NCBI GenBank assembly: GCA_964016885.1
Contig: OZ024743.1
Coordinates: forward strand, 107,260,001-107,324,000
Source: Eledone cirrhosa
Taxonomy: Eukaryota
Reading direction: 5' to 3'
Length of the DNA: 64,000 nucleotides
Positions 1-64,000 of the stretch are shown in pieces; positions within the stretch are counted from its first letter, which is position 1; every line of letters starts with the position of its first letter. The translations under genes and the position numbers were made by a program. The notes under the pieces are model-generated. The model did not search any database. It was not told where the DNA came from and saw only the letters and a program-made list of their open reading frames with translations.

Positions 1-139
1 TTTGAGCATGTCCTGGGTCCTTATACCTTTACTAACGGCACTGACAATGAACGACATGAAGATCGGATCATTCTTCTTCGAACAAATGTCCATCCATAAG
101 ATCGCAATATCAATATAGATATTAAGATCTTGATGTTGT

Positions 140-440
140 TGCTATTGACAGAAAAGTGTCGGCAGCGGCGGCGGCGGCGGTGGTGGTGGTGGTGGTGGTG
201 GTGGTGGGAGCAGCGAAGTTTTCGTTGTTAGTGGTGGTTGTGTTGATAGCGATGGTGCTGGTAGGTGCAGTGTTTGAGTTGGTTCCATTGATGCTGGTTG
301 CGGTGATGGTGGTGACCGCTGTGTTGGTGTTGGGTGGTAGTTCTGGCGTTTCTCTTGTTAGTAGTGCGGCATTAATATTATAGTGGTAGGAGTATGTTCG
401 TAACGATAATAGAGTAGTTATATCTGTGATAGTGGAGGTG

Positions 441-493
<53 letters not shown>

Positions 494-1250
494 TGCTGTT
501 GTTGCTGTAATGGTAACAAGAGCAGGTTGATGGTGGTGATGTGGGGGGGGGGGATAGGGGCGTTTGTGGTGGCGGTGGTGAAAGTTGGTGAAAAGCAGAC
601 GAATGAAAAGAGTACACTTAAATACGCAGACTGTATTTATTATGTCGGAACTGATTGACAATCTCTAAAAGGTTACAAGAAGAACAATAAAAACTCTTAC
701 TACAATACTACTGCTGCTACTACACCAACCACAACGCTTGCTACCTTACTTCAATACTACAGCAATAACAACACCAACGGCTATAATACAACAAAGGCAA
801 AAACATTGACAGCATTTCGTATAATACTACAACAACTGCAACAACAACACTTATTGCAATGTTACTACAACTACAGCAATAATATGACAACGACAATACC
901 ACCACCACCAACAACAAAACAACAACTACAACATCAACAAAACGTATTACAAAACTACAACAATAAAAACAAAACAACAGTATCTCCTAAAAGACCATTA
1001 CAATAACAACAACAGTGATAACAATAAAAAGACCACTTACTACATTATTACAACAACAACAGCTGCAAAAACAACAATAATAATACTACGCTACAACAAC
1101 TACAACTAAAACAATGGCATCACTTACAACAATAATACTACAAGGCCAACTACAAATTCAAAAAAAAATCACACTGCAATTCTACAGCACTACTACAACA
1201 GTACTTACTACTATACAACGAAAACAACTGCAAAAGCAACTCGAATATTA
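140..1250. repeat. Low-complexity trinucleotide region: (GCG)n/(GTG)n/(GTA)n, then degenerate (CAA)/(CTA)
   Basis: Visible triplet runs; the overlapping ORFs are homopolymeric artefacts. Confidence 0.9.
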
Positions 1251-1253
1251 CTA

Positions 1254-1424
1254 CAGTGAAATTCCGTTATAACGTAATTTCCCGGGGTATAAACAAATTC
1301 GGTGTAACGAAAAATACTTTATAACGAGAGCGACCGAAAAAAAATCGAGCTTTTGTTTGTTCCTTTCACGGGGATTGAACAAATTTCGTTATGTTGAAAA
1401 TTCGTTATAACGGGATTTTACCTG
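1254..1424. mobile_element. Tc1/pogo(Tigger)-type MITE, ~171 bp
   Basis: TA on both flanks; imperfect TIRs CAGTGAAATTCCGTTATAACG / CGTTATAACGGGATTTTACCTG. Confidence 0.7.
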
Positions 1425-1439
1425 TACTAAAACAATAAT

Positions 1440-1622
1440 TGTTTCTACTTTAGGCACAAAGCCAGCAATTACTCAGTACATTAGTGGTACTTTATTTTAT
1501 CGACCCCGCAAGGATGACAGGCAAAGTTAACCTCGGCGGGATTTGAACTCAGACTGTAAAGGGACGTAACTATGCAAGAAAGCATGGCGTCCAACCCTCT
1601 ACCGATACTGCCAATTCACCGC
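1440..1622 (-). mobile_element. tRNA-derived SINE, full length, 19-bp TSD
   Basis: Minus strand has an A-box (TGGCAGTATCGG), a B-box (GAGTTCAAATCCC) and a GAAACAATTATT tail; TSD CCTGTACTAAAACAATAAT at 1421-1439 and 1623-1641. Confidence 0.9.
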
Positions 1623-1872
1623 CCTGTACTAAAACAATAATACCACCTGGTACATCAAACACAAAAAAAACTACAATTACTACTGCTAATAAAACAACAA
1701 CTTTCTCCACTTTACAACACATTCAAAAACAACATCATCTTCTACAATACAGTACTACAAATACAAATGTAACAAGAACAACAACTTATAAATTACGAAA
1801 ACCCCCCAAAAATAGTAGTCTCGACAAAAAAAGAAGGCAAGAGACGTAAGTTCAAACATGGCTGTTAATAAT

Positions 1873-2088
1873 GGTTTCTTATATAGGCACAAGGCCAGCA
1901 ATATTGGGAGAGGGGGAAGTTGATTAAATGGACCCCAGTGCCTGACTGGAACTTTATTTTATCGACCCCGTAAGGATGAAAGGCAAAGCTAACCTCGGCA
2001 GGATTTTAACTCAGATCATACAGGGAGGTAACTCTATGCTGCAAAGCATGGCGTCCGACTTTCTACCGATACTGCCAATCCATCGCCC
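1873..2088 (-). mobile_element. tRNA-derived SINE (same family)
   Basis: Same A/B boxes and TTTATCGACCCC core; TSD CATGG(C)CTGTTAATAAT on both flanks. Confidence 0.85.
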
Positions 2089-2164
2089 CATGGCCTGTTA
2101 ATAATAATTTCTAAATTTGGCGCGAGGACAACACTTGGAGCAAGTGGTTGTTAATGTCATTAAT

Positions 2165-2349
2165 TGTTTCTACTTTAGGCACAAAGCCAGCAATTAACCA
2201 GTACATTACTGGTACTTTATTTTATCGACCCCGTAAGGATGAAAGGCAAAGTTAACCTCGGCGGGATTTGAACTCAGACTGTAAAGGGACGTAACTATGT
2301 TAGAAAGTATGGCGTCCAACCTTCTACCGATAGTGCCAATTCACCGCCC
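2165..2349 (-). mobile_element. tRNA-derived SINE nested inside an older SINE copy (2106-2147 + 2367-2520)
   Basis: 17-bp TSD TTGTTAAT(G/T)TCATTAAT at 2148-2164 and 2350-2366; the flanks rejoin into one SINE. Confidence 0.8.
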
Positions 2350-2529
2350 TTGTTAATTTCATTAATGTCAGTAATTTACTGGTACTTTATTTTATCGACA
2401 CCGGCAGAGGGAATGATAAAGTAGACCTCGGTGGAATTTGAACTTGGAACATAAAGACCATAAATAACGAATAACGCCAAGTCTTATATCTGACACCCTA
2501 ACGACTGCCAATCAACCTCCTTTAATAAA

Positions 2530-3973
2530 TATTTCTAATGTTGGCACAAGACCAGCAATTTGCGGAAAATTAGAGTCAATTATATTGACCCTCGTATGTA
2601 ACTGGTACTTTATTTGATCAATCTTTGAACGATATAATGCAAGTTTGACCTCGGTGTGTTTTGATATAAGAACGTAGAGAATCGTAATTAAATACCGCAA
2701 AGCCGTTTATCCGTCGCTCTACCAATTTTGCATATCCATCACACTCGATACCCTTTATAAAAACAATCAATTCTCCCTCCAACTATTCTGTATACTAGAT
2801 CATGTCGAACATTGTTGACCGCAATAAACAACAAGAATAAAAATAAATAAATAAATAAAAGTGGCAACCAAATAACCTCTGTAAAGTAGCTTTAACTGCT
2901 AGAAATAGCAATCAATTCTCCATCAAATCACTTATTAAATTAGATAGAACTCATAATATTGCCATTCTTTTTTCTCCCTCTAAACATTCTCTCGCTCACT
3001 GCCTCTCTTTCCCCACCATTTCCTTAATCTGTCACTTCTCACTCCATTCTCTCACTAACTGTCTCCCTCCCCATATTCTCTCTCTGTTTCCCTTGCCATT
3101 CTCTTTCTCTCTATCTCATACACATACAATAAGCAAAAACAAAATTTAATTTGGTACACACTAAAAAGCCGCCACCTACATTAATCAAGTACATATCATG
3201 TACCCTTAACTCTTAATGGAGTCTTAGGAAGGATGGGAATTTAAAAATGGTGATGTTTATCCACTTCCAGGTCTAAATATAACCATTCCAGAGAAAGTGA
3301 AGACAGATAATGGAAGAATATATTGGTACTTAAATCATCGACCTCTAAGAAATAGATGAAGGGCAAATGATTTGTTGGGATTTGAACACAAAACGTAGAA
3401 AGTCGGAATGAATAGCACAAAGCATTCCATCTTACGTTCTAACGACTGCCAATATGGTGCCTTAAAATTATTTATTTATTTGCCACAGGGGCACGTCACC
3501 ACCGATTTATTTATTGTTTCAACGTTTGGTTATGAGGCCAGTAAATAAAAGGGAAAGGAAGAGTCGATTAAATGGACACCAGTGTCTTAATTTGTCGAAC
3601 TCGAGAGGGTGAAGGGCAAAGCTAAACTCAGCTGGATTTGAAAACTGAAAGTAACATAAAGGGGCGTAACTCTCTGCAGCAAAGCATGTTGACCGACGCT
3701 GAAGCAAAACAGCCAATCCATTGCTCTCCACCGTATTACTAATAATAAAATATTCTATTTAATAGAATAGTAAATTTAAGAATTTTTCCAGAATGATTTA
3801 TCTGAATCACCGGTATTTCGGTGGAAAAGCCTTCTTGTTTCGGAATGTCCAACTACTATCATTCGTTACCCCACCCAGAACTGCACAATGTCCGCTTGAA
3901 TAAAACAAGTTATTTTGAAAGGTTTCTTTTTAAATTAAAATCGTTCAACCTAATTGAATATAGAAAACTTTAG

Positions 3974-4010
<37 letters not shown>

Positions 4011-4246
4011 ACAATCTTTATAGGGAAATGATAATTTTAGTAAATACTTCCAAATTCTTCATTAAATAATTGTTTCTACTTTTTGGCACAAGGCCAACAA
4101 TTATCCAGTGCATTACTGATACTTTATTTTATCGACCCCATAAGGATGAAAGGCAAAGTTAACCTCGGTGGGATTTGAACTCAGATCATACAGGGAGGTA
4201 ACTCTATGCTTCAAAGCATGGCGTCCGACCCTCTACCGATACTGCA
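2530..4246 (-). mobile_element. Further decayed SINE copies (~2530-2745, ~3320-3462, ~3515-3735, ~4070-4246)
   Basis: GGCACAAG..AGCAATT, GGTACTTTATTTTATCGACC and GGATTTGAAC motifs. Confidence 0.7.
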
Positions 4247-4453
4247 AAATAGAGGCCAGTATCATCCAGCCAGACACCCATATTCCGCCAGGGAACCATA
4301 AATTAACGTCATGCAAGTTTTAGTTTCGGGACTAATAGAGCAGTTTACTGCTGAAATGAACGGGTGAATTGCTGAGAAGTCCATAGACAGGGGTAAATAG
4401 ATACATACATACATATATGCATACAAACATACATACATACATACATACATACA

Positions 4454-5034
4454 TGGTGGCTGCCAACTCGTTTTCGAGTACGGCCACTACTTTATATCCA
4501 TGTAGGAGAACCCCTACCGATGCGCTGAACGAGTGTGACATTTTAGCCCAGCCACTACACTTGTGACAATTATTGACACATAGTGCTGGGCCCATGGTAC
4601 CATGTGACAATAATTACAGAGAGATCTCCAGATATAAAGCAATGCCTGTGCCGTGAAGCTTTTATAGTGAGCAAAGGCACTGCACAAAGCCAGTCCCACT
4701 CCCTTAACCAAGATGATATTTACCAAAAAGAAGAACATGTCAACATCATTGGATACCATCAGAGTTGCTGGTGTTATATCAGAGTTTTCCTTCTCCTAGA
4801 ATTCTGCCTTGACAAAGGCTAAGGGGTCATCTCTCCCGGTGATTTTGGATGGCCATTGACTCTTAAGAGCTCCTTTGCCCTTTGATAGGTTTTGTTTTTA
4901 GTCCTGCAGGATGTCCAAAGTCACCCTCCTCACCAAGAAACCTAGGTGGGGTTGCCAGTTTAGTCGCCAACGACCCGACCATGAGACAGGTTGTACTGGG
5001 ATACATGTTACCAGTAGCACCAACTGGTGACCTG
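4454..5034 (+). mobile_element. Putative non-autonomous retroelement (~580 bp) inside a (CATA)n array
   Basis: GC-richer non-coding block flanked on both sides by (CATA)n; no ORF of a known family. Confidence 0.45.
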
Positions 5035-5837
5035 ACATAAATACATACATACATACATACATACATACATACATACATACATACATACATACATACATAC
5101 ATACATACATACAAGCTGCGATTCATAGAAGCAGAAAGAACAAAACTTGTTTGGAAATTACAAGTACAATCCATTAGGGGAACAGTAAAAACATATAAAA
5201 CATGTAAAACACTCTGCATGTAATATCTGCATGTACACATGTACAGATACAAAACATATGCACATGCACACATACGACTCAAATCATACACATCCACACA
5301 TACATTAACATAATACCTGAACACACATACACGCATTCAGGCATGCAGACATATCTACTTAGTTTATGTTGTTTAAATTCCAATGAAACACTATTGTGTC
5401 TATGCTAGAAACCAACTCTCACTCAATTGGTAAATATTCATAAAATTATAAAACCAGAAGAATATACATACACAACTACACAGAATAAAAAAAAAAACAG
5501 TGGGAAAATATGATATCAACATTTTAAAGCAAAACTCAATCAAATTTTATATAATTAATTTTATTAAGCCGTTTAACGAACCATTAGAATATATTATTAA
5601 AAAAATATACTCCACTGTTTAAGGCAGAGATAGGTACACATAAATACAGTTAACTCACACTAACTTATTTAAGAACTAATGTAAATATTTTACATTTAAA
5701 CACTAAGTGCTAAGACTTTATTTCAGAAATGTGACAATGGTGTAATCAGTCGTTCTGAACAGATGCGACACTCTATAACTAAAATACAACAGCTGTCAGT
5801 TTTACGGCATAAGCACACTAGTAAATATATTAAATAT

Positions 5838-6054
<217 letters not shown>

Positions 6055-6435
6055 AATGTGCGTGTGTGTGTATATATATATATATATATTAATCAAAGAC
6101 AAAAGTTGTTAAACATCAATTTAGGATGTGACAAACAGTTGTGTAGCTCTTTATGACATTTAAAACAATAAAGGTTAAATTATCTAACACTGTCTTAAAC
6201 TAAGTATACTGTCCGACAAAGATCGTAGAAACGCAACGTCGTCATAAAAAATAAAATACCGGGGAAAGGGGAGAGAGGCAAGATAATTCTGCGAAAATCA
6301 TCGATTAAGTATTATCATTCATATATGATATTAAAATGCTTCTCTTTCCATAAAACTTGTTATTGAATAACCAGATTATAGCGAAGGTTTTGTGGAATCT
6401 ATCCAGCATTATTATATGTATATATATATTATATG

Positions 6436-6497
<62 letters not shown>

Positions 6498-7143
6498 AAT
6501 AAAGTCAGTCCTTCATCAGTGATCTTCCAACCTTCATTGGTATTTCATCGCTCTAAGACCATATACCTCCGGTTGGTGCGAGCAACGGCTAATGAAAGTC
6601 GTTGGGACACGAAAATAAGGGGACCGAGCGAGACTGTAAACAAACAAAGATGGTAAAGCAACGAAAAGTGAGGAAGAAAGAGTCAAGTCCCAGATTTGCA
6701 TGAATATAGTTCGGTGAAATCGTGAACGAGAGAGAATAAAGACCATCAAACCTAGTCGAAATGTGAGCAAGGAAGGAATTCCGCACAGGTCAAACGGGAA
6801 GAAGAAGGAGTCTAGTCTCTGGATTCGGTGAACATAAGTTCTGTGAAATCGTAGACAAGAGATAAAAAAGGAACAACCAGCCTGGTCAAGCGTGCGCGAG
6901 AAAAGAATTACGCACAGGTCAAACGGGAGGAAGTAGGCGAGGTAGTAGCAGAGAGTGAGTGAGTGAAGGGTTAGGAAGAGGCTAACAGAGAGAGTGACTG
7001 TTAGAGAGGGTAAATATACAGAGAAAGAGGAAGCAGTAAGAACGAAATAGACGGACCACAGCGGGGGAAACAAATATATGTGTAAATATGAAAACAAATG
7101 TGCTGCGTGGTTGCAAATGGGTTACATATGAATAAAATTAGTC

Positions 7144-7230
<87 letters not shown>

Positions 7231-7427
7231 TATATATATATGTATATATATATATAAAATCACGAGCGCTCAATCTCAAAATTATTTTTGAAAAGCAAAA
7301 GAAATGCGCAACCGGTAAAAATTAAAACTGAATACTAACCCATACTTATTATTAATTTATACTTATTCCTAATTAAACTATTTTTCACTGGGAAAAATTT
7401 GTCACCATTTTCTTTTCCTTTTTACTA

Positions 7428-7462
<35 letters not shown>

Positions 7463-7469
7463 ATATATA

Positions 7470-7549
<80 letters not shown>

Positions 7550-7612
7550 GAGTTTATGTTGGTTGTATACACCTAAACAACATATGTACTTGTCTATACC
7601 ATACTAATTCAA

Positions 7613-7667
7613 ACTGCCTGAAGAGGTCACAGCCAAAGATGGCTGTCACTGAAATATATATAGCAGT
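7613..7667 (+). ncRNA. Minimal type I hammerhead ribozyme (PLE pLTR type)
   Basis: Stem I ACTGC/GCAGT, core CTGAAGA, stem II GGTCACAGCC/GGCTGTCACT, GAAA, 1-bp stem III with palindromic TATATA, AUA site, then AATAAA. Confidence 0.75.
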
Positions 7668-7711
7668 AATAAACGAAGCTAAATTTTAATCATTTGACTT
7701 TTATTTAACTT

Positions 7712-7742
<31 letters not shown>

Positions 7743-8252
7743 GTATATATATACATAATACATACATGGGAAAAAAACGCCACCTGGTTCAACAACTACG
7801 AAATGGATTTCAAAAATGAACAACATACAGGTAATCCATTTTTAAAACAAACTAAAACCCACACACCACACGCACAACAAATAACAAAAAAGTAACAAAA
7901 CGTCCAACCTACCTCCCGCAAAACTATGACGATAATCTCATAACCCTTAGACAAAACTATAACCCCACTAACAAAAACCGAAATCCATAAACACAAGAGA
8001 GGACCCGATCCGCAGATCACAACCCACACAAAACCTATTCCAAAATCGTAGACCCCAACCCACACAGAACCTGTTCCAAAATCGTAGATCCAAACTCACA
8101 CAAAGGAACAAAACCTACAACCCGGACTATCAACAAACCGAACCTCAATACATCCGAAACTTATATACAAGACTACACAACAACAGGGCAAATGCCATTA
8201 GATATAATAATACCCATGAAAAAATAATTCAGAAAAATTATTTTTTAGGCCA

Positions 8253-10491
8253 ATGCTACAGGACCCACGACACCCGTTAGCAAAAACAAATTTTGAAAAA
8301 CCGAAAATAATCAACCTTTCAAATACAATCTTCTCAGCCCAACAAATTAAAATTCTCTCCAAAGGATTGAAATTCACACCAACACCACAATACTCTAACC
8401 TCAATGAGATAAATTACGATATCTCACACTTCTGCAGAAAATTATGTCTCTCAGAGGAATGTTTTGACAAGGAGAATAACGAACAATCAATTGTACGGAG
8501 TAAAAGCAGCTACAACCCAACAAAAGGTAGAAATAGAGTTCTGGACAAATTTTGTGACCACATAGCAACTTTCCCATATTATGAACTACAGCAACCTAAA
8601 CACAACCCCAACACGAGTCGAAGGGAATGGGAGATTATCCATGAACTAAACAATACCGACATTATAATTAAGGAAGAAGACAAGGGAAGTACTGTCGTCA
8701 TTATGGATGCTGAACAATATAAACATTCTATGTTCTCTCTCTTACAAAATACTAACTTCTATGAAAGAGTAAAAAACTGCCAGCACTAAAAAACAATGAC
8801 CAGATTAAACACACTCATTTGTCGATACCAGGAAGATTAACTAAAAAGCAACGCGATTATTTAACACATTTTGAATATCAAGCCAGCAACCTTTACGGAT
8901 TTCCGAAGATCCACAAGTGTAAATAATTACCGATGCCTGTAAACAATCCACCTCAGCCTGCGTGAACACACAATACCCAACTGAACTTAAATTAAGACCA
9001 ATTGTAGTTAGCCCACAATGTGAAACACACAGCTAAGTAACTTTATAGACATACTACTAAAACCAATTCTCAAACACATACCAAACATGTCAACAACCTC
9101 CCCAAACATGTCAACAACGACACTATTATTGTGTCTTTCGATGTAGTGAATCTCTACACAACGATCCCACACCAATACGGACTAGAAGCAATAGGATTCT
9201 GGCTAGAGAAATATCCCAATGAGATACCTGACAGAATAGAAAAAAAGCTTCATCACCGAGGGTTTAAAATTTATTTTACGGAACAACTTTTTTTATTTCG
9301 CTGGCAGTACTTACAAGCAAATATCGGGGAGTGCGATGGGTACAAAAGCCGCTACAACTTATGCCAACTTAGTTATGGCATACTTGGAAGTCCAGATATA
9401 TGAACAGTCAAAATCAAAATGCGGATTGATATTCCACAAATATTTATCAGAGAACTGGAAACGCTACTTGGATGATTGTCTCATTCTTTGGTCCAACACA
9501 CACGACCAACTAAATGTTAATTAACTTTAATTAACGGCATCAATAACCACAGACAATTCACAATGGAATACAGCCAAGATCAACTCCCAATTCTGGACAT
9601 CTTAATCTTAAAAAAAGACACAAATATTGAAACTGACAAACAATACCTGCTATTCATCTCCAACCATCCAAAGCACACGAAGACGAACATTTCTTTTAAC
9701 CTAGCAAGAAGAATTTGCTCAATTGTCTCCAATTATGAAACGCGAAATAAAAGACTTCAAGAATTACAGGAAATTCTACTCGAAAGACAGTACCTACCAT
9801 TAATAATAACTAATGGAATAGAAAGGGCTAAAGCAATAGGTATTGATGAATTACGAAAACAGAAACAAATTCAAGGTACGTCCAATATTCTATCATATAT
9901 CTCAACACACAACCCAAGAAATGCGGACGCTTACAAAACTATTCACAAGAACATCCCACTATTGAAAAACACCCAAGAATGAAAAAAGCCCTTGAAACAC
10001 ACAAAATAATCAAAAGCAAAATACAACCGAAATCACTAAAAACATTACTCACCAATGCCAAATTACCTACCACAAACCCACAACCAACTGTAAAAAAATG
10101 TGGTCGCTATAATTATGGAACCTGCACTCACCTCATGTGAAGGCAACACGTAAACATTTGAATCAGGACAAAATTTTGCTGTAAAAAATCACTTCACTTG
10201 CTCATCAAAAAATCTACTTTATGCCATTAAATGTAAAGGATGCAATGAAGATTATATAGGACAAACTAAACTCACACTCAGAAACAGAATAACAGTTCAT
10301 CGCCAACAATTAAGAGATCCAACCACGAGACAGGTACCACTAAGTGCACATCTAGACATATGCGCAAGTAATAAGACACCCAAATTCCAAGTCTTCCCAT
10401 TTTTTGCGCTGACAATACAACAGAACAAATACGAATAAATAAGGAAAATATGTTTATTCAAAAATATAGACCAGCATTAAATATAGTTTAA
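8253..10491 (+). pseudogene. Penelope-like element RT + GIY-YIG ORF, frameshifted (Neptune-like)
   Basis: ILSKGLKFTPTP, DKGSTVVIMD, SFDVVNLYTTIP, MGTKAATTYANL, WKRYLDD, SNHPKH, Cys linker, YAIKCKGCNEDYIGQT, ending YRPALN; many stops and frameshifts. Confidence 0.9.
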
Positions 10492-10723
10492 TATACATTA
10501 TGTCAACACCATAACATGCTAACCTTCCAAACAGACACATACATACACACATAACACCTTCTACTTTAGAAAATAAAAACCAGAACTAAATAAACCTTAA
10601 CATACGTTAATACTCTAACACCTTAACATGCTAACCACACACCCCACACACACATGCCCACAAACATAACACCCATACACACACAATTCCCTCCCCCATT
10701 TCTACTAATAGAATCATCTTCCT

Positions 10724-10754
<31 letters not shown>

Positions 10755-11321
10755 TACACACACACAAGCACACAAATAAAGATACATATCTCTACCTTCT
10801 TTATTTCAATAGAAAGTCTGAATTCTAACACCCCAGTGAACCAACCATATTCAATGAACCAGAACAATTCTCCCCATCCCATTTCTATTGACCTTTATCT
10901 TTTGTTTGTCATAAACATCTCTAAAAGGCTACAAGATAAATTCCCAAATACGGGCGCGAAACTTGATGAACTTGTTCACGTGACAGTCATAATTTGATTT
11001 ATAACCAATCAAATTACATTTATAAAAAAGCCTCTGTGAGACAATTTTTTTAAGTAAAAAGAAACTCAAACAAACTGGCGCGAAAGCTGATGTGCTTTTC
11101 CACGTGACTGCGTCAACCAATCTTCACTAATGTATGAAAAAAAAAACACCTTGCCTCCCCCCCCCCTTTTGTTTGAAAAGCTTTGTAACGCGAACTGGCG
11201 CGAAATTTATTATACTTATTCACCAACCAATCAAATTACTTCCGTAAAAACCTGGCATTTCGAGCCACTTTTTTCCATATAAAACAAGTAACATTCAAAG
11301 ACCAACCAGATGTGAGAAATA

Positions 11322-11450
11322 CCACAGGCCCTCCATCTCAACTCTACTTTTGAAAAGCAGAAAAACTGCGAAACCGGTAAAGGAACCAAATAAATATATA
11401 TATTTAAACAAAAAAAAGACTCCAGTTGCATTTTCGATTTCATCTTTTTT

Positions 11451-11525
<75 letters not shown>

Positions 11526-11582
11526 CATACATATATATATATATATGTATATATTTATATATATATATAAATATATATATAC

Positions 11583-11619
<37 letters not shown>

Positions 11620-12108
11620 TATATATATAATGCGATGAAATACCAATGATGGTTGACAAATCACTGATGAGGGACTAATTTTATAATATGTAATCCATGT
11701 GCAACCATGCAGTATTCTTCTCCCCTTGTTTTTCATATATATATATATATAAGTATATATATATATATTAGAAAGTGAAGTTTTTTTTACAAATTGAAAA
11801 ATAACCAAGGTGTCCTACACGAGTGAAAGTATAAAGAAAAAGAGATGAAATCGAAAATGCAACTAGAGTCTTATTTTTTAAAAGAATATATATAGATTTA
11901 TTTGGTTCCTTTACCGGTTTCGCAGTTCTTCTGCTTTTCAAAAGTAGAGTTGAGATGGAGGGTTTGTGGAGAAAAACCACAGACTCTCCATCTCACTCTA
12001 CTTTTGAAAAGCAGAATAACTGCGAAACCGGTAAAGGAACCAAATAAATATATATATATTTAAAAAAAAAATAAGACTCCAGTTGCATTTTCGATTTCAT
12101 CTCTTTTT

Positions 12109-12112
<4 letters not shown>
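11322..12112. repeat. Three ~135-bp PLE pLTR copies (+ 11322-11455, - 11830-11969, + 11977-12112), each with a hammerhead-like motif
   Basis: Direct and inverted near-identical copies; the last two form a palindrome centred near 11973. Confidence 0.8.
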
Positions 12113-12162
<50 letters not shown>

Positions 12163-13189
12163 TCCACCTTCTCTGATATTTTTCAGTGCTACAGGGGATT
12201 TAACCCCATTTCTTGTCCACTGTATCACTTGATAGGGTTTTCCTCCTAATTTTCGAGATTCTCTCGCGCGATGCAGGCCTGTTTTGAAATTTTTCCCTGA
12301 GGTGTTCCCTTGAAAATCGGCGTACCTAACAAAAATGTTATATCTCTATGATATAGTATTTTTGCATCGTAGCCACGAAACTGTATAGTCGGGAATTTGA
12401 AGAAAAAATCGGTATTTATTTATGTCTACTATTCCTTCTTCCTTTATAATATATTACCTAGCTCTGATATAGAGTCAATTTAATTATTCCGATTATCTCG
12501 TCACTCATAGTCATAGAGCAACACTGGTTAAGGTTGACAACACACAATCTCATATACTTGTGTATGTGTATATATGCATGTATATATATGTATACACATA
12601 TATTTGTGTACCTCTCATTATTGTGTGTGTGTATATATATATATAGTGAAGGTGTGTGGTTGAGTGCTTAGAGAATTATTGAGGTTGGACCGGGCGATGC
12701 GTTATGTCTTTGACACTTTCAAGGGTACCAGTAATTTGGTACGCTTTCGGCAGATAAAATACAATATTTGGTTTAAAGATAGTGATATATCGACAAATGA
12801 ACTTAATGTTATGAGTTCAATGCATTGAACTCATAACAAATATGGTTTTATAAAGATAATTTTCATTTATTAATATTATTGATATTATGGTTCAGAAGAT
12901 CACTGTTGAGTGCTTCTAATCTGTTATGAATTAACCTTGTTGAATAATCAACAAAGAAGTAACTCCTTGTTATATATATATATATATATATATAAATATA
13001 TATATGTGTGTGTGTGTGTGTTAGAAGAAATATGTAGATGAAATATCAAGGACATGCTCAGTCTGTATGTGCTACCATTGATTTCGAGGACCAGTCATTG
13101 CCACCACAGTATAACATATGAGGCACTTTTAAACTGGCCCTTCATTCAGGCACATTGACGAACATATGACTGTTTCTTTTTGTTATTAG

Positions 13190-13760
13190 TATGTCTACGA
13201 AATGGAGTTTTTCGTTGCTAAATTCCATAGTGAATTGGATGTTAGAGTTTATATAATTAGTGAGGACTTGGAAATTCCTTAGTTCATCACAAAATTAGAA
13301 ACTGACATTTGTTCAAACCCTCCGACTCCCGGCAGTACCTCCTCTTCACATCTACTCATCCTTTGCATACACACATCAACGTTCTACTTAACCTAGCTAA
13401 GCAAACCTGCACAATATATTCAAAAACAACAACAAGGTACCAAAGACTACAGGAGTAAATAACCTCTAAATCTAATCAATGATAGCTTTCAAAAATACAA
13501 AAACATTCAAGTCCACCGCGAAACAAAAATAATAACATTTTAAAAAGTCATACCATACATCTCAAGCTTCAAACCCCAAAACTCAGAAATCTACACAGTC
13601 ATACAAATAAATCTACCTATACTAAAAAAAGACAAAAAATTAAAATCCTCTTTAAAAATATCCTATTATTAAGGGTAAACGATAACCGAAATCATTAAAA
13701 AAGAAATACTGACTAGGGAAGAGATGCAAACCACAATTACAGAACCTCATGAAAAATAAT
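13190..13760 (+). pseudogene. Highly decayed PLE fragment
   Basis: Residual similarity to 9560-10070 (IPYIS..NP-like motif, RLQE, PKSLK). Confidence 0.4.
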
Positions 13761-15543
13761 ATATAATTATGAAAAATATCACATAATCTTGCTACAAATT
13801 TGTTTGCTCATCATAATGGATGATGTGATATGCTGTATATACGAGCATAAATTAAACTGGTCCGAGATACAAGCAAGGGAAACATTTTCTGGCCCAACAA
13901 CAGCAGAAATATTTGTGGCTATATGGCAACATCAACAGTAACGGAATAATAAAGCAAATTAACACATTTATAAAATGTGATATTAGAGTAATAACAAGTA
14001 GAATGTGAATTCCCATCTAGTGTCATTTAGAAAGACCATTAGCGACTACAGATAGAAAATATCTATATAAGAAGGCCCTAATAAAACAGGATATGATTGG
14101 CGTAATCAACAAGCAGATACCGGGGAACACCTGAACTGACCGATTAAGTAAGGGAACAACTGTAAGAGACATCTTCAGTGTGACAGGAAATAAATTAAAA
14201 AATAAAACAAATAGTTAAAAGGAACAGCGAAGCCGTTCAATGAAAAAGAAAATTTTAATTATCTACCGATTGTCAAATTAAACGACGAAAACCATAATCG
14301 TCGCTCAATGAAACAAAATTAGAAACCAGCAAATGAAAACAAATGAATCTGAGCCAATGTGCATAAACCCAATTTGAATACCTAAAGAAGACATTTATAG
14401 CGCGAATATTCTATCAACATAATATTTTATTTTGTAATGGTATAACGAGAAAATATCTACGGTCACAAATAATCTGATAGAAATAGCAATAAGATTTTAT
14501 TGAGTACACGACAGTCTACATAATTGTAACCTTAGATACATTGTATAACAAATGAAAAAAATAACTTTTCAGTCTTGGTATATACTTTGAGATTAAATTC
14601 ACACCCGATAAGTCCTCATCGGTATTTCATTTTTCTGATGTTAAGACATCGTTGACATGAATATAATTTTAATCAAGTAAGAATTTACCTAAATTCAATT
14701 TGGATTTCGTCAACTGTTTACCTACTTTAAATAAGAATTGAAATCTGCCACATGCTAGGAGCATGTTGATGCTGCTGCGAGAGACCTCTGGTCAAATATC
14801 CCTAATCTGTGGTAGGTGTTTATTGTCCATTGTGATACATCATTTACTCATGTAATTCATGATACCCAGATGTCATTTGAAATAATGCGACTGGTATTTC
14901 TAGTAGATCCATGGGCTGCATATAACCTCCCAGTTTGGCGCATGACATGGTAAGCTCTCTGAATAGTTTAGTAAGATTTGAAGTACTTTCATGGCTTTTT
15001 TCTGTTGTTTTTCTAACCTTTCCTAATGTGCCTGTGTGCGTAAAATAGTGAAAGAGGGAGAGGAGGAGTGCGTGTGTGTTTCAGCGTGTGTATAATTATA
15101 CATATACAGTTATATAGAGGAATACATTCTACAAGTTTCGTAAAATTTACTTTATTTTGTGATTTTCTTTTATATTTTTAGATGTACATAATTTCTATGT
15201 TGTCATTCATTAGGCAGAAATGCGGTTTATCTCAGTTACTTTTTCTCATTGTGTATTTATTAGTCCAATCAATGCTCTTCAACATGATTTTTCTATTTAC
15301 ACAGTGGTCGCTTTATTATTGTTCGTTGTTAGTTTAAGTTCCTTTCCTTTCGTCAGATTTCACCGTCAGTTCTATCATTTTTACTCCACCCTCGACATCA
15401 CGTGACTAGAATGTTGACAGTAGCTTTCTAATTAGTTAACCTTAGAATCAGTCTATTATGTTTATCTTCCAACATTTTACAGCAAATAATCGAGTTCAAT
15501 TCAATTACAAATGGTTTGCTATATATAAATTTGTTTATATTCA

Positions 15544-15579
<36 letters not shown>

Positions 15580-15981
15580 GAAAATGACAATAAAAAAGAA
15601 AAAAATGGCTCGAAAAGCGCTTATGGTGTATATATAAAATGGATCTTTATAACATATGTAAAAAAAAAAATATGCTTTAACAGTTCTGGATCTTCAGTAC
15701 ATTTGTTATTAGATTAAATTTTTTTTTAGTTAAAATATCTGCATGCTGATATCTTCGACAATGGTTTGTGTCGGTCGCTTGTGTGTAAACAAAAAAAAAA
15801 ATATATGTGTTGAAAAGAATGATTATGTTGCAAGTCAGCTCAAACTTTGGTTTGAATATTCTGATAAACATTTTCTCTTTATTAATTCGACCTTGATCTG
15901 TGATTTAATAATTGCATTGGTACAAAGGAAAACCATCGAAGTTTAGTAGAGTTTTGCCAACATACCCTTCTATATGTTTGC

Positions 15982-16290
15982 TTAGAGGGATCTCTGTAGT
16001 AGACGGGTTCTCATTTGCAGCCTATTGATTGACATTTTTTGTCGGGGTGTTAGCTCCATTTGTCCTACATAATGTTCGTGACATCCGCGGCAGATTATGA
16101 CATGAAATAGTTTTTCCGTGTAGCAAGAGTAGGTATTCTTTATTTTAAATATGGATCCATCTTTGAAGTGTACTTCATGGCCTTCCAATAAATAGTTGTA
16201 CATTCCGCAATGAGGTCGGTTGCATATATTCACGTGTAAATGCTAGCCCTAATTACTATTGTCCAATTTATAATTATATTTATATAATTC
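15982..16290 (-). pseudogene. PLE GIY-YIG endonuclease fragment
   Basis: CNRPHCG...YSCYTEKLFHVIICRGCHEHYVGQ, homologous to 10090-10310. Confidence 0.7.
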
Positions 16291-16609
16291 TCCCTTAAAT
16301 CATACATTATCTTCATCTGAATGATGGTATGCCTTTAGTGTTCCTGGCTTTAAAATTTCGATTGTTGTCCTGGTATAGCTTTCATTTGTCTGTCACTTTT
16401 GCATTACTGTTATAGATTACTCGTTTATAATCAATTTCGATATAATGGACATAGATTCACACGGTTATTTTCTACATCGTTTTCGTCTGTCGTCGGTTTC
16501 GAGATATATATTGAGATTGCTTATATTAGGTAACTTGTGCATCTATACGTAAAGTTCTTTTTTTTGTGTCAATATATTGGTTTTGTTATCTATGGATCGT
16601 TGGGAAATA

Positions 16610-16815
16610 CAGGGTGTTTTAAAAAATGTATATGAAGGGTCTTTCTCAAGTTTGTCGCATAAAAATATATATTGCGAATTAGTTGTATAATGTTGAACAT
16701 TTTTGAGGAAAATATATCCTTGCTCAACATTAAACTTGATCAGTCTGGCTCTCCTAGTCTTAGTACTTTCTGGGATATACATCTTAAATGATATCAAATT
16801 GTTTGACACACACTG
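16610..16815. mobile_element. Possible Tc1-type MITE
   Basis: TA-CAGGGTGT ... ACACACTG-TA ends; TIRs short and imperfect. Confidence 0.35.
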
Positions 16816-17171
16816 TATATAATGAACCATATTATCAAGTTTTTTCTTTGCAAACCTTATCGCTATGTTTATTCAGAATCACGGCTTGAGTCAGCTAGTA
16901 TTCCTCGTAAGCCTTAGTTTGTTTGTTTTTTTTAATTGTGTGTGTGGCTTTCATTAAATATTCAAATTCTTCTTTGAAAACTTTCACTTTAACGCTTCAT
17001 TGTAGAGTGATGTTACTCAGTCCAATATGGTTCTGATGTATGTTATCTGGGAGATTATTCGGCTTATACTCCAAGCTATATTCATTATCATTGAAAACGT
17101 GTGGTCCCTTACTACAAACATACATACATACACAAATACACATGCACACATACACACACAAAAATGCATGC

Positions 17172-17211
<40 letters not shown>

Positions 17212-17438
17212 TCGCGCGTTTAGTGGGGTTGAAATGCTTAGAATCTACATAAAATCTTGGATGCCGGCAGACAGCTGCGAACACAACTTAGAAAATCATA
17301 TAGACAGACAACAGTGATCAGTAGCCGCTACATAGAACCCAAACCGATTTTCTAAGCATCTAATTTAGTATAGTGGTTATTGTGTGTGTGTGTGTGTGCG
17401 TGCGTGAGCGTAACACAGTGTAAGTGTTATATATATGA

Positions 17439-17584
<146 letters not shown>

Positions 17585-17693
17585 ATATATATATGTATAC
17601 ATATATATACATATATATATATATATAGGATATATATATATATATACACATATCTATCTATCTGTGTGTCTCTCTCCCTATCTCTTCTCTCTC

Positions 17694-17812
<119 letters not shown>

Positions 17813-18749
17813 TCTTTACGTGTGTGATTCTGCGTATAGTTTACTTTAAAGTCATATATACACAATCACATACGACACTCCATTGAAAAATCAAAAGATA
17901 AACTCTGATTCTTCTCCCTCGTGTGCTCTCCGCACCAACCTATTACACCTTGTCACTCGTATAATTTTCTTCTCCTACTCATTATCCCGACCCTCCCCCA
18001 TTAATGTTTCATTCCTGTCATCATATCCATCACAAAGCAAATTTCTAAAATAAATCGAGACACCTACCACCTGCGACCATATCATGACCTTTCATCTAAC
18101 CATCAAACACAAGGAATTATATTGAATACATAAACTTAAGTCCAAAATAAAAACCATTGTATTTAATACAATTCAACCACTGACTACACATCGTATGTAA
18201 TTTATATTTTGTATTAAAGTGTTTTCATATGTAGAGACGAGAATAATAATTGCTATTCTTTCATGTTTTTTCTTGACATTTTTTCTTTTGTAAAATGGAC
18301 TTAATGCGATCAACAGCCATTCGGAGTAGTTCTTCTAAGCCCGCCGTGTCTTGTCAAATAATAAATGTGTCTGTTTACATAAGAAACCTGTTTATTTATT
18401 AATCAGGCGTTCGTTCAGTTCAACAACAGTTCCCCTAGGAGGTCGTTCAATACACCAGAAATAACATTTTATGTGTTCCTCATGTCCAAATCCATAGGCC
18501 TCAAGAATGGAAGGAATCACATTGGACAATTTATTCTTAGATACGTTGTGGTTAGCATTTTGTGTTTAGCTCCCCACCCCTCTCTCTCTCTCTCTCTCTC
18601 TCGTTACCCATATGTATATATACAAGGTGTGACTATAATATAAATATATACAGATTTATATATATATATTCTTTATTATATCTAGTTACTTTGGAGTTTC
18701 AACCATGTACTAACAAAATCAGCTGACAAGACAGTATTTCGATTGTGTT

Positions 18750-19390
18750 ATGGTCAATCATACACATGCGCGTAAAGGCACAGTTAACGCTGTGGATGCA
18801 TGTTCTCCACGTTGAGGGTTTACTTTTGGCTTCTCCAAAGGGAATTTCCCGAGTTGCCAGTCATATGCCAAGGCCTTCCTCCGTATTGCTCGGCGTTCTT
18901 TTGTCACTGAAATATAGAATCCTTAATAATCAACTGTTGGCTGAATTGATCCGTCTTCTGCGTTGGCGGATACGCCGTGGGCTGGAGAGAGAGTGGATGC
19001 CTGGTGTCGGTCGCTGTACATGTTTGCGGCTCTGCATCTGACATGTAAGCGCACAATTTCCCTTTCGATGTATCCTCTTTTAAATATGTTGTAGCGTGCA
19101 AATTCATGGTGGACGAGAGAATCGCTGCCAGCCGCTTTGCGGTAGAAATCGGATTTGAGCTTGCCGCTTTATGTGAAATCCTGTCTGAAGTCGAAAAGGG
19201 CAAACGATCCGCAGTCAGATGGATGGTATATACTAAAGCTGATGATTCCGCCTGCGTTGGTATTCTCGCGGTAAGATGTGAGGATGAAGGAATCATCCAC
19301 ATATTTAATAAAGAATGCACTCAGCGTTCGAATCGGTTCATCTTTGAGATGGCCTTGTAAGCCCATCAAGCTGGATCTCATGTGAAACCC
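18750..19390 (-). pseudogene. Decayed PLE RT fragment
   Basis: FFIKYVDDSFILT catalytic motif, then DFYRKAA..VH in another frame. Confidence 0.6.
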
Positions 19391-19431
19391 TGAAAGTTGC
19401 CAAGAAAGCTGAAATATATATCTGTGTGTGT

Positions 19432-20856
<1,425 letters not shown>

Positions 20857-21142
20857 ATATATATACATAAATACATACAGATATATATAAACACATATAC
20901 ACAATAAATAGCTGAATACATACAGATGAAACTCTGAAGTGTATATAAACAAATCCCAGGACCTCTGTCAACAGAGTAGGTGTGTTTTGGGAAACAAACT
21001 CCTATGTCTGATGAGATGACGAAAAACATTTAGGTCCCCTCATCTTGATTGCATCCTGAGTCGTTCGATATCAGAACAATCGTATATGACAATAAAATCT
21101 GTGCGTATGCTGCAACACTGACTTCGATTCTTCTTAATCTCT

Positions 21143-21174
<32 letters not shown>

Positions 21175-22171
21175 ATCTATCTATCTCTTATATATATATA
21201 TATATGTGTGTGTGTGTATATACATACACACACAACCGAAATTCATGAGATATGACCGGAGGTAAACCGTACATATCTATTCAATCTACCAACCAGCCAA
21301 ACAGGCTACCACCTTACTAACCAGCTAACCAATCTGTCTACCAACGGTGCCACGCCCCCACTTAAGACCATCTGGCAAGAATTGTTCCAAGGATTTCCTT
21401 AAATATTGTTAATTCTTTTTTTTTTTCTTCTTCTAAAACTAAAACCAACTAATACTATTCTTTGTCGTATTTTTGTACTGTTTTATTTCCCGTGATTTTC
21501 ACTTCTTTTTTTATTCATTTTTTATTCCAGCACTTGAAGTTTTCAATTCTATTCACTTTTCTACTTTGAAAAAGTTTTTTATTTTTTTTTATTTTACATT
21601 TATTTGTTGTTTTCTTCCTCCGCTCTCTATTTTCATTTTGCTTTCTTTATTCAATTGTGTATGTTTTATGGTTTTTTTCTTTTTTCTACATTTGGTCTTG
21701 ATGTTTTTTTCTCATATTGAAGAATGCTTAATAAGTTTTTCCCTTTTCGTCTACTTAGTTACAGTCATTAGAATGTGGTTAAATGATTCTTTTCCAGTCC
21801 TGTCGCAGGTTATTTTGGCCAAGTATCTTCTACTACAGCCTAGGATTGTCTAATGCTTTATGACTAGAAATATTTATTTAGAAACTATTTTCTAGCAGAT
21901 CTCCTTAGTGCGATGTGAAATTGCACATAGGGAACTTCCAGTTAAACTACGTTTTTAATAACAAATAGTTTTATATTTTGATAAGATTCAAGTAAGATGA
22001 AAACCAAATGCAAATTATGAACAATTTTATCATTATACTTTTAACCAAAAGATAAACAATTTTTTAACGCTCCTGACAGCAACACTTTACATATATATCA
22101 TTCTGTACAATACGATTGTCACACGCAAACACACCCATATATACACGATATATATATGTGTGTGTGTGTGT

Positions 22172-22525
22172 ATACGAGGGCAGTCCCAAAAGTAATGTCT
22201 CCTTCCGATATTGCAACTTTTCCGTTAAAAACCTGTGGATGGTGCTTCGGGAAACCTCAGGAACCAAAAGGCAGAGAGCATACAGAGTGATCCGCCGATC
22301 TTTATGCATTTTTTCCTCGGAAGGAGACCTTACTTTTGGGATTTCCCTCGAAATTCGCACATGGCGGTAGCGTTCAACGGGAGCTCCATTCTCAACGGCT
22401 GCCAAGCCAAGATTGAGCATCCCAGCGAAGCGCGCGCATGCTTGTTTGGGAGTGAAGGAAGCACCAATCACAACAGTGTTGCCAACAGTTTCTCTGCGTC
22501 CCCCACGCTTTGGAGAACTTACATA
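22172..22525 (-). mobile_element. Internally deleted mariner relic
   Basis: TACGAGGG.. terminus; HTH remnant DRRITL..VSRSTIHRFLTEKLQYRK. Confidence 0.65.
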
Positions 22526-22779
22526 TATCGTGTGTATAATTTATAATTTAGCAGAGCAATATATTCATAGATGGATTAGCTTTCAGGTGAGACACATTTA
22601 TCGTCTGCATTGTTTGAAATGGTTCATTTTTCTATTTGATTAGTTCTAACAGTTTGCGGCCAGAGAACATTTTAGTGCAAGTGAATTTCATCTCAATTGA
22701 TATAGATAAATTTGATAGATTTATAGCACCTGAATTTTGTGTTAAGTGTAAATTGACTCCTATTTGAATATGTCGCTAA

Positions 22780-24930
22780 ACTATTTTCTCCTGTCGATTA
22801 GAGTTGACGATTCGTTAGAAACACGGACAAATATGCTGGCTCTTTACGTTTTGAATTCAAATCTCACCGTTGTCAATTTGCATTTAACGCTTCCAGGATA
22901 TAAAGAAATCGTCAAGTATACATGTATGTATGTACGTATGTATGTATGGTGGGTTGAATATAACTCATCGTTTGGGCAACATTGTAATATCGGTGTGTCT
23001 TGGGCATATTAAACCTAAGGAGCCCTTTACTCTCCATGGTTTGAAAAGAGATGATCACTTCTTGGCAAGAATAAGGAGAGAAAGGAAATGAGAAAAAGAT
23101 TTTTAAGAAAAATTGAATACAGTGCCTGACTGGCAACATTTTTGTCGGACTCAAAAGGATGATAGGTAAAGTTGACCTCGGCGGAATATGAACTCAGGAG
23201 AGACAGAGCTGGGACGAATACTGCAAACTTTCTACCAACGGTTCTAACAACTCTGCCAATTCGTCATATAATTGTTAAATACACGAGTCGATATAATCGA
23301 CATTCTCCTCTCCACTCTAAACTGCTGGTCATGTTCCGAAATTAGAAACTATTATTTCAGTACTTCGCTATTTCTATTTCTATCTCTTTCATTGTTAAAC
23401 CTGTATGTTACCAGATTTATCATTAAATACACATCCAATGCGTTTCAATTTATTTTGATTATAATGAAGATTTTGATCGAAATTATTAATATAGATTAAC
23501 TATATCATTATTAAATTAATATCTGGAACATAATTTAAAGAAACAATTCTTACATAAAATGATATCAGCTTTAAGTTTAAATGGGAATTCAAAATTACAT
23601 ATTGGTGAAATGAAGCCAATATCTTTAATCCCTAAATTATAGAATAAAGGCTGAACATTTCCTGCATGTATATGTTTGATATATAAGAAGCAACATACGG
23701 ATAGGTAACGGTCCCAACAACAAAGACAACGGCAAAAACAACGGCAGCAGCAGAAGAGACAACAACAAATATATCACCAATTCTACAACAGAAAAACAAT
23801 TAACAATAACTAAATACTTGTTCATGTGATTAATTATTTTTACATATATTTCATTACTGCACTCGGGCTTGATGAACACAACCACAATGATATGGTCCGA
23901 ACGTGGAAGAGCCGAACTCCCAATGTCATGGCCTCCATCTCTATTGCCATCCCCACCTCTCTGTATGGTGAGCAAATGTGGTCCCACGTGCTGGCCTCCC
24001 GGCGGACAGAATGGAGAAGGTATTTTCCTGGAGGATGGTAACGGAGATGCGCAGGAACTCGCGAGGCACACACCTGCGGCTGGCCAGCTCAGCGTCTATG
24101 GTGGGGAGTAGCGCGGTAGCCCTAGGGCCAAGGACACCAGAAGTATCCAATGCCAAGGGCGCGGCCGCGACCCTGTCGGAGAACGACCGGTACTTGGAAA
24201 GATGATATAATAATTTCAAGAGATGTATATTCTTCTTACATATCAAAGTGAATAGTAAAACTATTGTGTCTATTTGAAGGAAAGTGAAAATAGAGCAATA
24301 CGTTACGGGTACTTTAATTCATCGACGCCGTAAGGATGAAAGGTAAAGCTAACCAAGGCGGGATTTGAACTCTATGCCGAGTCATTAGTAAAATAATGTT
24401 TTCTCATTCAGGCACAAGGCCAGCAATTTTGAGTGGAGGGAAAATCGATTAAATCGAACCCAGTGCGTGAATGGTACTTTATATTATCGATATCATAACG
24501 ATGAAAAGTAAAACTATCCACGGCGGCATTTAAACTGAATGTAAAGGGCCTTAACTCTATGCCCAGTTAAAATAATGATACAAAATAAAGATGGAGAAAA
24601 GAAAGTGAAACAGGATTTCGGTATTATTAGGCCGCAGAACATATTTAGATATATAGGTAAATACACTTAGTCAGTCAGAAGATTTATGACTACTGCTTTG
24701 CTAAAATCCTGGATTATATATATATATATAATCCAGGAAGGGCGATGGATTGGCAGTCTCGGTAGAAGGTCGGACGCCATGTTTTGCAGCAAAGAGTTAC
24801 GGCCCTTTATGGTCGAGTTCAAATGCCGCGTAGATTAAATTTGCCTTTCTTCCGTAAGGGGTCGATAAAATAATGTACCTGTAATACACTAACATATTTG
24901 CTGGCCTTGTGCCAAAAGTAGAAACAATTA
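22780..24930. mobile_element. Scattered tRNA-SINE copies (~22780-22890 +, ~23120-23265 -, ~24300-24570 -, 24741-24930 +)
   Basis: A/B boxes and the GTCGATAAAATAA.GTACC core. Confidence 0.7.
23990..24205 (-). pseudogene. 3' fragment of a CRE-clade RLE retrotransposon
   Basis: KYRSFSDR..APLALDTSGVLGPRA..LL..I....REFLRISVTILQENTFSIL matches the CRE RLE pattern KY..P.A.ET.G..GP...QR.S.A.QRGNA. Confidence 0.65.
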
Positions 24931-24998
24931 TATGTATAATTATAAACACATGCTTATATACACACACACGTAAACACGCACACTCACACATACACCCA

Positions 24999-25077
<79 letters not shown>

Positions 25078-25410
25078 GTATATATATAAGAGAAATTACT
25101 ACTTCAGGATTGGAGGATTTTTGTCTAAACTCATCAGGCCAATCCTCAGGTTTTCATACAAATTATACGGTTCCAGTCCTCTAGTATTCATTTCAATATA
25201 AAATAAATATACTATAACCCTATGAACATATAGAGTACCTTAATTAACTGCGGTTTCTTTGCAATTCCCTTCAGGATGGAAATCCCTCATTATATATATT
25301 TATATATATATGATTATATTAATAATAAATAGAGATAGAGAAAAAAATAAATATGTTTAAAAACCGTGCATCTAAAACAAACAAGAGATATTCGCAGACG
25401 CACACACACA

Positions 25411-25552
<142 letters not shown>

Positions 25553-25593
25553 CATATTTACATACACGTACATAAATTTATGAATATATATAT

Positions 25594-25636
<43 letters not shown>

Positions 25637-25651
25637 TATATAATATATATA

Positions 25652-25701
<50 letters not shown>

Positions 25702-26124
25702 GAATGTATGTACGTGTATGTAAATATGTAGATATGTATATATATATATACATATATGTGTGTTTGTGTGTTTGGCTGTGTGTATGTGTGCGCGCGTGTA
25801 TGTGTTTGTGTGTTTGTGTGTTTGAATATATCCACAAAAAGAGAAGATAATGAAGGGAGGCGAAAAAATATTTCAAAAGGCAAAGCAGAAAAATAATGTT
25901 GTATTGAAGCAAAGGTTGTTGTGGAGTTGATAATTTCATTATGTGTGCTATTCCTCTTAGTGTAATTGCTTCTAAAAACACACCTGCTGTATACTCGAAG
26001 CGATTGTTTGCATCGGTTAGTGTCAAACGCCTAACGCTGCGATCATATTCACAATTAGACATTTTGGCCTATGTTCGCAAATACAAACATATATATACAC
26101 AAACACTCGTGACCAAATGCACAC

Positions 26125-26231
<107 letters not shown>

Positions 26232-26832
26232 AACACACACACACACACACACATGCACACACACATTGGAAATTGTCCTACTTAACGCTGTTGTGGGTTT
26301 GAAAAGATATAACATTTATATATCTTCAACCTATCGTTAAGTTTCATGTAAGGTTCTCATTTGTCAGACTAGGTGTATGGCTACATCTAGAAAATTTACA
26401 ATGAGCAGATTAGCGTCTTTAATGATTGGTCAGCTGAACGATTTACAGGTTTCAATGATATCATTTCTTAATCTACTTTTTGTATATCCATTCGTATATC
26501 CATTCGTATTCCTAGCTATTGCAAGCGAGTGGTCTCTGTATAGAGCGAATATGAAGAAGGGTAAGCCAAACAAATAGCATGTTCCTGCTACGACTAATGA
26601 GTACAAGCTAACGCTGAAAGATGAGCAAGGGACTTCATTTTACGTTGCTCCCGTTTTATCAGCTGTAGAAATGGGTTGCGAAGTCACTGGTGCGTTGCCC
26701 TTAGACTTTCCCCTGGACAACATCGGTGATGTGGAGAGGGGAGACTGATATTCATGGATGACTGCTGGTCTTCCGTAAACAACCTTACCCGACAAAACAG
26801 AGGTACAGAAAGTCTTATTAGTTTCACGGTTT

Positions 26833-27170
26833 ATATGGAAAAGGGGAAAGAAAGTTCGACGTATCGGGATTTAGACCTTCTTCGGGAGTACAAAAAAAGA
26901 GAGAGAAGGTCGCGGGCGATAAGTGCAGAGAAGAGCAGCTGGACAGAAATCCAAATATTTGAACAGAGTGGGTAATCGGCTGGCTAAACAGGAAGATAAA
27001 GTAGAGCAGTTAGATGTTTGAACTATAAGGATTGCCGGGTAAACGTGGAAAGTATAGTTCAACAGAGGTAAAAATATCATAGTATTTTTACGCTCTATAT
27101 GGAAAAGCGGTTGAAAGTTCGACGTGTCAGGCTTTAGCCCTTCCTCGGGAGTACAAAAATTTAGAGAAGA
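26833..27170 (-). repeat. Two diverged ~70-bp direct repeats ~265 bp apart with degenerate hammerhead cores
   Basis: Minus strand reads CTCCCGAAGAAGGTCTAAATCCCGATACGTCG and CTCCCGAGGAAGGGCTAAAGCCTGACACGTCG. Confidence 0.5.
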
Positions 27171-28024
27171 ATGTTGTGTTTAGTGCAGAGAAGAGCTGTT
27201 CAATAAAAGATACAAATATATATGCAAATGTAAACGATATTAAACAATCTGTCCAGATATCTAGTTGATAAACTACTAGTATTATGTACATATATATAGG
27301 ACGACTAATAATATATGCACTCACCTAAAGAGAGAATAAAGCCAACAATGCCCAAGTCTCACTTGTGCGGCCGTTTCAGAAAAATTCTAGATTCTTCGCA
27401 CACACACAGACACACACACACATATATGTATATATAAGTATATCTGTGTGTGTGTGTGTGTGTGTGTGTTAGTGTGCGTGTCACGAAATTGCACGCCAGA
27501 GGTTCCCTGATGTGGTAGAGTTGCAGTTGTATGTTTACAAAACACGAACACCTTGGTATACGTTTCCTTCTTTCAATTCAATACGCATGTTTCCTCTTAA
27601 AACATTATTTTGTTATTTCCTTTTACCATAGCTTTATCAGTATATAGATAAATTCGCTAGACCATAACTCGTACTAGTAATGACCAGCTGTCATATTAAA
27701 AAAGTAAAACATTATGAATACCTGACAGTAGTGTCTTTGTTGGGACTTAGTAGACCAAGACATGCAAATAGATTTATGTAAGTAGAATAAATGTCCTCTG
27801 AGAAGGCGCGGCATTGTGGAAGTTCGAAATTATATTTTTACCAAAGCCCCCCCCCCCCCCCCAAAAAAAAACAACAACAAAGATATTAGGTAAAATTTAC
27901 TAACAATTCAAACGTATCTATCTATATGTGAATGTATGTATGTATCTATCTTTTTATCTATTTCTCTCTCTCTATATATATATATATCTATATCTATATA
28001 TATATCTATCTATCTATCTATCTA

Positions 28025-28089
<65 letters not shown>

Positions 28090-28090
28090 A

Positions 28091-28162
<72 letters not shown>

Positions 28163-28440
28163 TATAATTGAATATAAAAGAGAGATAATATACGGCTCGG
28201 AGAAATCTCTTTCCTAGAGATATTTCATTGTTGGAGATAATTTTGTGTTTCTAACTCCATATATACCTATGATATTTTTTCGGCTTCTTTAGTTTGTCGA
28301 GCTAATTTAAATGTCAAGAAAACTTGGCTGCTATTTTTAGTGGTGTGAGTTTGTGAGACACGCTAAGTTCTGATACAATGTGCGTTATTATATATAGCAC
28401 ACACTATTCAGTTTTCTGATATACTTGGAAGTGAGGAGCT

Positions 28441-28537
28441 TACTAATTTATCACCCACTGATGAGCAAGAATTTGCAATCCACTTCACAATTGATTTGCG
28501 AAACAGCATCGCCAAACGCTGTCTGGGTGATTGGTAG
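28441..28537 (+). ncRNA. Complete type I hammerhead ribozyme, GUC site (predicted cleavage after 28523)
   Basis: Stem I ATCACCCA/TGGGTGAT, CTGATGA, stem II GCAA/TTGC, GAAA, stem III CAGC/GCTG, GTC. Confidence 0.85.
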
Positions 28538-28790
28538 TTACCACAATTCCGGTTTGTATTTAATTTCTTGATTTATTCTTAAATTGTGTCTGGCAAACCC
28601 TATTGTCCATAGTTAGTATTTGTTTTCACCCTAGCGAATCTGGACCCTTACGATTTGAACACATATATGTATATATCTGTGTTTATCTCTCTTTTATATT
28701 CAATTATAATATACGGCTCGGAAAAATCCGTTTCCTAGAGCTATTTTATTGTGAGAGACTATTTTGAGTTTCTAATTCAATATATACATT

Positions 28791-28860
<70 letters not shown>

Positions 28861-29019
28861 ATGAAAAAGGAAGTTAGCTTCTATACAAAATAGTGGTTAT
28901 AGACAGAAAGGGAAATTGGCAATAGCACTGAAAACATGTTTAAGGGTCTGTTTTTTTTTTTTCTATTTTTTCCTTTCTTTGATTCGTCAAAGTGATATTC
29001 TTAAAAAAATGAGAGGGAC

Positions 29020-29385
29020 AATTCTTCTATGAAGCTGTGGTCACTTCCAACCAACCAAACCAACCACAGGAGGTCAAATCCTATGTGGGTATGGCGGAGG
29101 GCCAATTTAAGGAACGCTTCTTCCTGAACCACATTTAGATACCCGGATAGATGTTCATTCACGAAACTCGCGAGCCACGTATGTTCTCTCAAGGACTCAA
29201 GTATAGACTACTCCATTCAATGGAAAGCCATCACTAAGTCCAAGACATACGCAAGGGGCAATCCGACGTGTGGACTATGTATTGATGAACGAATAAATAT
29301 TCTAAAGAGATTACGCAATAGTGATTGCCTAAAATCACGTTTTGAATTATTTACACGTTGTCCACACGTCTGGAAACACTTCTAA
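29020..29385 (+). pseudogene. GIY-YIG endonuclease relic of a Naiad-like PLE
   Basis: FYEAVV..YVGMAEGQFKERF, frameshift, TKLASHV..LK..YSIQW..Y..CGLCIDE..I..LKSRFELFTRCPH. Confidence 0.7.
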
Positions 29386-29588
29386 CATAACTAGAAAGCT
29401 CCGGATTGAATTACAACATCCTAATTTTCTTATCAACTAGAAACTGTGTATAATGGTAGTTATGGTGCTTCCATAGGCGGTATGCAAAAATTAGCACTCA
29501 ATATTCTTACAGAGTAGAGTGTGCATGGTATAAAAAAAAAATCAATAAACTGAGTCCAGATGGATCACTGATTTTTCGTTTTTTATAC

Positions 29589-29660
<72 letters not shown>

Positions 29661-29854
29661 CACTAGTTTCAGTCAGACACTGCGGCCTTATGGGACGGAA
29701 CCCCGATTTAATCGATAATATCGATCATATTTCTTCCATATGTATAAATATTTTATTGATTAGATATATTTATTGAACTTTTAATTCACGGTACAGAATG
29801 AAGCAATAACTTTTATACATACTTATTCACTAACAAACTTATATATACACACAC

Positions 29855-29927
<73 letters not shown>

Positions 29928-30006
29928 TATATATTTATATATACATATATACACGCATGTATATATATATATGAGTGTGTGTGTATGTATGTATATATAT
30001 GTGTGT

Positions 30007-30096
<90 letters not shown>

Positions 30097-30405
30097 TATA
30101 TAAATAAAGTTTTAGAGACATCGTAAAAGTGAGATACACAGATTTGTTGGGGAGATAAATTATATGTGGGCGAATAAATTGGTGACAGTATGAGCATGTC
30201 AACAGTTTGTCATTCTCATACGCCGAGGAAATTCAGGAAATACTTCAGATCTAATGAAGTTTGACTAAGATGTTAAGCGAAATTATAGGAAAAGGCGTAT
30301 ACCATAAATTTTTCACTATAGAATTCTATTGTCAAATTATGTTCGAGATTAACTCAGATATGACTGGATAGATATGCAACTTTACATATACACACACATA
30401 TATAT

Positions 30406-30460
<55 letters not shown>

Positions 30461-30626
30461 TGTGTGTGTGTATAAATATGTATATGGATGTGTGTATGTA
30501 TATATATATATATACATATGCAGGTATGTGTGTAATATGTACATGTATGTGTGTATGTATATATATATATATATATATATGCAGGTGTGTGTGTAAGTAT
30601 GTACATATATGTGTGTATGTATGTAT

Positions 30627-33130
<2,504 letters not shown>

Positions 33131-33388
33131 GATAGATACACTACACACACACATACACACATATATAAATATACATATAAATATTGTAAATAAGTGCCCA
33201 AGGGCTGAAATTAACTTGAACGCACGGCACTATTTACAATACATATACACTATTCTCTGGTGTATCGAGTATTTAGTTGAACATGGTCTTACATAGCTAA
33301 AGTATGAATTCCTCGGATTGTGCAGAGCACATGGTCATTCACGATCGAAAGTGCCCTTAACCTTATATAACTATATTTTATGTATGTA

Positions 33389-33910
33389 TGCATAACTGAA
33401 TATCCATTAAAAATGTTCACATGGAGTTTCTGTCTGTTTACCTTTAAATGTGATTGCTTGGAAAAAATTGAAAAAGACAGAAAAAGACAGTTGTTACATA
33501 ATCATATTGATTGTACATATTTCTGTGATATCACAATGGGACTGCTGTGCAAGCATTACAACAGCGACCGATGCAATAGTACACAAAAAAACAGTTGAGC
33601 ATTATTTACTGTTATACGGCGGTGGATTGGCAGAATCGGTAGAGAATCAGACTCCATGCTTTGCAGCAAAGAGTTACGGTCCTTTATTGTCTGAGTTCAA
33701 ATCCAACCGAGGTTAATTTGCCTTTCATCCTTATGGAGTCGATAAAAGAAAGTACCAGTAATGCACTGAGTATTTACTGGTCTTGTGCCAAAGTAGAAAC
33801 AATTATTTACAGTTATATATATTTCAAATCTTTCCAAGCAAGCATCCCCTTTAAATGTAGAAAGACAGAAACTCCATGTGAACGTTTTTACTGGATCTTG
33901 AGTTATGCGT
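33389..33910. mobile_element. Foldback/MITE-like element with ~80-bp diverged inverted arms, interrupted by a SINE (33617-33803, +)
   Basis: GTTCACATGGAGTTTCTGTCT vs AGACAGAAACTCCATGTGAAC; SINE TSD ATTATTTAC(T/A)GTTATA. Confidence 0.6.
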
Positions 33911-34077
33911 TTGCAGATAGAATACATAGTATGTAATAGTGACATGTAATGTAGTTGGGGAGGATTTATGCGTGTGGAAGAAGAAGAAGAAGAAGAAGAA
34001 GAAGAAGAAGAAGAAGAAGATCTTTATTGTTTTTTCATTTACTTATTCTTTTTCTTTTGAATGATTATCTTAATAAT

Positions 34078-34625
34078 TGTTTCTACATGTTTCTACATTT
34101 GGCACAAGGTCAGCACTTATCCATTGAATTACTGGTACTTTATTTTATCGACCCCGTAGGGATGAAAGGCAAAGTCAACATCGGCGGGATTTGAACTCAG
34201 TATAGAAAGGGCTGTAACTCCATGCGTCAAAGCATGGCGTCTGACTCTCTAGCGATACTGCCAATCCACCTCCTCGATGTCTTAATAATAATTGTTTCTA
34301 CTTTTGGCACAAGGCGAGCAATTACCTAGTGTATTACTGGTACTTTATTTATCGACCCCGTAGGGATGAAAGGCAAAGTTATCCTCGGCGGGATTTGAAC
34401 TCAGAATGGAAAGGGCTGTAACTCCATGCGTCAAAGCATGTCGTCCGACCCTCTACCGATAATGCCAATCCACCGCCTTGATTGTCTTAATAATAATAAT
34501 AATTGTTTCTACTATAGACACAAGGCCATCACATTTGGCGCAGTGATGTCGATTAAATCGACCCCAGTGCATTACTGGTAGTTTATTTTATCGACCCCAT
34601 AAGGATGAACAGAAAAGGTAACGTA
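34078..34625 (-). mobile_element. Three head-to-tail tRNA-SINE copies
   Basis: Copies at ~34085-34275, 34292-34478 and 34503-34625, each preceded by GATT(A/G)TCTTAATAAT-like sequence. Confidence 0.8.
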
Positions 34626-34719
34626 AAGAGTGGTGGCTCGGACCAAGAGGCTGAGTGTAAATTAGTTGGAGGTGAAATATACATGTTCAGACGTCACATA
34701 TATACACACATATATAAAA

Positions 34720-35019
34720 TATTCGCCGTTCCGTTTATTCGCAGAATTTTCCTTATAACCTACCTAGTAATTGTTCTTGGAAACCACTGCATATTCGCGG
34801 AATCGTAAATATCTTCCGCGATCTTTTATGGCTCTTTCATGGCAATATATATTTTTTCACGCTTTTTAACGCTAAATTATTAATAACAATCTACCATATT
34901 TGCCGACATATAGTTTACGTTATGTTTTCACGTTTATAGGCATTTTTATGAACCACGCCCAATATTCGCGGTTTGTGACTCTAGGAATGTAAAACTAGTG
35001 AATACCGGGGTTATAACTG
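34720..35019. mobile_element. Tigger/pogo-like MITE relic
   Basis: Repeated TATTCGCGG subterminal motifs; right end GAATACCGGGGTTATAACTG-TA. Confidence 0.5.
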
Positions 35020-35368
35020 TATTAAACTTTACGGTCTATCATCACCAGTTACTACAATTATCACTATATGCACTGGATGTACAATTGCATGCTATTTGCT
35101 GTACTAAAGTTGTTAATAGCTCAGATATCAATTGATAATATGTTACATACGAATTAGTGTACGTCAGTTGGTACTCGGATTATGCACTGGCTTATTAAAG
35201 GATACCGTTCAAATCATCCTGATAATATACACATACGGATACCCATTCTCACTTATATGCATACTTGCTCACAAGTTTCTAAAATCACTCAATATGACGG
35301 AAGCAAAGATCCGCGTATACGCGTGTAAATGTTCATATATATACAGAGAGAAACAGAGAGGATATAGA

Positions 35369-35462
<94 letters not shown>

Positions 35463-35576
35463 TAGAGAGAGAGAGAAACACGCACAAATATATACACACC
35501 TATATATATATATATGTGTATATGGCTGAAATAACATCAGTGACTTTCTTAAACTGTGTATATATATGAATGTGTG

Positions 35577-35680
<104 letters not shown>

Positions 35681-37343
35681 GGAGGTGAGTTTTATTGTAG
35701 TACAATAAAGCAATGCAGATATCGGATAAGAAGCACTCTACAGTTTGTAGGACTGGAGTATACATAATATATAAGATCAAAAGAGTGTTAAATGAGTTCC
35801 ATGGATTTTATTATGCGCATTTCAAAAACAAATATCATCATGCAATAACATTTGTGTTTTCATCAGATAAAATAGGAAGACATGATATGAAGGTTAAAAA
35901 CACTTGTGGATAGTGCAGTTTTAAATCAACATATATATATATATATATATGTAAGTGAATATGTCTCTGTGTGTGTTAGCTGATAAGTCCATATATACAA
36001 GCCGGTAATTACGCGAAGTTACTCGTAAATAGCGTGTACAAATTAGAAAGAATATGCCTTCATATATGCACATTCTATATCAATGTTATATATATATATA
36101 TATGTTCTCTATCATGTAGGCATATGTATTTTTTCAAATATAAGCATGTCTAATTTAAAGACCCGCTCCGCTCCACGTTTTCAAACAAATTATTTTAATG
36201 TGCTGTTAATTCGTGCAAACGTAATCCTAAATATAATTCTATGCAGCGAGCTTACAATTTTTGTTAAATAATAAGTGCACGTACATTGTAATTACTTGTT
36301 AACAAACTTAAAAGACTAATAAAATGTTGTAAACAGTCATGTTTTTTCTGACAACCTTTAATAAATTTGAGGTTGATGGGCGGAATCAATACCGAAGTAT
36401 AACATACAGCTATTAAGTATATGTTGCGTAAATGAAATCGTTAATCTAACAATTGAACTACAGACATATTGGAATCACTCCAATTACTATAATAGTAGAC
36501 AAAACTTGAAAAAGCTTCATTGTTATGAAAATAACACGATAGACGCTAGCTTTAAATCGACGAGAAAAGCTCTAAGCGGTCACCCCACCTATTAAAAATA
36601 ACAGCCAGTATATTTAAAAAGAGAAGATATATTTGATAATGGTATTGTGACTGTAATATATAACGAGATTACTCATGAACAAGCCTAGTCAATGGTAGGA
36701 AGATATTTTATTAGAGGTTGATACGATTTCATGACAACAGATTTTGTGTTAAACAACAACGATTATCTACATCGTCACTTGAATTTCTAAAATAGCAGCC
36801 AAACATACTTTCCCTATAACTTTGATTTACGTGTGGGTGTGGATGTATTTGTGAGTGTGTATATATATATATTGCTATACTTTGGGAGGCTCATGTTGCC
36901 AATAAAAACACACGCAACTGTTTGTTTTTCACTTCAATTTATTATAAATTTACGGCTGGTTGGTTCGATAACCACAAGGTTGTTTATATATTGTCAAACC
37001 TCTTTCCTCACACATACTGTGAACTCCTCAGTGACTAAGCACATAGTACACAGCACACAGAAAAAAGATAGTGTAGGACAGAACGAAGAAGAGACATACC
37101 AAATAAAAACCTAGTCAATGAGGAAGTCAAAGAATGCGTGATGAAAGAGCTTTGAAAATATATAAACAACGTTTCGGTTATCGAACCACCCAAACAACCA
37201 ACCGAAAATTTGATAATAATTTTAAGTCAAAAACTAACAGTTGCGTGTGTTTTTATTCGCAACGTGACGCTCCCTAAGTATAACAATATGTGTATCAACC
37301 CACGTTTCCAGATAAGAAATCTAACAAAACAAATTCAAAAACG

Positions 37344-37414
<71 letters not shown>

Positions 37415-37468
37415 TATACATATAGATATAGATATGCATACATACACACACACACACACACATATATA

Positions 37469-37553
<85 letters not shown>

Positions 37554-37635
37554 ATAATAATAAAATTGAAGACTAAAATCCAGAGAGGGCTCGATAAGGA
37601 AAATATATATCAAATATATAAGAACCGAAGAGCAA

Positions 37636-38081
37636 ATATTTATTAAAATAACAGATTAAAGTTTAAGCAAAGAATCGCTGCTTTCACCCTTAACGGGATC
37701 TTCTGAAACTAACAAAGTCAATCTGTAAACGCAGAACTGGATATTTCGTTTTTTCGTTCATTGCCAGAGAACGTCTCTATGCACCACTTAGAGAACATTA
37801 GTCTACGACCTCTTTTATACCATAAACGTGGTTCTCTCCTTGCACGTAATTGTTTTTCACCGCTCCTATTAATGACGTATTATTCGTTTTTTTTCCCGTT
37901 CTTTGCCAGCGAACGTCACCATGAACCAAAGTATCGTCTTCCTGTCTTCCTCCGGTTGCAACGTTTTTTGAAATATCCAGTTCTGCGTTTACAGATTGAC
38001 TTTGTTAGTTTCAGAAGATCCCGTTAAGGGTGAAAGCAGCGATTCTTTGCTTAAACTTTAATCTGTTATTTTAATAAATAT
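37636..38081. repeat. Perfect 112-bp inverted repeat with a 222-bp spacer
   Basis: 37636-37747 is the exact reverse complement of 37970-38081. Confidence 0.92.
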
Positions 38082-38123
38082 ATATATATATATAGATATA
38101 GATGTAGATATAGATATACATGC

Positions 38124-38162
<39 letters not shown>

Positions 38163-39017
38163 GATATAGATGTAGATATAGATATACATGCATACATACA
38201 TACACATATATATATATATAAGTTGTCGGAACTAGCATGGGTATCACTGCTAAGACTGATTGCATCTCAGCGTACTCAATAGGTAATATTGAATAAACTC
38301 CCAGAGTATACCTATAGTTATTCGTTTCTATACAGCGCACGTAAAAGGGTATCTTCAAGTATTCCCGAACGCGAGTTTCGGGCACACTTAATGCAGCAAT
38401 AGAGTGCACAGCACCCTCTGTCCGGATATATATGCAACAATGCATAATCGGTGCATTTGGCTTCATCAGCGGTTATCGCCTAATCAATAAACAATCGATC
38501 GACAGAATTCGACTCCAGTCCGTGCCGGCAATGACTGTATGTGACAGCCAACACAATAAAACGTTTGTAACTAGAATCTCTACGCGTCACAATGCCGTAG
38601 CCTGATTGGCTACCGATTTAGAAATTTACGTGATGACAGGAGACGAAATTCAAATAGTTCCTTCCCCGCCATAAGCACTCAGCCAACATATCTCAAACAC
38701 AAATTAACGAGTTAGTGAAAAATTGGTTATTAGAAAAATTCAGTCTCCAATCGCTGTACAATAGAAGGGTAGCATTCGGCTCTAGTCTCCAAGTCCCATG
38801 ACGAGAAATAGTGCGACAGTAACAATGGTTGTGCCTACAACCTTTCCGGACATTAAATGCCAACCGGCGATTAGACAGCGATATATAGTTAGCGCGCTGG
38901 TTAGAGTCAGGATTCCTTATATTTCGACCAACCACGTGGTAAATACTTAGCTCTGTAACTTACATAGAGCACTCTTCATTCCTCTGACGTTTTCAATTTT
39001 CAACGGAAACTTTAATA

Positions 39018-39103
<86 letters not shown>

Positions 39104-39107
39104 TATA

Positions 39108-39170
<63 letters not shown>

Positions 39171-39229
39171 ATGTATATATACTTTCCATTAGTTGCTATA
39201 CATTGTGCGGTCAATTTATATCACAAGCG

Positions 39230-39550
39230 ATCCTCAATGGGGACAAAAATAGGTTTCAACTGTCAATGTTCTGAGTTGAGAGGATCATACTGTAAGAGGA
39301 CTCAGAAACCCAGCTTGACATCAAGATCCTTCTCAATAAATTTCATTACATCAGTAATGTATTCACATGCACCATAAGTAGAACTTTGAAAGAATCCATA
39401 TATTATATTAGGGTATGTTCCCTGAAAGCCTAGGTAATTGAATGAAAATATCGCTGACTGAAAGCAAGTTCTTGGAGTAGGTTCTCGGTTTAATAGAATA
39501 TGTTTTGGTTCTGGACGAATCAAGTTTTCACTGCACCGATCTGGCTATTT

Positions 39551-39587
<37 letters not shown>

Positions 39588-40400
39588 ACGTGTGTGAATG
39601 TAAATGTATGTGTATATCAGAGAAGACCAAATGAAACACTCAGAATATTGCCTATAAGTGACCAGATGTAAATGAGATTGTATAATGTTTTAGGAATGTT
39701 TGCCTCATCAAAGTGGTAGAGCATTAATTCCTTGTAAAGTAAAACCAGATATACGATATTTCAACAAATATGTTTTATAAAATCTATACCAGTTATTTAA
39801 TGAAAAGTAGAAATAACGCCAAGATCCACTAAAAATAACAGCCTCATATAACACCCTACAAACTGATATGAATCATTGGCTGAAGAAGTCCACTGCACAC
39901 TAGAGATGAGAAAAAGTATGCGGTATCATATCATAGATCAGAAGTCTCCCGGATTAGCTATATTGTTTAGTCAATGAACACTGTTTACATCCCTTGTATC
40001 CTTTTCCTCTGCTATATACCAATATCTGCTGTTCATAGCAGTTTTACATAGACAAAAACTCAGTTGGTACTGTCACGTATCGCGATTCGACTCTCTATCT
40101 AAAACTATCTCCCCTGGCACAGTTGAGGGTGGGCAATGAAGCGGCAGGCAAAATGAAATCCTATTTGACAACATCAATTACTGGGGATGTCACAGCACTG
40201 CCACCTTTTCTATAAATGACGGAGAATAGAGATCAGATGTGACTGCTGAATACGAAAACGCGTAGAGCGACGCTCCAACTATAGGCTGCTCCACTTGCTG
40301 GAACTTTATGATAATGAGATGTTGAGGATGATATACCAATACCTTCGTTTCCAGGCAGCTGCAAACCGATATATCCAATTCCGAAATTTACGTAATACCG
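39230..40400 (-). pseudogene. Very old CR1/L2-type RT relic
   Basis: Collinear degenerate motifs [22 protein letters not shown]. Confidence 0.35.
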
Positions 40401-41339
40401 TTCATGCTGTTAAATTAATCGAAAATAGTTTTGTACTATGAAACCATATGCTGAAGCAGAAATAATCTTGTGGAAGAGACATTTTAATAAACTAAAACAT
40501 ACTGAAAGAACTGTTATATTGATTTTGCAATTATTTAGAGAATTGAGAAAATTTTCATCGCACCACAGTGACCCTGTCACTGACATAACTCAGGAACCGA
40601 ATTTTGTCAGTGGCCAAGTCGGAGAATTGAGATAAAATTCTGATAAATCATGAAATTAATGAAAACTGATTAGAAGAATTTTTAGACGAAAAATGTCTCC
40701 TACACAATGCAGTAGATAATCAAAAAATATGTTTCTAAAAACATGGAAATGTGTTTGATTTAGCATGAATACTCAACACAACAAAAAGAAATTTGGAATG
40801 AGCTGTACAAATTAGATGCTACATTATCGATACTGACTATGACAAAAATCAAACAAAAAAACAAAAAAATATACAGATTCAGACTCAAATACTTCAATTT
40901 TCTTTCAGCTAAAATTCGATCTATATTTATATTATAATATATATATTTAAATTATATTATCTATATTTAAATTATAGTATCTACCTGCCGCGAATTTTAT
41001 TAAGAAAAAAATAACATTTTTCGAACTTTTCTTAAATTGACTAAATATTTATAGATTAAAACAATTTAGTCTGATGTGAAACCAATGCTGTAGACTTTAG
41101 CAACTGGTGTGAAATCATACGTATATATGAATATTTGCTTAGCCTGAGCATCTGTGAACGTTGTTCTCGAATTACAAAGTTTCTTTCTAATTATTGCTGT
41201 TCATTACATGTTCCTGATCATAGTGGTGCTCAATCTTATATATTAACGCTTGGTAAAGTGAAGTTTCCTATTTACATTACAATATATTATTTATATTCAT
41301 CTTCTTCTTCTCTTTCTACTTTTCTACATCCAGCTCATC

Positions 41340-41348
41340 TTTCTTCTT

Positions 41349-41441
<93 letters not shown>
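41340..41441. repeat. (TCT)n(TTA)n microsatellite at the left end of the retrotransposon array
   Basis: Direct reading. Confidence 0.95.
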
Positions 41442-41442
<1 letters not shown>

Positions 41443-43357
41443 CTTGAATCTCAGTCATTGATGTTGGTTAACTGGAAAGTCCGTTGGAATGAATATCAAG
41501 CCACTACCTGCAGCCTCAGATATTCAGGACGTATCGGAGGGTTCTTGCTGTTCCCAGTAAGCATGCCTTTTGAAGCGTTCCAAAAAGCGTGAAGGGGCCG
41601 ATTTTCTTTAACCATCTCTGGAAACTTTTGGAGATAGTCCCCAGTGCGCCTATGACAATCGGGATCACTTTGACATCATGGCATTTCCAAATCCTTTTTA
41701 CCTCCCACTTTAAGTCCTGGTATCGGTTGATTTTCTCCCTCTCCTTCTCTTGCACTCTCGTGTCGAATGGGCAGGCCACATCCACAATCAGACACGATCT
41801 TTTTTCTTTGTCCACAACCACCAGGTCAGGTCTATTGTGTTCCAGTTTCTTGTCCGTCTGTATCCTAAAATCCCACAGCACCTTCACCTGATCGTTCTCC
41901 ATCACCGCCTCTGGCCTATGCTCATACCATTTCTCAGAATGTGGTAAATTGTTTACTTTGCACAGGTGCCAGTGGATCACCCTGCCCATCACATCATGTC
42001 TCCAGCCCTTATAGTGGGTCTGGGCTAGGTGTTTACACTCGCATACAATGTGAGCCACAGTCCCCTCTCTCTCTCCACAGATCCTGCACAGTGGGCTAGC
42101 CTCCTCCTTGTAAATATGGTGTTTCAACCACTTCGTCTTGAGGGCCTGCTCCTGCGCAGCCATTAACATTCCTTCTGTAGCGTTTTTGAGGTCTCCTCAT
42201 CTCAACCAGTTCCATGTCTGTGGATCTCTAAATTCAGTTTTCTCAAAGAAGGTACTATGAAGGGATTTTCCCTGAAGGCTGCTCTTTCTCCTTGATGTTA
42301 TTTCCTCCTTCAGTACAGTTCTGAGCATTGGCTCCTTACTATCAGTCACGTATTTGTATAGGTTGTTTTTCTCCATCTAAACACAGTCCTCTATGCGGAT
42401 AAGACCTCTTCCACCCTCAGATCTCCTTAGGTAGAGTCTATCGACATCACTCCTCTTGTGGAACATGTTGTAGATAGTCAATAGCTTCCTAGTCTTCCTA
42501 TCCATTTCTTTTTATTCAGCAACATTCCATCTCAGAATTCCCGCACTGTACCTAATAATAGACACAGCTCGGGAATTTACTGCGCTTATGGCATTTTTGC
42601 TGTTCAGATGTGACTTCAATACGCTCCTTACTCTCCGAATGTATTCAGTTCTTAACAATTCCTTCATTTTTTTGTTCTTTATGCGATCAGCCTCCAGAAC
42701 GCCCAAATACTTGTATCCTTCCTCAGAGTCAATTTCCTTTATCATCTCACCTGCTGGTATCTGGATTCCGTTACTTCTGCTCAACCTACCCCTCCTCATC
42801 ACAATGACTCCACACTTACTAATACCAAACTGCATACATATATCACTGCTGAAAGTACGGACAGTGTCAACAAGCACATCCAACTCCTTCTCACTCTTCC
42901 CGAAGAGCTTAAGATCGTCCATGAAGAGAAGGTGACTGATGGTAAGCTCTCCCTTTCCCAACTTGTATCCTGCTCTCACTTTTCACAGCATAATGGTCAA
43001 GGGCATCAGGGCAAGGACAAACAACAGAGGGGACAGGCTATCTCCCTGGAAGATACCTCTCTTGATCTTCACGCTTCCCAAGGATTCTCCAGTTGATGTC
43101 AACTCTGTCTCCCAGGACCCCATACTCCTGCCCAGCAACTGTCTGATGTTATCTGCCACCTTGAAGATCTCCAGGCTTTTGGTGATCCAAAAATGAGGCA
43201 CCATGTCAAATGCCTTTCTGTAGTCTATCCATGCCATGGCAAGATCAGTGTGTCTCCTCCTGCAATTCCCCATTACCATCTTATCAATAAGTAACTGGTC
43301 CTTTGTACCACGTGACTTCTTTCGGCATCCTTTCTGTTCATCCGGTAACAAGTTGTT
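41442..43357 (-). mobile_element. R4/Dong-type RLE retrotransposon A, 5'-truncated, frameshifted
   Basis: [58 protein letters not shown]; (TAA)n tail; truncation abuts (TTA)n. Confidence 0.9.
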
Positions 43358-43377
43358 TTATTATTATTATTATTATT

Positions 43378-46300
43378 GAATGCCATGGTTGACGGAGGCT
43401 TGGCTCTGTAAGGTATAGTAATTTTTAACCGTTAAAACAATTGTAAATTGTTTAAAACTTGAACCAAATTGTTGATAAAGACACCCTCCTCCTCGTGAGA
43501 GGGGTCTTTCTGTCCGTTATTTGGCCCTTCGGGGTTAAATAACCAGTTATTGGGGTTTTGTACCCAAAATTTCATTTTAAACAAAAAAACAACATGGCTA
43601 CGAAAAAGAAATTTCATACGTCACTCCCACTCATTCCGTCTTCTTCTTCCTCAATCATCACTACAGCAGAGAGAAGATTGTCTCTCTCCCTCCCTTCTTT
43701 AAATGTGTCTCTCTCCCTCCCTTCTCTTTCGCAAGTGACGAAAGAAAAGAAAAGTCTCGTGCAAAGCGTACAAGGTTTCTCCACGACGACGACGACAGCG
43801 ACGAAACAGGTGTGCGGGAAATACGAAAACCCAGTTCATTCGTCTGACGTCAGGAATAATAGCAGTAGCAGCCGTAATAACAACAGCAACAGTGACAATG
43901 AAAACAACAGTAGCAGCCGCAACAGCATCACCAGCAGCATAAACAACAACAGCATTAGCAGCAGCAACACCAACAACAACCACAGCAACAGCGGCGGAGG
44001 CAGTAGTCGTAGTACCTGCAGCAACAACAAAAGTACCAGCAGCTCTGACGACAACAACAACAGCAGAGAAAAACCAATCTCATTTGCAGGTATTGCGAAA
44101 AACTTGGAAACAATCCTCATAACAAATGAGGAATTAGAGGAAGCGAAGAAGATGGTGACAAAGAACGGACACCGAGCAATCTGCAAGGCAGCGGAAAAAT
44201 TTTTCGAAACCCAAGAGCACTGTACGGTCACGTACCGTACAGTAAGTACAAAATCCCGTAGGGTGGAAAGAGCCACAGAGGCCCAAATACAAAAAGCCTT
44301 GGGGTCTGTGTGGCAGCGGAAAACGCACATCACCCGAGGCAAAAAATATGCCAGCGTAGACGTACTTTTTGCCACACCCCAGGAGGCAAAGGCCCAATCA
44401 GTAGTGACCCTAAGGAGCGAGGAAATGGTGTTGGTGCCCTCCTACTGCGGGCAAAAAATTGTGAGGGTCAAACTGACCCACGCCAGGGAATGACCCCTTC
44501 TTGGCTGGCCGCGTCTGTCCTCGTCGGAATCGAGGACAAAACAACTGTACTGCAAGTACAGAAAAAAGTAAGAGAAGATTGGGTCGGCTCCTCCATTGAG
44601 ATGCTAATCCAAACCAACCAGGAGTGCATCGAAGCTATCCCGGATGTGATAGACTTCGATAACGGCACTCAACTGCCCATAAGTGTTGAGGGCAAACGCC
44701 CGAAATGCTTTCGCTGTGGATCGAAGACTCACCTCAGGGCCTTCTGCAACGAGAAGACCCTGAGAAAGGAGAAAACCCCCCTCCTTCCGAATCCGGCTCC
44801 ACGGCTACCAGCAACAGGACAAGCGGCAACCAGGAACGATAGGCCCGTGGCACCCATACCCACTCCACGGAAATCAAAAACAGCAGCAGCAGTGGAAATA
44901 TTAACAACAACAACAGCAATACCAAATGCAGCTGCAACAGAGACTCCAGTGCAAACATCACCAACAACAACAAGTGAAAGAGTGGAGCTGGTACCCCTCC
45001 CCGACCTCACAGAATCAGACATGGAGTGTGAGGTGGGAGAGGGATGGCAAAAGGTCGTAAGAAGGCACAAACGCAGAAGCAGCGCATCGTCGCCTTTGAA
45101 AAGGGAGGAAAGAAATGAGAAAAGGGTAAAGTCTACTGCAAAGAGACCCACAGCAGCAACAACACCAACACCATCACCACCCACACTAGCACCACCATCA
45201 CCACCGGCGACAACCCCACCGCCAACAACACCTTCAACACCACCACCACAAGCACCAACATCGCAAACACAACAACAAAACACACACACCCAGCAACAAC
45301 GACAAGAAAATAGCAGAACCACACCCCACCCCCAGAAAAACAAATGCACGGCAATAAATACACACAACAAGAAACTAATGACTTACATAATTGAACACAC
45401 AGACATTTCACAACAGGACTACATAATACCAGCACCAATCAAAACGCCAACTAACATAAGACTGCTAAAAATAACACAGAAACAATACACAAATATTAAA
45501 ACGAAATTCCCCAACGCAGTTGGTGATTTCAGGGACCTAGAAGGAACCATCAATCGAAGAGTATACTCAGACATTCTCTTAGAAGAGCCGACGACCAGCC
45601 GAAGGGACGATTCAACGGTCCCTTCACCAGACGATCAAGTGAAAAGGGATGTAAAAACCATCCCTCCTCTACCAAAAGTACGGTAAGTGGTCTTCTCTCA
45701 CCCAGAAATGGGCGGAGAGGAAGCTATCCCTGAAAGGTCGAGCGGAGGTGGCTAACGCGTACATCGCGTCTGTCATCTGCTACCGCCTGACCGTCGTACC
45801 TTGTCCTAAGCCTCGCCTGACTGCGCTGGAGCGTTTGCTCTTTCGCTTTTTGTGGAAGGGACGTGCTCCGATGGTCAGGCGGTCCATCTGTTGTCAACAC
45901 CCGCTACGTGGAGGGCTGGGCATGCCGTGGTTGATGATGCGCAGGCACGCGCTCAGGCTACGACATCTCCACCTCTTCCTCGACGGTGATCAGGTGTGGT
46001 CGCCGTTTGCTAGGCGCGTATTTCCCCAGCTCGTTTCCTTGATGGAGCTGCAGTCCTGGGTCAAGCGAAGACCGAGAGGGAGCGCCTGGAGACTGGAATG
46101 TCTTCAGGCGCTCACAGCCCTCGACCAATCGGGCAATGTGATCGGTGGAAACTCCACCTCGGCGTTCTATAGAGGATTAGTGGAGGGTAAGAGCGACGAC
46201 GTACTTGGGGAAACTCTAGGCGTCGACGAAAATCAACTAGCCAATCTCTTCGGAAGAACTTTCGGGCCGGGGCCTATGGACAACTTCCAGAAATCTCTGG

Positions 46301-47035
46301 CCTGGCAGTGCTACCGAGGAGCCTTGCCAGTTCGGGATAAACTCTACAGGCATGGAGGTGCCGTCAGCCGGGCATGTCCGAGATGCGCGCAGGGCGACGA
46401 AACCGTCCTGCACGCACTCATCCAGTGTCCGAGCATTGCTGACTTGTGGGTTTATGTCGAACACCTGCTGTCACGTGTAGGACGGATCCAGCTATCAGCT
46501 GAGTCCATCGTGAGGATTGCCCCGCCCCCTTCCTTTAGCCTGGAAGGGCAGGCAGTTTTTATCTGTCTGGTGGCCATGGCGAAAGAGATAGTATGGTGGA
46601 CACGTTTGAAAGGGCTGAAGACGAGCACTTACCTCTTCGGTGATGCCCTGATTAACTTTTTCAAATTTCATTTGAAAAGGAAAATCAGGGTAGAGAGGGA
46701 AGTGCTTTCTTCCCAGCATTTTGTTGAAAGATGGGTGAGAGAAGCAAGTATGGCCCGAATGAAGGGGCCTTCTCTGAGTATGTGTCTGTAAATTAAAGGT
46801 GGAAAACTGGGAGAGGGCACTTGCCCTGGTGGTCAGGGCCACTGTGGTCTTTTAATGGGCTTTCTCCACAAATGTCCCTTGGAAGTCTCCCCCCTATTGG
46901 GGAATTTTTCTTTGTTATTTTTATTTCAACCTCTGTTTTTTTACACGCAGAAATGCCCATTTGTACCGTCCTGTATTGTCCTGTACTGTCCTTAATGTCT
47001 ACTTTATGTGAACCCTTGTGGTTAATAAAGAAAAC
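43378..47035 (+). mobile_element. Tx1-clade element B1: internally deleted copy of B2
   Basis: Near-identical to 51379-57404 but lacks ~2.35 kb of ORF2 (EN+RT); ORF1 frameshift near 44483; (TTA)n on both sides. Confidence 0.92.
43594..45686 (+). pseudogene. ORF1 (gag-like, CCHC knuckle) of B1, one frameshift
   Basis: ORFs 43558-44493 and 44310-45686 together match the B2 ORF1. Confidence 0.85.
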
Positions 47036-47057
47036 ATTATTATTATTATTATTATTA

Positions 47058-50000
47058 CAGTTGCATTTATCTTGCTTTATGTTCATACGAGTTATCACCA
47101 AGTCACAACCAGTGACCTCAAGAGACAACAAGGTCCGCCATGTTCAAGAAAGAAGATACATACTCACACATGCATCTTTAGTGTTTAGACTTGTGATGTA
47201 CTTATATTGACAGAATCTTCCTTAGTATATGGGCAGTTCCCATTAGTACTATCTTTTGGATTTCTCCTATACGCGGGTTTCCAGGGATTTGCGATAAGTA
47301 ATCATTAGACGCCTTAGGTATCATTCCCAGAGCGCCTACAACCACTGGTATTGTTTTAGTTCTCAATTTCCACATTTTTCCAATTTCTATCTCCAGGTCC
47401 TTATACTTGCTCAATTTTTCAAATGTTTTTATAGATACATTCTTGTCTATTGGAACGGACATATCAATTAGCAGGCATACCCTCTTTTGAAAGTCCTTCA
47501 ATATTATATCAGGTCTATTTGCATCTATTTTTCGGTCTGTTTGGATGCTAAAGTTCCACAAGATTGAGATGTGATCTTTTTCAAGTATGGGAGGTGGTTG
47601 ATGCTCCCACCAATTCTTTTGATGGAGCAGGTCAAAATGCTTACACATTATCCAATGTATGTATTGTGCAGCTCTGTCATGCCTGTTTAGGTATTCGGTT
47701 GGAGCTATAGGACTGCACATTGAAATTATATGGTCAATGGTCTCTGGTTGTTTTTTGCATACACGGCATAATGAGTTGCATCCATTTTTTATTATGTTGG
47801 CTTGGTAATTTTTTGTTGGCAGACACTGATCTTATGCTGATATAATCACTCCTTCAGTCTCCGATTTCAGTCCAGAGGATGCCAACCACTGATGGGTTAA
47901 AGTTTTGTCAACATCAGGATTGTTAGCTCGCTCTGGGTATTTTCCATACAGAGGCTTGTCTTGCCATTTCTTAGCCAGTTTCTGTAGCAGTTCTTTCTTT
48001 GCAGTTACTTTTACCTGCTTTGCTTTTTCTGTGTTTTCCATTTCAGCAGTAAATGGGACTTCTGAAATTTGTAGTCCATTACTGTATCTTTGTGCATCTT
48101 TTGTAATGGAATATGATCTTTTGATGCTTTCGTGTTTCAAAACGAGTTTGATCATCCAATCATGTGATTCCCTTAGATATGTAGATAATCCAATTGTTGC
48201 AGTTTTCAACGCAATGTCTAACTGGACTAACCCACGTCCTCCTTCTATCCTAGGGAGATATATTTATCCATATCTGCCTTAGGGTGATGCATTCTGTGCA
48301 TGGTAAAGAATTTTCGAATTTTTGTATCGAGCCTACGGATCTCTGTGCTTGACCAGTTGATGACATTGTAACTGTAAATTCCGTTCTTAAGATTGCTCTT
48401 ACTCTGCGGTAACATTCCTTCCTTATCTTTTCCCTCATTGTCGAGTGCTTGATTCCGTCTCCTTCACAAACACCTAGATATTTGTAAGTTTTTTCTTGAT
48501 CAAGTTCTCTTATCACGTTCCCCCGATCAAGATTAATGTCTGAACTCTTCAGCAGCTTTCCTCTGGTAAACGTTGCTTTGGCGCATTTATCTAGTCCAAA
48601 CTCCATTTTAATGTCATCACTGAACTGCTCCACAGTGGATGCCTTTGCAATTGTTCATCATTTTTTGCAAATACTTTCAGGTCATCCATGTAGAACAAGT
48701 GATTAATGGTTTTGTCATAGACTCTATATCCATGTTTTGCTTCATTGAGCATTTTACTTAATGGTATAAGTGCAATGCAGAATAAAAGCGGTGATAAAGA
48801 GTCACCCTGAAAAATTCCACAATTAATATTAACTTCTCCAGCTTCCAGCGATTTCGTTTCACTATTCAAAAGGAGTGTCGTTTTCCATGTCTTCATACTG
48901 AATGACAAAAACCTGACAACGGGGGATATTTTGAAAATCTCTAAACATTTTTCAATCCAACTGTGTGGCAAACTATCGAATGCTTTTTATAGTCTATCCA
49001 AGCAATTGATAGATTTTTGTGTCTATTATGACAATCTTCCAGTATCATTTTGTTAACCAAAAGCTGATTCTTACAGCCATATGAGCCTCGTTTACACCCT
49101 TTCTGCTCAATGTGAAATAGGTCATTTGTTATCAGGTGGTCATATGTGTATTCAGTTAGGACTGATGTTAAAATTTTATACATTGTGGTCAAGCAAGTTA
49201 TCGGTCTGTAATTTTTGGGATTGTTTGTCTCATCATTCTTCGGAAGCAGGAATGTAATGCCGTTAACTAGCCATGATGGTATCTTTTCTGGCTCCTTAAC
49301 TATTTCATTGTAAAGTTGGGCTAACAGCTCATGAGACTCTGTGAAGGCATTTATCCAAAAATTTTGTATTTTGTCTTTTCCTGGGGATTTCCATTTGCTG
49401 GTTTTTCTTAGAGCCTAGCGCAACTGTTCAACTGTTATGTTTTCCCATATTTGTTCCTCAAGGTGAGCTGTATCTTTCATTTGTCTGTCTATCCATGAAG
49501 CATTATGTTATGAACTTTTTCTTCGGCCCAGATCTTTTCCCAGAATTCTTGCACTTCCTCCTTGGGTGGTATTGATTTAGCAGTTATTGTTGACTTACCA
49601 ATTTTTCTGTAGAAGTTTCTTTGGTTGGTTTTGAACATATTATTGTCCTTATAGAATCTAGATCGTTTTTCAAAGCGCCTTATACGAGCAGCTTTGGTCG
49701 ACACTTTTTGCTTGATTATTTCTATCAGCATGTCTATGTCACTTGTTGATTTTATACTATACTTTCTTTTCAATTTTCTAAGTTTAGTTTGTTTAACATG
49801 TTCACCTACTTTATAGTTTGTTAAAATTTCTATGTCAGATCGGAGAAGGTTTATTTGGCGATTGATGTTCTCTTGCCAAGTAGATTTCTTGTGGGAATTC
49901 ATTTGTTTTTTCATCTTCACTCCACATAAGTGAGTGGTGACTTTAGCCGATGCATAATAGAGATGATTTAAATCAGTAATGTTTAGTTTGTTTGTGATGA

Positions 50001-50952
50001 TAATGTTTTTGAGAATTAAGTTAGTCTTGTGTATTATCTTTTGGTTCTGTTTGGAGTTCTGGATCTTAGGGAGGGTGTCTCGTTGCTCCATGTCAGATTC
50101 TTTCATTTTCATCCATTCGGTCATAATTTCATCCTTCAAGTTGGCAAGTTCATTCTCATTCATTTCTTTATCATTTACGATCTCATTATTTTCATTTGGA
50201 GTTTCATCTTGAGCATGCACTCCCTCCACTTTTTCGATCCTTTCTTTAATTTGTTCTGTTGCCAGTGATTCCGCCCCAACCCTGGGATTCGAAGTGTTAC
50301 AATTTACCTCGTTTTCACTGACACATGTTTCATTTTCCCTTCGCTGACTTTGTGCTAATAGCTTGATCTGATCAATTTCTATATCAGCTAGTAACTTTTT
50401 TTTAACAATATTTCTTCGTATATTGGCTAGTTTGTTACTGTCAATATAGCCTCTGTTTTCGGGATGTTTCTTTTTCCAGTTGATATATGTCTATTCTGTA
50501 TTCGATGTATTTGATGGGTAGTACATGGCAGTGTAGAAAGCCTCAAGGACTTCTTTATTATCTTCCCTTGACCCTTTTTCTCTCTTTTTCTTTGGATTTC
50601 TTGGTGGTGAGCATGGAGGGCCAACAGTAGGAGTATTCCGGTCATGGGAGGTCTCCAGCTCCGAAGTGATGGGAAGGTTTGAACCATTAGCTGATTTTTC
50701 GACCCCAGTCTGGTTCCTCTCTGAGGGACGCGGCCCTTTTTTACCCGGGTGACGGCCGATCCGGTATGAGATTTTATCATTAGATATTTACTTTATTTTG
50801 TCGCGTTTTATCCTTATCCGCCAAGGGTTAATCATTTCGTGTTACCACTTCTAGAACGAGTGTCAACCAAGACTAGAGGGGTCGTTCTCCCCTAGAGACA
50901 CGGCTATTCCCCGGCGGCCGCCATCCCGGTATTTCTTGGTCACGGGGTTTTC
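47058..50952 (-). mobile_element. R4/Dong-type RLE retrotransposon C, near full length, multiple frameshifts (family distinct from A/E)
   Basis: N-terminal KLANIRRNI block, [56 protein letters not shown]; (TAA)n tail; GC-rich 5' leader. Confidence 0.9.
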
Positions 50953-51039
50953 TTTTTTGTTTTTTTTTTAAATTGTTATTATCATGAGTGGTTCCTTAAT
51001 GTGAGCATTGCGTGACTTAAGAATGAAATTATTAATAAC

Positions 51040-51092
51040 AATAATTGTCTCCACTCCAGGCACAAGGCCAGCAATCACCCAGTGCATTACAA
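51040..51092 (-). mobile_element. 3' stub of the tRNA-SINE inside the array spacer
   Basis: GGCACAAGGCCAGCAATCACCCAGTGCATTAC. Confidence 0.6.
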
Positions 51093-51591
51093 TAATATAA
51101 TATACTTATTGCTGAAGTTGCCTGTTATTGTTGTTGGCTATGTCGGTGGTGGTGCTGGGGCTTTTTATATTGTTGGTGAGGAAGGGGGGAGCCAGCAGTG
51201 CCATAGTTGTTGACGTTTGGCCGGTGGCCAGGTCACTAAGTCAATCTATTTATATCTTTTGCTAGCATCTCCCTTGTCTAGTGATACCGCGACCTTCCTC
51301 TTTCTTAAGTTAACAGGGGAATAGTGGTGGTAGCAATGAAGGATTATTATTAATATTATTATTATTATTATTATTATTGAATGCCATGGTTGACGGAGGC
51401 TCGGCTCTGTAAGGTATAGTAATTTTTAACCGTTAAAACAATTGTAAATTGTTTAAAACTTGAACCAAATTGTTGATAAAGACACCCTCCTCCTCGTGAG
51501 AGGGGTCTTTCTGTCCGTTATTTGGCCCTTCGGGGTTAAATAACCAGTTATTGGGGTTTTGTACCCAAAATTTCATTTTAAACAAAAAAAC

Positions 51592-53688
51592 ATGGCTACC
51601 AAAAAGAAATTTCATACGTCACTCCCACTCATTCCGTCTTCTTCTTCCTCAATCATCACTACAGCAGAGAGAAGATTGTCTCTCTCCCTCCCTTCTTTAA
51701 ATGTGTCTCTCTCCCTCCCTTCTCTTTCGCAAGTGACGAAAGAAAAGAAAAGTCTCGTGCAAAGCGTGCAAGGTTTCTCCACGACGACGACGACAGCGAC
51801 GAAACAGGTGTGCGGGAAATACGAAAACCCAGTTCATTCGTCTGACGTCAGGAATAATAGCAGTAGCAGCCGTAATAACAACAGCAACAGTGACAATGAA
51901 AACAACAGTAGCAGCCGCAACAGCATCACCAGCAGCATAAACAACAACAGCATTAGCAGCAGCAACACCAACAACAACCACAGCAACAGCGGCGGAGGCA
52001 GTAGTCGTAGTACCTGCAGCAACAACAAAAGTACCAGCAGCTCTGACGACAACAACAACAGCAGAGAAAAACCAATCTCATTTGCAGGTATTGCGAAAAA
52101 CCTGGAAACAATCCTCATAACAAATGAGGAATTAGAGGAAGCGAAGAAGATGGTGACAAAGAACGGACACCGAGCAATCTGCAAGGCAGCGAAAAATTTT
52201 TTCGAAACCCAAGAGCACTGTACGGTCACGTACCGTACAGTAAGTACAAAATCCCGTAGGGTGGAAAGAGCCACAGAGGCCCAAATACAAAAAGCCTTGG
52301 GGTCTGTGTGGCAGAGGAAAACGCACATCACCCGAGGCAAAAAATACGCCACCGTAGACGTACTTTTTGCCACACCCCAGGAGGCAAAGGCCCAATCAGT
52401 AGTGACCCTAAGGAGCGAGGAAATGGTGTTGGTGCCCTCCTACTGCGGGCAAAAAATTGTGAGGGTCAAACTGACCCACGTCCCCCCCGGAATGACCCCT
52501 TCTTGGCTGGCCGCGTCTGTCCTCGTCGGAATCGAGGACAAAACAACTGTACTGCAAGTACAGAAAAAAGTAAGAGAAGATTGGGTCGGCTCCTCCATTG
52601 AGATGCTAATCCAAACCAACCAGGAGTGCATCGAAGCTATCCCGGATGTGATAGACTTCGATAACGGCACTCAACTGCCCATAAGTGTTGAGGGCAAACG
52701 CCCGAAATGCTTTCGCTGTGGATCGAAGACTCACCTCAGGGCCTTCTGCAACGAGAAGACCATGAGAAAGGAGAAAACCCCCCTCCTCCCGAATCCGGTT
52801 CCACGGCTACCAGCAACAGGACAAGCGGCAACCAGGAACGATAGGTCCGTGGCACCCATACCCACTCCACGGAAATCAAAGACAGCAGCAGCAGTGGAAA
52901 TATTAACAACAACAACAGCAATACCAAATGCAGCTGCAACAGAGACTCCAGTGCAAACATCACCAACAACAACAAGTGAAAGAGTGGAGCTGGTACCCCT
53001 CCCCGACCTTACAGAATCAGACATGGAGTGTGAGGTGGGAGAGGGATGGCAAAAGGTCTCAAGAAGGCACAAACGCAGAAGCAGCGCATCGTCGCCTTTG
53101 AAAAGGGAGGAAAGAAATGAGAAAAGGGTAAAGTCTACTGCAAAGAGACCCACAGCAGCAACACCACCAACACCATCACCACCCACACCAGCACCACCAT
53201 CACCACCGGCGACAACCCCACCGCCAACAACACCTTCAACACCACCACCACAAGCACCAACATCGCAAACACAACAACAAAACACACACACCCAGCAACA
53301 ACGACAAGAAAATAGCAGAACCACACCCCACCCCCAGAAAAACAAATGCACGGCAATAAACACACACAACAAGAAACTAATGACTTACATAATTGAACAC
53401 ACAGACATTTCACAACAGGACTACATAATACCAGCACCAATCAAAACGCCAACTAACATAAGACTGCTAAAAATAGCACAGAAACAATACACAAACATTA
53501 AAACGAAATTCCCCAACGCAGTTGGTGATTTCAGGGACCTAGGAGGAACCATTAATCGAAGAGTATATTCAGACATTCTCTTAGAAGAGCCGACGACCAG
53601 CCGAAGGGACGATTCAACGGTCCCTTCACCAGACGATCAAGTGAAAAGGGATGTAAAAACCATCCCTCCTCTACCAAAAGTACGGTAA
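51592..53688 (+). CDS. B2 ORF1, gag-like nucleic-acid-binding protein
   Basis: AAAAACATGG start, Asn/Ser-rich N-terminus, CX2CX4HX4C knuckle CFRCGSKTHLRAFC, Pro/Thr-rich linker. Confidence 0.88.
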   Translation: MATKKKFHTSLPLIPSSSSSIITTAERRLSLSLPSLNVSLSLPSLSQVTKEKKSLVQSVQGFSTTTTTATKQVCGKYENPVHSSDVRNNSSSSRNNNSNSDNENNSSSRNSITSSINNNSISSSNTNNNHSNSGGGSSRSTCSNNKSTSSSDDNNNSREKPISFAGIAKNLETILITNEELEEAKKMVTKNGHRAICKAAKNFFETQEHCTVTYRTVSTKSRRVERATEAQIQKALGSVWQRKTHITRGKKYATVDVLFATPQEAKAQSVVTLRSEEMVLVPSYCGQKIVRVKLTHVPPGMTPSWLAASVLVGIEDKTTVLQVQKKVREDWVGSSIEMLIQTNQECIEAIPDVIDFDNGTQLPISVEGKRPKCFRCGSKTHLRAFCNEKTMRKEKTPLLPNPVPRLPATGQAATRNDRSVAPIPTPRKSKTAAAVEILTTTTAIPNAAATETPVQTSPTTTSERVELVPLPDLTESDMECEVGEGWQKVSRRHKRRSSASSPLKREERNEKRVKSTAKRPTAATPPTPSPPTPAPPSPPATTPPPTTPSTPPPQAPTSQTQQQNTHTQQQRQENSRTTPHPQKNKCTAINTHNKKLMTYIIEHTDISQQDYIIPAPIKTPTNIRLLKIAQKQYTNIKTKFPNAVGDFRDLGGTINRRVYSDILLEEPTTSRRDDSTVPSPDDQVKRDVKTIPPLPKVR

Positions 53689-53723
53689 GTGGTCTTTCCC
53701 ATCTTTTCCACTCTATTTTAAAC

Positions 53724-56700
53724 ATGACCTCACTCAGAATAGGCAGCATAAATGCGCGTGGCTTGGGGTCGTCATGGAAGCAGGGTCACCTGCTCAACGA
53801 CCTCAGGTCACTAAACATAGATGTAGTGGCCATCAGCGAGACCAGAATCTCCGAAGCACGGGCCTTCGCACCGATCTTCGGCGGCTACGATGTGTACGCA
53901 TCTCCCAGCCGTCCTGGATCGGGTGGAGGAGTTGCTGTGCTTTTTCGGAGAGGTTTGGATCTCGCCATACGGGCCATCTTCCTGGACCCAGAGGGTAAGC
54001 TGGTGGTGCTGGACGTGACCAGCGGAGACGGGCAAGCTTTCAGGCTAGTGGCCGTCTATGCCCCGACAGGAGCAGGGCGGCCTGATTTCTTCCGGCGTCT
54101 GGAGACCTTTCTTGGAACGTCCCGCTCTTTAGTGTTAGTGGGCGACTGGAACGGGATCTTAGATGCACGCTGGGACTGTGTGGGATTAGCGGATAGGGGT
54201 GGAGGGTGCAAGAGCCTCACCAACCTGCTCAGGCGTTTTGAACTGTCTGACAGGTACCGATTGGATTTCCCGAATGTGCCAATGTGGACTTGGACAAACC
54301 GCATAGGGTCATCCAGATCATATCTAGATAGAGTATTTTGTAGAGAAATAGATAGGTCTAGCATAGGCTGTCCACAATTCAAGATAGTCAGCTACACGGA
54401 CCACAAATTCGTGACCTGTGTGCTTGACTTAGATAGGCTTCATAGACGAGGACCCGGCTACTGGAAGCTAAACGCGTCCTTACCAGCGCGCAAGGCCTAC
54501 AGAGACCGGATTAGCGAACTAGTTAAGCGGGCGTTGACGGGGGCCATCGTCAACAACAAGTGGTGGTTTGCTCTGAAAAGAGCGATTAGAATAGAATCGA
54601 TTAGGTTTAGTAAGGCTTTAGCAATAGAGAAAAATAGAGCAGAGGGAGAACTAGTTAGAAAATTAGACGAGGCGCTTAGCAAAGGCATTGCGACCGACGT
54701 GCTTGCGGCGAAATTGGCCCTTGACCAATTCTTCAATGCAAAGCACGAAGGCTGCGTTGTCAGAGCTAGGGTGCGTGCTCTCAGACACGAGGGGACGAAA
54801 GCCGTTCAATGGGCCCGAGTGGCGGAGGCGCGTCGTGGCAACAAAGCCACGATCCGGTCTTTGGTGGACCACGACGGGCGCATGCTACTCGATCCCGGGC
54901 AAATGTGTGAAGCTTTTCAGCGACACTTCGCTCAGCTGTTCGGGGGCAGCGGGGGGCCGGGTAGAGGGATGGACTTTAGTGTCTACCTCGACGGACTGCC
55001 GCGGCTCTCGGCCACTGAGGCGAGGTGTTGCGAAAAGCCGATAACAGCCGCTGAAGTACGGGAGGCAATGACTGGCTGCACAAGGGGTAAATCGCCTGGT
55101 TTGGATGGTCTGCCCTATGAACTTTACGTACAGATGCCAGACTTGTTCGGAGGCCTCTTGGCGGACGTCTACTGCAACTGGCAACAGAACGGGAGAATTC
55201 CCAGTTCTGTGAGCCGAGGAGCGGTGGCACTGCTGAGAAAGGATCCGAACAAGGGGGATAACATAGACAATTTCCGGCCCATAACTCTGCTAAACACAGA
55301 GTTTAAGATTTTGGCCAAGGTGCTAGCAAAGAGGTTGGCGCTTGTCGTTGGTGGTCTGGTGGGAGAGGCGCAGACATGCGCCATTCCCGACAGATCCATC
55401 CACGACAACCTCCACCTCATGCGATACATCGTAGAGAGGGTAGCTAGGGAACCTGGCACGGGTGGGTCCTTGATCAATTTAGATCAGTCGAAAGCTTTCG
55501 ATAGGGTCGACCATCGTTACCTAGCGGCAGTCCTGAGGGCGGCTGGCTTTGGGCCCGTCTTCAGAGGCTGGATCGCTGCCATGCACAGCGACATCTGCTC
55601 TGTGGTGAGAGTGAACGGTCACCTGTCGGAACCGTTCAACATCATGCGCTCGGTCCGCCAAGGATGTCCCCTCTCGTCCCTCTTGTACGTATTGACTCTC
55701 GAGCCATTACTGCACAAACTGGAGACGTTGAGGGGAGTCCCGCGCGAACTAGGATGCGGAAGATCCGTGTCAGCATATGCGGACGATGTCACTGTAGTGG
55801 TGTCGAACGCCAAACACATCGAGGCGATCGGCACTACACTAAGAGAATACGAAGCGGTGACAGGAGCAATGATCAACCAGGAAAAGTCAGTGGGCCTGCA
55901 GCTCGGCACCTGGAGAGGCAGGTCCATGCCGTCCAACAGCGTCGTCGGGCGCTGGACGGACGGACCGGTTAAATTGCTAGGGGTCTGGTTCGGTCCGGAC
56001 CTCCAGACGGACAAAAACTGGGACGAGGTGACGAGCAGGGTGGCTTCTCTCACCCAGAAATGGGCGGAGAGGAAGCTATCCCTGAAAGGTCGAGCGGAGG
56101 TGGCTAACGCGTACATCGCGTCTGTCATCTGCTACCGCCTAACCGTCGTACCTTGTCCTAAGCCTCGCCTGACTGCGCTGGAGCGTTTGCTCTTTCGCTT
56201 TTTGTGGAAGGGACGTGCTCCGATGGTCAGGCGGTCCATCTGTTGTCAACACCCGCTACGTGGAGGGCTGGGCATGCCGTGGCTGATGATGCGCAGGCAC
56301 GCGCTCAGGCTACGACATCTCCACCTCTTCCTCGACGGTGATCAGGTGTGGTCGCCGTTTGCTAGACGCGTTTTTCCCCAGCTCGTTTCCTTGACGGAGC
56401 TGCAGTCCTGGGTCAAGCGAAGACCGAGAGGGAGCGCCTGGAGACTGGAATGTCTTCAGGCGCTCACAGCCCTCGACCAATCGGGCAATGTGATCGGTGG
56501 AAACTCCACCTCGGCGTTCTATAGAGGATTAGTGGAGGGGAAGAGCGACGACGTACTTGGGGAAACTCTAGGCGTCGACGAAAATCAACTAGCCAATCTC
56601 TTCGGAAGAACTTTCGGGCCAGGGCCTATGGACAACTTCCAGAAATCTCTGGCCTGGCAGTGCTACCGAGGAGCCTTGCCAGTTCGGGATAAACTCTACA

Positions 56701-57143
56701 GGCATGGAGGTGCCGTCAGCCGGGCATGTCCGAGATGCGCGCAGGGCGACGAAACCGTCCTGCACGCACTCGTCCAGTGTCCGAAAATTGCTGACTTGTG
56801 GGTTTATGTCGAACACCTGCTGTCGCGTTTAGGACGGATCCAGCTATCATCTGAGTCTATCGTGAGGATTGCCCCGCCCTCCTCCTTTAGCCGGGAAGGG
56901 CAGGCAGTTTTTATCTGTCTGGTGGCCATGGCGAAAGAGATAGTATGGTGGACACGTTTGAAAGGGCTGAAGACGAGCACTTACCTCTTCGGTGATGCTC
57001 TGATTGACTTTTTCAAATTTCATTTGAAAAGGAAAATCAGAGTAGAGAAGGAAGTGCTCTCTTCCCAGCATTTTGTTGAAAGATGGGTGAGAGAAGCAAG
57101 AATGGCCCGAGTGAATGGGCCGACTCTGAGTATATATCTGTAA
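53724..57143 (+). CDS. B2 ORF2, APE endonuclease + reverse transcriptase + Cys-rich domain (1139 aa)
   Basis: SINARGL, ISET, GDWN, YLDR, TDH, KSPGLDG, DQSKAFD, RQGCPLS, AYADD, CPRC..ETVLHALVQC. Confidence 0.95.
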   Translation: MTSLRIGSINARGLGSSWKQGHLLNDLRSLNIDVVAISETRISEARAFAPIFGGYDVYASPSRPGSGGGVAVLFRRGLDLAIRAIFLDPEGKLVVLDVTSGDGQAFRLVAVYAPTGAGRPDFFRRLETFLGTSRSLVLVGDWNGILDARWDCVGLADRGGGCKSLTNLLRRFELSDRYRLDFPNVPMWTWTNRIGSSRSYLDRVFCREIDRSSIGCPQFKIVSYTDHKFVTCVLDLDRLHRRGPGYWKLNASLPARKAYRDRISELVKRALTGAIVNNKWWFALKRAIRIESIRFSKALAIEKNRAEGELVRKLDEALSKGIATDVLAAKLALDQFFNAKHEGCVVRARVRALRHEGTKAVQWARVAEARRGNKATIRSLVDHDGRMLLDPGQMCEAFQRHFAQLFGGSGGPGRGMDFSVYLDGLPRLSATEARCCEKPITAAEVREAMTGCTRGKSPGLDGLPYELYVQMPDLFGGLLADVYCNWQQNGRIPSSVSRGAVALLRKDPNKGDNIDNFRPITLLNTEFKILAKVLAKRLALVVGGLVGEAQTCAIPDRSIHDNLHLMRYIVERVAREPGTGGSLINLDQSKAFDRVDHRYLAAVLRAAGFGPVFRGWIAAMHSDICSVVRVNGHLSEPFNIMRSVRQGCPLSSLLYVLTLEPLLHKLETLRGVPRELGCGRSVSAYADDVTVVVSNAKHIEAIGTTLREYEAVTGAMINQEKSVGLQLGTWRGRSMPSNSVVGRWTDGPVKLLGVWFGPDLQTDKNWDEVTSRVASLTQKWAERKLSLKGRAEVANAYIASVICYRLTVVPCPKPRLTALERLLFRFLWKGRAPMVRRSICCQHPLRGGLGMPWLMMRRHALRLRHLHLFLDGDQVWSPFARRVFPQLVSLTELQSWVKRRPRGSAWRLECLQALTALDQSGNVIGGNSTSAFYRGLVEGKSDDVLGETLGVDENQLANLFGRTFGPGPMDNFQKSLAWQCYRGALPVRDKLYRHGGAVSRACPRCAQGDETVLHALVQCPKIADLWVYVEHLLSRLGRIQLSSESIVRIAPPSSFSREGQAVFICLVAMAKEIVWWTRLKGLKTSTYLFGDALIDFFKFHLKRKIRVEKEVLSSQHFVERWVREARMARVNGPTLSIYL

Positions 57144-57402
57144 ACTAAAGGTGGAAAACTGGGAGAGGGCACTTGCCTTGGTGGTCAGGGTCATTGTGGC
57201 TTTTTACTGGGCTTTCTCCACAAATGTCCCTCCGAAGTCTCCCCCCTATTGGGGAATTTTTCATTGTTATTTTCATTGTTATTTTTGTTACATCCTCTGT
57301 TTTTGTTTTTTACACGCAGAAATGCCCATTTGTACCGTCCTGCATTGTCCTGCACTGTCCTTAATGTCTACTTTATGTAAACCCTTGTGGTTAATAAAGA
57401 AA

Positions 57403-57446
<44 letters not shown>

Positions 57447-57656
57447 GACGAAAGTGGATGTACGTTTTTTGAAGCTCCGTGAGTAAGCAATTTTTGAGGA
57501 TTAATTGTAGAGAATTGTTTATTTTTTGTACCGCTGAAGCATTATAAGACATTAATTTGTATCCTGTGAAGGAATAACTCATAATATTTGGGCCTTTTGG
57601 CCCAAATATTTGAACTTTATTTTGAAAAAAATAATAATTTTTTTTCTCAAAAAAAC

Positions 57657-59567
57657 ATGGCGGAGCCACGCCCCCTAGAGGCGGGTCTGCTGTCGTGCAA
57701 CGGCGACTTGAGCGTTGAGAGGAGAGGTGAGGCGAGGAGCGCCACCAGCACGAATGTGAGCAGCGACAGTGCCAGCACCAACGGGCCGAGCGGCGCGGAA
57801 GGTGGTAACAGCGACAACACCAACACCAACAAGCCGAACAGCGCAGAAGGTGGTAATAGCGAGAGCACCAACAAAACGAACAGCACAGAGAGTAATAGTA
57901 GCGACAGCAGCAGCACCAACAAGGCCAACAGCACAGAAGGTAACCACGACACAGGGGAGAACAACAACAGCAATAGCAGCAGCAACACCAACAAGAACAA
58001 CAACAGTGACAACACCAACAAGAACACTTTCGCTGCTGTGGCAGCGGCTAAAAGGAGACCATGCTACAGCATCGACTTAACCAACAGAGAGGAAAAGTTG
58101 GCCCAGGCCTGGAAAATCATAAATCAAGAGCAGACCTGGGCAAACTTAACTGTCCCGGCAGAAGCCATTGAGGCAGTGGAAAAAAGAACGGTGCATTTCA
58201 GATGCATCTCAGTAGAGACAAAGAGGGCAGCGATAATCGCCCAAGCTGACATAGAAGCCGCACTGAAATACATCAGAGAGGACACAGACTTCATAGAGAG
58301 GGGCAGGCAATACGGCACCGTTTCGGTGCTGTTCAAGTCTGAAGCCCTCGCTGTGAAGCATTCAATGACCCCTTGCAAAACCAGCAAGGTCATAATGTAC
58401 CCCTCCCACATGGGAAAACGAATAGCACGTGTGCGCATTCCCAGGATTCCACCAGGACTTGATATGTGGTGGCTCCTGGGTTGCGTAATCGTGGAAGGAA
58501 CGGATACAGTCCCGGTAGAGGCAACGAGAACTGCCAGGGACGACTGGTCCGGGGTTGATCTGGAGATACTGCTCCAAATCAGACCCGAAAACGTAAAAAC
58601 AATCCCGGACCACATCCGCCTCCAAAACGGGAGGGTGTTGCATATAATGACTGAGGGCAAAAGGCCGCATTGTTTCCTTTGTGGGGAAACGACACACTTG
58701 CGAGCCTTCTGCCCTCAACTGCCGAAAAGCGCAAGGGGTCGAAAGATTCCACTGCTGGCGACGCCGGGACAAGGACCACCAGCAACACCGTCAACAATGG
58801 AACCACCAAAATTGCACACCCAGGGGGGAAACGAGGAAAGCTCTCCCATTCCCCCTCCCCCCCAAAATACACACACGAACAAGAACATAAACACTCACTC
58901 AGACACAAACACGCTCACAGCCACAGACCCCTCATCCTCCAGCAGTGAAGATGAGGGAAAACCAAAGTCCCCCAAAATACAAAAAACAAAACACAAAAAA
59001 AAAAGAAATCCACAAAGCACAAACACCCCCACAAAAAAAAATACACACACCACCCACACAAACATTTTCCCCACAGCATCACCAACACAACCACCAAAAT
59101 CCCCCAAACGCAAACAAGCTAAACAGACACAAGAACAAATAGACACACAAACATCAGAAACTACAGACACCCCACCCACAACAAACGCAGACACAATAGA
59201 AACAACACTAACAAAGCTATCACCACCACAATCACACGAACAAATAAAACCCGAGCAACAAAACATTAAAAACTTCGTGCTTGCCAGAAGGGCCAACAAG
59301 GAATTGATGGCCCATGTAGCACGAAGCACAAACATCGAAAAAGACGGGGAAACATTTGAAGCGAGCACATTTCGCGTACCAGATAATTTGCTTCTGATGC
59401 GAATGTCGCTCGCTTCATACAAAGAAATTCGAAAGAGCTTTCCTCGGGATGTGGGAACCCCGAACGTAAAACCCACGTCAAGACTATTAAAGGGGTTCCC
59501 AAAAGAAACCCCACAAACCATGGAGGTCGAACCACCCGACCTTCACAAGACCCCGGAAGGTAAGTAA
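57657..59567 (+). CDS. D ORF1, gag-like protein
   Basis: AAAAACATGG start, Asn/Ser-rich N-terminus, knuckle CFLCGETTHLRAFC. Confidence 0.88.
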   Translation: MAEPRPLEAGLLSCNGDLSVERRGEARSATSTNVSSDSASTNGPSGAEGGNSDNTNTNKPNSAEGGNSESTNKTNSTESNSSDSSSTNKANSTEGNHDTGENNNSNSSSNTNKNNNSDNTNKNTFAAVAAAKRRPCYSIDLTNREEKLAQAWKIINQEQTWANLTVPAEAIEAVEKRTVHFRCISVETKRAAIIAQADIEAALKYIREDTDFIERGRQYGTVSVLFKSEALAVKHSMTPCKTSKVIMYPSHMGKRIARVRIPRIPPGLDMWWLLGCVIVEGTDTVPVEATRTARDDWSGVDLEILLQIRPENVKTIPDHIRLQNGRVLHIMTEGKRPHCFLCGETTHLRAFCPQLPKSARGRKIPLLATPGQGPPATPSTMEPPKLHTQGGNEESSPIPPPPQNTHTNKNINTHSDTNTLTATDPSSSSSEDEGKPKSPKIQKTKHKKKRNPQSTNTPTKKNTHTTHTNIFPTASPTQPPKSPKRKQAKQTQEQIDTQTSETTDTPPTTNADTIETTLTKLSPPQSHEQIKPEQQNIKNFVLARRANKELMAHVARSTNIEKDGETFEASTFRVPDNLLLMRMSLASYKEIRKSFPRDVGTPNVKPTSRLLKGFPKETPQTMEVEPPDLHKTPEGK

Positions 59568-59596
59568 ACCTTTCCTCTCCCATTCATCCTGCCAGC

Positions 59597-62500
59597 ATGG
59601 CCATAAGAGTAGGAAGTTTAAATGTTCGTGGCCTGGGGTCGCCCTGGAAGCAAGGTCACTTGCTCAACGACCTCAGGTCACTAGGAATGGATGTAATTGC
59701 CATCAGCGAGACCAGAATTTCCGACACACGCGCACTGGCGCCGATTTTCGACGATTATCAGATCTTTGCATCTGTTAGTCGGCCGGGAATGGGAGGTGGA
59801 GTGGCTGTGCTGTTTAGGAAATGTCTGGATCTCGAGGTAAGGTCAATCTTCCGGGATCCTGACGGAAAGTTGGTGGTCCTGGACGTGAGCAATAGCGAAG
59901 GTGGTGCCTTTAGACTGGTGGCCGTCTACGCCCCTACTGGGGCCGGTCGGCCGGACTTCTTTAGGCGCCTGGAAAACTTTCTGCTTACGTCTCGCCCTTT
60001 ACTGTTAATAGGGGATTGGAATGGCATCTTAGAAGCACGCTGGGATTGTGTGGGAGTATCTGATAGGAGCGGGGGGTGCAAAAGCCTCAAGTACCTGATC
60101 AGCCAGTTTCAACTGTCTGACAGGTACCGACTAGATTTCCCTAATGCGCCAGTATGGACCTGGACCAATCGCATAGGGTCATCTAGATCGTACATAGATA
60201 GGATTTTCATTAGGAAAAGAGATAGAAATAGTGTAGGATGTCCACATTTTAAAACGGTTGCCTATTCAGATCACAAGCTTGTGATCTGTATGGTCGACCT
60301 AGATAAGACACGTAGGTTAGGACCTAGCTACTGGAAGCTAAACATGTCGTTTCCGGCACGTAAAGCTTACAGGGACCGGGTCAACAACTTAGTTAAGCAA
60401 AAGTTGACAGGGGGGGTTGTCAACAACAGGTGGTGGGGGGCACTCAAAAGAGAGATTAGAGCAACCTCGATAGGATTTAGCAAAGAAGTAGCAATAGAGA
60501 AAAATAGAAAGGAGGAGGGGCTGATAGCTAAGTTAGACGAGGCTATTTGTAGTGGCATTGCAACAGACGTGCTAGCGGCGAGAATGGCACTAGACCATTT
60601 CTTCAATGCGAAACACGAAGGTTGCATTGTCAGAGCTAAGGCGCGTGCTCTGAGGAACGAGGGAACCAAAGCTGCCCGATGGGCTCGCTTTGCAGAGACG
60701 CAGCGTGGAAATAAAACCACAATTCGGTCTTTGACGGATCGAGATGGACACGAACTGAGCGATTCCAAGCAGATGTGTGAGGCCTTTCGCCAGCACTTTG
60801 CTCGATTGTTCGGGAGGATGGGTGAGTCGGAGACGGCGGCGGACTTCAGTCCCTACCTCGACGGCTTGCCACGCCTCTCGACGGCCGACGCTGAGCGCTG
60901 CGAAGAGCCGATAACATCAGCCGAAATTCAGGACGCCCTTGTCGGCTGCTCGAGTCGCAAGTCACCCGGTTTGGATGGTCTGCCCTACGAGCTTTACGTA
61001 AATATGCCAGACTTGTTCTCCGATCTCCTCGAAGCGCTCTACTGCAACTGGCAGCAGAACGGGAGCATTCCCAGTTCTGTGAGCCGTGGCGTAGTGACGC
61101 TGATAAGGAAAGACGAGAACAAGAGGGACACACTAGATAATTTCAGGCCCATAACCCTGCTCAACACAGAGTTTAAGATTTTGGCCAAGGTGTTAGCGAA
61201 AAGGTTGGCGCTTGTCGTCAAAGATTTGGTTGGGGAGGCGCAAACTTGCGCAATCCCGACCAGGTCCATACACGACAACCTCCACCTCATGCGATACATC
61301 ATAGAGAGGGTTGGGTGCAAACCTGGCTTCGGTGGGGCTCTGATCAATTTAGATCAATCGAAAGCATTCGATAGGGTCGACCATCGGTACTTGGAGGCTG
61401 TCCTCGAGGCGGCTGGCTTCGGCCCCGTCTTCAGAAGCTGGATCGCTGCAATGTACAGCGGCATCCGCTCGGTGGTCAAAGTTAATGGCCACCTCTCGGA
61501 ACCGTTTCAGATCTCTCGATCGGTCCGTCAAGGGTGCCCTCTCTCCTCACTTCTGTACGTATTGACTCTTGAGCCTCTACTGCGGAAGCTGGAGTTGTTG
61601 CAGGGCATCCCGCTCGAACCGGGACGTAGAAAGGCTGCGTCCGCTTATGCGGACGACATCACCGTGATGGTGTCGGACACCTCGGAAATCGAGGTGATCC
61701 GCACCCATTTGGAGGAATATGAAAGGTTGACGGGAGCAAAACTTAACCCGGAAAAGTCGGTGGGCTTGCAGCTCGGCACCTGGAGAGGCAAGTCCATGCC
61801 GTCCAACAGCGTCGTTGGGCGCTGGACAGACGGACCGGTAAAGTTGCTCGGGGTTTGGTTCGGACCAGACCTCCAGGTGGATAAGAATTGGGACGAGGTG
61901 ACGAGCAGGATAGCCAACCTCACCCAGAAATGGGCTGAGAGAAAGCTATCACTGAAAGGGCGGGCGGAGGTGGCGAACGCGTACATCGCGTCCGTCATCT
62001 ACTACCGCCTGACCGTCGTGCCTTGCCCCCGTCCACGCCTCGCCAATTTGGAACGGCTCCTTTTCAAATTTTTGTGGAGGGGACGGGTCCCGTTGGTGAG
62101 GCGGTCCATCTGCTGCCAGCACCCTCTTCGTGGAGGGCTGGGCATGCCGTGGCTAATGATGCGCAGACATGCGCTGAGGCTGCGACATCTCCAGATATTT
62201 TGCCTAAACGGTGAACAGGTGTGGTCGCCGTTTGTTAGACGGGCCTTTCCGCAGCTCATCTTTTTGACTGAGCTGCAGTCCTGGGTCAAGAAGAGACCGA
62301 GACTGGGCGACTGGCATCTGGAATGTTGCCAGGCGCTCACTGCACTCTGCAAGGTGGGCAATGCGGTCAGTGGAACTTCCACTCAAGATTTCTATAGAGG
62401 ATTAGTGGAGGGCAAGTGCGATGACGTACTAGGAGAGGCTCTGGGCGTCAACGAAGTAGAACTGACCAGTATGTTCCGGAGGACTTTCGAGCCGGGGACG

Positions 62501-63016
62501 ATGGATAACTTCCAGAAATCCCTCGCTTGGCAGTGCTACCGGGGGGCGCTGCCGGTTCGGGATAAACTCTACAGGCACGGAAGTGCTGTCAGACGAACCT
62601 GCCCGAGATGCGCGCAGAGCGACGAAACCGTTCTGCACGCACTCGTCCAGTGTCCGTGCATTGCTGACTTGTGGGGTTATGTCGAACAGCTATTGTCGCG
62701 TGTAGAACGGATCCGGCTATCGTCCGAGTCCATAGTGAAGATTGACCCGCCGCCTTCTTTTGGTCAGGAAGGGCAGGCAATTTTCCTCTGCCTGGTGGCA
62801 GTAGCGAAAGAGGTTGCATGGTGGACCAGGTTGAAAGGACTGAAGACAGACACTTTTCTCTTCGGCCAATCCCTCATCAACTTCTTCAAGTTTCACTTGG
62901 AAAGGAAGGTGAGGGTGGAGAGAGAAGTGCTGCCCCCCAGTACATTTACTGAAAGGTGGGTGAATGTGGCGAGAATGGCCCGCGTGAGTGGGCCTACTCT
63001 GATCATGCGCCTGTAG
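59597..63016 (+). CDS. D ORF2, APE endonuclease + reverse transcriptase (1139 aa)
   Basis: SLNVRGL, GDWN, YIDR, SDH, AYADD, CPRC; collinear with B2 ORF2. Confidence 0.95.
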   Translation: MAIRVGSLNVRGLGSPWKQGHLLNDLRSLGMDVIAISETRISDTRALAPIFDDYQIFASVSRPGMGGGVAVLFRKCLDLEVRSIFRDPDGKLVVLDVSNSEGGAFRLVAVYAPTGAGRPDFFRRLENFLLTSRPLLLIGDWNGILEARWDCVGVSDRSGGCKSLKYLISQFQLSDRYRLDFPNAPVWTWTNRIGSSRSYIDRIFIRKRDRNSVGCPHFKTVAYSDHKLVICMVDLDKTRRLGPSYWKLNMSFPARKAYRDRVNNLVKQKLTGGVVNNRWWGALKREIRATSIGFSKEVAIEKNRKEEGLIAKLDEAICSGIATDVLAARMALDHFFNAKHEGCIVRAKARALRNEGTKAARWARFAETQRGNKTTIRSLTDRDGHELSDSKQMCEAFRQHFARLFGRMGESETAADFSPYLDGLPRLSTADAERCEEPITSAEIQDALVGCSSRKSPGLDGLPYELYVNMPDLFSDLLEALYCNWQQNGSIPSSVSRGVVTLIRKDENKRDTLDNFRPITLLNTEFKILAKVLAKRLALVVKDLVGEAQTCAIPTRSIHDNLHLMRYIIERVGCKPGFGGALINLDQSKAFDRVDHRYLEAVLEAAGFGPVFRSWIAAMYSGIRSVVKVNGHLSEPFQISRSVRQGCPLSSLLYVLTLEPLLRKLELLQGIPLEPGRRKAASAYADDITVMVSDTSEIEVIRTHLEEYERLTGAKLNPEKSVGLQLGTWRGKSMPSNSVVGRWTDGPVKLLGVWFGPDLQVDKNWDEVTSRIANLTQKWAERKLSLKGRAEVANAYIASVIYYRLTVVPCPRPRLANLERLLFKFLWRGRVPLVRRSICCQHPLRGGLGMPWLMMRRHALRLRHLQIFCLNGEQVWSPFVRRAFPQLIFLTELQSWVKKRPRLGDWHLECCQALTALCKVGNAVSGTSTQDFYRGLVEGKCDDVLGEALGVNEVELTSMFRRTFEPGTMDNFQKSLAWQCYRGALPVRDKLYRHGSAVRRTCPRCAQSDETVLHALVQCPCIADLWGYVEQLLSRVERIRLSSESIVKIDPPPSFGQEGQAIFLCLVAVAKEVAWWTRLKGLKTDTFLFGQSLINFFKFHLERKVRVEREVLPPSTFTERWVNVARMARVSGPTLIMRL

Positions 63017-63306
63017 GCTGGTGAATTCGAGAAGGAGAGGGGTGCCCTTCCCGGGTGCCCTAGGAGCGTCGGGTGGCTCAGGACTGGTGGGGTGCTTGAG
63101 TCAACCCTGGGTGGTGATCCCTCTTATTGGGGAACTTTCATTGTTGTATTTTTATTGTTATTTTGTTTTTGTTTTTTTGTTATTTATACTTACTCGATCT
63201 CTATGTAAACCCCCACTGTCCCTGTCTATTGTGTTGTCCCCTATATGTCGGCCCTTGTGGCCAATAAATGAAATCATTATTATTATTATTATTATTGTTG
63301 TTATTA

Positions 63307-64000
63307 CTCTTTGAGTCTCATTCATTGATGTTAGTTAACTGGAAAGTTTGTTGAAATGAATATCAAGCTACTACCTGCAGCCTCAGATATTCAGGACATA
63401 TCGGAGGGTTCTTGCTGTTCCCAGCAAGCATGCCTTTTGAAGCGTTCCAAAAAGCGTGAAGGGGCCAATTTTCTTTAACCATCCCTGGACACTTTTTGAG
63501 ATAGTACCTAGTGCGCCTATGACAATCGGGATCACTTTGATTTCATGGCAGTTCCAAATCCTTTTTACCTCCCACTTTAAGTCCTGGTATCGGTTAATTT
63601 TCTCTCTCTCCTTCTCTTGCACTCTCGTGTCAAATGGGCAGGCCACATCCACAATCAGGCACGATCTTTTTTCTTTGTCCACAACCACCAGGTCAGGTTT
63701 ATTGTGTTCCAGTTTCTTGTCCGTCTGTATCCTAAAATCCCACAGCACCTTCACCTGATCGTTTTCTATCACCGCCTCTGGCTTATGCTCATACCACTTC
63801 TCAGAATGTGGTAAATGGTTTACTTTGCATAGGTGCCAGTGGATCACCCTGTCCATCACATCATGTCTCCAGCCCTTATAGTGAGTCTGGGCTAGGTGTT
63901 TACACTCGGATACAATGTGAGCCACAATCTCCTCACTCTCTCCACAGATCCTGCACAGTGGGCTAGCCTCCTCCTTGTAAATATGGTGTTTCAACCACTT
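63307..64000 (-). mobile_element. R4/Dong-type RLE retrotransposon E (same family as A); runs off the window
   Basis: ORF 63383-63994 and 3'UTR closely match A; tail-to-tail with D across (TTA)n. Confidence 0.9.

Follow-up and report, generated by a model that had tools for sequence, protein, structure and literature searches.

The genome of Eledone cirrhosa harbours two lineages of retrotransposons, Tx1-like elements that encode an APE endonuclease (families B and D) and Dong/R4 elements that encode an RLE (families A/E and C), which occupy the same trinucleotide microsatellite in opposite orientations. The strand rule, the fixed register of the Tx1-like junctions, the young and intact B and D copies and the arrays with nested duplicated spacers are directly observed. 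It appears highly probable that these features reflect an (ATT)n/(AAT)n niche shared by strand, in which priming on opposite strands and duplication of the target lead to the reuse of the site and to the growth of arrays.

The window (the whole stretch of 64,000 nucleotides that was analysed) carries one of these arrays and, outside of it, an older relative of B and D:

30730..33130, minus strand: family F copy, older, 5'-truncated, Tx1-like sister, outside the array, ending in (TC)n
41341..41441, no strand: left boundary, (TTC)12.7 then (TTA)21.7 microsatellite
41442..43357, minus strand: element A, Dong/R4-type, 5'-truncated and frameshifted, with part of the RT, the CCHC and the PD..D RLE
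43358..43377, no strand: (TTA)6.7 run between A and B1
43378..47035, plus strand: B1, Tx1-like family B copy with an ORF1 frameshift and a 2.35-kb internal deletion
47036..47057, no strand: (ATT)7.3 run between B1 and C
47058..51343, minus strand: element C, second Dong/R4-type family, broken ORF, 5' truncation of ~750 bp
51344..51378, no strand: (ATT)12 run with one interruption, between C and B2
51379..57404, plus strand: B2, full-length family B; ORF1 51592-53688, ORF2 53724-57143
57405..57446, no strand: (ATT)14 run between B2 and D
57447..63275, plus strand: D, full-length family D; ORF1 57657-59567, ORF2 59597-63016
63276..63310, no strand: (ATT)n run between D and E, imperfect toward the 3' end of E
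63311..64000, minus strand: E, 5'-truncated family A copy, 94.5% identical to A; its end lies at 64257, past the window

Comparison of sequences within the window gives the same order, strands and junctions (TTATT|GA at the 5' end and C|ATTATT at the 3' end of all three Tx1-like copies) as a preliminary description of this locus. The '~430-bp spacer' that it placed beside C (about 50931-51343) is actually the 5' region of C itself: a genome search gives 1461 candidates for this region, all 30 of the fetched loci have it colinear with C, and in 29 other C copies the sequence runs on beyond the stop point of the window's C copy. No non-element DNA is found between the array elements. Furthermore, the array does not stop at the window edge but goes on with three more Dong fragments (A', C' and A'') and TTA runs, the whole comprising 10 elements over 24 kb and reaching ~65,690. 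Nor is the locus a special case: mixed arrays are present on many contigs and in one of 20 fixed-position 10-kb stretches. The background estimate for TTA runs rests on the 200 kb sampled at these fixed positions, which contain seven perfect (TTA)>=5 runs totalling 189 bp (~0.1%). The copies of the window array differ from each other, and unique sequence flanks the array on both sides. In the assembly, this array is real and is one instance of a genome-wide pattern.

B and D are very young and mostly intact Tx1-like families. ORF1 and ORF2 are uninterrupted in both B2 and D, and ORF2 has the organization of Tx1 elements (N-terminal APE, RT and C-terminal zinc finger), PF03372, PF00078 and PF13966 being detected by Pfam in both proteins; the catalytic motifs of the APE are intact and align with those of L1 ORF2p. 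A CCHC zinc knuckle in ORF1 is a mark of Tx1. Pfam gave no match for ORF1 of B2 or D, and a CCHC-like knuckle (Cx2Cx4Hx4C) can be read from both translations. The ORF2 proteins of D and B2 are 75% identical. D copies found elsewhere differ from the D copy of the window by 2-13 substitutions, and B1 shows 98.5% and 95.5% identity with B2 in its two parts, its deletion having removed the APE and most of the RT. The best named protein match of the lineage is the ORF2 of Xenopus Tx1 (30%); in separate searches, Tx1L scored 306 bits over residues 1-800 and human L1 ORF2p 197 bits over the whole protein. In an RT tree that includes neither an L1 reference nor Kibi and Koshi, the B/D lineage and the Tx1L group meet in an open fork; B, D, family F and an Argonauta protein form their own clade (100/100), and a (CT)n-flanked element (P0098 = L367) groups with Tx1L, apart from B and D. 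A target preference in Tx1 is described as one found in >20% of flanks (PMC4494074), and all of the full-length 5' ends of B and D lie on (ATT)>=5; these ends and the B/D 3' ends are all on ATT and none on the (TC)n or (TTC)n targeted by the Kibi/Koshi lineage. No TTA-specific Tx1 family was found in the published literature, Repbase being outside that search. Among the 20 public runs listed as holding B/D words, six contain at least half of the words, all are short-read contigs and none is an RNA run. Metagenome relatives (80 loci, of which the ends of 19 were viewed) had no ATT flank, most contigs ending before the element does.

Full-length members of family A are ~4.55 kb long. An intact copy (at L214) carries a single 1141-aa ORF with, in this order, an RT, a CCHC motif and a PD..D RLE, without any APE, i.e. 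the organization of Dong/R4, and C has the same motifs; A, C and E of the window are all broken, 5'-truncated copies encoding RT, CCHC and PD..D. C displays 31-60% amino-acid identity with A in tblastx segments, and one 5' head is common to both families. None of the 120 homologues listed (33-68% identity) bears a clade name. A 5' HDV-like ribozyme is treated as a Dong/R4 feature in PMC3774820; an Rfam search found nothing credible on a full-length A head, and no ribozyme or snRNA head within the array.

The junctions were compared across the genome on the best-scoring matches of each search, a sample that is skewed to young copies and is no census; the 26 B 5' matches, obtained in one search, are skewed to diverged copies, as very common words were skipped. 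All 3' ends lie on the expected strand, i.e. the (ATT)n strand for B (42/42) and D (39/39), 81/81 in all, and the (TAA)n strand for A (61/61) and C (22/22), 83/83 in all; 32 A 3' ends have imperfect AAT/AAC tails, and these lie on the TAA strand. Insertion of Dong in TAA repeats was already known, as the preliminary description stated, and the literature reports it for most Dong elements of insects, molluscs and cnidarians (PMC7998251, PMC3812793). Where the orientation of the microsatellite flips, at L038, the orientation of Dong flips too. After deduplication, the full-length 5' ends of B (22/22) and D (41/41) all adjoin (ATT)>=5 on the expected strand, their last five preceding bases being TTATT in 62 of the 63 cases, and 19 of 20 additional young B copies start at TTATT|GA. 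Truncated 5' ends cannot bring a tail. Among 61 truncated Dong 5' ends, 50 are on TAA>=3, none is on TTA and 11 are on neither strand. Seven of the 13 truncated B 5' ends are on TTA>=5; the other six are off a TTA run by the rule used, four of them resembling subfamily or alignment breaks, and so are both truncated D junctions, one of which is a B/D chimera. These data bear out the proposals that TTA is a target and more than a tail, that the Tx1-like register is fixed and that orientation is opposite by clade; non-TTA 5' flanks or random orientation in most copies, the pattern named beforehand as contradicting them, is not what the junctions show. Among the labels of neighbouring sequences, the 'RTE-' ones and two of the three 'Tx1-' ones proved to be low-complexity noise. 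L276 holds a genuine broken antisense Tx1-like copy.

Family F, a close sister of B and D, is associated with (TATC)n and differs from them by two residues in the predicted endonuclease hairpin; the position of its full-length 5' end was sought among the copies but could not be fixed. The genome also contains an abundant SINE with ATT ends, which primes at ATT. It was rejected as a microsatellite-specific SINE; a long 5' ATT run is present in only one of 35 copies.

The 5' run of B and D might also be carried by their RNA. Transcripts would start 15-18 nt upstream, inside the repeat, and the end of the cDNA would anneal to any ATT run located downstream of the nick, itself made at a loosely specified ATT(ATT), so that pairing, and not a strict endonuclease, would set both the register and the variable duplication. 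The 5' runs are never below five units in the 63 full-length copies, whereas 3' runs go down to two; duplications end exactly at ATT runs, from <=6 bp to hundreds of bp; the SINE primes at ATT and yet rarely has a long 5' run; and R2 is described as acting similarly with upstream 28S sequence (PMC3774820). However, the 5-20 ATT units adjoined by seven of the 13 truncated B copies could not be supplied by the 5' end of an RNA, and family F switches both its tail and its 5' flank to TATC. Such an RNA-borne run is a possibility to which we give distinctly less credit than to its opposite; it would alter the 5' step alone and leaves most of the preferred explanation, the niche shared by strand, intact.

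As proposed previously, the arrays grow on themselves. At one locus, a single RTE 3'-UTR site holds 10 B copies over 57 kb, which differ by 5-84 substitutions. The spacers between them measure 51 nt in six cases and 50, 36 and 30 nt in the others, and each is a suffix of the upstream target. On several contigs, this family of RTE sites has received separate insertions of D and of B. One B 3' end passes directly into duplicated target without any ATT tail, and at L316 an interruption is duplicated at both sides. The length of the target duplication varies from <=6 bp (two D copies allow a duplication of up to 6 bp only) to 51 bp and perhaps ~890 bp, duplicated flanks of 243-257 bp and ~890 bp having been observed; empty RTE sites are too variable in run length to provide a duplication length. 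The renewal of targets previously attributed to the tail of each element does occur, but it looks like the result of variable target duplication, plus unequal exchange, and not of tail copying. Arrays likely arise because each insertion duplicates the repeat, leaving a fresh landing site.

Recombination and tandem duplication between repeats and microsatellites, and not repeated insertion, could have generated most of the arrays. Tandem D arrays have array-specific variants, and the duplicated flanks, at 243-257 bp and ~890 bp, would be lengthy as target duplications. In addition, neighbouring B copies have identical 5' segments and one pair is identical throughout, so that recombination copied some of the spacers, or the assembly duplicated them. 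Against a predominant role of recombination, nested spacers of three different lengths occur at one site, differences within arrays (up to 84) equal those between unlinked copies, the middle copy of the C1 55-Mb locus carries 13 changes of its own and is no simple hybrid of its neighbours, and four families are mixed in the window, their truncation points differing. This is an unlikely main origin of the arrays. In another reading, TTA would be no more than a 3' tail and the copies would cluster passively, or the array would be a misassembly. In its favour are the reliance on the assembly and an adjacent B pair with 0 differences at another locus. Against it, the 5' junctions already contradict a tail-only role, 5' and truncated junctions lie on the repeat with a strict strand rule, the copies of the window are distinct and have unique flanks, and the same architecture recurs on many contigs; we regard it as extremely improbable.

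Under the TPRT model, the niche shared by strand would operate as follows. B and D would nick the AAT strand, with an ATT(ATT) motif serving for priming. Their 5' end would then join the end of an ATT run of at least five units downstream of the nick, hence duplications of variable length. Dong would act as a mirror image on the TTA strand, and the orientations would be opposite because each clade likely primes reverse transcription on the opposite strand; nicking of opposite strands by two endonucleases would follow from the same model. Each insertion likely leaves a duplicate of target DNA, which would allow reuse of the site and growth of the array, while unequal exchange would add copies within homotypic arrays. 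New targets are also seeded by the abundant ATT-ended SINE and by ATT runs in RTE 3' UTR. The clades share a niche but need not depend on each other, and there is no indication of a host role for either.

More tentatively, and with more doubt than confidence, a broader scenario can be proposed, in which an undescribed and still active octopod Tx1-like lineage would target (ATT)n independently of Kibi and Koshi, share the repeat with an opposite-strand Dong, occupy thousands of interstitial sites with arrays of 25-57 kb, duplicate flank of up to ~890 bp lying between two ATT runs, mobilise the ATT-ended SINE (thus seeding new targets) and, in family F, have turned to (TATC)n by way of the two residues of the endonuclease hairpin. 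The mechanism of microsatellite targeting is described as poorly understood (PMC3812793), and comparing B and D, which are both intact, 75% identical and alike in target, with family F, which has another one, yields a small testable set of residues. In cephalopod genomes, structural variation likely stems in part from such arrays and long duplicated flanks, which probably also complicate assembly and the use of markers; published accounts describe L1-Tx1 and Dong-R4 there as active or expanded, and give no targets in the relevant passages (PMC13282606, PMC8967140).

Families A and C resemble the known Dong elements of the R4 clade (Bombyx Dong, DongAg, DongBg) in their single ORF encoding RT, CCHC and PD..D RLE and in their sense orientation on (TAA)n, and no difference in kind was found. 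Like Kibi on (TC)n, Koshi on (TTC)n and the crocodilian Tx1 on (TTCC/TTTC)n, listed as microsatellite-targeting families in PMC4494074, B and D have two ORFs with APE, RT and zinc finger and a microsatellite target. Unlike them, B and D target the AT-only (ATT)n, and family F (TATC)n; an AT-only target is thus added to those of microsatellite-specific Tx1-like elements. The proposed analogy with SART and TRAS, described as lying in opposite orientations within one silkworm telomeric repeat and forming arrays (PMC10088271), holds for the architecture (two families, one tandem repeat, opposite orientations, arrays) but not for the partners, as SART and TRAS are both given as telomeric-repeat APE elements belonging to the R1 clade (PMC1919474), whereas here an APE and an RLE lineage use an interstitial, genome-wide (ATT)n microsatellite with no host role indicated. 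Keno (APE, Tx1) and Utopia (RLE), reported to converge on U2 snRNA genes (PMC4640811), likewise associate an APE and an RLE lineage with one target, but both have one and the same 3' flank, within a gene, and hence one orientation, whereas the octopod elements lie in opposite orientations in a self-renewing simple repeat and provide a case of APE and RLE lineages splitting one repeat by strand.

Re-examination of the window (C4:107260001-107324000, in a genome of 3.0 Gb) bore out the order, strands and junctions of the array previously read from the sequence; the "~430-bp spacer" between C and B2 proved to belong to C itself. The array runs past the window to ~65,690 and comprises 10 elements in 24 kb. 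The Tx1-like APE elements B2 and D are both full length and keep both reading frames open, ORF2 encoding APE, RT and zinc finger; they share 75% identity in ORF2 and 35% across 254 residues of ORF1. The best-matching named protein for D ORF2 is from Argonauta hians (69%), which makes an octopod host probable. B1 is a copy of family B with a 2.35-kb deletion. Of the Dong/R4-type RLE elements, A and E are members of a single family, distinct from that of C. Elsewhere in the genome, family A has an intact copy whose 1141-residue product shows RT, CCHC and PD..D motifs. A and C (~40-50% identical in protein) have one common 5' head (L210:5560-5625, L101; L-numbers are loci fetched genome-wide), in some full-length Dong copies (GAA)n separates this head from the TAA run, and the 5' region of C (about 51030-51090) contains an embedded fragment of a ~185-bp SINE-like element.

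Further features in the window and genome
Window 30730-33130, minus strand: F, an older Tx1-like family, sister to D and (TATC)n-associated
Window 34088-34487, minus strand, and many other places: SINE-like element
C1 55.42-55.46 Mb (L461-L465); 234.59-234.62 Mb (L457-L460): loci with repeated 839-bp fragment and 243-257-bp flanks

TTA is the insertion target. The junction samples are top-scoring matches, not a census. Full-length 5' ends lie on at least five ATT units at 22/22 B and 41/41 D deduplicated loci. The fixed 5' register of the preliminary description extends genome-wide: B junctions are ATT-ended in 26/26 matches and TTATT in 25 (B1 included; sample biased to diverged copies), young B copies have a TTATT-type start in 19 of 20 cases, the remaining copy having an internal break, and D junctions read TTATT/GACG in all 30 fetched among 40 scored matches (D itself included). 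The two clades are oppositely oriented, as had been proposed, with 3' ends on the expected strand in 42/42 B, 39/39 D, 61/61 A and 22/22 C; the loci show neither mostly non-TTA 5' flanks nor random orientation. Perfect runs of at least five units make up ~0.1% of 200 kb sampled at fixed positions. Truncated 5' ends are a stricter test of the target than full-length ones: for Dong (n=61), 50 are on TAA, none on TTA and 11 on neither, and for B, 7/13 are on TTA, four of the others resembling subfamily or alignment breaks; neither of the two truncated D ends is on TTA. At L038, the repeat switches from TAA to TTA and the orientation of the Dong copy switches too.

According to the TPRT model (PMC1919474), B and D, whose sense strand reads ATT, would prime from a nicked AAT strand, and Dong from the TTA strand; as the target is a pure repeat, exact nick positions are unreadable. 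The B/D 5' join sits where a run of ≥5 units ends, a position that may be set by second-strand cutting or could result from pairing of an ATT-extended cDNA end, the run being carried on the RNA, with the ATT run downstream of the nick.

D candidates number 461 by 5' end and 2178 by 3' end. Thirteen full-length D copies are 1-17 substitutions apart over 5.8 kb, with ORF2 open in all 13, and 19 B copies show 17-59 differences from B2, with ORF2 open over >1100 residues in 15. B and D have both been active very recently. Dong copies are ~93-98% identical to those in the window.

The 5' neighbour is a Tx1 tail in 11 and a Dong element in 5 cases for both D (n=30) and young B (n=20), and Dong in 13/26 older B copies. 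Since 3/7 background long runs already flank such elements, no attraction beyond the common target is demonstrated. Homotypic arrays include three of D (3-4 copies each) and three of B (5, 5 and 10 copies). The copies of the 10-copy array lie head-to-tail over 57 kb (C1 ~441.09-441.14 Mb; L430-L433, L450-L451, L454) and occupy an imperfect stretch of ATT units in the 3' UTR of an RTE element. The spacers (50, 51 (x6), 36 and 30 nt) are nested, each being a suffix of the upstream target in its original form; in one of them a G immediately follows the element, and an ATT tail is absent. Suffix spacers and the tailless junction are the signature of target duplication. Of the proposed self-extension, growth of arrays at their own site stands, but the target is probably renewed mainly via its duplication. 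The duplication is 27 nt at L316 and can be no longer than 6 nt at L229 and L237. At two other loci, 243-257-bp flanks and an identical 839-bp C (Dong) fragment are repeated between B copies; these may be long target duplications or recombination products. Unequal exchange appears to contribute as well, as neighbouring B copies have identical 5' segments in common.

The 3'-most copy of the 10-copy array is the most diverged. A young RTE-like family (L240-L269) with C-terminal zinc fingers and a (TATG)n tail has a 3' UTR with two ATT stretches, into which B and D have repeatedly inserted. L139 is a B/D chimera and three B copies (L185, L211, L280) have their ORF1 region replaced upstream of position 2262, which suggests module exchange between subfamilies. 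At L276, a B copy adjoins a broken D-like copy in opposite orientation, at an internal break of the latter.

Family F (2437 3'-end candidates; 63-65% identity to D in longer ORF2 matches) points to a target switch. An ATT tail was found at none of 30 F 3' ends, TATC lies within 12 nt of the end in ~24/29 other copies (counted by eye), and ATCT is near 21 of 29 5' alignment starts, ATTATT near none. An RT tree with 38 rows (five short F matches dropped; L1 reference absent) places F as sister to D (100/98) within a 100/100 clade that also holds B and the Argonauta protein; this nesting beside D makes ATT the most parsimonious ancestral target. When aligned with the L1 endonuclease, the predicted hairpin loop is NRIGSS in B and D and NRSGTS in 3/4 F copies still in frame there. 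As other residues also differ between B/D and F, the loop is only a candidate for the switch; in TRAS1 and R1Bm, this hairpin has an effect on specificity (PMC1919474). In B and D, a splice-donor-like GGTAAGT lies across the ORF1 stop (window 53685-53690, 59559-59564), with GGTGAGT as its counterpart in F loci L322-L349; a pyrimidine tract comes next, ahead of the ORF2 ATG, together a possible splicing or re-initiation signal.

The abundant SINE-like element, which has Pol III A/B-box-like motifs, ends at ATT in 29/35 copies and is flanked by duplications of 10-21 bp in 24/35 (mismatched controls, 0-3); a long 5' run is present at a single copy of 35. Its last 36 nt resemble D and F ends (0/1000 shuffles each), with no significant likeness to B (107/1000), A, C or RTE ends. 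As a lead, it may be mobilised by the B/D/F lineage, and its ATT end would seed new targets.

Dong on TAA is already known, molluscs included (PMC7998251, PMC3812793), and the Tx1 microsatellite targets on record are TC, TTC, TTCC and TTTC (PMC4494074). Neither an ATT- or TATC-specific Tx1 family nor an APE/RLE pairing on one microsatellite was found in the literature covered (also PMC4640811, PMC13282606, PMC4758252, PMC3774820, PMC10088271 and PMC8967140); Kojima and Fujiwara 2004, Repbase, Dfam or Fig. 3 and supplements of PMC4494074 may name such a target. L367 (= P0098), a Tx1-like element without a name, bears a long (CT)n tract in its 5' flank; it is Kibi-like and groups with Tx1L, apart from B/D. 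Taken together, the pattern of B/D and Dong is real, genome-wide and recently active. The analogy with SART/TRAS drawn earlier holds for the architecture, and Keno/Utopia offers a similar convergence, but the array is a system of neither kind.
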